A stretch of 64,000 nucleotides of DNA, taken from positions 12,028,001 to 12,092,000 of the forward strand of contig NC_047077.1 of the NCBI RefSeq assembly GCF_902459465.1, given 5' to 3'. A program made the position numbers and the translations under genes. Source of the stretch: Asterias rubens (Eukaryota). Shown in pieces: positions 1 through 64,000 of this stretch. Numbering within the stretch: the first letter of the stretch is position 1; the number at the start of each line of letters is the position of its first letter. The notes under the pieces are model-generated. The model saw only the letters and a program-made list of their open reading frames with translations. It ran no database searches and was not told the origin of the DNA.

Positions 1-559
1 CTACTCGTAGGCCTAGCTCTATGGTGTTAGCTAGAATGGTAGCTCAAGTCAGAATGCCGATCCACTGTGCAAGAAAGCTTTATATAAACACATCTCTCTC
101 TGTCGTTTATAATGTTTGCATGAATCCACACCAACCGATTTCAGCCAATCACGCACAATATTTGGTATGACGTAGACAACTTTATGCATACGTATACTTG
201 TATGGACCACTTTGATTGGCCCTCTGGCCCTGAACGTGCGTCCAATTCGAACATGGCCTAAGCTTTCTATCTGTGTGTTTTGATTGATCTGAGCGAGATG
301 ATGTTTGTCATAGCTGCACACAAATCACCTCGGACCAATCAAAACACAGAAATGGAAAGCTCATGTCACTGAACGTTTATCCAATGAAATCATTATATCC
401 AATGGAAACACTGGTTCTGAAAAGCAAGTAGGCATACCTGTCTGTATCCTTACGGATATAGACAGGGTACCAGTCTACAGAGATTGAAGTTCAGCGTCAA
501 ACGTTATTTGCCATTTGAAAGCCCCCTATGAGGGCGCTCTTACAATCAACATAATTATA

Positions 560-815
560 GGGTGCGTTCGTTTAGCTTCCCTGGGTCATCCTCGGTCTGC
601 CCCGGGTGTCCGAATAGCTTTTGACGTCATTCCAGGGCCTCACCCGGGTTAGCCCCCAGTGCCCTGCTTGTGGAGTGGGTCACTTGGGGGCTGGCCCCAG
701 GTAAACGAAGTCACTACGAGAGCTAGCGGTGAGTGGTCGTTCGTTTAGCTTTTATCAGGGGCTCACCCGAGTGAGCACCGCGGGGTAGACCCAGGGAAGC
801 TAAACGAACGCACCC
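560..815. mobile_element. MITE with GGG-starting terminal inverted repeats (PIF/Harbinger-like); second copy at 42020-42268
   Basis: Left end gggtgcgttcgtttagcttccctgggtc is matched by its reverse complement at 788-815. A homologous element with the same internal sequence lies at 42020-42268. TSD not clean, so the superfamily is tentative. Confidence 0.75.
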
Positions 816-1549
816 ATTATTGTGTTTTTGCATTTGTGGGCGGAAATTCTGTCCCCTGGTGATTCTGTCGCCCACACCGCTTTGTATGTAAAGCTGGGGG
901 GGGGGGGGGGAAGTTGACATTCGATTAGCTCATGTCATTTCTACACTCAACTGTAGATTCGTAACGAATGAATATACACATAATATACGCGTATATTATA
1001 CGCAGTCGATTCGTTACAATCACTATAAAGCATAATGCCTATATTTTGCAAAAATAAACACATCAACAAAAGTAAGTCCCCCTAAATAATTCGCCATAAC
1101 ATCGTAAGGTAAAACATTTTACCATTACAACTAATGTCTTTTATAAAATTTGTATTACAAAGTATGCAATGATAGGTGTATAATCAAAGTTTTAACTCCC
1201 TTCCCCCAAAACGGGATCTCTGCAAAACTCACACAAGCTGCAACAAGTTTCTTTCATAAAAACACTAGTTCAGTTCTTTTATGTAACTCACTTCCATTCA
1301 TAGCTTGACTCGGGCTTGAAAACGTACCTGTTGATATTATAGCGTAACTTGAAGGAACGTAAGCGTAGCTGAGTATCTGCGTAGCTTGGAACAGAACCAA
1401 TTCAAAAATTATATTTTTTTTGACAAAATAATGCTATGATGAAATTTTGTTTTATCATTATTTTTGTTTCAACCCTTTACAAAATTCTTATTCACCTGTC
1501 CGTTTTTTGTTATCATTTTTTCGACTTTGTAAAACATTTTTGAGCTACT

Positions 1550-1837
1550 CACACAATAACATTACTAGAGCTTCTTCCATTTTTTATGGCCACAGATCTT
1601 TTTCTTACGCCGCACCGCTTCTTTGGAATAGTCTTCCTGTGCATATTCGCCAAGCTAATACTTTACAATGTTTTAAGTCCTTGTTGAAAACTCATTTGTT
1701 TAAAGCTTCTTTTTTTGTAATTTGCCTATTTGTATCTTGTATCTTTCTCTAATTGTTTATTTTGTTGTTTCTTTAATGCGCTTAGAGGCTTTTGCATTAG
1801 GCGCTTTACAAATGTCTTATTATTATTATTATTATTA
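1550..1837 (+). mobile_element. 3' end of an L2/CR1-type LINE with (TTA)n tail
   Basis: Translates to GHRSFSYAAPLLWNSLPVHIRQANTLQCFKSLLKTHLF, typical of the L2/CR1 ORF2 C-terminus, followed by an AT-rich UTR and a (tta)n tail. Confidence 0.8.
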
Positions 1838-1861
1838 ATGTAACAAAATGCGGTGAAAAAA

Positions 1862-2524
1862 ATCTCATGAACTAAGTTTCCAAAATCCCGCAAACCAACA
1901 AGGACTGCTGCAAATAAACAATCTCTTAACCATCGCACTATCTCCCTATGGAACAATATTGCGCCAGATGTAAAAGTATTTTCCTAGAAAAGTGCATAAA
2001 AGTTATACGTCAACGGTCCAACTTGCGGGGGCTTGAGGTCAAGGTCAAGATCAACAAACAAGTGACAATAATTCAATCTGTTTCAAGGGTACCAGAGACA
2101 GACCTACAACTTCATGAAGTTTCAACGCTTCATGTGCTTTCTTTTTAAAAATTATTTTAATAATTATTACGGTAAGAATAGCCTTCGCCACTTTGTACTT
2201 GTCAGACTCGACAATATAGAAATCGTGTTAATGAAAGACGGACACAAAATAATAGTCACTTGACACGAAATAAACTTCAGATATTCTTATTAAATATATC
2301 TAAGGGGTATTTACAAAATTTGCAACATAATCAAGGTATAAACTGAATGGCTTCCGGACGTTTGGGTCGCCAGTAACTATTGGTTGTATATCTCCCAATT
2401 TCAAATAAACTTATAAAATATGATACGCTTTACGGAATGGTTCTTGTGCTCCTTCTCACATCAAGGTATAAATATCGCACAACAGTCACAATAAATAAAT
2501 CAATGTATATCGTCTCTATTTGTG
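1862..2524 (+). repeat. ~660 bp direct duplication, copy 1
   Basis: Near-identical to 3618-4279 (offset ~1755), with only a few substitutions seen by eye. Confidence 0.95.
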
Positions 2525-2680
2525 GTTGACATCTCAGGTGTTTTAATGTTTTAATATTGACTAGCTTGGTGATGGTGCTGATGATCATGCAGGGAGCCGT
2601 CCCAAGTTCCGCTGAACGTCTCTGCACCTGCAAGGGGGGGGGGTTGGAGACACGTCGACGGGTTACTGAAGCACGCATCA
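2114..2680 (+). pseudogene. Truncated, frameshifted tectonin-lectin paralogue (exons 2114-2133 and 2565-~2680)
   Basis: ATG AAG TTT CAA CGC TTC AT|gt ... tag|C TTG GTG ATG gives the signal peptide MKFQRFILVMVLMIMQGAVPSSA, with the same phase-2 junction as the five intact genes. It continues ERLCTCK, a G10 run, then in a shifted frame WRHVDGLLKHAS (start of blade 1). Homology ends there. The donor gtgctt is weak. Confidence 0.7.
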
Positions 2681-3617
2681 AGGTCTTCAAATTTTCTAAG
2701 AAACACCTGTGCGTGCTTAGGCATCTGTCCGGCATTGGAACGAGGGAACAAAAAGAAACTCAAAATGTAGGCTAAGTTAAAAACCAGCCATATAACGACC
2801 TTGGTTGCATAGATTCTGTTTAAGGAAAAATACACGGTCAAAAGAAAAATTGATGATGTCAACTTAAAAGAAGTTCTAGTCCAACTCAAATGGTCTGGGT
2901 GCTTTTTGTAAGTTTCTCTTAAATATAACTTACTGATGTGCTATTGTTTTTGAGAAATGGGTAAAATAAAGTACGAAAACAGTTTTCGTTCCTAAAACGA
3001 CAATTATTTTAGCATGTAAAACGTATTTTCGTGGCATTGTTTTACTCGAACTTAACTGTTCACTTCACCCATTTTCATTCCATGCTCAGTTTGTGTTTTT
3101 TTTTTCTTAATTTTTTTTCTCTGCAATTTTTGTATTCCTTGCAATGCGCAGTAGAGTATATATAATAGGTCACTTCGCAATGTACATGTCCGTATTATAT
3201 TATATTTTAAGGTTAGATTTCTACTACCATTATCTTCAAATGGTGTAAGCTTAATGAACATCTTTGGACATTGCTTTTTATGTTACAAAAAGTACCCGGG
3301 ACGATTCAAATGAACCATTCCCCTTCACATGAAACGTTAACTTACCCCCACCCCCCTACCCGGGATGAACTGACTGTTCGTAGAGATACGTCACGACTGG
3401 TTACAATACAATGAAGTTCATGATTGACTCCAAACAACATTAGTCACCTGCAAGTGAAACAACTTCCTTCATCTTTAAGTCACTTCTGAAATCCCACTGT
3501 TTCACTTTCAGGAGACCTATCAATGACTTATTTATTTATTCTGTACCTCAGTACCTTTGAGCAAACCTTGCTTCAGGCGCTTTCTAAACGACGACTAAAA
3601 TTTAAACTCACACGGTT

Positions 3618-4279
3618 ATCTCATGAACTAAGTTTCCAAAATCCCGCAAACCAACAAGGACTGCTGCAAATAAACAATCTCTTAACCATCGCACTATCTC
3701 CCTATGGAACAATTTGCGCCAGATGTAAAAGTATTTTCCTAGAAAAGTGCATAAAAGTTATACGTCAACGGTCCAACTTGCGGGGGCTTGAGGTCAAGGT
3801 CAAGATCAACAAACAAGTGACAATAATTCAATCTGTTTCAAGGGTACCAGAGACAGACCTACAACTCCATGAAGTTTCAACGCTTCATGTGCTTTCTTTT
3901 TAAAAATTATTTTAATAATTATTACGGTAAGAATAGCCTTCGCCACTTTGTACTTGTCAGACTCGACAATATAGAAATCGTGTTAATGAAAGACGGACAC
4001 AAAATAATAGTCACTTGACACGAAATAAACTTCAGATATTCTTATTAATTATATCTTAGGGGTATTTACAAAATTTGCAACATAATCAAGGTATAAACTG
4101 AATGGCTTCCGGACGTTTGGGTCGCCAGTAACTATTGGTTGTATATCTCCCAATTTCAAATAAACTTATAAAATATGATACGCTTTACGGAATGGTTCTT
4201 GTGCTCCTTCTCACATCAAGGTATAAATATCGCACAACAGTCACAATAAACAAATCAATGTATATCGTCTCTCTTTGTG
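3618..4279 (+). repeat. ~660 bp direct duplication, copy 2 (carries a second copy of the ATG micro-exon at 3869-3888)
   Basis: Near-identical to 1862-2524, but not followed by a tectonin exon. Confidence 0.95.
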
Positions 4280-5993
4280 CGTCAATTCTCAAATTACAGG
4301 CAACGTAAAACAAACAAATATATAACCTATGATTAGGGTTCTGCCATACTTAAGCTTTAATAAAATTAATATTGTTAAAAATCATCGTTGCTTTGTTTAA
4401 CTTTCCCCGGTGGCGGACCTCCGTCTTGCGGGTGAATCCCAACCAGCGCCACACTCTGTGTCCCTGCCCGGTGGTCGTCCTTGCGAGCCAGTCAACTTGG
4501 GTACGATGAGGGGTTCGCCGATTCCAGGGGTTAAATGGTCATGGTAGTTAATTGGAGAGGAGTCTTTGGCTTCACACTGCCGTTGCTGAAGAGATTGGTC
4601 AACTCTGACGTACACGCTCTCGGCCATAACTTTGGTTGGCCGGCCCAATACCGATACGGTGGCTGTATCCAACCACTCGCCTGCTGGTTGGGTCGGCAAC
4701 CCTAACACTCACATGCAACACGTCCCCTCTCTCTCAAGCTCACATTGCTTTTAATTTCACAATACGTTTTCAAACTCCACATCAATTTTCCTTTATCCAA
4801 CTGTTTCAATGAAAAAATACAAAGCTTAACAGGGCGTTTCCTGCGCAGTCGACGCGTATGACGTGACAGAAATGCTGCACTGCGAAACATTTACAAGCTG
4901 CAGGTTTGAGGAATTTAAACTATGCCAGATCCAGAAAAGGTAACAATCAAACAATTAAAAACAAATTATCAACAATCGACACTGACAGCACTGGACCTGG
5001 GGCCGATTTAATAAAGAGCTAAGATTGATCGTAAATGTTAACCAATCGTATAGTTGCTTAGTAAAGTGTATGTAACAATACAAATCACTATGGTGATCCC
5101 AACAATTAATTTGTCTTTTACGGTGGATGATAGTGCTGTGTGAAATCGAGTCCTGACGTTTGACGCTATGGAGTACCACTGGTATTAAGTTTACAATTTA
5201 AACATGCGGCGCAGTTACACCAACCTCAATGTGAAAAAAACCTTTTCACAAAATAGTGCTGATCTGTATGTGTGACGCTCCTGACCTAGATTATCCAACT
5301 CACAGCAACACAAAGTAAAGGGCTAGTCACACTGTAGCGATAACGAAAAGCGATAACGATCACGTTAAAAAAAGGCACGCCCTCGATTGGTTGATTAAGT
5401 GTGCGCGTATTCTTGCGGAGCAATTCAACCACCAGTAAAATGCGTTCTCTTTGCGTCGTACTCGTTATCGTTTTCGTTATCGCTGTATAATAGTGCGAAA
5501 ACGGAAAATGTAAATTTTCGTTAATTTTTCGACCACACAAAGTAGCACACATCCTTCTTATTATTTTAAGTCACAATATTAAAATAGCACAGTATCGAAG
5601 TTCAATGCATCAAGTATCCACGCTGTAAGAAAACTACTTGAAAATACCATAACATTTTGAAGAAAAGCTTTTGAATTTAAACTGCGTTAATTTTAAACGC
5701 AGTTTTTCTGCGATTGTTGCTTTGCATTTTAAAAAGACGGTGGTCGCGTTTTTGAGATATCACTGAGAATCCGGGGCGAAAATGCCAATACACAATCTGA
5801 AAGCGTAACAAATATTAAGGCTTCTCAGATTCAAATCTTAAGGGACAGATAAACTAAAAAAAATGTTTCTTTATTTTTTTGTATTTGTATTTCCATATAC
5901 ATATATATATATATATCAAATAATAAACCACAAGGGCTTCTGACAGGCACCCCCGAACAAAGATATTGACAAAATTGGGAGACCACCAACATA

Positions 5994-6090
5994 GGGCTAG
6001 ATAGCTCAGTTGGTAGAGCGCCGGCACGTTAAACCGGAGGTCGTTCGTTCAAATCCCGCTCTAGTCAATTTTCTTTGTTCAATCCAAAAT
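5994..6090 (+). mobile_element. tRNA-derived SINE head
   Basis: A-box tagctcagttgg and degenerate B-box gttcaaatcc, followed by a tail shared with copies at ~11214-11300 and 22148-22226. No intact cloverleaf. Confidence 0.75.
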
Positions 6091-6663
6091 CATATATATA
6101 TATATGTATATATATCCTTTGTCCTCGCCACTTCACTCCTATTGGTTCATAGCCACCAATATTGTCTCTGAAATAGAAACTTTGATTGGCTGTTATTTTC
6201 CCGCTTCTTTCTGGATCCTTTCCTTAATCCCTTTCCCCCTCTCTTTTTCTATAAATGGATATGTATTTGTTTGTACTTGTTTTATGCCTCTGAAGAAGGT
6301 CCGGATTGGATCGAAAGCTAAGGCCATCTACCCTATTCATTATATATATATATATATATTGGTATTCCATAATGCAACAAAAGACATACAAAATTACAGT
6401 AAATCACAAAAAATCGTTGTTGATGGCCATTATACGTGGAAGTGAAATGTTTCTTAAAATGCTTTATGCTACCGAAGCAGTGTTCATAAACAAAGGGTGT
6501 TAATGCTATGAATTTTAAGAGTGGATATCCGAACGTAAACCTGCCCTTTAAATAGTTTGGGTATAGGCCTTTTTTTCAGGACACAATGGTGAAAAGCTAC
6601 CCTTAAAATGTTCCTCGCTGAGGTGCTGTGGTTTTTGAGTAATAACCATTAACGTCCAGTGCC

Positions 6664-7051
6664 TTAAAGACAGTTGACACTATTGGTAATTACTCAAAAT
6701 AATTATTAGCATAAAACCTTGCTTGGTGACGAGTAATGGGGAGAGGTTGATGGTATAAAACATTGTGAGAACGGCTCCCTCTGAAATGACATACTTTTCG
6801 AGAAAGAAATAATTTCCCACGAATTGATTTCGAGACCTAAGATATTGAAATTTGAGGTCTCGAAATCAACCATCTTAAACGCCCACAAGTTCGTGTTACA
6901 AGGGTGTTTTTTTTATTCATTATTATCTCGCAATTTTGACGACCAATATTGAGCTCAAATTTTCACAGGTTTGTTGTTTTATACATGTTGAGATACACCA
7001 AGTGAGAAAACTGGTCTTTGACGATTACGAATAGTGTCCTGTGTCTTTGAA
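6664..7051. mobile_element. TTAA-flanked ~380 bp MITE, family A (Kolobok-like)
   Basis: Ends ttaaagacagttgacactattggtaatt ... gattacgaatagtgtcctgtgtctttgaa. One of more than 20 full or partial copies in the window. Confidence 0.8.
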
Positions 7052-7107
7052 GGGAAGCTTTCTACCACCATTATCTTTATGGGTCGTACGAAAAGTACCT
7101 AAAACCT

Positions 7108-7939
7108 TTAATTTGTCCTTTTAACAAAGATATAGTTAGTGTTAGTTGTTCCCCAAATCGTGAGTGACAAGGAGTCCACCTGATTCAAAGCACCCGGGAT
7201 ATTCTGCCAGTCACTCCCCCTCGGGTTAGCAGCGGACACGCCCACTCTAAAATAAATCATATTCCGGTCATTGACCCCGTAGATTCTATCCGCTGAGGTG
7301 ATGTACTTCAGACCACCGTCCACTATGACCCAGTTCAACCCATCGGGATCGGAGTCTGGGTCCCCGTACGTCCCTTCCCTGTAGTAGACGGAACTGGCCG
7401 AGCTAACTCCCCAAACACCACCGCTACCTACCGAGATTTGCTTCATCAAGGTACCCCCAATCTGGCTCCAACTGTCTCCAGCCCTGTTGCATTTGGACGC
7501 TCCAATGCGATGGTAAACGACATCGGTTTCAGATATGCCCCACACGTGGCCCTTCTGACTTACGGTGACGTGTTTAAGGGAGCCTGCCACCTTAACCCAC
7601 ATTGCACCCATCGGGTGACTCCGCCCTATACCCCTACGATAGAACACGTCACGCGTGCTACTCACACCCCAAACGATGTTATTCCCCACATCGACTTGTG
7701 TTAGTCCTTGGCCATCAACTAGCATCCAGCTATCCCCTGCGTCGTTCTCGTTACCGTACGTTTTCTCCCTGTAGTGAACCTGGTTGTTTGCGCTTATGGC
7801 CCACACACCTGCCCGACCGACTGATACTAGTTTAAACCTTCCTTCCAGTTTGGAGAATGAAACCCCGGGGGTTAAACCGCCCTCTATCGGTATTGGTTGT
7901 CTAATGACAATGACCACCACGCAAGATGCCAATAAGATC
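7108..7939 (-). CDS. Secreted tectonin beta-propeller lectin 1, main coding exon (spliced protein 283 aa)
   Basis: Six W-x2-(I/V)-x-G-x-L-K-x-(I/V)-S-V-G...V-W-G-(V/I) tectonin blades. Acceptor tttag|G at 7940/7939. Spliced N-terminus MKLWYQWILLASCVVVIVIRQPIPIEG is signal-peptide-like. The joined CDS is 852 nt, a multiple of 3. Confidence 0.93.
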
Positions 7940-8365
7940 CTAAAGTGAAGACACATGGAGGCAAAAAGAAACTATGAAGTATAGCGCTCTACTAAAGGCA
8001 CATGGACACGCTTGGTATTGTCAAAGAAATGTATTCCCACTTGTTGCATCCCAACATAATGCAAAAATTAAAAAGTTGGTCTCAATAATTATTATTGTTT
8101 ATCGAGTTCGCAAGAGAAGAAAATATACCCTCGTTCCACAAGGTAGTGTGTTTTCAGTTGACTATGTAAAAGACTTTCAGCCACGGTATTTTTTTTATTT
8201 GAGTGTAAAAGTACCTCTTTCTCAAAAACAACGTTAGCTCTTCGGAGAGAGCAGTTTCTCAGTGTTCCCAGCTCCAAGTAAGTTCGTATGCTAAAAATTA
8301 GTCTGAGTAGTTACCAATAAGTACACTAGACAAACTTTCTCTAAACAGTGTGTGTTTCATTCTAT

Positions 8366-8779
8366 TTAAAGGCAGTAGACACTATTGGTAATTACTCAAA
8401 ACATTTATTAGCATAGAACCTTACTTGGAAACGAGTAATGGGGGAGGGGGGGGGGGGGTGGTTGATAGTAAAAAAAACTGTGAGAAACGGCTCCCTCTGG
8501 AGTAACATAGTTTTCTGGAAAGTACATGTTGTAATTGTCCACGAATTTGATTTCGAGGCCTTTAGAATTATATTTTGAGGTCTCGAAATCAAGCATCTAA
8601 AGGCACACAACATCATGTGACAAGGGTGTTTTTCTTTTATTATTATCTCGCAACTTCGCTGACCAATTGAGCTCAAATTTTCACAGGTTTGTTATTTTAT
8701 GCATATTATGTTGAGATACGCCAACTGTGAAGACTAGTCTTTGACAATTACCAATACATGTAGTGTGCAATGTCTTGAA
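8366..8779. mobile_element. MITE family A in the lectin 1 intron
   Basis: ttaaaggcagtagacactattggtaatt at the left end, degenerate inverted end, internal sequence as in other copies. Confidence 0.8.
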
Positions 8780-8904
8780 GAAATTTTGTGAACAAATGAA
8801 ACAACGTAAGAAAAACTAAGACGACTGTTAGTTACCGAGCGTTAAAATGACATAAACGGGAAACACGTACTAAGTACAAGTCACATTTCTCTGTGATTAT
8901 TATA

Positions 8905-9345
8905 CACCATGACTGGCAGTGATGTAACTAGTGTATGTCTATTCCCCAATAGGACTTTGAGTAACTAGAAGAGGGACCTATTTCCCGAGGCCAAATGCCG
9001 AGGGAAATAGGCCCCTTTTCTCTGGTCATCTCACAGGCCCGAGGGGGAATAGACGCACACTAGTTACCGAATTATGCCAGTCAATATGTGTTTTAAAACA
9101 TAGCTCGGTCATCTTAAATGTGAAATAACAGCAGAAATCTGGAAAAAGAGGTTTTGTAGTTGCTGTTCACGGTTAAAGTCAAGAGAGGGCGCTGTAACCG
9201 GGCACTATTTTCAAAGACTAGTGCCCGCTCGGGTACTAGTTTCCGCAAAACACGCGCGCGATCACTAGACTATAATGTTAATCCCACGTGACCGTTTTTC
9301 AGCCAACCACGATACAGAACAAGCAAGAGGTGTGTTATAATACAA
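8905..9345. repeat. Dispersed repeat family C (also ~30200-30770; fragments ~34195-34290 and ~34690-34850)
   Basis: Shared collinear blocks such as ccgaattatgccagtc, ctgttcacgg..gtcaagaga and cgtgaccgt.tttcagccaacca. Confidence 0.65.
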
Positions 9346-9441
9346 GATATCTTATAAATGACTATTGTTTCACAATATTATACGGTTATTCCTTGTCCCT
9401 CATTGTCCTTTTTAGCTTCCGTATAACCTGTTTTAACTTAC

Positions 9442-9461
9442 CATTGATACCATAGCTTCAT
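9442..9461 (-). CDS. Lectin 1 start-codon micro-exon (MKLWYQ+TG)
   Basis: ctctcag|GATTTTAAGT ATG AAG CTA TGG TAT CAA TG|gtaagt. Exon 9442-9471; phase 2 matches the acceptor at 7939. Confidence 0.85.
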
Positions 9462-11062
9462 ACTTAAAATCCTGAGAGAACAGAAATCACCAGCTGTTGC
9501 AAACTGCTCTTACCAGCAACACAAAAGACCTGTGGAATAATGAAAAAAAACACGTGATTTTCAGAATAAGCAAACATTAGCTAAAAACCAATAATAAGCA
9601 TTTTATAACTGACGTACAGATCCTTGTCATTTGATTGGTGGAACTTACTTCACGTGACATTCACTATTACTCCCAGCGCACCGGCGATCAAAAAGACCTA
9701 TTTGCCCATGGAGAATAGTATTTCCCATTCAACAGTTAGGTTCATCCTTGTTCCCAATGTTTTGAGCAGTACAGCGCCGCCGCGCTGCTGCTAAAACAAA
9801 GGAGCACCTGTGCAAAAGGTTGTGATCCGATTTGTGCACTGTTGCCGCTACGCGGCGCTATGTGATTCTTTGGCTGTCAGTAATTTGTGTGATTTTTCAT
9901 AATGTTATACTTTAAAAATACATGGAATGACAAGGATCTATTAAATGTCAGTTAAATAAAACAAATATTGAGTGGCTTTAATTCGTGGAATGGAAGGAAT
10001 ATTATCGCTCGGTAAAATTTGGGCTGTTCCATTTCACTCGGCTTAGCCTCGTGAAATGCAACAGTCCAAGTTTTACCTTGCGATAATAATCCTCCCATTC
10101 CACTCTGAGCCACTCAATATTTGTATAATAATATGCAACACACGTAAATTTGGTTAGTAATCTTGTTTTTATCAAAGGAAGACATTTCCTGCTTAGCAAA
10201 TTTCGACCCTAAAGTAGAGTCTGCCTCGAAGGATACTCTCAATTGAAACCTTCTGATGAGTGACATCAAAAGTAAACTTTTGTAATCTTGAAATCAACGG
10301 GTTCAAAGGTAATTGAAACACTACACGGACGTTGAAGCCACATTATTTATTGGGCTTAAAAAGACAGCTATCGTCCAATATTTTGCCTCCATTGTGTTCA
10401 TTGAGGGCGCTTTTTATGCCTCATGGACCTTTTTTGCAAAATACTTATTGAGAAGTGCTGACTGTTGAATGGGGTGCATGCTTGTCTATGTTTGCCATCA
10501 AACTTGTTTCCTTCCTTGTTAAAACTAAAGCTTCTCTTGTCTTATCTCCACATGGTGGTTCTTGATTAGGTACAACGATTGAGTTTACTTTTCTAATGTA
10601 AATCTGTGGACATTTCGAAAAAAGAACCCGAATCCTTTTAAGGAATCATGTGGCATTGCGGCCGTTTCCATAGTCTGAGGAATTCAAATGTAATTGGTAA
10701 CTTGTGACTAAGCAAGTCATTGTATAGTACCAAACAATTCAAATCTAACAGGAATCATCATTATTATTTGATAAAAACTCACGTTTGGCGATCGGATGTC
10801 TGCAATGCTTGGCGTGTCGTGTGCTGCGCTCTCTGCTCCAGGCGGTGCGAATCTGCTCTAACTCTCGCATCATTCCATCTTCGAAACCGACTGTCACACT
10901 CCTGTGACGTCATCGTCAGTACGTCACGGGTCACGTGTGTCTTAGTCTCGAGTAGTGACGATCATTTTTTTAAACGTAGTCGCCGATATAGCACTAGAAT
11001 TACTGGAGAAGATTTGTATCACACAAACATACTGGATCAAAACCAAAGCCGTATCTGAAACT

Positions 11063-11170
11063 GTGACTTCGGCTACAGCTACCCTACAGCCGGCTAGATC
11101 AGAGCGTCTGCAAGTGTTGACGTATAGGCAGACGCCCGCAATCTAGCCGTAAACGTATCCGAAGTCGCCG
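11063..11170. mobile_element. Small hairpin-forming element
   Basis: Nested inverted pairs cttcgg/ccgaag, cggctagat/atctagccg and gcgtctgc/gcagacgc. Confidence 0.5.
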
Positions 11171-11509
11171 TTTCGAACACGCCCTGACTGTTTCGAACCA
11201 AATGTGTAGTTATGGGTAAATAGCTCAGTTGATAAAAGTGATGCACGTTATGTCGCGGGTTAGAGTCCCACTCTAGTGAATTTGACTCCGTTCAACCCAC
11301 CTTTAAAGACATTTTAAACCATTCAGTATCCCCAGTGGTTTATTACTGGAAAACGAAGACGACAGACATTTTTGGGATGTGTGCAAGTTCGCCCCAAACA
11401 TGACTAAAAGCCACTCTTGGTATGGGGCTACAAGAAGCAAACATTTTTAACGTGGACAAAAAAACACTCAAAAGGAAGCTGAAGGTATGAATTGATATTC
11501 CTCCTAAAA

Positions 11510-11690
11510 CAGTCTAGGGATGGAGGGAAACATGCACCAGGCAAGGAGTTCCAAAGAGACGTGGAATAAAGCTGTTGCAATGACTCCTTGTCCGTATACA
11601 TCTCGGCAAATTAAAAGTGTACGGGTAAGAAGAAGCGAACGTATGGTGTCACTCAAATATTCTGATAGAAGGAACTAGGTCAGATATCAT
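11510..11690 (-). mobile_element. Degenerate LINE 3' fragment
   Basis: Reverse strand resembles the L2/CR1 ORF2 end (IPRLFGTPCLV region). A similar fragment lies at ~52330-52470. Confidence 0.5.
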
Positions 11691-12119
11691 GCTCACAAAA
11701 CAATACAATACTTCTAACAAAAGTTAAAATTAATAATATATTTAATTTCCAAAAGGGCAATCTCTTGAAAAACAAACAAAATACCAGTCACACAAATGTC
11801 CAGGTAGTCATTATCGACTACAGACATGATGCTGATACTCTTGTAAATTTGAACGATGGAGGCGGTTATTTAATCGCGCAAAAGACATATGTCATGTTCT
11901 CATGTGTTAAGCAATCGATATGTAAAAGTCGATACAATTCAAACTGTCTTTGCTTCCCAGTGAGTGTATTTTTTGAGGTAACTTTTTAATTTTGTACACA
12001 AATAAAATATTGAAACAATTCTGGCAGAAAATCGTTTGAGTGAAGATCGATTTGTCTGTTTGGGTTTATTCGTTTTAGCTGCAACTACGTTCTTGAACCA
12101 TCGAAGATTTGAAATGCTG

Positions 12120-12509
12120 TTAAAGGCAGTGGACACTATTGGTAATTGTCAAAGACTAGCCTTTACAGTTGGTGTATGTATCTCAACATATGCATAAAAT
12201 AACAAACCTGTGAAAATTTGAGCTCAATCGGTCATCAAAGTTGTGATATAATAATGAAAGAAAAATAACCCTTGTCACACGAAGTTGTGTGCGTTTAGAT
12301 GATTGATTTCGAGACCTCAATTTCTAAATCTGAGGTCTCGAAATCAAATTCGTGGAAACATACTTCTTTCTCGAAAACTACATTACTTTAGACGGAGTCG
12401 TTTCTCACAATGTTTTATACCATCAACCTCTCCCCATTACTTGTTACCGGGAAAGGTTTTATGCCAATAATTATTTTGAGTAATTACCAATAGTGTCCAC
12501 TGCCTTTAA
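12120..12509. mobile_element. MITE family A, full length
   Basis: ttaaaggcagtggacactattggtaatt ... aattaccaatagtgtccactgcctttaa: perfect TIRs with TTAA at both ends. Confidence 0.9.
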
Positions 12510-12588
12510 ACTTTGAAAGTCTCTACATGATTCTATATATTGATAAATTCCTCAAAAATGTGACTCCTTCAAATTATTGTGTCAATTG

Positions 12589-12937
12589 TTAAAGCCATTG
12601 GACACTTTCGGTAAACAGTGTTGTCCAAAGGCCCACACTTCGTGTATCACAACTTATATATATAATAACAAACCTGTAAAAAATAAGGTTCAATCGGTCA
12701 TCGGAGTCGGGAGAAAATAACGTTTCGCCGTGTCATGACATGTGTTTAAAATAAATCCGTAATTCTCGACAACGAGAATTGATAATTGTTTTAATGTTGA
12801 CTCAAAAAGTAAAGCATTTCATGGAATAATATTCCAAAAGAAGTCTTTCACCATGACCTTCTGTAAACCCTGTAAATTATTTGTAAATCTGTGAACTTTT
12901 ATTTTGTTTCTGTTCCGAAAGTGTATAATGGCTTTAA
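12589..12937. mobile_element. TTAA-flanked MITE family B (Kolobok-like)
   Basis: ttaaagccattggacactttcggta ... ttccgaaagtgtataatggctttaa. Sister copy, inverted, at 16475-16846. Confidence 0.85.
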
Positions 12938-14425
12938 CTCTGTATTAAGTTAAAAAAGTGTTATGTCGATCGACTTTATGTTTTGTTTTGATGTTACGGC
13001 TTTTCAGTATGTTGATAAAGTGAGGAGTTAATTTAGGTTCGAACGGTTTAAATGCACCGGACTTGTCATAACTTAATAGGACAAGTAACTCGTCCTAACT
13101 CGAGATAAGACTAGACATAACTCTTTTTGAAAAACACACCCTAGGACACACTTGGTAATTTTCAAAACCAGTATGTTTACTTAGTATGTCCCAACATGCA
13201 TAAAATAATAAATATGTGAAAATTTGAACTCACTTGGTAATCGAAGTAAGAAAATAATGAAAGAAAGTTTTTATGCTACGATTGGAGTAATACCAATATG
13301 TATTCAGTGCCTTTAAACGAATTATAAAAGTATCAAAGTGATAACGATCACTGATGCTGTTTCAATACATGCCTGATGATTTTGCTTAAGGGCAAACATT
13401 GATATGTCACATTTTAATTGTTTTTGTTTGTTTGTTAATAAGTGATCCCGATCGATGTGTTTACTCTGAAGGAATCTGACAATAATTGATTTGTAATTTG
13501 TTACCTTTTATTAGATTGCCTGACTGTCCAGACCAATTTTTTTGTCGGTGCTGATAGAAGATTATTATAGAGTTTGATTGGCGGATGCAGTATCCAAGAT
13601 AAATAAAGAAACCTATAAATTAAAGAAATTTGAAATGATTAACACACTAAGCCGAATCAGTGGGTGAAAGTTACACCTGTAAGTCCATCAGCGTATAGAG
13701 GTAAGTTATACATTATATTATGTCTTCTATCGTGAACCTTTGGAACTGTACTATGTTTAAAAAGCACTGGACGTTATTGGTAACTACTACTCAAAATAAT
13801 TAATGGCATAACACTTTAACTTGGTAGCGAGCAATGGAGAGCTTTTAACAGTATAACACATTGCGAGAAACGGCTCCCTCTGAAGTAACGTAGTGTTTGA
13901 GAAAGAACTTATTTCTAACTCAAATACTAGAATACTCCAGCTGAAGCCTTTTATTATGCATCCGATGAAAGCACACGAAATAATGCACAAGGGTGTTATT
14001 TTTGTTCATTATTCTCTTACAAATTCGATGACAATTATGAACACAAATTTGCTAAGGTTTGTTTACTTTATGTTATATGCTCATGGACTAGAGTGATTAG
14101 CCCAATATTTGTTCCGAGTACTGGGTAGACAAATCTATATAGAGAAATCACTCGGGTGTGATTCAAACCACGAACTTTGTCAGGCCCCATGGGATCATTC
14201 TGAAACGGAGATGTTTAGGAGTGTGTTCAATTGTTGTTTTTAAGGCAGTGGACCCTATTGGTAATAACTCAAAATAATTATTGGCATAAAACTTGTCTTG
14301 GTAACGAGTAACGGGGAGAGGTTGATGGTATATCACATTGTGAGAAACAGCTCCCTCTGAAGTGACGTAGTTTCCCTTAATTGTACAACTTCGAAGTGAA
14401 ACGTTTCTCAGAATGCATGTACACC

Positions 14426-14460
14426 TATTTAAACCTGCTGTACTTTACACCAAGTCAGTT
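14426..14460 (+). promoter_or_regulatory. Candidate TATA box and initiator of lectin 2
   Basis: tatttaaa at 14426-14433 and tcagtt ~29 nt downstream. Followed by a plausible UTR exon (to 14494) and intron 14495-14582 (gtaatt, actaat, tag). Confidence 0.5.
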
Positions 14461-14641
14461 TCAAAGTCATAACCAAACGCCCGTCCACTTTCCTGTAATT
14501 TTCACTAGGATGAATGTTTTATTTCCAAGAATCGAATTGAACTAATTAAAAAAATTATTGCCATTTTGTACCCGTCCGATAGGTTCTCCAATTCACTTTA
14601 AATCTTCTCCACGTACATCTTCAAGACATCTTCAAGACAAA

Positions 14642-14658
14642 ATGATGAAATTCATTTG
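14642..14658 (+). CDS. Lectin 2 start-codon micro-exon (MMKFI+TG)
   Basis: caaaATG ATG AAA TTC ATT TG|gtaagg; phase 2 joins the acceptor tacag|T at 15266. Confidence 0.85.
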
Positions 14659-15265
14659 GTAAGGTATTTTTTAAAGGCATAGAGACAATTCGTTTTTTAT
14701 TTTAAAAACCAATGTTAGCTTAAACACCTGGTTACTTTAAATATCTGTTAGTATAAACATTTACTTTGTGACGAGCAATGGAGACAATTTTTATGTGAAT
14801 AGTAAACATTGTGAGATACGGATCCCTCCGAAGTAACCTAGTTTTAGAAAAAGGGGTTATTTCTCACTCTGACAATAACAGACTTCATGCCTGCAGCCTT
14901 TTTAGGTTTCTGAAAGAAAGTGCACAAATTAATTCGTGCGGCATGGGTAGTTGTGTCTAATTCTCTTCCAACTTTGAAGTCCAATTATTTCATACTTTTC
15001 ACTTATGTTTGGATATACACCAAGTGAGAATACTGGTCTTTGACAATACAGCATTATTATATCAAGTTCCGTTTAATAAAAATAAGCACCACAAGTCACA
15101 CTTACCTTTTTTCGAGGCAGCATGTGGGTGAACAAACTCTATAATTTTGAACGTGCTAACACAGTTTACAGTGCTTCACAAATCGGTTGAACTTAACCAA
15201 ATTAACTATAAAAACGACACCTTTTATTATTGAGTCGTTTAATTATACCCTTTTTCCAATTACAG

Positions 15266-16055
15266 TTTGGTGTTGCTCCTATGCACTGCGCAGTCCACTT
15301 TGGGGGCGTGGCAGAAAATCGACGGGGGTCTGAAACACGTCTCAGTCGGCCGAGCTGGTGTATGGGGCGTCAACAACAATGACAACATCTACTACCGCAG
15401 AGATACATACGGAGACAATGAAAACCCGGGAACAACCTGGACTCAAATCGCAGGAGGACTGAAACAAGTCGATGTTGGTGACGACATGGTCTGGGGTGTC
15501 AACTCCAATGATGATATCTTCTATCGATCTGACATCAATGAAGGCGATCAAGACGGGGCTGAATGGGTCAAAATTGATGGAAAATTGAAGCATATTAGTG
15601 TCAGCCAAAAGGGGCATGTTTGGGGGGTGAACTCCGGTGATAAGATCTATCACCGTATCGGGGTTAGTGGTTGCAGCAAAGCAGGCTCAAGCTGGAAACT
15701 GATCGCGGGTGGGTTGAAGCAAATTTCAGTTGGTAGCTCGGGTGTTTGGGGAGTCAACTCCGGTGATCAAATCTTCTACCGTCAGGGGACCTTCGGGGAC
15801 CCGGTCGAAGACACCGATGGGTCCGGCTGGACCAATGTGGCTGGCGGTCTCAAGTACATCAGCTCCGCTGAAGTGGTGTATGGTGTCAATGCAGGGGATT
15901 CGATCTACTACCGTGCAGGTGTCTGTGAGGAAACCCCAGTGGGTACATCTTGGGTGCAGATTGCTGGAGGGCTGAAACAGATTGAGTCACTATCACCTGT
16001 TGTCTGGGGCGTCAACTCAAACGCTAATATCTACACAAAAGAAGATGATGCTTAA
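15266..16055 (+). CDS. Secreted tectonin beta-propeller lectin 2, main coding exon (spliced protein 268 aa)
   Basis: Six near-consensus blades (WxQIxGGLKQISVG..GVWGVNSxDxIYYR). Signal peptide MMKFICLVLLLCTAQSTLG. Joined CDS 807 nt. AATAAA at 16120-16125. Confidence 0.95.
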
Positions 16056-16474
16056 ACTCAACTTTTTAGAGCTTGGTGTGCAATCAGGAGGCAATTATTA
16101 TGGTCTCATTTCACAAATGAATAAAAAAAAAATAAAAAAATTACAGTAATAATTTTAGACTCACATAGCATAGCGCAAAATAGTTAATCCTAGAAAATAG
16201 AGTTGTTACTAATACCTTATACCAACCAAAAGGAGCGATGGTTTAAATGCAAACAATAGTTAACAGCCTTTGAGAAAGACTATGCTATGGGCGAAACGTC
16301 AGGCCGTAAACTTTGTCCTTAGTTAGGAAGAGTTTGGTGAAATCGACAGCAGGTGAACTGATCCAGAAATGGTTCACCGTGCCCCCAATTCTGACCAGGA
16401 TCTTTTTAGTGGGTCTGTCTTTAATTTTAAAACATTATTTTTGGTTATGGATAATAAAAATGTTTGTTGTCGTT

Positions 16475-16846
16475 TTAAAGCCATTATACACTTTCGGTAT
16501 TAACATTATTGTCCAAGTCCCACACTTCGTGTATCACAACTTATATATAAAATAACAATCCTGTGGAAATTTAGGCTCAATCGGACATCGGAGTCGGGAG
16601 AAAATAACGGGAAAACCCACTCCTGTTTTCGCGCGTTTCGCCGTATCATGACATGTGTTTCTATACAAATCCGTAATTCTCGTTAACGAGAATTTATATT
16701 GTTTTACCGTTTTCTCAAAAAGTAAAGCATTTCATGGACTAATATTTCAAGAGAAGTCTTTCACCATTACCTTCTGTAAACCCTGTAAATTATTTGTAAA
16801 TCTGTGAACTTTTTTTTTCTGTACCGAAAGGGTCCAATGGCTTTAA
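16475..16846. mobile_element. MITE family B
   Basis: ttaaagccattatacactttcggta ... taccgaaagggtccaatggctttaa. Confidence 0.85.
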
Positions 16847-17079
16847 GCAGTCTAAACGAATTTCTTCATTCTCATTAATGAATAAAACAAATTAGGGGTA
16901 CTCCTTTTGTTGATGTTATCATTGGGAAATAAATTCTGACGTAGAAGAAAACATTAGTTGGTAATGTGCATTTCTTTTCAGCCTGCCCCATAAGCTGCTG
17001 TGACCATGGCCCAATTTCACACCAACAAGCTAAGCAAGACAAAATTATGCTGACCAGAGTATAGTTTATTAACTTTTTG

Positions 17080-17535
17080 TTTTTACCCGGCATATACACC
17101 GATGTATGTAGCACTGTAATACTCAGTACTTTCCCGAGTCCTTTGAAAAAAAAATCACAAGCATTTTACTCGGGTGGGATTCGAACCCACGACCTTTGCA
17201 ATTCTAGAGCATTGTCATACCAACTAGAGTATAGTTACCAGCCAAAATGCAATTTCACATTTGTGACTGGCATCATGCTCATTTCTGCTTAGTAGAGGTT
17301 TGTTAAGCAATACTTACTTCTTTAGCAGCTCCATGAAATTGACCCTGAGTTGTACGCAGTTGCGGTCTTAGGGGTGGGCGCGGCGCTCTCTTAATTTGTA
17401 GTGCAGACAGAAAACAAAACAAATTGTTTGTGTCTTACCAACTAGACAGAGGTCGCGGGTTCGAATCCACCCAAGTGAAATGTTTGTGAATTTTTTAAAC
17501 ATAGACCAGAAAAGTACCGAGTGTACAGTGCTATG
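17080..17535. mobile_element. Head-to-head pair of tRNA-derived SINEs
   Basis: Minus-strand B-box (ggattcgaacc, ~17178) and plus-strand B-box (ggttcgaatcc, ~17458), each followed outward by the family tail. Confidence 0.6.
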
Positions 17536-17605
17536 AAGATAGGGTTTGTTAAATGGCACAAACAGCTGTGAAGACATCAATAAACATATCGACTGGCTTG
17601 TACGC

Positions 17606-19340
17606 CCTATCTGCTAAGCCCATCGTTCAACACTGAGCAGTTTTTTTATAAAGGCGCTTAGCGTCTATGCTGAACCAGGCAGTCTGAGTCTGGGGCGGGC
17701 TCAAAGAATTACATTGATGAGTGCTTCTTTTAAAAAAGTTTAGCCTGAACAATTCTGACACTTCGAGATCCGTGAATAACGCCACAAAGTGGCCTCTATA
17801 GCCTACGTCAATCCCCGTCCATCCCTACCTAGATTCATGAAGACGACCGCAAGTACAGCTACTGCCAGACGTCACATCGGACCAATCTCAACACAGATAT
17901 AGAAGGCTGACATCACTGCACGTTTATTTAATCAAATGATTGTATCCAATTACGTCAAGCAAGATCCTTGCAGATAAAGACACGGGACCAGACTGCAGAT
18001 TGATTGAAAGGGCTGGAGGAGGAGGATTCAAAAGAGGGCGCTATGTATCAGTAGTTTGTACGAAGTATGTCTTATATGAGGGGACAAAAACTCCGGGAAG
18101 GGAGGGGGCAACATTTCATGTCACACCACCCCCATACATAACCCTAGATGTTTTAGGTCACTACGACTGTACATTAGTTGCACGCACACATAGTGTGTTA
18201 ACCTCTAATAGTTTGTTAACCTGATATTATTACAATTTTCTTTATACATGTTCCAGAAACCTACTTGTTTGGGAGTGAATTAGTCGATATCGATATCAAT
18301 ATCCATTTTTACAAAAGCTGAACCTGTTGTTCTTTTTACAGAAGAACAACAATTTCATGGAGTTACGATTTTTTTTATTGACATAATTACAAACAGCTGC
18401 AAAAAACATCAATAAGCAAATCAATAAAACCCCAAATCTGCTAAGCCCATCTTAAAAAAAATACACTGAAGAGTGGTTTATTTGTTAAAAAAGCTTAACC
18501 TAATCATCTGACGTCACACTTCCAGGCTCTTGAATAAACTAGTCTATGTCAGTCCCCGTCAATTTGCACCTGCCACATATGGTTGATGCAAACAACCGCA
18601 AGTGCAGCTGCACCTCGGACCAATCAAACACATAGAAAGTTAACGTCACTGCACGTTTATCAAATTAAATGATTGTACCCAATAAAAAATCACTGGTTGC
18701 GAAAAACAAGTACCTGTAGGTTGTCCTTGTGGTTAAACACAGGGACCCAGACTAATAAAAGCTGTAGGGCCTACTCTGTGTTCTGAGTGTGTCAATAGAC
18801 CCTTCCCATGAAATATGTAAATTTCACTTAGCGCGTGCGCACTAGCGTTTTGGTTGGCAAATTGAGGCAACATCACGCTGTTTTGTACACGGGTAATGGC
18901 TGCGTCACGCAGACGCGATTGCGCGTCTGCTTAGTGCACAACTAAATGGCGTTTGCCAACCAACAGGGTCTGTACGCATGCGTGAATGTAATTAGCATAT
19001 TTCATGGAAAGGGTCCATTAACATGGAGGTGAAGGGGAATATTTCAAAAGAGGGCGCTATTATAGAGGTTTGTGCACAGTTCTGCGTGTACAACCTTAAA
19101 TAGGCCAACAATCATGCGCCAAGCTGATTTTCATAGTTTGTACTTTAGGCTCGTAACAATATTTTTGAATTGGGTGTGAATGCGTCAATATCATCAATCC
19201 ATAATTTTACAATAGCTGACCTCTTTTTTTCCCTTTAAGAAGGACAAATTACTTCACAAACAAATCGATACCTTGTCTGGTACCCCCATATCTGCTGAGC
19301 CCCATCTTTCCCGCACTAAGCAGTTTTTCTAAGGTGTGTA
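17606..19340 (+). repeat. Diverged tandem duplication, period ~830-850 bp
   Basis: Collinear blocks atctgct(a/g)agccc at ~17609, ~18436 and ~19290; cggaccaatc..cactgcacgtttat twice; caaaagagggcgcta twice. Confidence 0.7.
18796..19019. mobile_element. MITE inserted in the second duplication unit
   Basis: TIRs atagacccttcccatgaaatatg / catatttcatggaaagggtccat. Absent from the first unit. Confidence 0.7.
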
Positions 19341-20454
19341 GTGGCTATGATGAGCAAGGCCCCTGGAGCTGGGGCATGGTCCGAGTGGTTTGTTATAAAA
19401 GCTGCTCTTTGTTGCGAGTGTTTCACATTCACCAACCAGGTACATGTTGAGGAGTACATCCTGAAACGCAAGACCAAAGTTCATCAATTGGCTGACTTAC
19501 AAGCAAGGTGAGTTGAGACATATCACTGCAAAACTTGGGGGTGTAAAACTTTGTTTTCCAAGTTTATGTAACAACACTGACATTGGGTGCGTCTTGGCGA
19601 CCGTGACAAGTCTCCGAGTGGGTGACAAGGGGTGCGCCGAAACAAAATTCAGAGAGCTACTCGAAAATGGGTCGGTAACCAAAGCAATCTCATGGCATAG
19701 GTACTTCTCTTGAAAATCTCACAACCATAGTTTCATTATTATACACATAATGAATGTTTATGAGTGCAATGGTGCGAATAATATGTTCATGAGTTGAAAG
19801 ATGGAATGTTCTATTCAACGAGGCGGAGCCGAGTTGAATGGAACATTCCAGCTTTCAACGAATGAACATTTTCGCACCATTGCACGAATGAAAAACATTC
19901 ATTATTTGTTTTATATAACATCCAAGTAGATCTTTGTCATTTTGATTGAAAGACACAACTTTCAAAACAAACAAAGCGTAGGCCTACAATTTTTAATTGT
20001 AGAAGCCGAATGCTAGTAATGTTACTAATATGCCTTGCAGTAACACTGCTGCGTTACCAAAGACACACGCACGCAGTGATGTTTTTACTCAGCTTTTTCG
20101 TTCCATCCGAAAAGTACCATTGCACGCTAGCAGCGTGCAATGGTACTTTTCGGATGGAACGAAAAAGCACGGTGAGTGACTCAGCGTGTATTGGTACTTT
20201 TATTTGCTATCACGTGTTCGACAATCCTCCAATCAAATGGCAAGGATCTGCTTGGGTGTTATATAAAATGGCCTATCTCCATGTAAGAGTTCACCATGCT
20301 GTAGATAACTTACTAATCAGTTAATAAACAAATTGTTGTCTCATCAAATAACTTAATTTTCTGAAAGCATGTCCATACACCTATGCGAACAAACAATATA
20401 CAGCCACAAACAAGAAAAATCCATCAACAAATCTTTTCAAACACCCTCTGCAGT

Positions 20455-20640
20455 CGATGTCACGAAATGCTAGGATTAATCCTATCTCGAGTTAGGACGA
20501 GTAACTCGTCCAAACTTAGGATGGGTTCAATGCGTCTAAACGTATATGGATACGGAACTTAACTCGTCGTATTCTAAGATTAATCCTAAGTTAGGAAGAG
20601 TTTGGTGAAATCGACGGCAAGGAATTAGTAGGCCTAGTAT
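20455..20640. mobile_element. Palindrome-rich MITE family D (also ~44297-44478, ~49075-49232, ~52628-52782)
   Basis: gtcgat(t)tcacgaaa ... ttggtgaaatcgacggc ends with internal taggattaatccta palindromes. Confidence 0.7.
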
Positions 20641-22147
20641 TGCACGTGCCGTTTGGAACATCATGTAGGCCGTCTTATATTTTGGTTTTCAGTAGTTTTT
20701 TTTATAAAGACATAAACTTTCAAAATATTCCTGATCAGAATTGACCTGGATCAAGGACCGGGATTAGGGCTGACCCTGTGTCAGGTTTAAAGACACAGCT
20801 TCCTGTGTAACAGGAGAATCTCCCGCCTAGATTCTCACACGGAACTTACTACTGCGCACATTGCAGGCAGTCTACACTGCACATCGCTCCCCAAATTAAG
20901 CATTTTTAATCAAAAGAACAAAAACAACATGTCTTATTTTATTTTCTAAAAAGATTACAAAGAGTCGCACGGAGGAAACAAAATAATGATGATTTAAAAA
21001 TGTAGCTACATTCAATTCAGTCTAAAATGAGAGGGGGGGGGGGGGGGGGGACAAATTCCTCCGGCGGACAGAAAAACCATAACCCGGGGGATTCTGTGCC
21101 CCCCCCCCCCCCCGAACCGTCCTGCCTTGGGACGGACTTCCCTGTGAAACTGGGTAAATACTGATCATAATTCCTGTTTTAGAGTGTGAGAATTGTTCTG
21201 CGAGTTTTTTTTACAGCTTGTCTCAAACTAATGATGGCTTTCCAAAATTGTGTGGTGAAGTTTCGTTTGAAAACTTATATGGACTTGAACTGAAGAATGG
21301 AGTAAAAATGATTTTTTTTTCTTCTCACAAAATAACAAGAAAAGTTTAGGATAATTATGACGCAGGGTTGTTTAAAAAATTACGTTTTTGTTGCTGTTAA
21401 CAGAGTTTTCTGTAATTGTTGCTCGTATCATGACCTAAAAAGACCTTTTGTTTTAGATAAAAATTGTCACATATGGAACCAAAGTAAAAGATAATAGCAC
21501 AATCTATTTTCGTACGTTTTTATAATCTGATAATCTTCATTGATTTTGGATTATCGGCCTAAACAAAGAAATTGCTTAACTTTTATCAGAAAACATTTAG
21601 GTCAACACGACTTTACATTTGGTGCCTTGAAAAACAGTTTGTTAACCTCTGGTAGTTGGTTTAAAACTACCGATGATATTGGTCGTCACATTGAAAATCA
21701 ATGTCGATAATACTATTTTACAATAACTGACCTTTCTAAAAAAGTGCGCGATTACTTAATAAAAGAAAAGATTTGTTAATTGGCACAAAAGGCTGCAAGG
21801 CATCAACAAACATATCTATCTATTTATTGGCTGCTAACTCTACATTTGCTAGTAGCCCCATCGCATGCACTCAAATCCTGATATGAGTTTAGCTTGATCC
21901 GGTGTGGCGACCTCAAAGGTCCGGTGTACACAGAGCTCCGGGTGACGTAACCGGGGATTTCGGCACGCAGTAATATAATCACGGTCTCAGATCCCTTTTC
22001 TGGGTCAGTTTCTTTTATAAAAACCTGACCCAGAAAAGGGGACACAGATCACATTCTGGGTCATACCGACCCGCAAATGGGTTTAGGCCCACCGTACGGG
22101 ATCCAGATCCGGTCAATTCTGACATGGGATCAGTACGGATTTGCGTG

Positions 22148-22380
22148 GTTGAACAAAAAAGTTGACTAGAATGGGATTCGTACCAACGACCTGTCGGCGC
22201 TCTACCAACTGAGCTATCTAGCCCAAGCATGGTAGTGTCACTGTTTTGTCAATATCTTTGTTCGGGGGTGCCAGTCACAAGCCATACAACCGTTAACTGT
22301 TATGTTGCACGGCGGCACATTAGTCCGGATGTCGCTGGTTCGAATCCCAATCGAGTCAATTCTTTGTTCAACCCTCAAAA
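22148..22380. mobile_element. Head-to-head tRNA-derived SINE pair
   Basis: Minus copy 22148-22226 (reverse complement gggctagatagctcagttggtagagcgcc) and plus half ~22310-22375 (ggttcgaatccc), each ending in the same ttt-gttcaacc tail. Confidence 0.6.
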
Positions 22381-23496
22381 AATCATTTGAACATTCCAGT
22401 CAGTTTCCCTTGTCGTTTATAATTGATAACTATGGTAAATGTACTGTGAGTTTTTTTTGACATTTTCTGGGTCAACAACTTGCCCAAAATTATTGAGGAC
22501 TTTCCAATATTTCATGGTGACGATTCTTTGGAAAACTTAACGATTTTGAACTGCAAAATTTGTGGAGTAATAAATTCCCCAACTAACAAAAACAAGTTTT
22601 AAATCATTTCTTGACGCAGGGTAAACGATATTGTTGTTGTTACGTCGTTAAAAAAGTGTGTGCAATTATTGCTCGTGTGGCCTAAAAACACCTTATGTTT
22701 TACATACATTTGTAACAGATGGAACTTTAAGGTCAAACACAAAAGCAAAATCTAAGTTCTCTTGACCTAATAATATTTGCATCTGTTATTGAATATGTTG
22801 ATTGAATCTCAATTGATTATCGACCGCTCAGCTTAAGGTTGGCTTAACATAGTTAAATGTGACCCAGAAAAGAAAACTTTTATAAAAACATCTGCTTGTT
22901 ATAAAGAGGGTAACGGTTGTATAAGCATCCTTCAAGCTTGATTCGTATGAGGTTGCTGCGTTGATAAGAAATCAATACAAGTACGTCAAGAAATTTATGA
23001 AAAATAGAACAAACTGAACAAACTTCAAATACCGCATTTGACCTAGCCCACCTGACATCAAGAAACAGTTGCTGGCGTGTTTTTGTGGCGTCAAGGTCCG
23101 CATGTGTTACCCATAGATTATAAATATATATCTATTGTTCATTTAAAAACAGAAATATTAAAATATTTCAGGCATCTGAGAGCACATAAATTTGTGCATT
23201 AAGGGTCTGTGTGCCAACATTCTCTTGCATAATGTTGGGATTCACCAAGTGAGTACTGGTCTTTGACAATATTAGCAAAGGTGTCCAGTTCCTTTAAATC
23301 GAAGTGCACTGATGACTCCTGTAGTGGCAGCCTATTGGCGTAAAGTGGTTGCATGTACATAGGTTAAGGGATTAATGGTCAACAGATTTGAAACAGAGGA
23401 ATGATTAATGATGTGTCACTAACATTCTCTCCGCAGATACAAGCAGTGAGTCGTGTTTCTGACAGTTTCCCCAGGGTAACCTCAGCTGTCTCAAGA

Positions 23497-23513
23497 ATGA
23501 TGACATTGACGTG
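23497..23513 (+). CDS. Lectin 3 start-codon micro-exon (MMTLT+TG)
   Basis: ctaac..ctctccgcag| exon 23437-23513 ending ATG ATG ACA TTG ACG TG|gtatga; phase 2 joins ttaaag|G at 24528. Confidence 0.8.
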
Positions 23514-24527
23514 GTATGATGCATCTCTTGGCTTTCTCAACTTGTTGTCTCTTCTTTCGGGGGTATCATAGCCGAGTGTCACAGCTACTCGAGCGGAATG
23601 TTTTTAACGGGATTCCATTTTAACTTGTTTATAAGGCGTTTGTTTACAATTTAAATGTAATTTTGTTATGTGTACACTTCTGATTTTGTGTAAGTGTCGA
23701 CAAAAAAAAATAGGATTCAACCTCTAGGTTATACAAAACTAAAAACACTTTTGCCGGGGACGACACGCGTCAAAATGACAATGCTTCGACGTCATACTTG
23801 GGAGTTTGCTATGTATACCTCCATGCTGTAAACAAAGCAGCTATACAAACCGGAGCTTCTAACTTTAATGTAACATGAACAATTACGTAACAGAGCTGGA
23901 TAAGAGTATTCGAAATGATTGTCTATTTATAGGCATAGACTCGATTTCCTTATTGATTAAAAGCATTTTTGATGAAATTCGACAAAGTTGTTCAAACTTG
24001 AACTTTTTCGTTCAAGTAGGTCTCTTAAAGCATCGAGTTCAGTTTCTGGTGGCGAAGTCATCAGGATTCGGGGTCTGGGTTCGAATCCTGGTCATGATAC
24101 TTGTGTGTTTGAGCATTACACTATTTCTTTATATATCTTTTGGAGATACACACAAACAAACAGTGGATTATCTATAGACGATGTGACCTATGTTTACATT
24201 CAAACCGCCCTCTGGTGAAAAAACACTATATACGTCATGTTTCGCCGGGCAAAGAGTTGCGTAGTCATAGTAAGATTGCGTACACTTTCTAGCTGGCTGC
24301 CAAAACACAAAGGTTTTGCCCGGCGGTATGCGCGCGAATCATGTTATGGTTTTTTGTGTGACGTCAGAGGTCACATCGTCTATAATGAGGACAATGATCG
24401 ACAATTATGGCTTGTGACCTAAGAAAATTGGTCCCTCCATGTCGCAACTCTCTCCATACACAGCTCTGAATATTTTGAATGTTGCTAACGTTTTTGGTAT
24501 GTCTTTGTTTGATACGATTTTTTAAAG

Positions 24528-25386
24528 GTTTGTTGGGATCGTCTGTATCCTGATAGGTGGTATGCAAAGCACCGGAGAAGCTAACTCCCTAGTACACAAT
24601 CGGGTCAGAAGACACGGGCATCATCACTTTCATAACAAGGACCCGTGGAGTGGCCTCGAAGGGTCCTTGAAGCACGTATCGGTCGGTCTGGCAGGAGTGT
24701 GGGGTGTCAACTGTAAGGACCAAATCTACTATAGAGAAGACACGTACGAAGACGAGGTGTTAGGCAGTGATTGGGTTGAGATTGAAGGGAAACTTGTTCA
24801 AGTCGATGTTGGGGATGATGTTGTATGGGGTGTGAACAGTTGTCAAAACATTTACTATCGGGAGGGTATCTTGGGACGGAACCCCACGGGTAATGATTGG
24901 ATCCTCGTAGAGGGAAAATTGAAACACGTCAGCGTCAGTCAACGTGGGCATGTTTGGGGCGTTAACAAACACGATGATATCTACCATCGAATTGGGGCCA
25001 GCTTTTGGAATCCTGGCGGGGACAGCTGGAACAAAATTTGCGGTAAATTGAAGCAAATCTCAGTTGGTGAGGCGGGGGTGTGGGGCGTTAACTCAGCCCA
25101 TAACATATACTATAGGGATGGGACTTTTGGAGATCCAGAGTCGGACCCAAACGGTACTGGCTGGACACAAGTAGGCGGTCAGCTGAATTACATTAGCTCA
25201 GCTGAGAATGTGTACGGAGTGAACTGTAACGGTTGTGTGTTCAAACGTGTAGGCCGGTGTTCTACCAACCCAGTTGGTACAACATGGGAATCTCACCAGG
25301 GATCCCTGAAACAGATTGAATCCTTTTCATTAATGGTGTGGGGAACCAACAAGCATAACAATGTTTACGAGAAGGATCAAGAATGA
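24528..25386 (+). CDS. Secreted tectonin beta-propeller lectin 3, main coding exon (spliced protein 291 aa)
   Basis: Six tectonin blades. The open frame upstream of the ORF-track ATG encodes FVGIVCILIGG, the signal h-region, after branch site gctaac and acceptor aag|G. Joined CDS 876 nt. AATAAA at 25729-25734. Confidence 0.93.
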
Positions 25387-25398
25387 GGAGGGAGGACA

Positions 25399-25538
25399 AT
25401 GGGCTACTTTGGAACGCTAGGTGGCAGCAGATTTACCGGATAACTTTCCATTGTTTACGTACTTCTGCGTGTGCGCACGTTACTGAAAAAAAAATTACAT
25501 GGTAAGTCTGCTGCCACCTAGTGTCCTAAAGGTCTCCA
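25399..25538. mobile_element. Short MITE with CTCF-like motifs in its TIRs, just 3' of the lectin 3 stop
   Basis: cgctaggtggcagcagatttacc ... ggtaagtctgctgccacctagtg. Related copy at 38008-38142. Confidence 0.7.
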
Positions 25539-27550
25539 GTTTCCACTAAATCACTAGTTATTATTAGTTTATTAATATGTTTAACATTGGGTCGAGTTGA
25601 CTCGGGTCATGGGGTAATATTCTGCGGTATACAAAGGGTATATTTTATTAGTAGCTTCTGAATATACTTTTTTTGTTGTTGTAATGTGTGCAGTTGATTT
25701 CCGATGATTAAATTAAAATCGACAGGGTAATAAAATAGCACCAACAATATAAATTTTAAGAACCCGGATCTCAGACAATTCGTTAACTGTCACTAAACTT
25801 ACGCGTGTGTTGTAAGTCCAATCATACATTTACAAAACAAAAACACGCGTACATGAGCGCCGTGTGCCGTGCACACAACATTCGAGGTCCGATCAGGGCC
25901 CAATTTCATAAAGCTGTTTACCGGTAAGCACATTTTTCTAGCAGAAAAAATGCACGCAAGCATAAACATATTTCCACCATGAATTATCGAGTAAGTAGAA
26001 CTTTTTGAGGCGGGCATGCATGTCCAACCTGGATTTGCATTGCTACGTCACTTATGCTCACGAAACGGCTGCTTACATGTTTTATGACATTGTGCCCTGT
26101 ACGTCTTCTTCTTTGTTTTTTTAGTGGGTCTTGCTTAGATTTGTCAGTGTCACTGTTTCCATTGTAACATCAGTAATATATATTTTGTTTTCAATTGTTC
26201 GGTGTGTCACACAAACTTTTGAAGGTATAAACTTTGTCGTTTGAAGTGCTGGTATCTGTTAAAGTTGAATCTTGCACAATGTTATCTTGAAATTTCGGTA
26301 AAATAAATAGTAGTTATAATAAATTTGAATTGTACTTGTGTCACATTCTGTTTTTTTTTCACGCCGCTATACGTGCGCACGGCAGAAATAAAAAAATAAA
26401 ACATCAACAAAATTCCACACAAATCTGTTAGCTAATCTTAGATATGGAAAACTTCAGCTTATATAACATTATGGAAATATTGACTGCTATGTGGGGCACA
26501 GTTAAAACTATAGGCACAAGGTGATGTCAAAACCATGATTATGCCCAAAGCGAAGCTGAGGGCATAGCCATGGTTTTGACATCACCGAGGGTCTATAATT
26601 TTAACTGTTCCCCGATTATTAAACAGTCAATATTTCTTTTACATACCGAATAAAGATTATTCTAATCAACAACACTCTGACTATACGGTGACAGGTCGTC
26701 TGCGAATAAAGGTCACGCCGTGACACTGAACGCTAGTCGTACATTATACATATCATAGTTGCGTTTTTTTTTTCAGAGCGGGCATAGTCACTGTGACGTC
26801 ATCTTGATAGAAAAAAGGGGGCATAGCTATTTCCATGACTCCATTTTTAACCAATCAGATTAGATAATTATATACATGATGTATATAACAATGATTATAA
26901 CACCCTTATAAATATTCTGCGATGAGATCGGTTTCAGAGCGCGTCACTATGTTTTAGCTTTACTAGGAAGGTGCACTAGCCTCGAAGAACTATACCATGG
27001 CAACCAGGGCAATATAACATTAGCAACCAGTGTACTATACTGAGCTGCGCGGTACCAAGACGTCAATTTAAGTCTATAGCGTACACCGCGAACTACACAT
27101 CTCGAATCCAATCAGTTTTGCATCAGTGCTGTGTGTATCAATAGCGCAGACGAGCGTGTGCTAGGATAGTCTGTCACCCTTTTCAGATAACATGACCGAG
27201 TGCATTGTTCTTTTAATTTGTGCATTTGCTTCAGCTGAACACACCGTTGTATATTTCCATAACAATTTCCGGAACCCCCAGTTCGGGCTATGTATGGGGG
27301 TGTTATAAAAAAATATAATTTATTGGCCGCCTTTTACTCGTGCTACGGTTAAAATACGACTTCCTCGGTGATCCCCGGAGCGGAAAACAGAACGCTCAGA
27401 GCATCTCCTCGAGTGTTATAGTTAACATTCGAAGCAGTCAATATTTGTATGCTATGACTCATCCATGCCATCGCACTTTGCACGACAAAAAAATAAATAT
27501 CTATGACTCGGTGTTCCTTCCAAGATTTGTAATCAGGACGAGTCGACTTC

Positions 27551-27933
27551 TTAAAGGCAGTGAACACTATTGGTAATTACTCAAAATAATTATCAGCATG
27601 AAACCTCACTTGCTAACGAGTAATGGGGAGAGGTTGATAGTATAAAACATTGTGAGAAACGGCTCCCTCTGAAGTCACGTAGCTTTCGAGAATTTAATTT
27701 TCCACGAATTTAATTTCGAGACCTCAAGTTTAGAATTTAAGGTCTCGAAATCAAGCATCTGAAAGCACACAACTTCGTGTGACAAGGGTGTTTTTTCTTT
27801 CATAGTTATCTCGCAACTCCGACAACCAATCAAGCTCAAATTTTCACAGGTTTGTTATTTTATGCATATGTTGAGATACACCAAATGACAAGACTGGTCT
27901 TTGACAATTACCAATAGTGGCCATTGTCGTTAA
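27551..27933. mobile_element. MITE family A
   Basis: ttaaaggcagtgaacactattggtaatt left end; inverted right end. Confidence 0.85.
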
Positions 27934-29218
27934 TAGACTGGTCCTCTGTGTTTATCTGCAACGATAAAGACAGATACTTGATTTTTAGAACCAGTGATTT
28001 CATTTGATACAATGATGTCATTGGATAAACATGCAGTGAGTTACGTTAGCTTTCCGTATCTGTGTTTTGATTGGTCCGATGTGGGTGTGCAGCTGATTAA
28101 CGTAAACTTGGACCAATCAAAATAAAGATATGGACATTTTCCTTTCGGTCGTCTGCATGCAGTGTCCATATATACGATACATGTATATGTACTTGCATTT
28201 AATGTTGGTATGTAAAATATGATTTGACGGGGTGTATCCCTATTTGAAAAGATCGTATGTGATTATGGGCGGGGATCGTCTTGCTCAAAAAGAGGCCACT
28301 CTCTTGCGTAATTCACGACGTCAGATGTTCAGGCTAACTTCTTAGTTTACTCAATAAAGTTGTCTCGGCCAAACTCACCCTTTTGAGTCAGCAGTAACAA
28401 GTTGACTTCGTTAATTATTGATTGTCAAGGATCACGGCAAGTCACGGAGCTCCGTTCGTGTCTAAGGATCATTTTCATTGACAAGCTTTACAAATCTGAA
28501 AAGAACCCGAGTCTTTAAAGAAGCCATGGAACAATTTAAAGGCAATTCCAAAATTCCAACAATTTCATGAGAACCAAATCAAAATAAAGGCGATCAAGAC
28601 CAGTTTAACGGCGTCGACATGAATAAAAATGATGAGAATAACCATAATATTGTACACAATACTTTATGTACTCGGAACAATGTTTAAACAAAAGGAAAAA
28701 AACCAGAAAGTATTAACAAGAACAACCACCACCACTAGTAGCAATAACAATGAAGATAATCAAGGATCGGAACTGATTGACTTCAACTGGGTGAATTTCT
28801 TTTACTGACTAAAGAAGTCACTGCATGTTAGACTGGCTAAAGAAGTCAGACACCATTTACGTCTATTTTGTCTATATAGTCATTACAATTATAAATACCC
28901 ACCACCGGGTTTGATTATACTATTTCAGTACCATTTTAAGAGAAACATTTTTCTGTTGGATAGTCATCAAAGTTGATACATGTTAGCCTCCATTTAGACC
29001 TTCCCATAAAATTGCTAATTGCATAATACGCATGTATTGGTTGGCTACCGCCATTATGCATTAGACAGACGATAATGCGCCACGTCACTATCAACCCCAT
29101 TAGAAACGATGCGATGTAAAAACAATTGAAGTGTTTTATTTTTTAGTGCGAATGCGTGATGTGCAATTTGATATTTTTCATGAGAAGAGTCGGTTTGAAC
29201 ACTGCCTTTGCCCGGTCT

Positions 29219-30050
29219 TTAGTCTGAATCGGTAACGTAGATGTTATCGCCTGAGTTGACGCCCCAAACAACCGAGGACAGGGACTCAATTTGCTTCAAT
29301 CTGCCGGGAAGGGACCGCCATTGGCTGCCGGTTGGGTTGGAAGCAGATATACCCTCACGAGTGTAGATAACATCAGCAGCATTGACTCCGAAGATCCCTG
29401 TCGCTGAACTGACGTATTTCAAAGCACCAGGGACTCGTTCCCAGGTTGAACCGTTAGGATCTGACGCAGGATCACCGAAGGTTCCCACACGGTAGTAAAT
29501 GCTATCACCGGAGTTGACGCCCCATACTCCCGCATCACCCACCGAGATCTGCTTCAACTTGCCTGATATTTGTTTCCAGCTTCCCTCAGGATAGCAAATA
29601 GATCCCGCGATGCGGTGGTATATATTGTCATTTGAATTGACGCCCCAGACGTGACCATTCTGGCTGACGCTGACGTGTTTCAGAGCTCCAGCCACCTGAA
29701 CCCAAGATGTACCAGTGGGGGATGCATTCGAGATGCCAGCACGATAGTAGATGTTGTCGTTGGAGTTGACGCCCCATGCAACATCCTGACCAACATCGAT
29801 CTGCTTAAGTCTCCCACCTATACTAACCCAAGTAGACCCCCGATTAGCCTCGTCGCCATATGTGCTCACTCTATAGTAGATGACGTCACCACTGTTGACA
29901 CCCCACACGCCGGCTTGACCAATTGAAACATGTTTCAAAGCCCCACCGATCTGTTGCCACGAGATTTGTGTTTCGCTGTCCCTCTTATGCACTTCTTGGT
30001 TGGAAACATGGCTACGTACACCCGTTATTATGCACAGGAGTAGCGTCAAG
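29219..30050 (-). CDS. Secreted tectonin beta-propeller lectin 4, main coding exon (spliced protein 283 aa)
   Basis: Six consensus blades. Acceptor tatgtttag|C at 30050. Signal MAVAIYCLTLLLCIITGVRS. Joined CDS 852 nt. AATAAA (minus strand) at 29135-29140. Confidence 0.95.
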
Positions 30051-30846
30051 CTAAACATAGAGATACGACAGAAAAAAGTTATTTTGTGTAGCGCCCTCTC
30101 TCGGTTTAGTTCTATAGGTTTGTTACAAAGTGGCCGATGTTGAAAATTGTTTGAATATTTGCATTGTGTAGATAAATAGGAAGAAACTATTTTAATTGCA
30201 AAAACTGACTGAAAATGGGGGTGAATACACGTCTACTCCCCCGAGGGACTTTGAATGACATGAACCAGAAATAGGTCCCCCTTACAGGCCCAACAAGGGG
30301 GGGGGGGGGTTAGACGTGCACTAATTACCGAATTATGCCAGTCCGTATGTGTTTTATATTACTCTCACTCTTAAAAGTGAAAAAGAAAACAAGCTGGAAA
30401 AGGAAGGAAGTGTTTTAGTTACTGTTCACGGATAACGTCAAGAGATGGCACTGTAAACCAGTCACGCGATCACATGACTGTATGAGGGAGGTTTAGCTGC
30501 ACGTTAGCGAGCAAAATACTTGAACGTGAACGTCAGAAAATTCTGAAACGTGAAGTATAGCATTTCTCACGTCAGGTACGTACGTGCAGACTTCATACGC
30601 AAGCATAAAATAGGCCCAATGTGGTGACGTCACATAGAAACGACAATGACATACACGATCTCGTTTTTGCTTGCGTATCGTGCAGTTTAAAACCTCCATA
30701 TTAGTTCACCCGACGTGACCGTGTTTCAGCCAACCAGAAAACAAAACAAACAAGAGCGTGTTGTAATATTTTTTTCTGGCTGCTGTTGAGTTCAGTCAAA
30801 CTTGGTATGAAGTTTCGTTTTTTTGGGGTGTGTTTCCAGGACTGGC

Positions 30847-31223
30847 TTAAAGGCACTGGACACTAGGGGTAATTACTCAAAATAATTATCAGCATAAAAC
30901 CTCACTTGGTAACGAGTTATGGGGAGAGGTTGATAGTACAAAACATTGTGAGATACGGCTCCCTCTATTAAGTGGAGTAGTTTTCGAGAAAGAAGTGACT
31001 TTCCATGAGTTTGATTTCGAGACCTCAGATTTAGAATTTGAGGTCTCGAAATCAAGCATAATATGAAAGCTCACAACTTCGTGTGACGAGGGTGTTTTTT
31101 CTTTCTTTCACAGTTATCTCGCAACTCCGACGACCAGTCGGTTTGTTATTTATGCATATGTTGAGATACACCAAGTGAGAAGACTGGTCTTTGACAATTA
31201 CCAATAGTGTCCAGTGTATTTAA
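30847..31223. mobile_element. MITE family A in the lectin 4 intron
   Basis: TTAA-bounded TIRs as in other copies. Confidence 0.8.
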
Positions 31224-31799
31224 ACAGTTATCTTTTACTAGGAGCGATGTGCTGATGTTTGAATGGTTTACTCCTTTTAATTTTAACGTATATTTTAGCT
31301 TGGCCAAAAAAGTATTTTAGAGGGAAGGTACCCGTTTGGTAATAACTCAAAACAAATATTAACTTAAAAACTGACTTGGTAATGGGCATTGGAGAGCTGT
31401 TGTTAGTATAACACATTGTGAGAAACGGCTCCCTCTGAAGTAGCATAGATCTTAAAAAAGGGGTAATTTCTCACTAAAATAATAAAAGACTTTTCTGAAA
31501 GCACACAAATTTGTCAAACAAGGGTGTTTTTTCTCTCATTATTTACTCGCAACTTCGATGACCAAATTGTAATTGTATGCTTATGATGGGATACACCAAG
31601 TGGGAAGACTGGTCTTTGACAATTACCAAACGTGTACCTTCCCTTTATGGGAAGTATTCAGATTGTCTTGGGATTCGAACCTATCGCTATTCCAATTATT
31701 CTGCGGGTAGATTATTTCAAATGTCTCTTTTTATTTTACATATATATTTACTCGTCCATTTCTGCAAAACAAAGTAAAGTAGATTTCAATGTTGCTTAC

Positions 31800-31819
31800 C
31801 AATAAATTGCGACTGCCAT
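31800..31819 (-). CDS. Lectin 4 start-codon micro-exon (MAVAIY+TG)
   Basis: cctaacag| exon 31800-31860 ending ATG GCA GTC GCA ATT TAT TG|gtaagc; phase 2. Confidence 0.85.
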
Positions 31820-32059
31820 TCTTCCAAGATCGTTGGTAGATATGATAATATGTACTTGACCTGTTAGGAACAATGCAATAAAATCAGAAATATTGTATTT
31901 TCCCCGAATTTATGTCACCTGGGGCCATTTTCATAAAGCTATTCACCGGTGAAAATACTGCGTGTGCTTACTATAGCAAATAAATGCACGAAAGCAAAAC
32001 TATTTCAACATGTTTTCTAGGCATTTCTAGGCGCACATGAACGTTCATCGTGATTTTGC

Positions 32060-32344
32060 TTTGTTACGTCACTCACTTTAAAACCTCCGGTAACCAGTAT
32101 CTGCGACCTGTTCCAAAACTCCAATCGTTCGCATTCAAAGAACTAATTTACACAATTGGGGTGATCGTGCCTTTTCTATCGCAGCACCAAGGATGTGGAA
32201 TCATCTTCCTCAGAACACCAGACAATCAAGTTAGCAAGTTTCGAAATTTGCTTAAATCTCATCTTTTTCCCCAAGCTGTACGGCGCTATGACTACGACTG
32301 TTGGATTAAGGCCTCATAAATTGAACGATTGATTGATTGATTGA
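32060..32344 (+). mobile_element. L2/CR1-type LINE 3' end with (GATT)n tail
   Basis: A frame reads GDRAFSIAAPRMWNHLP. Ends in gattgattgattgattg. Confidence 0.8.
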
Positions 32345-34293
32345 TGTACCCTCTTGCTTATGGTTAACAGCTTCGTGAAATCTTTGAAACTAAAACCGGA
32401 GCCCCTTTGAACAGGGACACAGCGTAAAAGTGCACCAGGGTCAAACTAGTCCCGCGGCTCACCGGGGCCGTATTCCCCGGGGATAAAAGATACAGTGTGA
32501 ACAGGGCTATAGTGCTCCTGAATAGAACTGGGGTTCCTAGAGGTGGAAGGTAAGGAAAGACACAACTGCACCAACTTGGATGATATGGTGCACACACACC
32601 AAAGGGTCGGACTCAGTTCGCAAATGCAGAAGCAAGAGATGCAGTTGGAGAGCATTAATAGTTAATATATAAAACATTGCGAGAAACGGCTCCGCCTGAA
32701 GTTACGTAGTTCTTGAGAAGAGGTAAATTCTCACTCAATTAATAATTAGTTATTTCACCTGAAGCCTTTTATTAGGCATCTCAAACGAACAAATTGTGAA
32801 TCAATGATGTTTTTCCTTTCAACGTCAATACTTACATCAGCTTGTATCGCACCACGTACACTACCTTCTGAGAACAGACCAGTACCAAACACCTTACGGC
32901 AATGGATCGTTTAATTTAAATGTCCAGCTCTTTATGGTCAGCTTTTATGGAAGCAACGATCAACCTAATCAACATTGAACCAATTTCAGAGAGGCGCTTA
33001 AGCAGAAAAAAATTGCTTAACAGTTGTCTTGCTAAGCAGTAATGACATGGATACGGTCTCAAATTGTACATGTGACATGGTAGTTTGGCTGGTAACCTTA
33101 TTTTGGTAAGCATTTATTATTTTGCTGTGCTTAGCTACTATTTTGTGCTTATAAGCAGCTCTATAAACCTGGACCCTTATCTTATGACGGCCTTCGCGTA
33201 TACATACACGAGTACCATCAAAAACGGCAATGTATAATGTTCTATAACGAAACTCAAGGACTCCGTATTTCTAGCAGCGGGACACATTGAGGTCGAGAGG
33301 CAATTTAACCGGACTGTTGACCTCATGCAATTATTATAGTTGGTGTTGCTTTGTCTAAAGAGAACTTTGTGTCAAAGCATTGGACACGTTTTGTAATTAA
33401 ATACCAATATTCTTACCTTGGTGTATCACAACAAAATTTATAAACATTTTAAACTCTGTGAAAATGTTGACTCAATTTACTAATGTTCGTTGAAGTTGCA
33501 GGAGAATAATGTAAGAACAAGGAAGAACAAATTTGTGTGTTTTTAAAATTCATAAAAAAAAACTTCAGGCCTGAACTCTTGCATCAATTTCAAACATTGA
33601 GTTAAGAAATTGTTTCTCGCAATGTTGAAAATCTACAATACTTTCACTTGTTCACTAAATATAGTTGTTATTATGCTTATTATTTTTTTAAGTAATTACC
33701 AATGTGTCTTGTGTCTTTAACACTTGAGAGAAAGGCTAATTAATAAGTTAGCCTTCTGGTTGGGTTTAAATTATTATTAATTGGAAACTGGACATGAGCA
33801 TTATAAAGCTACGGGCAGTTTAATGACTATGTGGTGTGAGAAACTAAATGTTAGTTTAACCAATTAGTAACGACCTTGTTTGTATTATTGCAGGTACGTC
33901 CAATTATCAATCGATTGATTGCACATTGTGCCATCTACTTCAAGACACCTTGACACCTTTAGTAATTGTAAAATACCAGTATTTTCAATTGGTGTAATCC
34001 AACATAGTATGCAGAATATAACAAATTTTTGAAAATTTGGACTAACTTCATCATCGAATTTGCAAGAGAATAATGAACGAAAAACACCTTCGTTGCACAT
34101 TGTGTTTTCAGATTCCTAAGAGTGCCAAATAACCATTTTCTCAGGGAGCCAACTTCAGAGGGAGCCAATTCTCACAATATTTTATATTTATAACACACCT
34201 CTTGTTTGTACTTACAGCGCCCTCTCTTGACGTGGATCGTGAACAGACTACAAAACTTGCTTTCGTTTCCAGATTTCTGTTCTTATTTCACAT

Positions 34294-34680
34294 TTAAGGC
34301 AGTGGACACTATTGGTAATTACTCAAAATAATTATTAGCATAAAACCTTACTCGGTGACAAGTAATGGGGAGAGGTTGATAGTATAAAACCTTGTGAGAA
34401 ACGGCTCCCTCTGAAGTTACATAGTTTTCAAGAAATAAGTAAATTTTCCACGAATTTGATTTCGAGACCTCAGATTTATTTTTTGAGGTCTCGAAATCAA
34501 GCATCAGAAAGCACACAACTTCGTACGACAAGGTTTTTTTTCCCTTTCATTATTATCTCGCAAGTTCGACGACCGATTGAGCTCAAATTTTCACAGGTTT
34601 GTTATTTTATGCATATGTTGAGATACACCAAGTGAGAAGACTTGTCTTTGACAATTACCAATAGCGTCCAGGGTCTTTAA
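34294..34680. mobile_element. MITE family A
   Basis: TTAA-bounded TIRs and family internal sequence. Confidence 0.85.
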
Positions 34681-37055
34681 GACCAATGTGTGTTATTACA
34701 CATACTGACTGGCATAATTGGGTAACTAGTATACGTCTAGATTCCCCTCCGGCGTGTGAGTAATCCGAAGAAGGACCTATTTCTGGTAGGTCCCTCTTGT
34801 GGTCACTCAAAGTCCCTCGAAGAATGGACGTACCACTAGTTACCTCATTGCTAGTCAAAATGTGTATACTATCAACAACTCTCCATTGCTCGTTACCAAG
34901 TATCTTTTGCTAATAATTTTTCTTTTTTTGTAAAGTACCAATAGTGTCCAGTGCCTTTAAACTGGTTGTCAAAGCCGTGACCACGTCGTTTTTTTGTGTT
35001 AAGAGCCAACACAGAGTGAAGAGTATGAAGACACTAACTGTACCCGCGACTTAAACTATTATGCATTGATATTTAATTGTTGTCATATCATTCAAAGCTT
35101 TTAACATAACTTAAAGGAATATCACATAATTGGTTTTTGCTAACAAAAACATGTGCTGGCAGTGTAAGCACTGTATGTGATCATGGTGATCCACCAAAGT
35201 GACAAACTTGTTGAAGCTTTTTGATCGATCGAACAGCTGGGTCGCGAACGCAGTTGCAGCTACACCAGCAGCAGTAAAGAGTTGCACTTTGATATTTTGT
35301 ACACTTTTGTATTTTTCGTAAGTAATAAAATAGATTAAAATATCAGGCCTCTAGGTTTTGAAAAACTAAACAAAAAAAATTGCCGTCGACGGCGTGCATT
35401 AAAACGACAGTGCTTTGACGTCACGCTTGGGAGTTTGCTTTGTTTTATTATTTCAACGCACACAGGAACAAAGAAAGCGGCTATACAAATTGGTGCTCCC
35501 AACTATGACGTAACATTATAAGTGATGACGTGAAAGAGCTTTACGCGAAATCTTTCAGAAATGAAGGGTATTTGAATTGACTGTTCTGTATACATTTCGA
35601 ATATATTTAGAGTCATATGACCCGATTTCCTTATTGATTGATAAGTATTTTAACCATTTAGCCACTGTACCGCCTATAGCGATGCACTGTATGCGGTACG
35701 AGGAAACCTCGCTAGCTTGTGTTTGTAGAAAAAAAGGAACATCAAAAGAAAACTCGATAGTCATTAGTAGGTCTACGCATTTGTTAATATATCTAGTTGT
35801 TATATATCGTTATTAATTCTCCCTTCACAGTTGACTTGTCGAAGCTAATGATGATGAAATCATTTAGCTCTTACAAACAAAAAACGCTCATTAGTAAACA
35901 GGAAATTGTTCATCATTTATGATATTGTCGAAAATTAACGCCTTCGCATTTAATTAGTATGAGCATTGAGCCAGATAAAAGCCTTGAAAAGCTATTGTGT
36001 CCATTTTATCCGTGCACAAACATATTCGCCATAAAAATTACCGTAGCCGTTTAACGAGAGGCATTTATTGTTCCCATGAGAACTTGTACTTTTATACAAA
36101 TATTACCGAAAGGGTAAAAAATTGTGCCTACACTATAAGCCATGGCTATCTTTTAAAATTTGAACTACGATTCCAGTAATTTAATGCAAGAATCTTGAGA
36201 AATTGGATTTCAGCAAACTCGGGCGGTGCAGGGACTAAAGGGTTAAATGAAATTCTGCAGAGAACGACTAGCCATTTTTGCTTAAGCAGGTCTTTAATCA
36301 TAACAAAATAATGCTTTTATCGGGGATAAAAAAATAATGATTTATAGGACAAGTATCAACCAGCAAAACTACCTGTCACATACACACATTTTGACATGTA
36401 TCCTACTTGATTCTGCTTAGCAGACACAACTATTGTAAAGCAGCTCTATCTAATTTGGCCATGGTGGACAGTTGTAGGAGATTTCGTGCCCCCCCCCCTC
36501 CCCCACCCCCCCGCTAACTTTGGCAAACAGTGTACAAACTTCTTCTAACAGCGCCCTCTATTGAATCATTCCCTTTCAGCTTATTGCAAAACTATGAAGG
36601 ACAACATTTGCTGCGGGCAGATTTTAATCTAGGATACGTTATTCCCGAGCCTCAAATTATGACGTCAGGACCCGATTGAATAGAGCTGCTTGAAGCAGAG
36701 AATTATGCTTAAACAAAATACTTCTAAGCAAAACAAACAGGATACCAGTAATACAATGTACATGTGACATGGTATTTTAGCTAGTAACCTTATGCTGGTA
36801 ACAAAACTTGTATTATGCTTAGCTATTTGTTGTGTTTAAGCAGTTTTGTAAAATTGCGCCCTGATGTAATTCAGGCTAACACGGTCGTATGTGGTAGGAG
36901 GGAGATATTTCAGACACTTATGTAATGACTATCAGCTAGACTACAACACCCCGAATATGCCTTGTCCCAAATTGACTTGCTGCTAGTTTCCACGAGATAT
37001 ATTTCTCCCATTCCCTGGCCAAATAGTTAAAACTTTAAAGCCTCCCCTAAACAGG

Positions 37056-37431
37056 TTAAATACAGTGGACACTATTGGTAATTGTCAAAGACCAGTCTTC
37101 TCACTTCTCAATATGCATAAAATAACAAACCTGTGAAAATTTGAGCTCAATTGGTCGTCGAGGTTGCGAGATAATAATGAAAGAAAAAACACACTTGTCA
37201 ACCAGGTTGTGTGCGTTTAGATGGTTGATTTCGAGATCTCAAATTCTAAATCTAAGGTCTTGAAATCGAATTCGTGGAAAAATTACTTCCTTCTCGAAAA
37301 CTATGTCACTTCCGAGGGAGCTGTTTCTCACAATGTTTTATACCACAACCTCTCCCCATTACTCGTCACCAATTAAGGTTTTATGCTAATAATTATTTTG
37401 AGTAATTACCAATAGTGTCCACTGCCTTTAA
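37056..37431. mobile_element. MITE family A
   Basis: TTAA-bounded TIRs and family internal sequence. Confidence 0.85.
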
Positions 37432-38007
37432 AGCACATAGCTCCCAGGTTGTGATGCATTGTTGTTATTAAACAGTCTATTGACTGCATGACCAAATCAA
37501 AAAATTTGAGGGCCTACAACCTAAAGTATGATAATAATAAGCTTGGCGCATGAATTTTTGTCTAGTGTGGTGCACCCTGCAACAACGAGAGCAGTACACT
37601 ATCCACTATCGACGAAAGACGTCTTGGGACAAGACTAGCGAGTCTGTGCGTCACCTATCCAACTTTTGTTGGCCACCCGGAAAAAAAATGTAGAGAAAGA
37701 AATTGGCAAAATAGTCAGCAGATGTACGATTATAAATTACTCTTTATTTTAGGAACTGTTACATTTTGTTGTATTTCTTAATTGCATAACATTATTTCAA
37801 GATTTGTTTTAGTTAACTTTTCATTACATCTTTGGCGTTGCATATCACTGATTTAAACACAATTCGATTCTTATCCTGTTAGAAAACAATTCATTGACAC
37901 TCGCTTTATATTATTGTTATTATTTCAATCAAATTCCCGCATTTGTATTGTTCAAGTTTGTTCTTCTTTAAGAAGTTTGGAAATAAATGTGCGTTTGAAT
38001 GAAGTGA

Positions 38008-38142
38008 ATGGGGGACTGTTTTTGGACTGAAAGTGGCAGCAGACTTACCGGGTACAACTCATAGTTCTTGGTAAATTGTGAACATGCTCAGATCAGCGTA
38101 AACAATGGAAAGTCTGCTGCTACCTGGCGTTCAAAAGTCCCA
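38008..38142. mobile_element. Short MITE related to 25399-25538
   Basis: gtggcagcagacttacc ... agtctgctgctacctggcg. Confidence 0.65.
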
Positions 38143-38632
38143 AATTTAATTACATTTTGATCAACAAAGACGAACCAAATTCTCTTGGGTGCCCTGCTTA
38201 CTGATAGTGGAAGGACACGTATGTACTTATTCGTCCGAGGGATAGCGTCCTCATTTGAATGGGAACAAATTGCAAGTATCTAATCTCGTGTCAAAATGGT
38301 GTCAAATGTTATTGCAATTCATAACCTTAAAGTGTACAATTTGATCCAAACCATTCAACCATTCTGAGATGTACGGAAATGTTTTTGTTCATTCTTGACT
38401 TTTTTTTAAGAGCGAAAACTGACCCACGACGTCATTGGACTTCAAAACTTATGGGTCTTTACCTTCCAGGAGGAACAGTCAGTCAGTCAAAATGTCAAAT
38501 TCAAGGCTCTTTAAAAGTAAAAAATAAAATGGGTTCTCTAAAATTGTATTTAACTCTAGGCATGTTGCAGGCCGAGTCACTGTAGTTTTGACGTCAGTTA
38601 GGTGTCAATTTCACAAATTGGTCTGAAATGCT

Positions 38633-39533
38633 CTAATCCGTCTCCTTCACATAAATGTTACCGTTAGTATTGACACCCCAGACGGCAAGTGACAGTGACT
38701 CGATCTGTGACAGTCCCCCTGGAATATTCTGCCAGCCAGTACCCTTCGGTGCCGCAGCAGACACCCCCAGCCTATAATAAATATTGTTGTTAGAATTCAC
38801 CCCATAGATATCGTCGCCTGAGCTGATGTACTTCAAAGCTCCGGATACACGGGTCCAGGTGGAACCGTCAGGATCCGAATCCGGATCGCCGAAAGTCCCC
38901 TCCCTGTAGTAGATGTTATCTGCGGAGTTAACGCCCCATACTCCCCCGCTACCCACCGAAATCTGCTTCAATCCGCCCCCGATCTGACGCCAGTCATTGC
39001 CCAGAACATTACAGTTGCTGGCCCCAAGACGATGGTAAATATTATCGCCTGAGTTTACACCCCAAACATGCCCCTTCTGGCTAACGCTGACGTGCTTCAA
39101 AGCACCACCGACTTGACTCCATCCGGTACCGGTTGGGTTACCAGACGTTATGCCCTGTCGAGCATAGATATTATCGTTACTGTTCACACCCCAGACTACG
39201 TTTTTACCAACATCGAGTTGTGACAGTCCTCCACTGACTTGTATCCAAGAGGCGCCTGTGTTTTGTTCGTTGCCATACGACCCTTCCCTGAAGTAGATAT
39301 TACCGTTTGAGTTAGCTCCCCAAACACCAGACGAGCCGATGGATACGTGGATGAGACCCCCTGGGATGTTCTGCCAACCTAGTCTGGCACACGGACAGAG
39401 TTGCACCGCCTCGTAAGACTTCTCTTCATCTATAACTGTCTCTGCCATGTCGGTGGGGCTTGGGTTTCTTGGTTCGAACCATTTGTCGGGCTGGCTGAAC
39501 ACAATTGGCGTGATCAGCAGCATCAAAACCAAA
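38633..39533 (-). CDS. Secreted tectonin beta-propeller lectin 5, main coding exon (spliced protein 306 aa)
   Basis: Six consensus blades. Acceptor ctaac..ttttttcattcag|T at 39533. Signal MAYKAICLVLMLLITPIVFS. Joined CDS 921 nt. Confidence 0.95.
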
Positions 39534-39669
39534 CTGAATGAAAAAACAGTTAGTTACTATTGTTTATATCATTATATACTAGTTCATCTAGAATAACAGA
39601 TGCATAGGGTTTATTAATTTTATTTCTTAGTTGTTCCTATATACACCAATGTGTGTTATAGGTTAGTAC

Positions 39670-39900
39670 TGTATACTCAGTACTTATTGAGCTCTGTGAA
39701 AAAAATCACGGGATTCGAACACACGACCTTTGAAAGTCGAACTGCCTCTAGCTACCGGGCATTCTCGGTGGACTAGACGGGAATACACTGGTCTAATCAC
39801 GGGTCGTGGGTTCGAATCCCACCCGACTATACTTATACGCACGTCATTATTTTCCCGACAGAGATCGGGCAAGTACTGAAGTATACAGTGCTAAACACAA
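39670..39900. mobile_element. Head-to-head tRNA-derived SINE pair in the lectin 5 intron
   Basis: ggattcgaac at ~39711 (minus B-box) and ggttcgaatccc at ~39809 (plus B-box), with mirrored aagtactga(a)gtatac tails. Confidence 0.6.
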
Positions 39901-40025
39901 ATCGGTCACAGGTAAAACCAACTAGTAATGTTCTTCACTCCCGATGCAAATCTATCTTATTAAAAAGTACATTTTGCTAACATTTGCTTAACCAAATATT
40001 AGGCCCAGAGAGGAGTTGCAAAGAT

Positions 40026-40410
40026 TTAAAGACAGTGGACATTATTGGTAATTGTCAAAGACTAGTATTCACAGTTGGTGTATCTCAACATATGCATAAA
40101 ATAACAAACCTGTGAAAATTTGAGCTCAATCGGTCGTCGAAGTTGCGAGATAACTATGAAAGAAAAACACCCTTGTCACACAAAGTTGTGTGCTTTCAGA
40201 TGCTTGACTTCGAGACCTCAAATTCTAAACTTGAGGTCTCGAAATCAAATTCTTAGAAAATTACTTATTTCTCGAAAACTATGTCACTTCCGAGAAAGCC
40301 GTTTATCACAAGGTTTTATACTATCAACCTCTCCCCATTACTCGTTACCAAGTGAGGTTGTATGCTGATAATTATTTTGAGTAATTTCCAATAGTGTCCA
40401 CTGCCTTTAA
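40026..40410. mobile_element. MITE family A in the lectin 5 intron
   Basis: TTAA-bounded TIRs. Confidence 0.85.
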
Positions 40411-41004
40411 AGGTGTTTTGTGAATCCATATCACACTCTAAGCATTACTCTCAATATTAGCAAACAAACTTACTTTATAGTAACATGCACTGGCGAGCTG
40501 TTGATAGTATAAAACGTAGTTTGTTTTAGAAATAGGTAATTTTTCACTCACATTATTACAAAACTTAAGGCCTGAAGCCGGTTTTTAAGGCATCTGAAAG
40601 CGCACAATCATTGCAACAAGAGTGTTTTTTCTTTCCACTATTTTCTGGCAGCCTCGGTTACCAATTGAGTCAACATTGTCACAGATTTGCTATTTTATGC
40701 ATTTGGGGACAAAGGAGATTACTGGGTGCGTTTTTGGCGGTCATAACCAATTACTGTTTCGGTTAAATTTGCCATTGGTATAACCAATGGCCAGTGACCG
40801 AAACAATGATTGGTTACGACCGCCAAAAGGCACCCCAGGTCTTTGACAATAACTTTAGGTGTTCTGGGGTGGATTTCATAACGAGTTATGACTAATCTTA
40901 TCTCGAGTATAGGACGAGTTAGTTGCCCTAAGATACGGCTAGTCCTAACACTTTGTGAAATCGACCCCAGTGACTTTAAGATTGTGATTTCTTCTTCGAC
41001 TCAC

Positions 41005-41024
41005 CAGATAGCTTTATACGCCAT
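41005..41024 (-). CDS. Lectin 5 start-codon micro-exon (MAYKAI+TG)
   Basis: ttttttgaacag| exon 41005-41070 ending ATG GCG TAT AAA GCT ATC TG|gtgagt; phase 2. Confidence 0.85.
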
Positions 41025-42019
41025 GTTAAAGCCAGACGCAACGGAGATACAACTTGAAGCAAAACGATTCCTGTTCAAAAAATAAAAACAAACAAACAAA
41101 CGATCTCAATGCAATTAATCATTAATCCACATTGGTAATTACTCAAAATAGTTACTCAAATTTGCACAAAAACTTACTTGGCAACGAGTAATGGGGAGCT
41201 GTTGATAGTATAAAAAACTGTGAGAAACGGCTCCCTCTGAAGTGGAGTAGTTTTCGAGAAAAAAGAAATTTTCCACGAATTTGATCATTCGTCACCTCGG
41301 AACTAGATTTTGAGGTCTTGAAACAAGCATCTGAAAGCACACAACTGAAAGCTGCAAATAGTAGGCCGCGAGTGATCAGTGCAAGAAAGTGTTTACACGG
41401 AAGTTAGTGCACAACGTGGGATCAGAACACGCCAATTTCAATTTTCTTTTCACAAAATATTAACACCAAAGGAGAAAATTCAACAATTTTAAATAATGTG
41501 AACTCGGAGTTCCAACTACAAGGAACATGTGAGTAAAAAGTTCAGACTCCCGAGTTAGGTAGAAATAATTTTAACAGATTTGTGATTTTTTTTCGCAATG
41601 GTACGGGACCTTTATACCCTGGACTCCGTCGCGTTGCCTGCAACGGAGGAGTCCAACCTGGGCTAGCGCACCCCCTGCTACCGCTTCCCAGTTTGTATCG
41701 TAAACTTAGGTGTGATCTCTTGCTGAACATTGGTTACAGATTGAATGAATTCTTCCCTTGAGGTCCCCGTGCAATGGCCGCCATCTTTTACGAAACGTGT
41801 GCGCGTGAAAGGCTATTGACCTACTTTAGGCTGGAGACCGTCAGAGCCAAAATAGTACAAAGTGACAAAATGGATACTTACTCGTTGATGGTTGGATTCG
41901 GACTACCGCCAGCAGGGCTGCACAGGCTGCCCGCCAACGGTCAAGCCCTAGTGGTTTATTACGTAACTGTTCTATTCACTACATTTAGATTCTTTTCTAG
42001 AGTTATGTATGGAAACAAT

Positions 42020-42268
42020 GGGCGTGTTCGTTTACCTTCCCTGGGTGGACCCCTGATGCGTTCGAATAGCTTTGACGTCATTCCAGGGGCTCACCCGGGT
42101 CAGCCCCCGGTGTGCTCTGCTTGTGGAGTGGGTCACTTGGGGGCTGGCCCCATGTGCATGACGTCACTACGAGAGCTAGCGGTGGGTGATCGTTAGTTTA
42201 GCTCTTGTCAGGGGCTCACCCAAGTGAGCACCGCGGGGTAGACCCAGGGAAGCTAATCGCAAGCACCC
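42020..42268. mobile_element. Harbinger-like MITE, sister of 560-815
   Basis: Homologous TIRs and internal sequence. Confidence 0.75.
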
Positions 42269-43794
42269 CCTATCGACCCTCTATATTCTTAGGAGAGAAT
42301 CGTACCCACGACCAAGTGATATGCCTATCTATCTATTGATTATCACAGTGGGGAAATGTACAAAAGGCACTGTACACCTTTGGTAATATTGTCAAATACC
42401 ATGCCAGTCTTCTCACTTGGTGAATCACAACATAATATGCATAAGTTACAAACCTGTGCAAGAGACCAATGAAAGAAACAAAAAGACTGTTCCAAAACAT
42501 TATGTGCTCATACATTTGTTTTGCTCAACAAAAGGCTTCAGCTGAATGAAGTCTTTCATTATTTGAGTGCAAAAGTTACTTCAGAAAATAATGGAAGGAA
42601 AAACACCCTTGTCGCACAAGTTGTGTGCATTAAGATGCTTGAATTCGAGACCTCAACTGCGGTCTCGAAGTAAGTCAGTTAAAATGTTTTAGTGAGAAAT
42701 TACTCATTTCTTAAAATGTATGCTACTTCAGAGGGAGCCGTTTCTGACAATGTTTTATATACCATCAACAGTTCCATGTTGCTCATTACCAACTAAGCTT
42801 TTATGGCTCAATATTATTTCGAGTTACCACCAATAGTGTCCAGTGCCTCTAAATGAAAGATAAGTTAGATTACTTAATGTACTTACAGTGATTAAGCAGG
42901 GTGGTTCGCATCGAGAGAAGGCAGCCGCAGTTTATGCCCAACATTCTCAGATTATCACGCATTTATACATTTTTAGTGCCCTCGAAGACTGTTATCTGCA
43001 AATGAAATGCCCTTACTTTGAGGTCATCACCTTGTTTATGTTTACAGTTGATTAATTATTGATTCTTGTTTGTACTACTTTGAACACAAGGATAAATGAA
43101 TAATGTTCATAACAGTACACTCTTGGCAGTTCCAAAGGTGCATTCTGCAGCCGGGATCGTGTAGTTTAAACAAGCCCCACGCCCTTACTTGGAAACGTCT
43201 CGTGAACAAGTTTGTTCCGCGTTAAAGGGAAGCTAGTACACGTTTGGTAATTTTCAAAGACCAGTCTTCTCACTTGGTGTATCCCATCATAACCATAAAA
43301 TAACAAGCCTGTGAAAATTTGGGCCCAATCGGTCATCAAAGATGCAAAAAAAACTTATGGACGAAAAACACCATTGTTGGACGAATTTGTGTGATATCAG
43401 ATAAGAATAAAATTCTTGTAGCTAGAAGTCTTTTATTATTTTAGTGAGAAATTATCTCTTTCTCAAACACTACGTTACATCAGAGGGAGTCTTTTCCAAC
43501 AATGTTTTATACTACCAACAGCTCTCCTATGCTCGTTAATAGTAAGTTTTTAAGTTAATATTTGTTTTAAGTAATTACCAAACGTGTACCTTCCCTTTCT
43601 CAAATTTGTCCTGTTTAATTGTTGATTGCTTAGGACTTACTTTGCTTTTCCAGTGGCTTTACTTATTCGTCTATTATACTGTTTCTTAAGCGCTGATGGA
43701 GTACCCTTTTGTTCTTTTCTAAGAATTCCTCTTTGTTGTGTGTGGGGTCCAGGTTAAACAGATAAGTCCCTTATGGGGTCAAAATGTTTCTGTG

Positions 43795-44175
43795 TTAAAG
43801 GCAGTGGACACTATTGGTAATTCCTCAAAATAATTGTCAGCATAAGACCGCGATTAATGAGTAATGGGGAGATGTTGATAGTATAAAACATTGTGAGAAA
43901 CCGCTCTCTCTGAAGTGACATAGTTTTCGAGAAAGAAGTAGTTTTCCATGAATTTGATTTCGAGACCTCAAGTTCAGAATTTGAGGTCTCCAAATCAAGC
44001 ATCAGAGAGCACACAACTTCGTGTGAGGAGGGTGTTTTTTTCTTTCATTATTATCTCGCAACTTCGACGACCAATTGAGCTCAAATTTTCACAGGTGTGT
44101 TATTTCATGCATATGAGATACAGCAAATGAGAAGACTGGTCTTTGACAACTACCAATAGTGTCCAGTGTCTTTAA
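43795..44175. mobile_element. MITE family A
   Basis: TTAA-bounded TIRs. Confidence 0.85.
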
Positions 44176-45141
44176 AGGCCCACAAGGGCACTCCCGTAAG
44201 CTTACACATGTCACACTGATAACAGCAACGACAACGACAAGGACAATGGACGATAAACATTGTTTGTGGAGTTTTTTATTTAAATGCACTGATGTAGCCG
44301 ATTTCACGAGACGCTAGGATTAATCCTATCTCGAGTTAGGATGAGTAACCCGTCCTAAATTAGGATGGGTTCAATGCGTACTAACGTCTATGGATAATGA
44401 ACTTAACTCCTAATAACTCCTAAATAAGTCCTAATATTATTTCCTAAGTTTGGAACAGTATGGTGAAATTAACGGCAGCACACATTTTGATAACTTGTCC
44501 ATAGACCAGTAATCTCACTTGATGTTTCCCAACACTGAGCGTACAATAAATACCAACTCTGTGAAAGTTTTGGCTCAAGTCATTGAAGTTGCTAGAGAAT
44601 ACATTAGAGGGGACCGTTTATCTCAATTTTTTATACTTAAACAACTCCCAATTGCTCGTTACCAAGTAAGTTTTTATGCTAACAATTATTTTGAGTAATT
44701 AGCAATAGTGTCCACTGCCTTTAACTTTGTAAATTTTGACACGTTGTCAAAAGCTCTTAAAGACACTGGACCCTATTGGTAATTGTCAAAGACCAGTCTT
44801 TTCACTTGGTGTATCTCAACATATGCATAGAATAACAAACCTGTGAAAATTTGAGCTCAATAGGTTGTTGAAGTTACAAGATAACTATGACAGAAGAAAG
44901 AAACACCCTTGTCACACGGAGTTGTGTGCTTTCAGATGCTTGATTTCGAGACCTCAAATTCTAAATCTGAGGTCCCCGAATCAAATTCTTTCTCGAAAAC
45001 TACTCCACCTCAGAGGGAGCTGTTTCTCACAATGTTTTATACTACCAAGCTCGCCCCATTACTCGTCACCAAGTAAAGTTTTATGTTTTATTTTCATTAG
45101 CGTCCACTGCTTTTAAGCATTGACCCATTCGGTCACTGGCC

Positions 45142-45500
45142 TGCCGGTGTCAGATGCAATGTGTCCGGCATGCAATACTGTCCACTCCGGACACTTGTGC
45201 ATGTGCAATCGTGTCCGGCGCTATGCAAAACCGCCCGTTGGACGTGTACATGACAGTACATTGTCTGTACATGTACGTACGCAAGTATGCGAGCTGGCGA
45301 ACGTCTTCCGTCGACCAATGAAGGGCGTTTTATTTACTGCAAGGACGGTTTCGCATGGGGGCAGACACAACTGCATATGCAAATGTGTCCGGGCGCAGCA
45401 GTGTCCGGGCGGACACGATTGCATATGCAAAACCACCCGGCGGACATTATTGCATTTGCAATGCATATAGAGGACATAATTGCATGATGCGACACCGGCC
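45142..45500. mobile_element. MITE with subterminal tgcatatgcaa / gtgtccg repeats
   Basis: Ends gccggtgtcagatgcaat / attgcatgatgcgacaccggc are imperfect inverted repeats. Confidence 0.6.
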
Positions 45501-46654
45501 TTGGACAACGTGAATAAGGGACAACCTTGTCGTTTATCATCACTCATCTGTTTACAGTTCGGATTAAAACACAAATCAATCACGTCCACGGAGTCATTTG
45601 AGGTCTTGTGAAATAAAATATATAGAACAACAACAACAGCCTTTTCTCAATTGTCAATTCTATATTTTGTTAAAGGACTATTCTAGGAAGACCCTATTCT
45701 ATCTCTACGTGTAGGGCCTCGACTGCAAGATTCTTTTGTAATGATTTATGTATCTGTTTGATCTAAAAAAATTCATCAACCAACATGTTATGATTCCCTT
45801 TTGCCTAGTGCAATTAAGTTTTCAATAATAAATGGTTGAGATAACTTGGTTCACGTCGATCGTTTTTTAAAAGTTTTTTTTTACGTATATCTGTATATTG
45901 TAATTTGTATTCCTTTGTCTATTGTTGCTATGCATGTCCTTTGTGTCACAACGGACACACATTTCATGTTTTTTGGTCATGGCAATAAATATTTTAAATG
46001 TTTAAGCTATTCTTGAGAAAATAAAATTAGCTGTTGCAAACAACTTAATCTTATTACAGTTACAATGTACCGATTTGTACAGTTACATGCAAATGGCCGA
46101 CCAAACACAGTTAATGTTACCTTTTGTACTTGTTGAGTTTTGTTTATTTTGCTTATTCGTCTCTAAGTAAAGCTGTAGTTTTGTCTCATCTTGAAAGCTG
46201 TTCATTAACAGGCCCGCATTTTCGGAACATTCCTCCACATAAATTATTGACTGTACCTTTTGAGGATGACATCATGGCATATGGAAATAAACATTGCCTT
46301 GAGTTAAACTGAATTTACTCCACTTTTTGTATGTTATAGGAAAAAATGTGTGATTGATGATAATTTATATTCTGCATAAATAAGTAAGAAATGAAGCTAT
46401 TGATAAAACAAGGAATCCCAACGTTTACACGAATAGAATATACTCATTTATTGTACTTATTACAGTATAAATAAAGGCAAATATTGAGTTACAAAACTTA
46501 AAAATACAAATATTGCTTTTTGGACAAACTTTGTTGAATATTGTGCACCGCTGGTTTCTCTCTCTCATTGTATCTCCCATTCCTTCATTCGCATAATCCA
46601 TCTTCGCTCTACAAACCAACTTTATTTAACTGTCCCTAAAACAAACACTTCCAA

Positions 46655-47000
46655 CGGCGTTTGTGCTTTTTCTGTATCTACACCCACACTCTGGAACTCT
46701 CTTCCTTTACATATTCGAGCTACAACGTCTCTGGACATTTTCAAAACTCTGCTTAAAACCCACCTATTCAAAATTTCTTATGATTGACTTTCTGTCTGTT
46801 TTTAACCATTTATTTTTGCCAACACGTTTATGTAATTCAACATTTTTATTCAAAGTATCCTTATTTCTTTCCAAGCTTCGTAATTTGTATTTTTGTTTTT
46901 GTTTTGTTACTCTCTTTGTTTGTTTTATGCGCCTCGGAATAAGTTTAGTCTTAGATAGATGGCGCTTTATAAGTTTTAATTATTATTATTATTATTATTA
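46655..47000 (+). mobile_element. L2/CR1-type LINE 3' end with (TTA)n tail
   Basis: A frame reads AFSVSTPTLWNSLPLHIRATTSLDIFKTLLKTHLF, followed by a (tta)n tail. Confidence 0.8.
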
Positions 47001-48123
47001 TGTTACAGTATTTTTGTATCTCGTAGCAATACTCATCCGCTGGAGCTTTAAAGTCACTGGATACCTTTGGTTATTGTCGAAGACCACCATTCTCACTTGT
47101 TGTATCCCAACATACTGCATTAAATAACAAATCTATGAAATTGTTAGGTCACATGGTCCTCGAATTTGCAAGAGAATAGTGGAAGAAAAATCACCATTGT
47201 TGCATTACTTTGTGTGCTTTCTGATGTATGTTAAAATGCTAAAGGTTGAAGACCTCCATCTTTGAGTGAGACATTTTTCGAAAAAAAGTTCGTTACTTTA
47301 GAGGGAGCCGTTTCTCACAATGTTTTATACTACCAACAACTCTATGGATCGTTTTCAAGTAAGTTTCAACGTTGACAATTTCAATTATTAACTTGAAAAC
47401 TGAATTTTGTAACGAACATTGGAGAGCTGTTGATAGTATACAACACTGTGGGAAACGACTCCCTTGGAAGTAACGTAGTTTTTGAGAAAAAGGCAATTTC
47501 TCACTAAAATAATAAAACACTTCTGTAGCCAGAAGTTTTGTAATCCTTTCTGAAAGCACACTAATTCGTCCACTTAGGTCATTTTTTCTTTCATCATTTT
47601 CTCGCAACTTTGATGACAATTGAGCCTAAATTTTCACAGGTTTGTTATTTTATCCCTGTGATGGGATACACCAAGTGAGAACACTGGTCTTTGACAATTA
47701 CCAAACGTGTACAGTGCTTTTAAGACAGTCATATCAATTAGCCTGTTTGAATGAGTGGCATGGTTAATATAATAATCGAGAAAAACAATCTTCGTTCACT
47801 CAAACATTTTCGTTCGAACGAAACAAACCTTCGTTAGTAAAGAAGATACTTTTACGTTTGATGTAAAACAACCTTCTTTTGAACGAAACCAATTCTTAAT
47901 TTTGTGCGAATTTGCTCTTCGGTCTTACACAGGTTGTTTTCGTTCAAACGTAGATCCCCCCGGCCGAGTTGTCTCTCAGCTTTGGTCCTTTAATATGAAC
48001 TAATTTCCCATTGCACTTTGTTATTCCATATATAGGCCTACAAGCTTATTGGTTTCCCACTATAATAGGATCTAATTATGTGTTGGTGCCATTATGTTGG
48101 GCAAATACATCAGTTTTTTAAGT

Positions 48124-48517
48124 TACTAGACACTATTGGTAATTGTAAAAGACCAGTCTTCTCACTTGATGTGTCTCAACATAGGCCTATGCATACAATA
48201 AGAAACCTGTGAAAATTTGAGCTCAATTGGTAGTCGAAGTTGCGAGATAATAATTAAAGAAAAAACAACCTTGCCACATAAAGTTTTGTGCTTACAGATG
48301 ACTGATTTCGAGACCCCAAATTCTAAATCTGAGGTCTCGAAATGAAATTCGTTGAAAACTACTTCTTTCTCGAAAACTATGTCACTTCAGAAGGAGCCGT
48401 TTCTCACAAGGTTTTATACTATCAACCTCTCCCCATTACTCGTCACCAAGAAAGGTTTTATGCTAATAATTATTTTGTACTCAATGAGTAATTACCAATA
48501 GTGTCCACTGCCTTTAA
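48124..48517. mobile_element. MITE family A
   Basis: Right TIR intact (aattaccaatagtgtccactgcctttaa); left end degenerate. Confidence 0.8.
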
Positions 48518-50765
48518 TAACAACATACAAAGTATTTACAACAGTAATACATTAATTTCAGAACACTTATACAGACAGGACAATCAGGACAATCTTGTAG
48601 TATATCATTAACAGATGACAAACAAAAAATCCATACTTCTAAGAAATTTAAATTATCTTTGCGACCATCATATCAAAACAGAGGTCAAGTTCACGCAAGG
48701 ACGTTCAGCTATAGTTATTCAGTGACATGTAGGTCATGCGCACAGAAATTAAAGGAACACGTTGCCTTGGATCGGTCGAGTTGGCCCGTTTGTTATAAAA
48801 TGCATATGGTTAGAAAGATGTTTTAAAAGTAGAATACAATGATCCATACACATTTGCCTCGAAATTGCATGGCCAACCGTGTTTGTCGACGAGGTAAAAG
48901 CAAAACCACACACTTTCGAGTGTGGATCATTATTCTACTTTTAAAATATCTTTCTGAGCATAATATAACAAACGGACCGATAAACGCTTTATAGAGACCA
49001 AGTCGACCGATCAAAGGCAACGTGTTCCTTTGAAATACAAACAACTCTAGTCATATCATGTCAACGTGATCGCAGCCGATTTCACGAAACGCTAGGATTA
49101 ATCCTAACTCGAGTAACCCGTCTTAACTTAGGATGGATCCAATGCCTCCTATACGTCTTCGTATACGGAACCTAACTCGTCCCAAGTCCTAAGATTAAAT
49201 CGAAGTTAGGAAGATTTTGGTGAAATCTACGTTAGCAAAGCACGTTTTCCATTGATAACTGGGTCCACTCTGCACTGTGCTATGAAACGGCTATTGAAAA
49301 CCTGCGATCGACTAAGCCCTGATTTGTTTTACATAGGCCTACATCAAAATTGACACTGTCTCTGTTTTAATCTTCTAAAGCAATTCACAAAACCTTAAAA
49401 GTAAATCAGGAATTTGTTTTGGGAATGGCAACTCTAAAGTCGACTAGTTAGCGTAGTCCACCTTTTCTTGACTAAACAGAGTTCGGGCAAACTTAGTGAA
49501 ACTATGGTCAACGATAGACCATGGCTCCAACTTGGCCGATTATAAAAACTATTTTTTAACCCAATGTGCCCCTGGAAGGAGCATAGTACTTTTTATGAAA
49601 CCCTGTACAATTGAACTTTTAAGCCTTTCAAAAATACTGATCATGCTAAATATTAGAGGGTAAACAAACCATGTTGTTTACTTGAGTTTAAATTTTACAT
49701 CTGGTTAACAATATCTTACACATCTCCATAAACAAATTTAGCGGCGATGGACAATGATATAGCGCCTGTGTGGCAGGAGATTGTGTGTCCCCCCCCCCAT
49801 GGCGAACTATGTACAAACTTCTTCTGCTATCATGATGGCGCCCTCTTTTGAAACCTCCTCCTCAAGCTCCTGTTAATTTCCCATGTCGGGAACAAAATCT
49901 CTGGCAGACGGAATTCCCTCGGACACCTGTACCAGCTCTATTTAATTGCCCATTATTAGTTTAAAACATTCAAATTTACAAATACTCCTTTATCATAATT
50001 TGTTTTGATTACAATATAGTACAAATATGTATTTACATATTGCTTATAATTATAACTTTAACTATACATTTGCTATAAGCGCATCAATTTATACATATAA
50101 AGCTAAAGGTTATCTTCGAATCAAGGTTTACAGCAGCAAAATGTTTGCCAGTTTGCTAAATTTGTTGCTAGGATACTTAAGGTTTTCCTGATCTATTTTA
50201 AAGCAATCGCACTTTATCACAAAAGAACTGTAAAAATAAACAATACGAAAAATGTACTCGCAATTTCACTTTCAAATTTAAATTGCATGGTGATAAAGCT
50301 CATAATTAAAGCATGTTGTTTTTACCTCAAAATATTTTGAAGATTTTTTATACAGAGCTGACAAAAATAGTCACATGTAACGTTCATGATTAATTGTGCA
50401 ATCAAGCAAATACATGAAACGACGAACCTGTAAAAAACGGGCTTAATCAGCGTGGTTAGTTTGGGGAAAAAATGTGAAAAATGCACAATTTTCAGCATGT
50501 AAATACATCGTCCTTAATGTTGGCTGTAACAACCAAAATCCGCAGGTGCGTTTTTATTAAAGGTGTCTCAATAGCAGTGTTCTCGAATATAAAACTTTAT
50601 TTCAGGAACTATTTCATATTAAACAATTATTCCAGTATGAACCTTAATATTAGTTAACAAGCTTCCATGCTGAACTTTAAGCAGCGATGTTTTTTTTATT
50701 ACCAGTCCTGTGTCCATACCTTTAAAAGTTTATTTTCATTTGAGTGGGACCGTAATTTCTTTTAT

Positions 50766-51015
50766 TCATGCGAGACTTAACAACATTTCGCCCTCGAAGT
50801 TACCAAACGAGTTACTCTTTGTAGCATTGATGACGTAATCGATGACGTCATAAATGACGAGGGGTACACTTGGCGATGACGTAGTGGTTTCCGATGTGGT
50901 GACAACCGTCTCGTTATAACCGGTCGGTAGGGTGTTATTCAGTTTTGGTAATTTGACGTATAACTTGAACTCTATACTGGGTCTCATCGTGGATGGACCG
51001 TCCAACGTCCACTGC
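50766..51015 (-). CDS. Type II membrane SEA-domain protein, last coding exon
   Basis: tctttttccaaacag|G CAG TGG, phase 2. Encodes QWTLDGPSTMRPSIEFKLYV...NSFGNFEGEMLLSLA*, with sequons NNT, NET and NAT. The stop TGA overlaps AATAAA. Confidence 0.8.
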
Positions 51016-51614
51016 CTGTTTGGAAAAAGATAAATACAAATTTTTCATTAATCATACAGCATAACTATAACCTTGTCAAGTTTTAGAAGTGTCTTGGGGT
51101 ATCATGGCCGAGTGGTTTAGAGCATCGAATTAAGCTCTGGGCCAAATTTCATAAAACTGTTAAGCAGAAAAAATACTGCTGTACCATTTTTTTTTTTTTT
51201 TAGCAGAAATTGAGTGGGACACCAGGCACAACAATGTCAATTTAATTTAACTTTGGATTGTAACCTGTATCCTGCTGAGCAATAATTTTCTGTGCTAAAC
51301 AGGCTTTATGAAATAGGGCCCTGGTTAATATTAATCGCCAATATAACATGCAGGTACATCCATGTGTTCTGTACATACACATGTGGACACTGCTTGCAGA
51401 CGACCGAAAGCTAGTTTTTTTTTCAACATGTGCTTTAATTGTTGTCGGCTGCACACCACACCACCTCCGCCCAATCAAAACACAGCCATGTAAAGCTTAT
51501 GTCGCTTCACGTAATTTCCAAAGAAATCATTATATCAAATTATATCACTGGTTCTGAAAACTATAGTATATACCTGTCTTTATCCTTGTGGATGGAGGCA
51601 GGGGACCAGTCTAT

Positions 51615-51861
51615 AGTGACTTCATTGCCAGTCCATAATACAAGCAAACAAGTCCAGTGACTTCATTGCCAGTCCATAACACAAGCAAACAAGTCCAGTG
51701 ACTTCATTGCCAGTCCATAACACAAGCAAACAAGTCTAGTGACTTCATTGCCAGTCCATAACACAGGCAAACAAGTCTAGTGACTTCATTGCCAGTCCAT
51801 AACACAAACCACAAGCAAACAAGTCTAGTGACTTAATTGCCAGTCCAACACAAGCAAACAA
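51615..51861. repeat. Minisatellite, 41-bp unit, ~6 copies (intronic)
   Basis: agtgacttcattgccagtccataacacaagcaaacaagtc(c/t) starts at 51615, 51656, 51697 and onward. Confidence 0.95.
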
Positions 51862-51898
51862 GACACAACTAATTAAGAGCTTTATTGATAAGACTTAC

Positions 51899-51969
51899 CC
51901 TATATCTGAGATAGTGGTCTTATTATAGTAGTCTTTGAAATCCAAGCTGATTTCAAACGTATCATTCAT
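51899..51969 (-). CDS. SEA-domain protein, internal exon (MNDTFEISLDFKDYYNKTTISDI+GG)
   Basis: ttttgtgttctccacag|ATG ... ATA GG|gtaagt. Phases 0/2 fit both neighbouring exons. Confidence 0.85.
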
Positions 51970-52803
51970 CTGTGGAGAACACAAAATATTTTGTCACGCT
52001 AAATTATAGTAAAAAAGCAGATTTAACTTCGACCAAAATAGAATCAAGCCTTTAGCCCTTTCTTTGGGTGTGGTGGATACCGTATAGTCCAATGCACTGT
52101 CTGCCTTGTGGGTATAAAGACACCCCACCAAAACCAACGCCTGTCAGATATACCATTAATAAATAAATAGAGTGAAGCAGCCGTTTTCACGAATTGTACG
52201 CAACTGCGTAAGTCCACTTGTGCAACGTTAATGGCGACAAAAAAATCGGCTGCTGAAGCGTGAAGCTATCTTGTAATTGGTGCAGGATTTGGATCAATTT
52301 TACAATCTCTTTCCCTCAGTTGGTCTGTAGCTAGCCTTTGTCTGTTCTACATAATTCTCATGGTAATTGTGGCATCAGTGTGTCCGACCTGGTTTCTGAG
52401 AATGTAGAGTCATTCCAATAGCTTTTGTTCAATGTTTAATCTTTTTGGAGCTCCTTGCCTGGTGCATGGTGTTTTTCCGTTCACTATTCTCTTGCAACCG
52501 GCCTTGATGACCAACATTGAGTTCAAATGTTCACAGATTCGTCTTGTTATGGATATGTGTATGTTGGGATACACCAAGTGATAATAATGGCATGTACTGG
52601 TCTATGAGACATACCAAATGTGTCCACCCGTCGATTTCACCAAACTCCTTCTAAACTACGAACTAATCTTACTAGACTTAAGTTCCGTATCCAAAGACGT
52701 TAGGACGCATTTTAACCCTTCTTAAGTTAGGACGGGTTATCCTCGAGATAGGATTAATCCTACAGCGTTTCGTGAAATCGGTTGGAGTGCCTTTAAGACT
52801 TAC

Positions 52804-52907
52804 CGTTTGAATAAAAAGTCCTGAGAGTCGGTGATACTCTGACGAGTCCTTATCGCTGTACGTGTTGTTGTCGAGCATGTTGGTGATGTTAAACTCGCCA
52901 TGTAGTT
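52804..52907 (-). CDS. SEA-domain protein, first SEA exon (E-LHGEFNITNMLDNNTYSDKDSSEYHRLSGLFIQT)
   Basis: ctaac..tttcctttgtccgtttcacag|AA ... CAA ACG|gtaagt. Phases 1/0. The sequence fits the SEA N-terminal pattern (G-x-F-x-I-T-N ... D-x-x-S-x-E-Y-x-x-L). Confidence 0.85.
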
Positions 52908-53178
52908 CTGTGAAACGGACAAAGGAAAATCAGAAAACTGTTAGTTGGTGAGACTCTGACGAGTCCTTATCGCTGTACGTGTTGTTGTCGAGCATGTTGG
53001 TGATGTTAAACTCGCCATGTAGTTCTGTGAAACGGACAAAGGAAAATCAGAAAACTGTTAGTTGGTGAGACTCTGACGAGTCCTTATCGCTGTACGTGTT
53101 GTTGTCGAGCATGTTGGTGATGTTAAACTCGCCATGTAGTTCTGTGAAACGGACAAAGGAAAATCAAAAACTGTTAGT
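52836..53178. repeat. 117-bp tandem repeat x3 containing branch point, 3' splice site and the 5' ~70 nt of the SEA exon
   Basis: actctgacgag recurs at 52836, 52953 and 53070. Confidence 0.95.
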
Positions 53179-53249
53179 ATTGGGAATTTTTTTGTCTAGA
53201 CTAGATTACTTGAATTCGCTTTGAAAAAGAATCACAAAGAAATACGTAA

Positions 53250-53350
53250 ACCGTCTCAAGAAAATTCAGAATAAAGCAGCCAGACTCATCTCCAAGGCAG
53301 GTCGTCATGACAACATCCCAACAACACTTGGCTTCACTGGCTGCCTATCA
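53250..53350 (+). mobile_element. L2-type RT C-terminal fragment
   Basis: RLKKIQNKAARLISKAGRHDNI...LHWLP (with a frameshift). Confidence 0.7.
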
Positions 53351-53574
53351 CAAACAGCCCCATAAAGAAAAAAGAAGAACAAAAACAAAAAACTGATTCA
53401 ATATAAAATAATTATGTTATTTTTGCATTAGGATAAAGAATGCATTTTGTTCTTACCCTTTCACCGATTTTTTAAATACTTTTTGGCGCGTTCTGTAAAA
53501 CAAATCTTTGCTAATTGTATTGTTTTTGTTTATAGCTAGTTGTCGTTGCTGCTGCATCTGTTGTTCTAGCAATA

Positions 53575-53647
53575 CGACAATGTTGCTGTTGTTGTTTTTG
53601 TTATTATTAATGCTATTGTTGTTGGTGTTGTTTTTGCTGTTTTCTGC

Positions 53648-53686
<39 letters not shown>

Positions 53687-53700
53687 CGTTGTTGTTGTTC
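53575..53700. repeat. (GTT)n microsatellite
   Basis: Long gtt/gct run, pure from ~53648 to ~53698. Confidence 0.95.
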
Positions 53701-54133
53701 CTGTGTTTATTGTTCTAATTTTACATACCCTTTAAGTTGGGATCACTCAACACTTCGTCTTCCCCTGTGTGTAAAAAGAAAAAGGAACAGTTAAGTCAAA
53801 ATGTAAACTTCATAACTTTATGAAGGTATGAGGGATGACATTTTATATACAATGACACAGTTAAACCCCATGGTTCGGGTTCGTGGGGTCCTGCTTTTGT
53901 TATAAAATTCCATGATCAAATTCGTTCAGCTGAGTATTAATTGAAGTTTACAATGAAAAACCTCACAACTTTCTTTTCAATGGTTGATTGCTGATGATAA
54001 ACTGTCTTTATATTAGTAGCGCATTTATGTACATCAAAAACTGGGGTGTGACACGATTGTTTCTTACAGACAAAAATATACCGCATACACATACCAAAAA
54101 AGGAATCAAAATTTCAGTGTTATTTTCAGCGCT

Positions 54134-54174
<41 letters not shown>

Positions 54175-54345
54175 TACCAGAGCTTTGAAAGATTTATCAC
54201 TATTATTATTATTATTATTTATTTAATTTAACCCTATGGTATCAAAGCTGATTCTCTGTAAGTAATATTTAGTAATCCAACAAAGTGTAAAATGGGATCA
54301 GCAAAAAGGGCAAAAAATACCCAAAACTATTGTTTGTTACAATAC

Positions 54346-55003
54346 CTTGCAGTATGACCATCCCAATGACCACAAAGACAACGATGATTGACGTACTCAT
54401 GATGACCAGCATCGCCTTACAATGCACCGATGAGATGGCTCTATTATGGCCACCAGCTACGGGTCGTATGTACTCCGCTGGCTCCACATCATTCTTGAAT
54501 CTTGGAGGCTGGGAGGAACCACCTTTCTTCTTGATGGTGACTGGGTCCTCATCGGGGCTGGCGCTCCGGACACTCAGTGACTGCATGGACGAGGCTGGGG
54601 ACGGGACCAGGGGAGGTTTCTCTGAGGTCAGGGGAGGTTTCTCTTGGGCCAGGGGAGGTTTATCCGGGGCGGCTTCTTTCTCATTTTCGTTTGCGTCAAC
54701 TTCAGCGACATCAGCGTTTTCGGGAGGTTGAGGGGTGACTATGATAGTACGGGTGGCTGGTATGGGATCCTCCGCGCCGTCTTCGGGGCTGTTTTCCACG
54801 GGCGGTGTTTCCTCCTCGATGCTCGGTGAACCCCGTACCTTTTCTTCTTCGGGAGTGTCTTTTGGGTCGTCGTTTTCGATGGAGATTTCTTCACCGAGTT
54901 CGATCTCTTCTGTTATTTCTGATTGTCCGTTGATGGACGGTGAGGGAGGTATTTCGGGGCTGGTGGGCTGGGGGATTTCCTCCAGTGCGATGTAGTCATG
55001 TTG
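54346..55003 (-). CDS. SEA-domain protein, large exon: acidic Pro-rich cytoplasmic region plus transmembrane helix
   Basis: tcatttcgatttcag|CAA CAT ... CTG CAA G|gtattg. Encodes 219 aa ending in hydrophobic AMLVIMSTSIIVVFVVIGMVIL. Phase 1 joins the exon at 52907. Confidence 0.88.
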
Positions 55004-56927
55004 CTGAAATCGAAATGAATACGACACTTTGATTTATTTGATTAAAGACACTTGACACTACTGGCAATTGTCAAATACTAGTTTCGTGCTTTCAGATGCT
55101 TGATTTCAAGACCTCAAAATCTAATTCTGAGGTCTCGAAATCAAATGTGTGGAAAATTACTTCTTTCTCGAAAACTACGTTACTTCAGAAGGAGCCGTCT
55201 TTATACTACTTTTATACTACTAACCTCTCTCCATTACTCGTTACCAAGTCAGGTTTTATGCTAATACCTATTTTGAGTAATGAATACCAACAGTGTCCAT
55301 TGTCTGCACTTTAAATAAATACATGAATTTAACATGTTATCTCCATCGATAATATTGTGTTTTGTATTTTTGATTGGTCGGTTTTCCTAGTATTGTCCTA
55401 CCCGCCATCCCCTTTGTTTCTCATTATCACGGCATTCTCGGTATTTACGTTGTGTGGGGTTTTGGAATGCCAGGTATGCATCGGGTGGTAACATGATGGG
55501 CGCTGGCTGCTTAGCAGTTTCGTGTTGCGGGGACCTCTCGGTCATTCATGTTCCAGTTTCCGTTCAGTTCAGTTCGAGCTTTTTAGGGGTGCTGTTCCTG
55601 TTAATTTTTCGTGGTCCACTCCCGTGAGTAATATTGTCTTGTTAAACAGTGTTAGTTATAATGATAAGACTTTCCTTATGTAACCTTATCTTTATTTGGT
55701 AAATTCGGCACGGCACCGTTTTCTTTACGTCTTTGTTATTTTAATCACTGTTGATTTTATTTATTTATTTTAAATCTTGAAACATACACAATAGTTACAA
55801 GTTGTAATGGTGCTGTCAAGGTTAAAACAAAAGTATACAAACTATCATCAAAAGATGTGTAAAACCAGACCCCTGCCAACGACAAAATATAATTATACAA
55901 TAAAAAAAGGAGATGAGGCAACTCCCTCGCTCGGTCCCCTATACGGCTCGCGGCTTCTGGAGTTAGTCTATCGTATGATTCATTTTACTGCTAATTATTA
56001 TCTTCAGTATATATTATAATGCTTAGAATAGTTGTTAGTATGTAATTTCTCGTTGCTTCGTGTTATATTCACTGCTGGTTTATGTATACTGTCTATGCCG
56101 CAGTAAATCACAGAGTGATGCCCTTGTTTATTGATGGAGTGAAAAGTTCCCCCGGCAACGATTGTAAGTTTATTATACTAGCAAACTCGTTGTTGGGATT
56201 TAAATACTGGATTTAAGTGTTCAATGTTTAGGTCTCAACTAACTGCAATGGTCAATACATATTTTATCAATGAGTCAAAACACATAGTTAGTATTAACAA
56301 CACTTTAATTGGTCATTGCAAACGAATAGTTAGTCCAGAACTTTTTCAAATAAGTCAAAATTTCTTTAATTTTCAATAGCATGCCGTGTATACATGCGAC
56401 ATAACAATCATGTTTAAATGGTTTGGGTACTTTCTGCAGAACACACAACACAATGTCCACAGATTTATAGCAGACTCACACAGCTTGAACATAATGATGG
56501 TAGAAAGCTTCCATGAAAATATAAAGTGCTGATGTGCTTTAGTTTTTGAGAAATTAGTAAAACAAGTCATAGACAATAATTCTTGTCTCCAAAGATGAAC
56601 CTTTTTTTAGTATGTAAAACGTATTTTCGTGAAATGTTACACTCTTTCGGTCAGAATTGACCCGGATTTCGGTTTTCGGGTACAATAGGACCTGACCATT
56701 ACTGGGTCAGATTAACCACGAAAGTCTGAGCCACAGATTCAGGATTATTGTCTTGCCCCGAGAACTTAATAGGCCTCTCGCCTTTGTAGATAGCGCCCTC
56801 AAGTGTTCATTATTTTTACTCGCATCTATCATTTTCCCGTTATAAAGCCTTCGTCTAATTCTGCAGTTTTGAGCCCCAAGATCCTTGTTTTTTCCCTTGG
56901 ATCAAGCACAATCTGTTCACTCTTCTG

Positions 56928-57088
56928 AGTCGAGTACGTGACGAAATTAGTCAGAGGCTAAACACTATTCCACTGTCAGACTGTCACTTGTTCATTACAG
57001 TTTCACACTGGTTCCAATAAAGAAACAAATAACAGTCTGACAGTGGAATAGTGTTTAGCCTCTGACTAATTTCGTCACGTACTCGACT
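56928..57088. mobile_element. Foldback MITE with perfect 57-bp arms
   Basis: 56928-56984 is the exact reverse complement of 57032-57088, with a 47-bp spacer. Confidence 0.9.
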
Positions 57089-57090
57089 TA

Positions 57091-58287
57091 GGGTACGTTC
57101 AGACGTGGGGTTAAACTAGTCCTTAATCCGAGCACCGCGGGTGTCCAAAAGATAAACATGACTTAGTCCAAAATTGGCTTGCGTTCACACAGTGAGTTTA
57201 TTCTGGTCAAGCGGACTAAACTAGCCCACGATGTTGATTATTGGGTCATGCATCGGCGAACCTTACCATTGCTGGTTCCGGTTTGTTACATTGTCCATGC
57301 GTTTTCCACAGGGTTTCGATCCGCTATCGTTTCTACGAACCTCATGGTCATTATGTATTCCATCATTAAAGACGGCAAAATCACTTCATATCCTTGCTTG
57401 GCCCCAGCACAAACGCAATTCTATTGTGCCCGCTGAAGTTTCCGTTCCGCACTGCCCTCGATGAACGAAACATTTACACGTTGTTGTTGAAAGCTTCAAA
57501 TTATTTTCGAGTGTGAACTTTTGTAAATATATCACAACTTGGTCATTAAGAAGTCGTAGCCTACACACATTCTCATGTTACGTTAAAAATTGTTTTTCAA
57601 TTCAACATTAGTCTGCTACTCGTATAACTGTTACGTAAAGTTGTTGAGGGCAGGAACCAGATACAACCTAGTTTTCGAACCCAAACTTTGGTCTTAATTG
57701 TCGATCTCGTGTGTGTAGCTTAGCTGTGATTAGATGCCACTTTCTTCAAAGCAAAACCCGTTCGTTATCATAAAGTAGCGTTGCACACAGAAGAAGTGAA
57801 TTTAAAAACTAAATAGTGCTACTAAAAATGAGAATTTGTTTTCGTGCGACGTCCATTTCAAACATTTTCGGCGAAGGGGAATACCGGGGCCCCAACACTT
57901 AATGGTAACATAAAGGGAAGGCAGCGGAGAGACGCAAGGAGATATTATATAGCTCCATGGATTCATGAAGACACCACCCAATACTCGCTGCCGATCCATC
58001 CATACACGTGGAATGACGTCACCTTTGTTGCCGCGGTCATTTGGGCTAAAATAGACCGGAAGTAGCAGGTCAGTTGCGTTCCAACGATGGTTTACTGGGC
58101 CTCGCAGCGGGGGGTTGGTCGTAAAACCTGGGCTAAGTTAGTCTAGTCCACCAATTTTTTTGGTTTAGTTTAGCCCAGCTCAGTGGGTCAAACTAACCCT
58201 CGCGGACCAGAATATTGCGTTCACACGCAGGGTTAGTTTAGCACTTTTGGATTAAGGACTAGTTTAACCCCACGTCTGAACGTACCC
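57091..58287. mobile_element. Non-autonomous PIF/Harbinger-type DNA transposon (1197 bp)
   Basis: Perfect 39-bp TIRs gggtacgttcagacgtggggttaaactagtccttaatcc; TTA target duplication at 57088-57090 and 58288-58290; no transposase ORF. Confidence 0.88.
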
Positions 58288-58907
58288 TTAGTGAGGTCAG
58301 AAGAATTATACTCACCCGGGATTGTAAAGAGAGTGTTGATAAAGGTCAAATCAAGTCCCTTCTTGTCAACGGTATCATCTCTGAAAGAAATTTCCCCATG
58401 AGGCCGAGTTTCGTTTCCGAATTCTATTCAATTAAGTTCAACTCAATTCAATTTATCATAAACACCACGTTAAAAACAAAAGAATTCTACCAGTGTGAAA
58501 TCACAGTTTTTTTTAAATAAATAGAAAGTAAATGTATAAAAATATTAACGAGACAGAAATACACAGAGACGTAGACGTAGACGTACAACCATCCAACAAA
58601 ATACAAGGGAGAAACAAAACAAAAATCCCCAAACCCCAAACCACTATAGATGAACAATAATAACAGGAGATGTACATCATTAATTAGTGATAACCAATCT
58701 GTATAATACACGCTTAGTCTTTCCCTAATGTTGTACATATCCCATACTCGTCTACACATAATTATCCGGGCTCTTGTTCTACGTTATTTACGCAATTAAA
58801 CAACCTCTGTTGGAGAGGGCGCACTGGAATATACGATAACAAATATTTGCATAAAATGTTCAATTGGCAATACGAGTGTCTGTATAAGGCAGACGCCTCT
58901 AATGTCA

Positions 58908-59086
58908 CCAGGGGTGGATTTCACAAAGGTAGTCCTAACTTAGGACTAGTCCTAGGCAATGCTAAGAGATAGGACTGGTCCTAAGTTAGGACCAGTAACT
59001 CATCCTAACTTAGGACTGGTCCTATCTCTTAGCATTGCCTAGGACTAGTCCTAAGTTAGGACTACCTTTGTGAAATCCACCCCTGG
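58908..59086. mobile_element. Near-perfect palindromic MITE
   Basis: ccaggggtggatttcacaaagg ... cctttgtgaaatccacccctgg; arms of ~80 bp with very few mismatches. Relative at ~40862-40950. Confidence 0.85.
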
Positions 59087-59555
59087 GCACATGTAGATCC
59101 ACAACCTTCGGTTGGCAACACTCGGGCTTTAATGTTGGAACAGACATGTCTATAGGGGAAAATTTTTGTATGATGGAGTGATGAAGCAGTTACATTGAAA
59201 GCTTATTGATTATGACATTCAAAGAAACCTTTTTGTGTGAAATATTTCTCTTATCTGAAATGAAGTCATATCCGAGAACACTTCTTAAAAAACATCAAAA
59301 AGACAATGTGTTAATTAACATGCTGACAATTTTGCGTGGTTTTGCACCATTTCTCCTGATTTAGGGAAACAATTGGGCCTAAATTAATTGTCTCTGAATT
59401 GTTTTTGTTTTTTATGTGAATGGATGGTTATAACAAGAAAATAAACACTGTCTGTGACTATTGTTTTTGGAATACAATCCAATTAAATATTCAATTCAAT
59501 TCCATTTAATTCAATTCAATTCAATTCACTTTTTTGTTCATGTGACAATGACAAA

Positions 59556-59942
59556 TTAAAGGCAGTGGACACTATTGGTAATTACTCAAAATAATTATTA
59601 GCATAAAACCTTACTTGGTAACGAGTAATGGGGAGAGTTTGGTAGTATAAAACATTGTGAGAAATGGCTCCCTCTGAAGTGGAGTAGTTTTCGAGAAAGA
59701 AGTAATTTTCCACGAATTCGATTTCGAGACCTCTTGTTTAGAATTTGAGGTCCCGAAATCAAGCATCTGAAAGCACACAACGTCGTGTGACAAGGGTGTT
59801 TTTTTCTTTCATAGTTATCTCGCAACTCCGACGACCAATCGAGCTCAAATTTTCACAGGTTTTTAAATTTATGCAAATGTTGAGATACACCAAGTGAAAA
59901 GACTGGTCTTTGACAATTACCAATAGTGTCCACTGGCTTTAA
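59556..59942. mobile_element. MITE family A
   Basis: TTAA-bounded TIRs. Confidence 0.88.
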
Positions 59943-60899
59943 ACATACAGTTGAAAAAACAACAATGAGTATGATAAGATGGATACAGCTAATTTTAACA
60001 ATAAAATTTATAGAAATTTTAAAGATAATATCGAGTGTAATTAACATGCTGGTCAACATGCAGTGAAAGACAAGGACTAAATGGAAAGAATAAATATTCA
60101 GACAAAATAATGTTCCTCGTTTGACATAATTATTTGCTCGTTCCTTTACACACGAGACTTGCACAGTCTATATATTGCAGCTAAATAAATAACCTATAGG
60201 GTTTTAATGAATGAGGGAAATAGGAGTATATTTTAAACTGAAATGACATGTTTCTGAAATTGACTGGAAAAAATATATATTATTTCCCCCACCCAAAATT
60301 TAGGGAAGAGCAGAACTAAAATCGATATATCCACGTAGCACACCAATCACCAAGTAGAGACCCGTGACAAAGTGGTAAATATTTACGCATTACCATGGTT
60401 ACCAAGCAGCGTTATAAAGCAGAGGGTTCAGGGCTATATTGACGTCATGATATCCATTATTTTGTGGTGATAAAAAAAATCCTTCACTAAAATTATTGAC
60501 TGAATACAAAAGAGGCGTTTTTTTTATATCTCGTTTAAGACAAAAGAGGTTAGCATGACACACTAGATCCATCAACAACAAAAACAGAAGGTATAAATGA
60601 AAAAAATGAAAAAGGTGTTGTCTACGAAGTGCCAGATTCTTTGCATTTTCTTAGGACCGTTTCCATACAAAATTAATACAACATTGCCACTGTACGTTTT
60701 CACAATAAAATGTATTAAAGGGAAACTTACATCTCAAAGTTTGTGTAGCTCTTAGTGTTGCTGTTTTTGCTTTTGTGTGGTAAGTATTTTACGTTAAACA
60801 TTAAAACGAAATTAACATCCTACATTTTTTATCAACATTTAATATCTAAACATGACGTAACGTCTCAAAGCTTAGTATACCGGTACCCGCAGCCAAAAC

Positions 60900-61090
60900 A
60901 TAGGATTCGAACCGTCTGTAGCTTTCTCGGTAGTCTAGTTGGTAAGACACTGCTCTAGAATTGCAAGGGTCGTGGGTTCGAACGCCTCTCCAGTAATAAT
61001 GCCTGTGATATTTTTTTTCACAGGACTCGGGAAAGTACTGAGTATACACTGCTAACACACATGGGCGTATGGGTAAAAACCAAAATTAAT
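60900..61090 (+). mobile_element. tRNA-derived SINE with an opposed B-box remnant upstream
   Basis: ctcggtagtctagttggtaagacactgctctagaattgcaagggtcgtgggttcgaa plus family tail; ggattcgaacc at ~60904. Confidence 0.75.
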
Positions 61091-63809
61091 AGTCTCCAAG
61101 CTTATTCAGCTTTAAGCCTTTTTCAGTCGTTGTTTGGTAAGTAATCTACGTTCAACATCACACGAGAATTCCATCTAACGAATGTTATCAAAATTTAATA
61201 TCTCAAAAATTGTATAGCTTTTAGCTTATTGCATTTGTTGTTTTTGTGTGATAAGCATTATACATTCAACCATAAACAGAAATTGCCATCTACGATTTTT
61301 TTAATCAAAATTTAATAAATATAAGGGGGGGGGGCACATAACGTCTCAAATCTTCTTCAGAGTTTAGCTTGCGGTTGCTGATTTTGGTTGGTAAGTTATC
61401 TACATTCAAATTCACCTTAACAATTTGCATTAAAGATTAATATCTAAAAATGGGAGACATGCCTCTCAAAGTTGGTACAGCTTTTAGCTTTTTGCAGTTT
61501 TGTTTGTGTGTGGCTAGTATAGTATAATATTGATGATAATTGTAGCGTGTCGCCAGGAAAAGCCGCTTGATGCTAATATCACTTTGTTGGTGAAGGTTAA
61601 TGGTGTGGTCTTGTCACTCTTATTTAAAAGGAAACGAGCAGAATGGAAAGTTACTAGTAACAAACCTTAGGCATTGCTTCAAAATCACGTTGTTACAGGT
61701 GCATGCGCGTTCTATCTTTAAAACCAAATCGGACGTCGATTTACAAAGGGGTTCTAACAATTTTAGACCAAAAGTAGCATCCTCGTGCAAAAGTTATGTC
61801 AATAAAAAATTTCAAATTATTTGTATTAATGAAACAATCTAAAATCCCATTTAAACGGATTTAAAGATTAAGTGGAGGAGTTCATAAATTGCTCAAATTC
61901 CAAGAGTATTAACTTTTACGCCTAAATTATTGTCAAAATCGTTTAATAGGTTGTCGTAATACGGTTAGTTAATTTGATTGCCGCGATCCAAATAAGCGCA
62001 CAATTTGGGACATACGTGTTAAGATTGAGGACACACACGATTTAGGACACTATTGGTAATTACTCAAAGTAATTATTAGCATAAAACCTTTAAACGAGTA
62101 ATGGAAAAATGTTGACGGTATAAAACTTTGTGAGAAACAGCTCCCTTTGAAGTGCCATAGTTTTCGAGAAAGAACTAATTTTCCACGAATTTGATTTCGA
62201 GACCGCAGATTTAGAACTTGAGGTCTCGAAATCAACCATCTAACGCACACAACTTCGTGTGACAAGGGTGTTTTCTTATTTCATTATTATCTCGCAACTT
62301 CAACGACCAATTGAGCTCAAATTGTCACAGTTTTTTTTATTATTTTGAGCGCATGTTGAGATACACCACCTTTGACAAGTGTCCACTGTCTTTAATGACA
62401 TACACAATATTTTAGACGCGCAAGATGTTGGAAACACATGAGATTCGGGACTAAGATTTAGCACATGAAATTTAGGACACGAGATTTATGACACATATGG
62501 GATATAGGACACACGTTGAATTTAGAACAAGTGATATACGACACATTAGCGTTTACGCCACCGCTTTCGCCTCCTCTCTTTTTAATTGACATGTCATGCT
62601 TCACTTATTTCCTTCCACTATTGTATTATGAAGTGCTCAAATTACCCGACAACGCGTACAAAAATTCTCGTCAACGAAAACAAGAAAAAGAAAGAAAAAA
62701 AAGTTGTAGAATCATCAAAATTTGATTGTTTTTCCCCACAGGTTGTTTGGACGGTATGTATGGTTTAAATTAGAATATGGGAGTTAAACCAATGATGTAA
62801 TTACTCATCCATACACTGCTTCATCGTAGACAGTTTCATCAATCCATTTCACCGCACAAATCAATGTTTCTTTCTGTCTGGTCGTTTCAATTCTCAAGAT
62901 CAATAGCGATGAAAACAATTTCACTAAGGAACTTACAGGTTGCCTTTCTATTTCTTTTAAGAAAAGACCCAATTAAAACACAAATTCCCAGATTAAAATG
63001 ACCTTTTTTATGGACGTCGTCACATAGCCGCCATCTTGAGGGCCTTGTTAAACGACGCAGTTTGTACAGGCAACTTGGAGGCAACCATCTACAGTTAATG
63101 TTATACGGGACCAGTTTGATACCACATGAGTAATTAAAACGGCGCACGGTATTAGCCAATGAAAAACCTCATTTTGACCTCTAATCGAGGGCGCCCTACT
63201 CAAATGACGTCAGAAGCATAAGGTCAGAACCTTATCCCCTCTTGCCCAAACGAAATTGAAAAAAAAAATCTTTAAAAGAGCTCATTTTGAATGAGAAATT
63301 ATCTCCAATGTTTTATATTATCAACAATTACTGTCCTTTGCTCGTTACCAAGCAAGTTGTAAAGCTAGCAAACATTTTGAGTAATTACCAATAGTGCCCA
63401 GTGCCTTTAAAGTGAAAAAATCTCAAACTTGTTTGTATATAAAGACAGGTTGCAAACAGTATTTCAACTGTCTGAGAAAAACATAAAACATTTCAGCAAA
63501 TAATACATTTTTGAAAATGTTACATTAGTTTGTATGTCGAAGGAGAGATAATAATAAAAGAAAAAACGCCCTTGTCACATGAATTTGTGTGCTTTCAGGA
63601 GAAGCTTGATTTCGGTACCACAAAATCTAATTCTGAGGTATCGAAATCAAATTCAAATATTTTAGTGGAAAATTAATTCTTCCAATAGAAAACTGCGTTA
63701 ATTACGAAGAAGCCGTTTCCACATTGTTTTATACTTCCAACAGCTGTCCATTGCTTGTTACCAATTGTAAGTATGAAAAAACTATAATATTTGCTAATGG
63801 CCGACTTAC

Positions 63810-63827
63810 CTCCTTATCTTCTTCCAT
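63810..63827 (-). CDS. SEA-domain protein, probable start-codon exon (MEEDKE)
   Basis: cttttgtttcaag| exon 63810-63854 ending ATG GAA GAA GAT AAG GAG|gtaagt. Phase 0 matches the acceptor at 55003; in-frame stop further upstream. The link across the ~8.8 kb intron is inferred. Confidence 0.6.
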
Positions 63828-64000
63828 TGTCTTTGAGCAGAGCTGTGTTCTCAGCTTGAAACAAAAGAGCAACACAGGTATCCTTTCTGATCACAAGACT
63901 TGTAAAATGTTGACCATTGTATCACTCCAGCACACAACGAATTCTGTTCTATTCAGTTGCAATCCTTCACCAGTATGTTGCTACGATGTCCAACAAGTAA

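What the first reader, a model, noticed from the sequence alone, without database searches (positions are those of the whole stretch)
2114..41070. Cluster of six secreted tectonin lectin paralogues: conserved propeller, swapped N-terminal modules
Seen: five intact genes (- + + - -) and one broken copy within ~40 kb. Each has a signal peptide and, when intact, six tectonin blades. The region between signal peptide and blade 1 differs: a few residues (lectin 1), none (lectin 2), RVRR-HGHHHFH (lectin 3), a KR-terminated propeptide (lectin 4), a 39-aa acidic spacer with CPC (lectin 5) and CTC (pseudogene). Established: tectonins (Physarum tectonins, Limulus L-6/tachylectin-1, fish-egg lectins, Laccaria Tec2) are innate-defence lectins that bind bacterial or O-methylated glycans. 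Inference: a birth-and-death family of secreted pattern-recognition lectins whose members are diversified by processing or effector modules. The fold is known; this modular cluster is the candidate novelty.
Basis: partly seen in the sequence, partly recalled or inferred. Interest (0 to 1): 0.85.

Follow-up and report, generated by a model that had tools for sequence, protein, structure and literature searches.

The report
Starfish cluster of tectonin lectin genes
This stretch of the common starfish genome carries five neighbouring, anciently duplicated genes for secreted six-bladed sugar-binding (tectonin) proteins that are already annotated as "lectin L6-like"; their differing short N-terminal leaders are real but show no sign of being swapped modules, and the "sixth copy" is only a 150-base scrap of a neighbouring gene.

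Summary
The window is Asterias rubens LR699107.1:12028001-12092000.

**Genes.** Pfam Tectonin E-values run from 1e-46 to 1e-77, and each gene has six blades. All share one structure: a 17-20-nt coding mini-exon, a phase-2 intron, and one large exon. RefSeq already calls at least three of them "lectin L6-like".

**N-terminal leaders.** But they are 0-38 residues long. The one modelled (lectin 5) is predicted disordered, and its leader has no relative outside Asterias. They are leaders, not modules.

**Sixth copy.** It is a 150-bp fragment at 2531-2680, 96% identical to the start of exon 2 of an intact sixth gene. That gene lies 2.5 kb beyond the window's left edge. The fragment is missing at the syntenic site in A. 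amurensis.

**Age.** A. amurensis has one-to-one orthologues in the same order, with the same leaders. Synonymous divergence between paralogues is saturated, so the duplications are old.

**Expression.** Lectin 3 is shown to be spliced and transcribed. Lectin 4 was seen only in a species-coded relative's RNA runs.

**Verdict.** This is an ordinary lectin gene array of a known family. Glycan-binding function is inferred by homology only. On other DNA, the scan holds only an unchecked lectin-paralogue note 1.68 Mb away.

The parts
2531..2680 (+). 150-bp ectopic fragment of the neighbouring tectonin gene XP_033640631. It covers the intron end, the acceptor and the first ~115 nt of exon 2, which encode the end of the signal peptide, the CTC motif and the start of blade 1. 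It has one extra G in a G-run, and homology ends at 2680.
   Evidence: 96% identity over 150 bp to L001:10803-10951. Absent at the syntenic place in A. amurensis. No further tectonin similarity nearby.
1862..4279 (.). Local duplication: 1862-2524 and 3618-4279 are 99% identical. The first copy abuts the gene fragment. A. amurensis has a single copy.
7108..9461 (-). Lectin 1, 283 aa on the conserved model. Coding mini-exon 9442-9461 (MKLWYQ + TG); main exon 7108-7939. It is the most divergent copy, with blade cores VWAI, VWGI and IWGT. The RefSeq model XP_033640894 (320 aa) instead starts in an upstream exon at 10782-10913 and skips the mini-exon.
   Evidence: The A. amurensis orthologue XP_071804639 is 283 aa with the same MKLWYQW start.
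14642..16055 (+). Lectin 2, 268 aa. Mini-exon 14642-14658; main exon 15266-16055. Blade 1 follows the signal peptide directly.
   Evidence: A called gene of 268 aa lies at exactly these coordinates. A. amurensis orthologue of 268 aa.
23497..25386 (+). Lectin 3, 291 aa, = XP_033640711. Mini-exon 23497-23513; main exon 24528-25386. Leader is TGEANSLVHNRVRR-HGHHHFHNKD. Six Cys in the mature part.
   Evidence: The model translates exactly to P0122. An RNA contig in run X1 joins 23512 to 24527, with 3 mismatches in 908 nt. The leader is identical in A. amurensis.
29219..31819 (-). Lectin 4, 283 aa on the conserved model. Mini-exon 31800-31819 (MAVAIY + TG); main exon 29219-30050. The called single-exon model (279 aa) starts at the ATG at 30058. 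Leader is HVSNQEVHKR-DSETQ.
   Evidence: The exon is held at 0.31-0.36 of words in two RNA(?) runs of a species-coded relative (organism B) and at 0.00 in three runs labelled like the window's likely species.
38633..41024 (-). Lectin 5, 306 aa, = XP_033640682. Mini-exon 41005-41024; main exon 38633-39533. 38-residue acidic leader ending in CPC. Three Cys in the mature protein.
   Evidence: The model translates exactly to P0121. AF2 pLDDT 89.5, with residues 15-44 below 50. Leader found only in Asterias.

Best explanation
The region is the larger part of a tandem array of at least six genes on Asterias rubens chromosome record LR699107.1. The genes encode secreted, six-bladed tectonin beta-propeller lectins of the tachylectin-1 / lectin L6 / fish-egg-lectin type.

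The copies arose by old tandem duplications and inversions of a two-coding-exon gene: a mini-exon that starts the signal peptide, and one large exon. They have since diverged to 46-62% identity, while each is kept as a one-to-one orthologue in A. amurensis.

The segment between signal peptide and blade 1 is the least constrained part of such a protein. In each paralogue it has drifted into a different short leader, which is mostly disordered where modelled.

The 'sixth copy' is a 150-bp piece of the adjacent intact gene. It was copied, in inverted orientation, into a 2.7-kb insertion specific to A. rubens. It is not the remnant of a dead full-length gene.

Inferred mode of action, by homology only: each propeller offers several sugar pockets between its blades. 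Multivalent binding to microbial or O-methylated glycans would then agglutinate or tag targets in body fluids, mucus or eggs.
For: SHOWN
- Genome identity.
- Pfam Tectonin well above cut-off in all five.
- Six blades each.
- Confident AF2 propeller whose best matches are Tec2 5fsb, fishelectin 4ruq and lectin L6 P82151 (TM by hit 0.85-0.91, 27-37% identity).
- A common mini-exon / phase-2 intron structure. My models reproduce the RefSeq proteins of lectins 3 and 5 exactly.
- Spliced lectin 3 transcript.
- Same gene order, orientation and leaders in A. amurensis.
- Orthologue dS 0.03-0.06 with dN/dS 0.33-0.64. Paralogue dS saturated, >1.5 or incalculable.
- Every paralogue forms a 100/100 orthologue pair on a long stem.
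- Fragment anatomy and its absence in A. amurensis.
- Lectin 5 leader disordered and without relatives outside Asterias.

FROM THE LITERATURE
- Tectonins bind O-methylated glycans and act in defence (PMC5238581).
Against: - No binding, secretion or cleavage data exist for any of these proteins.
- SignalP could not be run.
- dN/dS of 0.33-0.64 is fairly high. It rests on only 8-25 non-synonymous and 5-12 synonymous changes per gene, so relaxed constraint and diversifying selection cannot be told apart.
- The leaders are conserved between the two Asterias species, but at dS ~0.04 that carries little weight either way.
- The lectin 4 exon was absent from three RNA assemblies labelled like the window's likely species.
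- None of the four RefSeq accessions searched, nor the words 'lectin L6' or 'tectonin', appear in the supplements of a coelomocyte / coelomic-epithelium proteome. The site of expression is therefore unknown.
Confidence: 0.8

Rival explanations
1. One reading: the leaders are functional add-ons that arm an otherwise similar propeller differently.
- Lectin 3 would be cut after RVRR by a furin-type convertase, exposing an H-G-H (ATCUN-like) His-rich metal-binding tip.
- Lectin 4 would be activated by cleavage after KR.
- The CPC/CTC of lectin 5 and of the neighbouring gene would make interchain disulfides.
For: - RVRR fits the R-X-[KR]-R convertase consensus and is followed by HGHHHFH. This stretch is identical in A. 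amurensis.
- Mature lectin 5 and XP_033640631 have three Cys each, and lectins 1 and 4 have one each. Odd numbers are compatible with interchain bonds.
- Valvatid and velatid relatives (Patiria, Acanthaster, Solaster) also carry Cys just before blade 1.
- Elsewhere on the same chromosome, tectonins do carry real N-terminal domains (a PAN/Apple domain, a Cys-rich region).
Against: - The leaders are 0-38 residues and match no domain model.
- The lectin 5 spacer is predicted disordered and occurs only in Asterias.
- Lectin 4's EVHKR lacks the P4 Arg of a furin site, and a KR pair is common by chance.
- Conservation between two species at dS ~0.04 proves nothing.
- No cleavage, metal-binding or oligomer data exist.
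Confidence: 0.15
2. The proteins are not primarily pattern-recognition lectins of immunity. Instead they are surface, egg or mucus proteins with an ecological role: egg defence, as for fish-egg lectin and the apple-snail perivitellin-2 lectin chain, or a waterborne or contact cue sensed by other animals, as the name 'Repellent' of the Solaster dawsoni homologue suggests.
For: - Solaster dawsoni BAL43194 'repellent' is 58% identical and falls inside the asteroid clade.
- RefSeq names several A. amurensis orthologues 'perivitellin-2 31 kDa subunit-like'.
- None of the four accessions searched appear in the coelomocyte / coelomic-epithelium proteome supplements.
- A seawater metatranscriptome run holds 30% of the words of the lectin 4 exon.
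Against: - No paper on the 'Repellent' protein was found in the library, so the name is unverified.
- PV2 needs a disulfide-linked MACPF partner. No such gene is called between the lectins or beside the array.
- Identity to PV2-31 is only 23-25%, against 36% to lectin L6.
Confidence: 0.2
3. Some copies, above all lectin 1, are on their way to losing function. On this view the array is a mixture of working genes and decaying ones.
For: - Lectin 1 has the longest branch (0.98), altered blade cores (VWAI, VWGI, IWGT), the highest divergence from its orthologue (dN 0.040) and, with lectin 2, the highest dN/dS (0.64).
- Its RefSeq model lacks an N-terminal signal peptide.
Against: - The reading frame is intact in both Asterias species, despite saturated divergence from its paralogues.
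- The conserved signal-peptide mini-exon and its splice sites are present.
- ORF-bearing contigs of 0.7-1.6 kb from other public assemblies carry it.
Confidence: 0.1

Closest known systems
Lectin L6 / tachylectin-1 of horseshoe crabs (Tachypleus tridentatus P82151)
   Same: Six-bladed tectonin propeller of ~220 residues. It is the best reviewed structural match (TM by hit 0.91, rmsd 2.1 A over 251 residues, 36% identity). It is a secreted innate-defence lectin. RefSeq names the starfish genes after it.
   Different: The starfish proteins carry variable leaders of 0-38 residues before blade 1 and different Cys patterns. No ligand or activity is known for them.
Tectonin 2 of Laccaria bicolor (PDB 5fsb/5fsc)
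   Same: Best solved-structure match by sequence (E 2.7e-32) and by fold (TM by target 0.85, 37% identity). Propeller lectin that binds O-methylated fucose and mannose.
   Different: It is a fungal protein with no Cys. It is described as a toxin against nematodes and bacteria. Whether the starfish pockets keep the methyl-binding residues was not tested.
Fish-egg lectin / fishelectin of carp (P68512, PDB 4ruq/4rus)
   Same: Same fold (TM by target 0.87). Secreted.
   Different: Only 26-27% identity. In the tree the vertebrate FELs form a distant clade.
Perivitellin-2 31 kDa subunit of Pomacea (P0C8G7, P0DQP0)
   Same: Tachylectin-like propeller with an N-terminal leader. Source of the RefSeq name of several A. 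amurensis orthologues.
   Different: 23-25% identity. PV2-31 works as the lectin chain of a two-chain toxin with a MACPF partner. No such partner gene is called in or beside this array.
'Repellent' of the sun star Solaster dawsoni (BAL43194 / H1A7C6) and the 'lectin L6-like' proteins of Patiria miniata and Acanthaster planci
   Same: Same asteroid clade, 55-58% identical to lectin 4. Signal peptide followed by a short Cys-containing leader, as in lectin 5 and its left neighbour.
   Different: In this sample they appear as one gene per species of this subtype, against six or more in Asterias. They have extra Cys in blades 1-2 and 6. The basis of the name could not be traced.

Membership tests
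Tectonin family (Pfam PF19193; tachylectin-1 / lectin L6 / fish-egg lectin type) | Match to the Tectonin domain model above the curated cut-off | tested here: met
   158-257 bits against a cut-off of 30 for all five genes
Tectonin family (Pfam PF19193; tachylectin-1 / lectin L6 / fish-egg lectin type) | Six tandem ~40-residue blades forming a beta-propeller | tested here: met
   Six VWGV-type cores spaced ~43 residues apart in each protein (blade 5 of lectin 4 reads IFGV). AF2 model with 24 strands, pLDDT 97-99 across the propeller. Fold matches to 5fsb, 4ruq and P82151.
Tectonin family (Pfam PF19193; tachylectin-1 / lectin L6 / fish-egg lectin type) | Secretion through an N-terminal signal peptide (animal members) | tested here: inconclusive
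   Hydrophobic cores within the first 20 residues, and small residues at -1/-3 in lectins 2, 4 and 5. No SignalP was available. The cleavage site of lectin 1 is unclear, and its RefSeq model starts elsewhere.
Tectonin family (Pfam PF19193; tachylectin-1 / lectin L6 / fish-egg lectin type) | Binding of carbohydrate (LPS/KDO, GlcNAc, O-methylated glycans) | not testable with these tools
   Needs glycan arrays or agglutination assays. Pocket residues were not compared.
Birth-and-death multigene family | Tandem paralogues that diverge independently, without homogenisation | tested here: met
   Paralogue dS saturated; DNA identity 66-70% only. Each paralogue pairs with its A. amurensis orthologue at 100/100 support.
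Birth-and-death multigene family | Pseudogenes or gene loss, and copy-number differences between related species | tested here: inconclusive
   There is no full pseudogene, only a 150-bp fragment. A. amurensis has one extra gene (P0129) beside the UQCC-type gene. The five in-window genes are stable one-to-one.
Proprotein-convertase-processed precursors (claimed for lectins 3 and 4) | R-X-[KR]-R motif in an accessible stretch after the signal peptide | tested here: inconclusive
   Lectin 3 has RVRR, so the motif is met. Lectin 4 has EVHKR, which is dibasic only and lacks the P4 Arg. Cleavage itself cannot be tested here.
Perivitellin-2-type two-chain lectin toxins | A MACPF partner chain joined to the lectin chain | tested here: not met
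   The called genes between and beside the lectins are only tectonins, a UQCC-type chaperone gene and one 428-aa gene with no family hit on record. The rest of the genome was not searched.

The most novel reading that the evidence does not exclude
At least one leader is a working device rather than drift. Three possibilities remain open:
- Lectin 3 is cut after RVRR to expose an H-G-H, His-rich Cu/Ni-binding tip that adds metal-dependent antimicrobial or adhesive activity to the lectin.
- The CxC of lectin 5 and its left neighbour builds covalent oligomers or heteromers.
- The family serves as an interspecific chemical cue, as the name 'Repellent' of the Solaster homologue hints.
Probability: 0.12. 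Interest if true: 0.55.

Novelty: new member of a known kind. Interest (0 to 1): 0.25.

Why it matters
As it stands, the finding adds little beyond the existing annotation. It gives a corrected description of an echinoderm lectin array: the shared mini-exon gene structure, two questionable RefSeq 5' ends, the true nature of the 'sixth copy', and the extent of the array.

It would matter more if the leaders proved functional, or if the link to the Solaster 'Repellent' proved real. Echinoderm tectonins are uncharacterised. A set of six old paralogues with one conserved scaffold would then be a convenient system for asking how propeller lectins diversify their specificity or acquire new roles.

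Tried and rejected
1. **A full sixth pseudogene.** tblastn at E<=50 and a family HMM over all stop-to-stop fragments found only the five genes. The one sub-threshold piece turned out to be the 150-bp fragment.
It is an ATG...GTAAG string with no similarity to the donor gene's exon 1.
3. **Literature.** Four searches found nothing on starfish tectonins or on 'lectin L6' in Asterias. Three searches found nothing on the Solaster 'Repellent'.
4. **Protein-level evidence.** The supplements of an A. rubens coelomocyte proteome hold none of the four accessions searched, nor 'lectin L6' or 'tectonin'.
5. **Relatives of the lectin 5 leader.** Only the A. amurensis orthologue was found.
6. **Lectin 4 transcripts.** The share of words is 0.00 in three RNA(?) assemblies labelled like the window's likely species, and 0.31-0.36 in a species-coded relative. 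Reads over its 3' end were faint.
7. **Order of the duplications relative to the split from valvatid sea stars.** The tree is an unresolved polytomy.
9. **Recent gene conversion between paralogues.** Rejected, because no DNA block exceeds ~70% identity.
Full report
**What the window is**

A locus fetched through a homologue (L001, Asterias rubens GCA_902459465.3, LR699107.1) matches window 7526-1 at 100% identity over 7526 bp. The window is therefore A. rubens LR699107.1:12028001-12092000. It has 39% G+C and no N runs. It is full of a ~390-bp interspersed repeat.

**Checking the observation**

Six-frame ORF listing, tblastn and Pfam show five intact tectonin genes with strands - + + - -.
- Pfam PF19193 Tectonin scores 158-257 bits against a cut-off of 30.
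- The genes are 46-62% identical to each other.
- Each has six ~43-residue blades with a VWGV-type core.

None of the five is a single-exon gene in the conserved model.
- In each, a splice acceptor lies just inside the signal-peptide coding part of the large ORF.
- A conserved mini-exon lies 0.6-1.8 kb upstream. It holds ATG plus 14-17 nt and ends in TG|GT.

The resulting models are:

| Gene | Length | Start (ATG) |
|---|---|---|
| Lectin 1 | 283 aa | 9461 (-) |
| Lectin 2 | 268 aa | 14642 (+) |
| Lectin 3 | 291 aa | 23497 (+) |
| Lectin 4 | 283 aa | 31819 (-) |
| Lectin 5 | 306 aa | 41024 (-) |

- The models for lectins 3 and 5 translate exactly to RefSeq XP_033640711 and XP_033640682.
- The model for lectin 2 matches a called 268-aa gene at the same coordinates.
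- Lectins 1, 3 and 5, and the neighbour outside the window, are named 'lectin L6-like' in RefSeq. Lectins 2 and 4 are called as genes.

Two existing models differ from the conserved structure.
- Lectin 4 is called as the bare 279-aa ORF.
- Lectin 1 (XP_033640894, 320 aa) starts in an exon at 10782-10913 and skips the mini-exon. This gives an N-terminus without a signal peptide.
- In both cases the A. amurensis models or sequence support the mini-exon version.

- Lectin 1: 13 residues.
- Lectin 2: none.
- Lectin 3: 26 residues containing RVRR-HGHHHFH.
- Lectin 4: 16 residues containing EVHKR.
- Lectin 5: 38 acidic residues ending in CPC.

**The 'sixth copy'**

Neither tblastn at E<=50 nor a family HMM run with --max over all stop-to-stop fragments finds another propeller.

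Comparison with the intact gene XP_033640631 (P0002) settles what is there. That gene lies 2.5-4.1 kb left of the window start on the minus strand.
- Window 2531-2680(+) is 96% identical over 150 bp to the last ~35 nt of that gene's intron plus the first ~115 nt of its exon 2.
- There is one extra G in a G-run.
- All similarity ends abruptly at 2680.
- Nothing resembling that gene's exon 1 lies at 2114.

In A. amurensis the flanks are collinear, but window 1-2677 has no counterpart. That stretch includes the fragment and an adjacent 663-bp local duplicate (1862-2524, 99% identical to 3618-4279).

The fragment is therefore part of an insertion specific to A. rubens. It is a scrap copied from the neighbouring gene, not the remnant of a full paralogue. 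I describe the break only and propose no repair.

**Extent and history of the array**

In A. rubens the array continues left with XP_033640631 and then a UQCC-type chaperone gene. To the right of lectin 5, the next called gene is an unrelated 428-aa gene from 50766.

A. amurensis (CP134968.1) has orthologues of lectins 5, 4, 3, 2 and 1 in the same order and relative orientation.
- The proteins are 92-97% identical.
- The leaders are the same: RVRRHGHHHFH and EVHKR are identical, and the lectin 5 leading 62 residues are 94% identical.
- It also has an 87%-identical orthologue of XP_033640631.
- It has one additional gene (P0129) next to the UQCC-type gene, which A. rubens lacks at that place.

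Divergence figures:
- Orthologue dS is 0.03-0.06, with dN/dS 0.33-0.64.
- These rest on small counts: 8-25 non-synonymous and 5-12 synonymous changes per gene.
- Paralogue dS is saturated.

In a maximum-likelihood tree, every paralogue forms a 100/100 pair with its orthologue on a long stem. The paralogues form an unresolved polytomy together with two other groups:
- a Solaster / Patiria / Acanthaster clade;
- the PAN-domain and Cys-rich tectonins found elsewhere on the same chromosome.

The duplications are therefore ancient. Whether they precede the split from valvatid sea stars is unresolved. Turnover is visible only at the left edge of the array.

**Fold and nearest relatives**

An AlphaFold2 model of lectin 5, built with a 53-sequence alignment, has mean pLDDT 89.5 and pTM 0.82. 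It shows 24 strands in six blades. Residues 15-44, the end of the signal peptide and most of the spacer, are below 50.

| Match | Source | Identity | TM by hit / target |
|---|---|---|---|
| Laccaria Tec2 (5fsb) | PDB | 37% | 0.85 |
| Carp fishelectin (4ruq_B) | PDB | 27% | 0.87 |
| Tachypleus lectin L6 (P82151) | reviewed proteins | 36% | 0.91 |
| Pomacea perivitellin-2 31-kDa subunits | reviewed proteins | 23-25% | 0.73-0.74 |
| Physarum tectonins | reviewed proteins | 31-32% | 0.55-0.87 |
| Carp FEL (P68512) | reviewed proteins | 27% | 0.85 |

Tectonins are reported to bind O-methylated glycans and to act in defence (PMC5238581).

**Are the leaders modules?**

The evidence says no, in the sense of swapped domains.
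- They are 0-38 residues long.
- The lectin 5 spacer is predicted disordered.
- A search restricted to residues 1-62 of lectin 5, against 5.8 billion proteins, finds only the A. amurensis orthologue.
- Their conservation between two species at dS ~0.04 is uninformative.

Real N-terminal domains do occur in other members of the family (a PAN/Apple domain, a Cys-rich region). N-terminal additions are thus a family theme, but not what is seen here.

Some features remain worth a bench test.
- RVRR followed by HGH in lectin 3.
- The odd number of Cys in mature lectins 1, 4 and 5 and in the left neighbour.
- Cys just before blade 1 in the valvatid and velatid relatives.

**Expression**

- In run X1, a 1117-nt contig lies on 23450-23512 and 24527-25434 with 0 and 3 mismatches. 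Lectin 3 is therefore transcribed and spliced as modelled. Further contigs cover ~0.7 kb of 3' UTR.
- Over the 3' end of lectin 4, only faint reads were seen, in one run of a species-coded relative.
- The lectin 4 exon is held at 0.31-0.36 of words in two RNA(?) runs of that relative and in one seawater metatranscriptome. It is held at 0.00 in three RNA(?) assemblies labelled like the window's likely species.
- ORFs of lectins 1 and 3 occur on short contigs of other public assemblies.
- A coelomocyte proteome's supplements hold none of the four accessions searched.
- Tissue of expression is unknown, because run metadata are coded.

**Comparison with what is known, and verdict**

The proteins meet the sequence and fold criteria of the tectonin / lectin L6 family. 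Secretion is likely. Sugar binding is untested.

They do not fit a PV2-type two-chain toxin, because no partner gene is called in or beside the array.

A 58%-identical Solaster dawsoni entry is named 'Repellent'. I could find no paper behind that name, so it stays a lead for an ecological role.

Tandem arrays of old lectin paralogues are common in invertebrate genomes, and the genes are already annotated. This is therefore a new, uncharacterised member set of a known kind. I score interest 0.25.

The scan's index holds only this window's own first-reader notes and one unchecked note on lectin paralogues 1.68 Mb away.

Noticed in passing
window 6664-7048, 8365-8756, 12120-12510, 27551-27933, 30847-31224, 34293-34680, 37056-37433, 40025-40411, 43795-44176, 48129-48517, 59556-59943, 62045-62375 and others: A ~390-bp interspersed repeat, 80-90% identical between copies, flanks or lies between nearly all the lectin genes. 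It draws very high depth in all four runs laid. Its family was not identified. It could have mediated the inversions in the array.
   Followed up: partly
window 5995-6067 (+): ARAGORN calls a tRNA-Asn (GTT) between the gene fragment and lectin 1. Whether it is a real tRNA gene or the head of a tRNA-derived repeat was not checked.
   Followed up: no
window 10782-10913 (-) and 9442-9461 (-): The RefSeq model of lectin 1 (XP_033640894, 320 aa) starts in an upstream exon and skips the conserved 30-nt mini-exon that carries the MKLWYQW start. That predicts a protein without an N-terminal signal peptide. It is either an annotation artefact or an alternative isoform.
   Followed up: partly
window 30058 versus 31800-31819 (-): Lectin 4 is called as a single-exon 279-aa ORF. 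However, a MAVAIY mini-exon with a GTAAG donor, identical to that of A. amurensis, lies 1.75 kb upstream, and an acceptor lies at 30051. No splice evidence from the window's own species was obtained.
   Followed up: partly
A. amurensis CP134968.1, between L006 (ends 12540657) and L007 (starts 12594240): L006 is collinear with A. rubens up to ~0.7 kb before XP_033640631. Yet the 87%-identical A. amurensis orthologue lies ~52 kb further on. The gap may hold an insertion or further tectonin copies.
   Followed up: no
run X15 (seawater metatranscriptome), against window 29219-30050: An environmental RNA run holds 30% of the sampled words of the lectin 4 exon. This could be sea-star larvae or shed material in seawater.
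   Followed up: no
window 50766-63854 (-): The next called gene to the right of the array encodes a 428-aa product with no family hit on record. Another first-reader note describes it as a SEA-domain membrane protein.
   Followed up: no
A. rubens LR699107.1, ~12.50 Mb (L008) and elsewhere on the chromosome: Further tectonin genes lie on the same chromosome outside the array: XP_033640902 (211 aa, apparently missing blades), XP_033640159 (PAN/Apple domain + propeller) and XP_033640591 (Cys-rich N-terminus + propeller).
   Followed up: partly

What the first reader, a model, noticed from the sequence alone, without database searches (positions are those of the whole stretch)
2114..2690. Hidden sixth lectin: frameshift in a G10 run and truncation in blade 1
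The ORF track gives a meaningless 72-aa peptide here. Splicing 2114-2133 to 2565 yields MKFQRFILVMVLMIMQGAVPSSA-ERLCTCK. Removing one G from the run at 2634-2643 restores GGG-WRHVDGLLKHAS, which aligns with lectin 5 (LCPCARLG-WQNIPGGLIHVS). Homology then stops abruptly at ~2680. This is a recently disabled relative of lectin 5, a misassembly, or a source of a short secreted cationic peptide from the shifted frame.
Basis: partly seen in the sequence, partly recalled or inferred. Interest (0 to 1): 0.7.

Follow-up and report, generated by a model that had tools for sequence, protein, structure and literature searches.

The report
Dead 150-base starfish lectin gene scrap
The supposed hidden sixth lectin is a 150-base scrap copied upside-down from an intact lectin gene 5.9 kb away in the starfish Asterias rubens; it sits at a local rearrangement junction and is an ordinary dead gene fragment, not a gene.

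Summary

The interpretation needs correcting.
- Only window 2531-2680 is lectin-derived: 34 nt of intron tail plus 116 nt of the main coding exon.
- It is 96% identical (E about 1e-62 to 1e-65) to an intact, annotated 281-aa gene, 'lectin L6-like' of Asterias rubens. That gene lies just outside the window on the opposite strand, 5.9 kb away. Lectin 5 is only the nearest in-window relative of that parent (69%).
- Against the parent, the G run carries two substitutions and one extra base.
- Both ends of the patch abut unrelated DNA. The left end joins a 663-bp local duplicate that breaks inside a DNA transposon. The right end joins single-copy sequence.
- The proposed first exon (2114-2133) is not homologous to the parent's real first exon. 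It is one of 12 formally possible ATG-GT solutions, and shuffled sequence gives about 7.
- The shifted-frame peptide has no relative in 5.8 billion proteins.

The best reading is a non-functional, unprocessed gene fragment, probably filler from template-switching repair. Interest is low.

The parts
2531..2680 (+). Lectin-derived patch, an inverted partial copy of the off-window gene 'lectin L6-like' (P0001). Positions 2531-2564 are the last 34 nt of the parent's intron, including its acceptor AG. Positions 2565-2680 are the first 116 nt of the main coding exon: the signal-peptide core, a Cys-x-Cys motif and the first 12 residues of blade 1.
   Evidence: It is 96% identical over 150 columns to G000:C17:12024576-12024724 on the minus strand (E 4.4e-62; E 1.8e-65; base-by-base alignment). 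Positions 2531-2536 are ambiguous between transposon and lectin.
2634..2643 (+). G10 run where the reading frame shifts. The parent has AGGGGGGT at this place. The copy differs by two substitutions and one additional base.
   Evidence: The length was not checked against reads.
1862..2536 (+). R1, a local direct duplicate (99.1%) of 3618-4279. It continues more loosely to about 2536 and ends inside a transposon.
   Evidence: 663 bp, 99.1%. One search finds 6 differences. Searches show that other family members and R2 continue past this point while R1 switches to lectin sequence.
2114..2133 (+). It is not supported as an exon.
   Evidence: It has no homology to the parent's exon 1. It is one of 12 formal solutions, against 7.2 expected from shuffles. 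An identical twin at 3869-3888 has no lectin exon downstream.
2199..2536 (+). The 5' ~330 bp of a ~1.5-kb non-autonomous TIR DNA transposon, truncated at the junction with the lectin patch.
   Evidence: One search finds at least 15 dispersed copies, the closest full-length ones at 88-90% and all starting at this point. Searches give a family length of 1.5 kb with inverted ends TGTCAGACTCGA / TCGACTCTGACA.
2557..2775 (+). Mechanical 72-aa ORF (67 aa from the ATG at 2572). It reads lectin signal-peptide residues, then the shifted frame, then non-genic DNA.
   Evidence: No homologue of comparable length. No Pfam family.
2681..2909 (+). Single-copy sequence to the right of the patch, unrelated to any lectin.
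   Evidence: positions 157-376 of the query match nothing else in the genome. Searches find no lectin remnant.
2910..3297 (.). High-copy short interspersed repeats (MITE-like).
   Evidence: (2185 first-look candidates).
3618..4279 (+). R2, the probable source of R1. Its transposon part continues as a whole element.
3955..4988 (+). Copy of the TIR transposon, internally deleted but with both ends. R1 duplicates only its first ~330 bp.
   Evidence: (alignment of L008:1501-3017 to window 3954-4987).

Best explanation
Window 2531-2680 is a non-functional, unprocessed fragment of a tectonin-type lectin gene. A 150-bp piece of the neighbouring intact gene 'lectin L6-like' (P0001, just outside the window, minus strand) was copied in inverted orientation 5.9 kb away. 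The piece is the intron tail plus the start of the main coding exon.

The patch is joined on its left, across a few ambiguous bases, to a 663-675-bp duplicate of DNA from 1.1 kb downstream. That duplicate breaks inside a DNA transposon. On its right the patch joins single-copy DNA.

The most likely origin (inferred, not shown) is one break-repair or replication event with template switching. This would have filled a gap with two nearby templates: copy of 3618-4291, then copy of the lectin. A whole sixth lectin gene later decaying is less likely.

Since then the G-rich spot has changed by two substitutions and one extra base, which shifts the frame. The patch has no first exon or promoter of its own and encodes no propeller blade, so it makes no lectin. 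The frame shift is immaterial to that conclusion.
For: Shown:
- DNA identity is 96% to the parent over exactly 2531-2680 and nowhere beyond.
- The parent is intact and annotated (P0001, 281 aa, Tectonin PF19193 E 1.2e-61).
- Intron sequence is included, so this is a DNA-level copy and not a retrocopy.
- No other lectin remnant lies in window 1-7000 or between the patch and the parent.
- R1 and R2 are 99.1% identical. R2's transposon continues as in other family members, whereas R1 breaks and runs into lectin sequence, with the 3-nt overlap TCA shared by both templates.
- The candidate exon 1 is not homologous to the parent's exon 1 and is expected by chance.
- The patch occurs once in the genome. 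The only other matches are the parent and one paralogue, so it is not an amplifying element.
- The 67-aa ORF product has no match in the protein collection. No indexed RNA run holds the stretch beyond the share expected from parent-identical words.
- Divergence of the patch (3 events in 144 nt if the G-run cluster counts as one) does not differ from that of R1/R2 (6 in 663; p=0.21). This is compatible with one event.
Against: - The junctions, the G-run length and the absence of transcripts are therefore unverified.
- If the five differences in the patch count separately, it is more diverged than R1/R2 (p=0.03). That would favour two events, or an older lectin copy.
- A 3-nt microhomology is weak evidence for any particular repair mechanism.
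- The inherited acceptor site is intact, so exonisation in some transcript cannot be excluded.
Confidence: 0.85

Rival explanations
1. It is the remnant of a complete inverted duplicate of the parent lectin gene. This would be a true sixth or seventh gene that lost its 5' part (exon 1 and most of the intron) and its 3' 720 bp by later deletions or insertions.
For: The cluster grew by whole-gene duplication: six intact paralogues lie within 45 kb. If the substitutions are counted singly, the patch is more diverged than the flanking R1 duplicate (p=0.03), so the lectin copy could predate the R1 junction.
Against: It needs two independent, clean truncations that leave 96%-identical sequence right up to both edges and nothing beyond. 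The left edge coincides with the broken end of a 99%-identical local duplicate, which one composite event explains more economically.
Confidence: 0.08
2. It is an assembly artefact. Either the 150-bp patch or its junctions are chimeric, or the G run is miscounted.
For: Homopolymer runs of 10 are error-prone in long-read assemblies (general knowledge). The region is repeat-rich.
Against: The patch differs from the parent at isolated positions outside the run (2553 and 2585), so it is not a mis-placed read of the parent. A 663-bp repeat 1.1 kb apart is well within long-read length. Three runs from other samples hold more of the sampled words of 2440-2910 (26-30%) than parent- and R2-identical words can supply (12%; the chance is about 0.001 at the 13 words of the best run and about 0.01 at the 11 of the weakest). 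Which part they hold is unknown. A miscounted G run would leave the truncation untouched.
Confidence: 0.04
3. The fragment is used. One possibility is that the inherited acceptor and the shifted-frame ORF give a short secreted cationic peptide. The other is that transcription across the inverted patch yields RNA antisense to the parent's 5' coding end, which regulates it.
For: The acceptor AG and 34 nt of intron tail are retained, and an ATG at 2572 opens a 67-aa frame. The patch is inverted relative to its parent and lies about 5 kb upstream of the parent's first exon, downstream of lectin 1 on the same strand as both.
Against: No homologue of the peptide exists. It has three cysteines, and its C-terminal 36 residues are read from single-copy non-genic DNA. 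From the ATG at 2572 only a shortened hydrophobic core is left. No RNA run is on record as holding the stretch. The candidate first exon is of chance quality.
Confidence: 0.03

Closest known systems
Duplicated (unprocessed) pseudogene fragments in tandem gene clusters
   Same: It is a DNA-level copy that includes intron sequence, lies next to its parent, and is truncated and frame-shifted.
   Different: It is very short (150 bp), inverted, and sits exactly at the broken end of another local duplicate. This looks more like repair filler than a decayed gene copy.
Templated insertions / template-switching junctions (MMBIR, FoSTeS, synthesis-dependent repair with filler DNA; named from general knowledge)
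   Same: Two nearby templates, one direct and one inverted, are joined with a 3-nt overlap. A cluster of mismatches sits next to the joint at 2525-2533.
   Different: The mechanism is inferred from the product only. No empty site or ancestral state was available.
Tachylectin-1 / Limulus lectin L6 / fish-egg lectin / tectonin six-bladed propeller lectins (Pfam PF19193, PF06462)
   Same: The parent gene belongs here. Its relatives carry these names in public records. The fragment carries the parent's signal-peptide core and the first strand of blade 1.
   Different: The fragment has no complete blade and scores nothing against the Pfam models, so it cannot fold or bind sugar.
Inverted pseudogene fragment beside the phb-type homeobox gene of the same genome (scan note s1-175492)
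   Same: This is another inverted partial copy of a gene a few kb from its parent in Asterias.
   Different: That case has ~490-bp arms and was reported as shared by two species. Its claim was not tested here.

Membership tests
Tectonin / tachylectin-like propeller lectin (PF19193) | Significant match to the Tectonin / Hyd_WA profile | tested here: not met
   The pieces 2566-2643, 2645-2767 and the 67-aa ORF give 0 families at E<=10. The parent P0001 scores 1.2e-61.
Tectonin / tachylectin-like propeller lectin (PF19193) | Complete propeller of about 230-250 residues in one coding exon | tested here: not met
   Lectin homology covers only 116 coding bases and stops at 2680. There is no remnant elsewhere.
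Tectonin / tachylectin-like propeller lectin (PF19193) | The family's gene structure: a 20-nt coding first exon, an intron, then the main exon in the same phase | tested here: not met
   Real first exons were found for the parent, lectin 5 and lectin 1. The fragment keeps the acceptor and phase but has no homologous first exon. The candidate at 2114 is of chance quality.
Unprocessed (duplicated) pseudogene fragment | DNA-level homology to a functional parent that includes non-coding (intron) sequence | tested here: met
   34 nt of intron tail plus 116 nt of exon are 96% identical to the parent.
Unprocessed (duplicated) pseudogene fragment | Disabling lesions relative to the parent | tested here: met
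   There is one extra base in the G run, and truncation on both sides. The run length itself was not verified by reads.
Processed pseudogene (retrocopy) | Intron-less copy, poly-A tail, target-site duplications | tested here: not met
   The intron tail is present and no poly-A follows 2680.
Gene fragment captured and spread by a transposon (Pack-type element) | The captured fragment lies between the element's ends and occurs in several copies | tested here: not met
   The patch lies at a truncated end of the element, not between its inverted ends. It occurs once in the genome.
Expressed small secreted peptide gene | Transcript evidence, or conservation of the reading frame in relatives | tested here: inconclusive
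   No homologue and no RNA holder among indexed runs.

The most novel reading that the evidence does not exclude
The inverted 150-bp patch lies about 5 kb upstream of its parent's first exon and downstream of lectin 1. It could be transcribed, for example by read-through, into RNA antisense to the parent's 5' coding end and so tune expression of that lectin. Alternatively, its intact acceptor and shifted frame could have given birth to a new secreted cationic peptide.
Probability: 0.03. Interest if true: 0.5.

Novelty: new member of a known kind. Interest (0 to 1): 0.08.

Why it matters
It matters little biologically, since small dead gene fragments are common in tandem gene clusters. There are three practical points.
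- The cluster should not be counted as having a sixth lectin here. The additional intact member lies just outside the window (P0001).
- The frame shift is irrelevant to function, so correcting or confirming the G run would change nothing.
- The composite junction (local duplicate broken inside a DNA transposon, plus an inverted gene patch) is a tidy natural example of template-switching repair. Together with the similar inverted fragment noted elsewhere in this genome, it could serve a survey of how such patches arise in echinoderm genomes.

Tried and rejected
- Read evidence. The look-up of sequencing runs was busy twice and then listed runs. Nothing is therefore known from reads about the G run, the junctions or RNA.
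They, or their identical twin at 3889-3924, were read only by local scripts in the closed sandbox: counting ATG/GT, a local alignment of the transposon against window 3401-5400, and the R1/R2 comparison.
- Pfam on the pieces gave nothing. This is uninformative because the pieces are short and lie N-terminal to the region the model scores best.
- The look-up of encoding contigs for P0001 had no record, so public gene calls around the fragment could not be seen.
- Comparing the candidate exon-1 region with real exon-1 regions gave no signal. The real ones do not resemble each other significantly either, so the test only counts against the 96%-identical parent.
- A literature search for Asterias plus tectonin found no papers.
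- Retrocopy was rejected because intron sequence is present. Transposon capture with spread was rejected because the patch is single-copy and outside the element's ends. Kinship with lectin 5 was rejected because the parent is 96% identical at DNA level while blastn finds no lectin 5 match at all.

Full report
**Setting**

The window is G000:C17:12028001-12092000 of a 418-Mb animal genome. Protein matches name the animal as Asterias rubens, which agrees with scan note s1-172700. The window holds five intact single-ORF tectonin-type lectins at 7108-7956(-), 15267-16055(+), 24562-25386(+), 29219-30058(-) and 38633-39532(-). There are no N in the window.

**Checking the observation**

- The run at 2634-2643 is exactly ten G.
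- The mechanical ORF 2557-2775 gives the 72-aa peptide.
- GT follows 2133 and AG precedes 2565.
- Before the run the frame reads LVMVLMIMQGAVPSSAERLCTCKGGG. From 2645 another frame reads WRHVDGLLKHAS and then unrelated residues.
- tblastn with the five in-window lectins sees this only weakly (E 0.6-0.9).
- Pfam sees nothing in the pieces.

On in-window evidence alone the lectin nature would therefore be unproven.

**What it is a copy of**

A whole-genome DNA search with 2525-2900 gave two other matches.

- G000:C17:12024576-12024724 on the minus strand is 96% identical to window 2531-2680.
- A paralogue at C17:12.50 Mb is 90% identical.

The first match lies 3.3 kb before the window start. It belongs to an open 277-aa frame that is 99% identical to the annotated 281-aa protein 'lectin L6-like [Asterias rubens]', P0001. 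P0001 is a full Tectonin-domain protein (PF19193, E 1.2e-61). The two pieces of the fragment match P0001 at 23/26 and 12/12 residues. They match lectin 5 at 4/26 and 5/12. Lectin 5 is only the parent's nearest in-window paralogue, at 69%.

**Anatomy of the patch**

The base-by-base alignment shows homology from 2531-2537 to 2680 and none beyond on either side. The patch comprises:

- the last 34 nt of the parent's intron, with its acceptor;
- the first 116 nt of the main exon.

The differences from the parent are:

- A for C at 2553, in the intron;
- T for C at 2585 (Ile for Thr);
- at the G-rich spot, two substitutions and one additional base, which turn the parent's AGGGGGGT into a run of ten G and shift the frame.

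After 2680 the parent continues with blade 1 (VGRAGMWGVNS...), whereas the copy continues with single-copy DNA. No further lectin remnant exists in window 1-7000 or in the 12 kb to the left.

**The proposed first exon**

P0001 starts MARLLSC. Its first exon is ATGGCACGATTGCTAAGTTG followed by GTAAGT, at G000:C17:12025526-12025507 (minus), about 0.8 kb upstream of the main exon. All members I checked share this layout of 20 coding bases and then an intron in the same phase. Lectin 5 (MAYKAI+C) has it at window 41024-41005. Lectin 1 (MKLWYQ+W) has it at 9461-9442 (orthologous proteins).

Several points count against it:

- It has no similarity to the parent's first exon or its surroundings, although the patch is 96% identical to the parent.
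- Its donor is GTGCTT.
- It is one of 12 formally valid ATG-open-GT solutions in the 669 bases upstream. Shuffled sequence gives 7.2 +/- 4.2, and 99% of shuffles give at least one.
- An identical twin at 3869-3888 has no lectin exon behind it.

I therefore do not regard it as an exon.

**Surroundings**

- Positions 1862-2524 are a 99.1% direct duplicate of 3618-4279, with six differences.
- The second half of that block (from 2199) is the 5' end of a ~1.5-kb non-autonomous DNA transposon. It has 12-bp inverted ends and many dispersed copies, and the four full-length copies compared are 96-98% alike.
- In the downstream copy the element goes on to its other end, at about 4988.
- In the upstream copy it stops at about 2524-2536 and runs into the lectin patch. 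The three bases TCA are shared by both templates, and a small cluster of mismatches sits just before them.
- The downstream block is therefore the likely source and the upstream block the derived copy.
- To the right of the patch come 229 bases of single-copy DNA, then high-copy short repeats.

**Mechanism (inferred)**

About 819 bases (1862-2680) look like a composite insertion made from two nearby templates. One is direct, from 1.1 kb downstream. The other is inverted, from 5.9 kb upstream. This is what template-switching repair or replication leaves behind.

If the three changes in the G-rich spot count as one event, the divergence of the patch (3/144) does not differ from that of the duplicate (6/663; p=0.21). 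Counted singly (5/144), it does differ (p=0.03). A single event is therefore compatible with the data but not proven.

The alternative is a whole inverted gene copy later cut down on both sides. It needs two clean deletions and is less economical. I give it about 8%.

**Function**

- The patch has no promoter or first exon of its own and encodes no complete blade, so it cannot make a lectin whatever the true length of the G run.
- The shifted-frame peptide (67 aa from the ATG at 2572) has no relative of comparable length among 5.8 billion proteins and no Pfam family. More than half of it is read from non-genic DNA.
- No run on record as RNA holds the stretch. The small shares seen fit the 12% of words that are identical to the parent or to the downstream duplicate.
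- Three DNA runs from other samples hold more than that: 26-30%, against a chance of about 0.001 at the 13 words of the best run and about 0.01 at the 11 of the weakest. This hints that at least part of the locus-specific sequence exists in other animals, but not which part.

**Limits**

The G-run length, both junctions and transcription remain untested.
They entered no search tool after and were read only by local scripts.

**Verdict**

It is wrong on the parent, the extent and the first exon. It is an ordinary unprocessed gene fragment, a new instance of a well-known kind, and of low interest.

Noticed in passing
Off-window: G000:C17:12023865-12025526, minus strand (L002:790-1623 is the main exon): An intact additional member of the lectin cluster lies 3.3 kb before the window start: P0001, 'lectin L6-like', 281 aa. 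With the five in-window genes, the cluster has six intact genes in about 45 kb, plus the fragment.
   Followed up: yes
L003:1464-2353 (G000:C17:~12502626-12503515): This paralogue is 90% identical to the fragment at DNA level. Its lectin frame is split into two overlapping ORFs (207 and 107 aa). The public annotation (P0011, 211 aa) skips the middle blades. It is probably a frame-shifted, decaying gene or an assembly slip.
   Followed up: partly
window 3955-4988 and 2199-2536; L008:1501-3017, L010:1502-3020: A ~1.5-kb non-autonomous DNA transposon family with inverted ends TGTCAGACTCGA / TCGACTCTGACA and no long ORF. The four full-length copies compared are 96-98% alike, so it was active recently.
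   Followed up: partly
window 41024-41005(-), 9461-9442(-); G000:C17:12025526-12025507(-): The lectin genes checked keep a tiny first coding exon of exactly 20 bases (six codons plus two bases), followed by a 0.8-1.5-kb intron. The mechanical ORFs in the window therefore miss the true start codons of lectins 1 and 5, and by their acceptor sites probably of 2 and 3.
   Followed up: partly
window 1447-1845 and 3523-3617: Both copies of the 663-bp duplicate are preceded by the 3' end of the same kind of interspersed element (motif GGCGCTTT.. followed by a simple-repeat tail; the ORF reads ...LLWNSLP...FKSLLKTHLFK). This element may have offered homology for the rearrangement.
   Followed up: no
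genome-wide, contig C17: All 12 or so intact loci of this lectin family found with P0001 lie on one contig, C17, between 8.06 and 13.78 Mb. Only two weak matches lie on C1.
   Followed up: no

What the first reader, a model, noticed from the sequence alone, without database searches (positions are those of the whole stretch)
24601..24633. Lectin 3: a furin site would expose an N-terminal His cluster with an ATCUN motif
Seen: after the signal peptide comes NSLVHN-RVRR-HGHHHFHNKD, then blade 1. Established: R-X-R-R is a furin consensus, and a free N-terminal Xaa-Zaa-His (here H-G-H) is the ATCUN Cu(II)/Ni(II) site, present in several antimicrobial peptides where it can promote ROS damage. Inference: a protease-activated lectin that couples glycan recognition to metal binding or delivery. 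I know of no tectonin described with this module.
Basis: partly seen in the sequence, partly recalled or inferred. Interest (0 to 1): 0.78.

Follow-up and report, generated by a model that had tools for sequence, protein, structure and literature searches.

The report
Starfish lectin with furin-site, histidine-rich tail
A secreted sugar-binding propeller protein of the common starfish carries a short floppy N-terminal extension, so far seen only in the genus Asterias, made of a textbook furin cleavage site followed by a histidine cluster; clipping there would leave a copper/nickel-binding end, as in hepcidin and albumin, but neither cleavage nor metal binding has been shown.

Summary
Window 24601-24633 (+) encodes R-V-R-R-H-G-H-H-H-F-H. 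The window is Asterias rubens, and the gene is the third of five tandem tectonin / fish-egg-lectin genes. Its spliced product is identical to RefSeq XP_033640711.1 ('lectin L6-like', 291 aa).

- **Signal peptide:** it is split by a phase-2 intron (ATG at 23497, donor at 23514, acceptor at 24527). All four paralogues checked have an acceptor at the same place and phase. An RNA contig stops fitting the genome exactly at this acceptor.
- **Extension:** residues 25-44 lie outside the six-bladed propeller and are predicted to be disordered, so the RVRR site should be accessible.
- **Metal site:** cleavage after R34 would give an H-G-H amino terminus that meets the formal ATCUN rule. Almost any cut inside this His cluster would do the same, so 'His-rich metal-binding tail' is the safer reading.
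- **Conservation:** the A. amurensis orthologue has the identical segment, but the species are too close (dS 0.04) for that to mean anything. No deeper orthologue was found, and no other tectonin among about 250 examined has the module.
- **Paralogue:** neighbouring Lectin 4 has a basic pair (VHKR) at the aligned place, which hints at an older short propeptide.
- **Precedent:** furin unmasking an ATCUN end is already known from hepcidin and albumin.

Verdict: a real, lineage-specific variant. Its function is untested and the interest is modest.

The parts
23437..23513 (+). Exon carrying the start codon. ATG is at 23497, and 23497-23513 codes M-M-T-L-T plus the first two bases of W6. The 5' boundary is approximate, and at least one further 5'-UTR exon lies upstream.
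   Evidence: A pattern search with the A. amurensis N-terminus hit this place, and the sequence shows it. AG lies at 23435-36 and GT at 23514-15. The X1 RNA-contig depth in the two bins equals a piece of about 78 nt at the same depth (63) as the main exon. The spliced product is identical to XP_033640711.1.
23514..24527 (+). Phase-2 intron inside the signal peptide (GT..AG, 1014 nt). It holds a high-copy dispersed repeat at about 24087-24450.
   Evidence: The X1 contig (1117 nt) fits 24527-25434, and its remaining 209 nt do not fit upstream of the acceptor. The X2 genomic contig runs straight across the acceptor. Lectins 1, 2, 4 and 5 have an acceptor at the same position and phase.
24528..24582 (+). 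Remainder of the signal peptide (W6 third base, F7..A24). The hydrophobic core is FVGIVCILIGG, and the likely signal-peptidase cut is after G22 or A24.
   Evidence: A Kyte-Doolittle 9-mer peak of 3.4 and (-3,-1) rule candidates. SignalP was not available.
24583..24612 (+). Putative 10-residue propeptide NSLVHNRVRR, ending in the furin-type site R31-V-R-R34 (24601-24612).
   Evidence: Direct reading. The segment is disordered in the model. Lectin 4 has SNQEVHKR at the aligned place.
24613..24642 (+). His-rich tail H35-G-H-H-H-F-H-N-K-D44. After a cut at R34 the amino terminus would be H-G-H, which has the ATCUN form Xaa-Zaa-His.
   Evidence: Direct reading. pLDDT is below 50 through residue 42. 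No homologue aligns before residue 35, and nearly all alignments begin at residues 41-48.
24643..25386 (+). Six-bladed tectonin / fish-egg-lectin beta-propeller (P45 to E291) plus the stop codon.
   Evidence: Pfam PF19193 4e-60 and PF06462. PDB sequence hits are Tectonin 2 5fsb at 1e-28, aligned from P45-W46, and carp fish-egg lectin 4ruq at 1e-22. The AF2 model has mean pLDDT 89.5. Foldseek gives 5fsb and 4ruq as top hits with TM about 0.85 normalised on the target.
25394..25544 (.). MITE-like inverted repeat (two 54-nt arms, 74% complementary) just after the stop codon, in the 3' UTR. It is a high-copy element and not part of the module.
   Evidence: the repeat finder. Read and contig depth is hundreds- to thousands-fold higher at 25374-25607 in all four runs, and the X1 transcript contig breaks at 25434.

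Best explanation
Lectin 3 is a secreted six-bladed tectonin / fish-egg-lectin-type propeller of Asterias rubens (RefSeq XP_033640711.1). So far only in the genus Asterias, it carries a disordered 20-residue N-terminal extension.

The most likely sequence of events is this:
1. The split signal peptide is removed around A24.
2. A furin-like convertase in the late secretory pathway cuts after R-V-R-R34 and removes a propeptide of about 10 residues.
3. The mature lectin of about 28.7 kDa starts H-G-H-H-H-F-H-N-K-D, followed by the propeller.

That flexible tail at the rim of the propeller is chemically able to chelate Cu(II) and Ni(II) in the ATCUN 4N mode, and Zn(II) and Ni(II) through several imidazoles. 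It would add a metal-dependent property to a glycan-binding pattern-recognition protein, for example cross-linking or oligomerisation, or metal capture at the bound surface.

Shown here: the gene model, splicing, the fold, the disorder of the extension, the presence of the motifs, and their restriction to Asterias in the data available.

Inferred, with my odds:
- Secretion: about 0.9.
- Cleavage at RVRR: about 0.55.
- Metal binding by the tail in vitro: about 0.8 if the tail is exposed.
- A physiological metal-linked role: about 0.25.
- Cu-ATCUN ROS killing: about 0.1.
For: - **Motif and frame:**
- **Gene model:** the spliced product is identical to the A. rubens RefSeq protein and 96% identical to A. 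amurensis XP_071804529.1. An RNA contig ends exactly at the acceptor with 209 unaligned 5' letters, and its depth matches a 78-nt ATG exon.
- **Family and fold:** Tectonin Pfam match. PDB relatives start at P45-W46. The AF2 propeller has pLDDT 89.5, with residues 22-42 below 50. Foldseek top hits are Tectonin 2 and carp fishelectin.
- **Intact lectin:** all 38 residues invariant among 17 sea-star and mollusc relatives are kept.
- **Older propeptide:** Lectin 4 has VHKR at the aligned place before its blade 1. This fits a short convertase-processed propeptide that predates the His cluster.
- **Convertase in the host:** echinoderms have furin and RX[K/R]R activation sites (PMC8467561).
- **Precedent:** furin cleavage of prohepcidin exposes the DTH ATCUN site (PMC9779829).
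- **Not chance:** RX[KR]R in the linker has p about 0.002, and the His cluster about 2e-7 per position.
Against: - There is no protein-level evidence for the mature N-terminus. ProP, PiTou and SignalP could not be run.
- Identity of the segment in A. amurensis is uninformative: dS 0.042, dN/dS 0.51, and p about 0.43 for no change in 20 residues.
- No deeper orthologue was found, so purifying selection on the module is unproven.
- CAT CAT CAC could be a slippage-born low-complexity stretch.
- The tree does not resolve Lectin 3 and Lectin 4 as sisters, so the shared basic pair could be convergent.
- The biological role of the ATCUN site is unclear even in hepcidin (PMC9779829).
- Expression was low or absent in the two raw RNA runs laid, which came from a relative that is a few per cent diverged.
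Confidence: 0.45

Rival explanations
1. The extension is a neutral, lineage-specific linker. The His run arose by triplet slippage or drift in a poorly constrained N-terminal linker, and RVRR is an inherited propeptide site, an upgraded one or a chance one. The tail has no selected metal-related function, and the protein works simply as one more tectonin lectin of the cluster.
For: - N-terminal linkers differ completely among the five paralogues.
- dN/dS of 0.51 shows only moderate constraint on the gene.
- The module is seen only in two species that differ at 4% of residues.
- The extension is disordered.
- The CAT CAT CAC codons are repeat-like.
Against: A consensus convertase site and a 5-of-7 His cluster standing side by side are very unlikely under simple composition. 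The module is absent from about 250 other family members. Chemically, an exposed multi-His tail will bind transition metals whether or not it was selected to.
Confidence: 0.33
2. The extension is not cleaved. RVRR-HGHHHFHNK acts as a cationic, pH- or metal-tunable patch that helps the lectin stick to anionic targets such as LPS, sulfated glycans or membranes, in the manner of histidine-rich glycoprotein or histatin-type sequences, or it acts as a granule-sorting signal.
For: The segment holds four Arg/Lys and six His within 14 residues. It is a flexible tail outside the propeller. The family's named relatives (lectin L6 / tachylectin-1) are LPS-binding lectins by my own knowledge, and the hit names are.
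Against: An exposed R-x-R-R in a protein that passes through the trans-Golgi is normally cut by furin-type convertases, which echinoderms possess. His is largely uncharged at the pH of sea water or coelomic fluid.
Confidence: 0.17
3. The protein is not secreted. Translation would start at the internal ATG (24562, M18), giving a cytosolic lectin without a leader, so no convertase would ever see the site.
For: The longest single-exon ORF starts at that ATG. An ORF-caller product of 274 aa exists in Logan/ENA assemblies (P0122).
Against: The frame is open and hydrophobic upstream of M18, back to a good acceptor. The intron position and phase are the same in the four paralogues checked. RefSeq models in two species use the upstream ATG. 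The RNA contig continues 209 nt beyond the acceptor.
Confidence: 0.03

Closest known systems
Hepcidin-25 (prohepcidin cut by furin at RRRRR|DTHF)
   Same: A signal peptide, then a propeptide ending in a furin site, and a new amino terminus of the form Xaa-Zaa-His that makes an ATCUN Cu(II)/Ni(II) site (PMC9779829).
   Different: Hepcidin is a 25-residue disulfide-rich hormone or antimicrobial peptide with a 35-residue propeptide and a single His in the motif. Here the site sits on a 28.7-kDa lectin, the propeptide is about 10 residues, and the His is part of a 5-of-7 cluster. There is no sequence relationship.
Serum albumin (proalbumin RGVFRR|DAHK; from my own knowledge, not checked in a paper here)
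   Same: A very short propeptide directly after the signal peptide is removed by furin in the Golgi. This exposes the prototype ATCUN site on a large secreted protein that keeps the site attached.
   Different: Albumin is a helical carrier protein of vertebrates and has no His cluster and no lectin domain.
Carp fish-egg lectin (PDB 4ruq/4rus) and Laccaria bicolor Tectonin 2 (PDB 5fsb/5fsc)
   Same: The same six-bladed tectonin propeller. Sequence E-values are 1e-22 and 1e-28, and the Foldseek TM-score is about 0.85 on the target.
   Different: Tectonin 2, as crystallised, starts at the residues aligned to P45-W46; none of the roughly 250 relatives examined carries a basic site plus His-rich tail at its N-terminus. 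Sugar specificity of the starfish protein is unknown.
Lectin L6 / tachylectin-1 and the 31-kDa tachylectin-like subunit of snail perivitellin-2 (the names NCBI gives the relatives)
   Same: Secreted invertebrate tectonin-type lectins of about 250-300 aa. The paralogues in this cluster carry these names by homology.
   Different: None of the relatives carrying these names has the RVRR or His module. PV2's lectin works disulfide-linked to a MACPF partner, and no such partner is evident in this window.
Asterias rubens Lectin 4 (window 29219-30058, minus strand), the neighbouring paralogue
   Same: The same intron in the signal peptide, and a basic pair (SNQEVHKR) at the aligned position about 7 residues before blade 1.
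   Different: After the basic pair comes DSETQIS, which is acidic or polar with no His, so there would be no ATCUN site. K-R alone is a weaker furin site than R-x-R-R.
Histatin-5-type His-rich antimicrobial peptides (from my own knowledge)
   Same: An ATCUN-type amino terminus combined with further His residues that bind Zn and Cu.
   Different: Histatins are free peptides of about 24 residues. Here there is no second cleavage site between the His cluster and the propeller, so the tail would stay attached to the lectin.

Membership tests
Tectonin / fish-egg-lectin family (Pfam PF19193) | Sequence match to the Tectonin profile above the curated cut-off | tested here: met
   PF19193 at 203 bits against a cut-off of 30, and PF06462 at 68 bits against 21.
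Tectonin / fish-egg-lectin family (Pfam PF19193) | Six-bladed beta-propeller fold like the solved members | tested here: met
   The AF2 model has pLDDT 89.5 and 24 strands. Foldseek top hits are 5fsb and 4ruq at E about 1e-20.
Tectonin / fish-egg-lectin family (Pfam PF19193) | Carbohydrate binding | not testable with these tools
   Only indirect evidence: all 38 columns invariant among 17 relatives are kept.
Furin / proprotein-convertase substrates | R-X-[K/R]-R consensus with P1 Arg | tested here: met
   R31-V-R-R34, with P6 His, P1' His and P2' Gly.
Furin / proprotein-convertase substrates | Entry into the secretory pathway (cleavable signal peptide) | tested here: inconclusive
   A hydrophobic core of 11 residues and (-3,-1) sites after G22 and A24. 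The leader exon structure is shared by all paralogues checked. No SignalP run was possible.
Furin / proprotein-convertase substrates | Site exposed in a flexible region | tested here: met
   Residues 22-42 have pLDDT below 50 and no secondary structure.
Furin / proprotein-convertase substrates | Convertase present in the organism's lineage | tested here: met
   From the literature only: furin is present in a holothurian, and RX[K/R]R activation sites occur in most echinoderm MMPs (PMC8467561). The A. rubens furin gene itself was not looked up.
Furin / proprotein-convertase substrates | Cleavage actually observed | not testable with these tools
   No proteomic paper mentions this protein or Asterias tectonins.
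ATCUN (amino-terminal Cu/Ni) motif | His at position 3, and residue 2 not Pro | tested here: met
   H35-G36-H37, conditional on a cut after R34.
ATCUN (amino-terminal Cu/Ni) motif | Free, unmodified alpha-amine at position 1 | not testable with these tools
   This depends on an exact convertase cut and no further trimming.
ATCUN (amino-terminal Cu/Ni) motif | Cu(II)/Ni(II) binding in the 4N square-planar mode | not testable with these tools
   Needs spectroscopy of the peptide or protein.
Free His-rich antimicrobial peptides (histatin-like) | Release as a small peptide | tested here: not met
   There is no basic pair or other convertase site between H41 and blade 1 (only N-K-D-P). The single RX[KR]R of the protein is at residue 31.

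The most novel reading that the evidence does not exclude
A pattern-recognition lectin carries a convertase-unmasked ATCUN / multi-His copper site. After the propeller docks on microbial glycans, the tail-bound Cu(II) would cycle and generate reactive oxygen at the target surface, or the tail would withhold Zn, Cu or Ni from it. This would be a one-chain fusion of glycan targeting with metal-based killing, newly evolved in Asterias.
Probability: 0.08. Interest if true: 0.7.

Novelty: new variant of a known kind. Interest (0 to 1): 0.36.

Why it matters
If the tail is exposed and binds metal in vivo, this would be the first tectonin-type lectin with a built-in transition-metal site. It would also be an independent invertebrate example of the furin-unmasks-ATCUN arrangement known from hepcidin and albumin. 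That would give a simple system for asking what such sites are for, a question still open even for hepcidin. It also shows how a tandem lectin cluster diversifies by rewriting only the short linker between the leader and the propeller. If the tail is neutral, the gene is just one more annotated starfish lectin.

Tried and rejected
- **Exon 1 next to the main exon:** the ATGs at 24439 and 24479 with the donor at 24497 have the wrong phase for the acceptor at 24527. This model was dropped once the A. amurensis N-terminus located the real exon at 23497.
- **Deeper orthologues:** the word-indexed search of 5.8 billion clusters gave nothing between 96% and 60% identity. A search restricted to residues 18-60 returned only the Asterias cluster. 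The exhaustive search of 1.84 billion representatives gave alignments that almost all start at residues 41-48, none before 35. Coverage of other starfish transcriptomes in these libraries looks thin, so absence is not evidence of loss.
- **Protein-atlas look-alikes of residues 1-48:** scores were at most 0.53, which is uninformative.
- **Literature:** nothing was found for the accession, for Asterias plus tectonin, or for Asterias rubens plus lectin L6. Asterias rubens plus tachylectin returned only two general papers, which I did not open. Solaster 'repellent' also gave nothing. A salmon leukolectin preprint says nothing on propeptides.
- **Raw RNA runs X6 and X7:** they turned out to be from a relative a few per cent diverged, with little or no expression of this gene. 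They gave no junction reads at the motif.
- **Phylogeny:** the tree could not resolve whether Lectins 3 and 4 are sisters.
- **Sixth lectin remnant (2557-2775):** it resembles a different paralogue (P0005-like leader) and lacks the module.
- **Rfam:** no RNA family was found in 22800-26300.
- **Cys-Cys distances:** model coordinates are not exposed, so distances for the unusual cysteines could not be measured.

Full report
**What is in the sequence.** Window 24601-24633 on the + strand reads CGG GTC AGA AGA CAC GGG CAT CAT CAC TTT CAT, which is R-V-R-R-H-G-H-H-H-F-H. It lies in a 274-codon ORF (24562-25386) that matches Pfam Tectonin (PF19193) at 203 bits against a cut-off of 30, and also Hyd_WA. 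Four more ORFs of the same family lie at 7108-7956 (-), 15267-16055 (+), 29219-30058 (-) and 38633-39532 (-). 'Lectin 3' is therefore the third member of a tandem cluster.

**Organism and gene model.** The frame stays open upstream of the first in-exon ATG and reads FVGIVCILIGG-MQSTGEA, directly after a pyrimidine-rich tract and AG at 24526-27. The best database relative is A. amurensis XP_071804529.1, 96% identical, which starts MMILTW-FVGIV.... A degenerate pattern for that start found ATGATGACATTGACGTG|GT at 23497.

Joining 23497-23513 to 24528-25386 gives an 876-nt CDS. Its 291-aa product is identical to Asterias rubens XP_033640711.1, 'lectin L6-like'. The window is therefore A. rubens, and the gene is already annotated.

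Reads support the splice:
- An RNA-type contig of 1117 nt (run X1, 3 mismatches in 908 nt) fits 24527-25434. Its remaining 209 nt do not fit the intron.
- The depth of X1 in the two bins around 23437-23513 equals a piece of about 78 nt at the same depth (63). At least one more 5'-UTR exon must lie further upstream.
- A genomic run (X2) crosses the acceptor without a break.
- Lectins 1, 2, 4 and 5 have an acceptor at the same position and phase inside their leaders, so the split signal peptide is ancestral to the cluster.

**Anatomy of the N-terminus.**
- Residues 1-24 look like a cleavable signal peptide. They have an 11-residue hydrophobic core, too short for a membrane anchor, and (-3,-1) sites after G22 and A24. 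SignalP was not available.
- Residues 25-34 are NSLVHN-RVRR.
- Residues 35-44 are HGHHHFHNKD.
- The propeller begins at P45-W46. That is where Tectonin 2 (5fsb, E 1e-28) starts to align, and where almost all of the 150 best representatives start to align.

An AlphaFold2 model built on 98 relatives has mean pLDDT 89.5. Residues 22-42 are below 50 and have no secondary structure. Its best structural matches are Tectonin 2 and carp fishelectin. The extension is thus a flexible tail outside an intact propeller, and the RVRR site should be accessible. All 38 columns invariant among 17 sea-star and mollusc relatives are kept in Lectin 3, so it is not a decaying copy.

**Is it more than chance, and is it found elsewhere?** With the composition of the five lectins, R-x-[KR]-R in a 20-residue linker has p about 0.002. 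Five or more His in seven has p about 2e-7 per position.
- Among 122 and then 257 family members collected, only the Asterias Lectin-3 cluster has a basic convertase consensus followed by a His cluster at the N-terminus.
- One protein (P0074) has RSRR upstream of blade 1 without any His.
- One protein (P0246) has an R/H-rich linker between a different N-terminal domain and its tectonin repeats.
- A search restricted to residues 18-60 returned only the Asterias cluster.

**Conservation says little.** The segment is identical in A. amurensis, even at the nucleotide level for the 27 bases compared. But the two species differ at only 12 of 291 residues (dS 0.042, dN 0.021, dN/dS 0.51). No change in 20 residues is expected about 43% of the time. 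No orthologue at intermediate distance was found. The libraries seem to hold few other starfish, so this is a gap in the data and not evidence of absence. The Lectin-3 lineage sits on a long stem (0.69) in an unresolved sea-star polytomy. The gene is therefore probably older than the genus, and deeper orthologues should exist to be tested.

**A hint of an older propeptide.** In the alignment, neighbouring Lectin 4 reads ...GVRSHV-SNQEVHKR-DSETQIS-W, against ...GGMQSTGEA-NSLVHNRVRR-HGHHHFHNKDP-W in Lectin 3. A V-H-(x)-basic-basic element at the same place in two paralogues, kept in both Asterias species, fits a short convertase-processed propeptide. In Lectin 3 that propeptide would have been sharpened to R-x-R-R and followed by a new His-rich linker. 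This is an inference, because the tree does not show that the two are sisters.

**Most likely mechanism.** The steps are signal-peptide removal, then a cut after R34 by a furin-like convertase, then a mature 257-residue lectin (about 28.7 kDa, pI about 5.8) with a flexible His-rich amino terminus.

Echinoderms have furin and use RX[K/R]R activation sites widely (PMC8467561). Furin is expected to act on any secreted protein with such a site (PMC8286064). The resulting H-G-H end meets the formal ATCUN definition: a free amine, residue 2 not Pro, and His at position 3. Cuts one or two residues further in would also put His at position 3. The robust statement is therefore 'exposed multi-His tail able to chelate Cu, Ni and Zn', and ATCUN is one of its modes.

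Removing about 10 residues from a floppy tail is unlikely to 'activate' the sugar sites. I therefore read the site as ordinary propeptide trimming that happens to free the amine, not as a switch.

**Comparison with what is known.** The principle is established. [quoted passage not shown] Proalbumin loses RGVFRR to expose DAHK (my own knowledge). What is new is the carrier, a tectonin lectin, and the combination with a His cluster. I found no paper on Asterias tectonins or on this accession.

**Verdict.** The functional inference is plausible but wholly untested, and the available orthologue cannot test it. I class this as a new variant of known kinds (secreted tectonin lectins, and furin-unmasked ATCUN ends), of modest interest at 0.36. 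There is a small chance, about 0.08, that it is a real lectin-targeted metal weapon.

**A slip on my side.** The numbers derived from it (mass and pI) are not critical to the argument.

Noticed in passing
window 24087-24450 (Lectin 3 intron), 23151-23384 and 25842-25958: Stretches with read or contig depth hundreds to thousands of times that of the flanks in all four runs, RNA runs included. They look like high-copy dispersed repeats. Many reads run on into unlike sequence at 24173 and 24384.
   Followed up: partly
window 25394-25544: A MITE-like element directly after the Lectin 3 stop codon, with 54-nt inverted arms (74% complementary) 43 nt apart. It has very high depth, and transcript contigs break inside it.
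   Followed up: partly
Lectin 3 residues 68, 110, 177, 237, 240 and 249 (window about 24712-25257): Lectin 3 has an unusual cysteine pattern. It lacks the Cys of the GASNCN loop and the N-terminal Cys that most paralogues have. It has gained Cys or His in the hairpin turn after the (V)WGVN motif of every blade (CKD, SCQN, KHDD, SAHN, CNGC, KHNN), where the paralogues mostly have S, N, G or D. These could be new disulfides or further metal ligands. Distances could not be measured because model coordinates are not exposed.
   Followed up: no
window 29219-30058 (-), Lectin 4: The ATG that opens the long ORF lies inside the pyrimidine tract or acceptor of the conserved leader intron (ctATGtttag|C). 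The real start is therefore probably in an upstream exon, as in the A. amurensis model. After the leader comes SNQEVHKR|DSETQIS, a possible dibasic propeptide site.
   Followed up: partly
window 2557-2775 (+): A remnant of a sixth lectin. Its leader, LVMVLMIMQGAVPSSAERLCTCK, closely matches the leader of a different A. rubens paralogue (P0005). It then leaves the lectin frame and does not carry the Lectin 3 module.
   Followed up: partly
window 39700-39860 (-), upstream of Lectin 5; and 5995-6067 (+): There are tRNA-like T-arm strings (ggttcgaatccc / gggattcgaaccc) in opposite orientations upstream of Lectin 5. ARAGORN does not call them as tRNAs, so they may be a tRNA-derived SINE. One intact tRNA-Asn(GTT) gene lies at 5995-6067.
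   Followed up: partly
proteins P0011, P0020, P0033-P0036, P0035/P0042, P0041/P0068/P0089 and P0047: Tectonin propellers are often fused to other secreted modules: PAN/Apple, thrombospondin type 1, astacin, phospholipase A2 and CAP. Adding an N-terminal accessory module to this propeller is therefore a recurrent theme.
   Followed up: no
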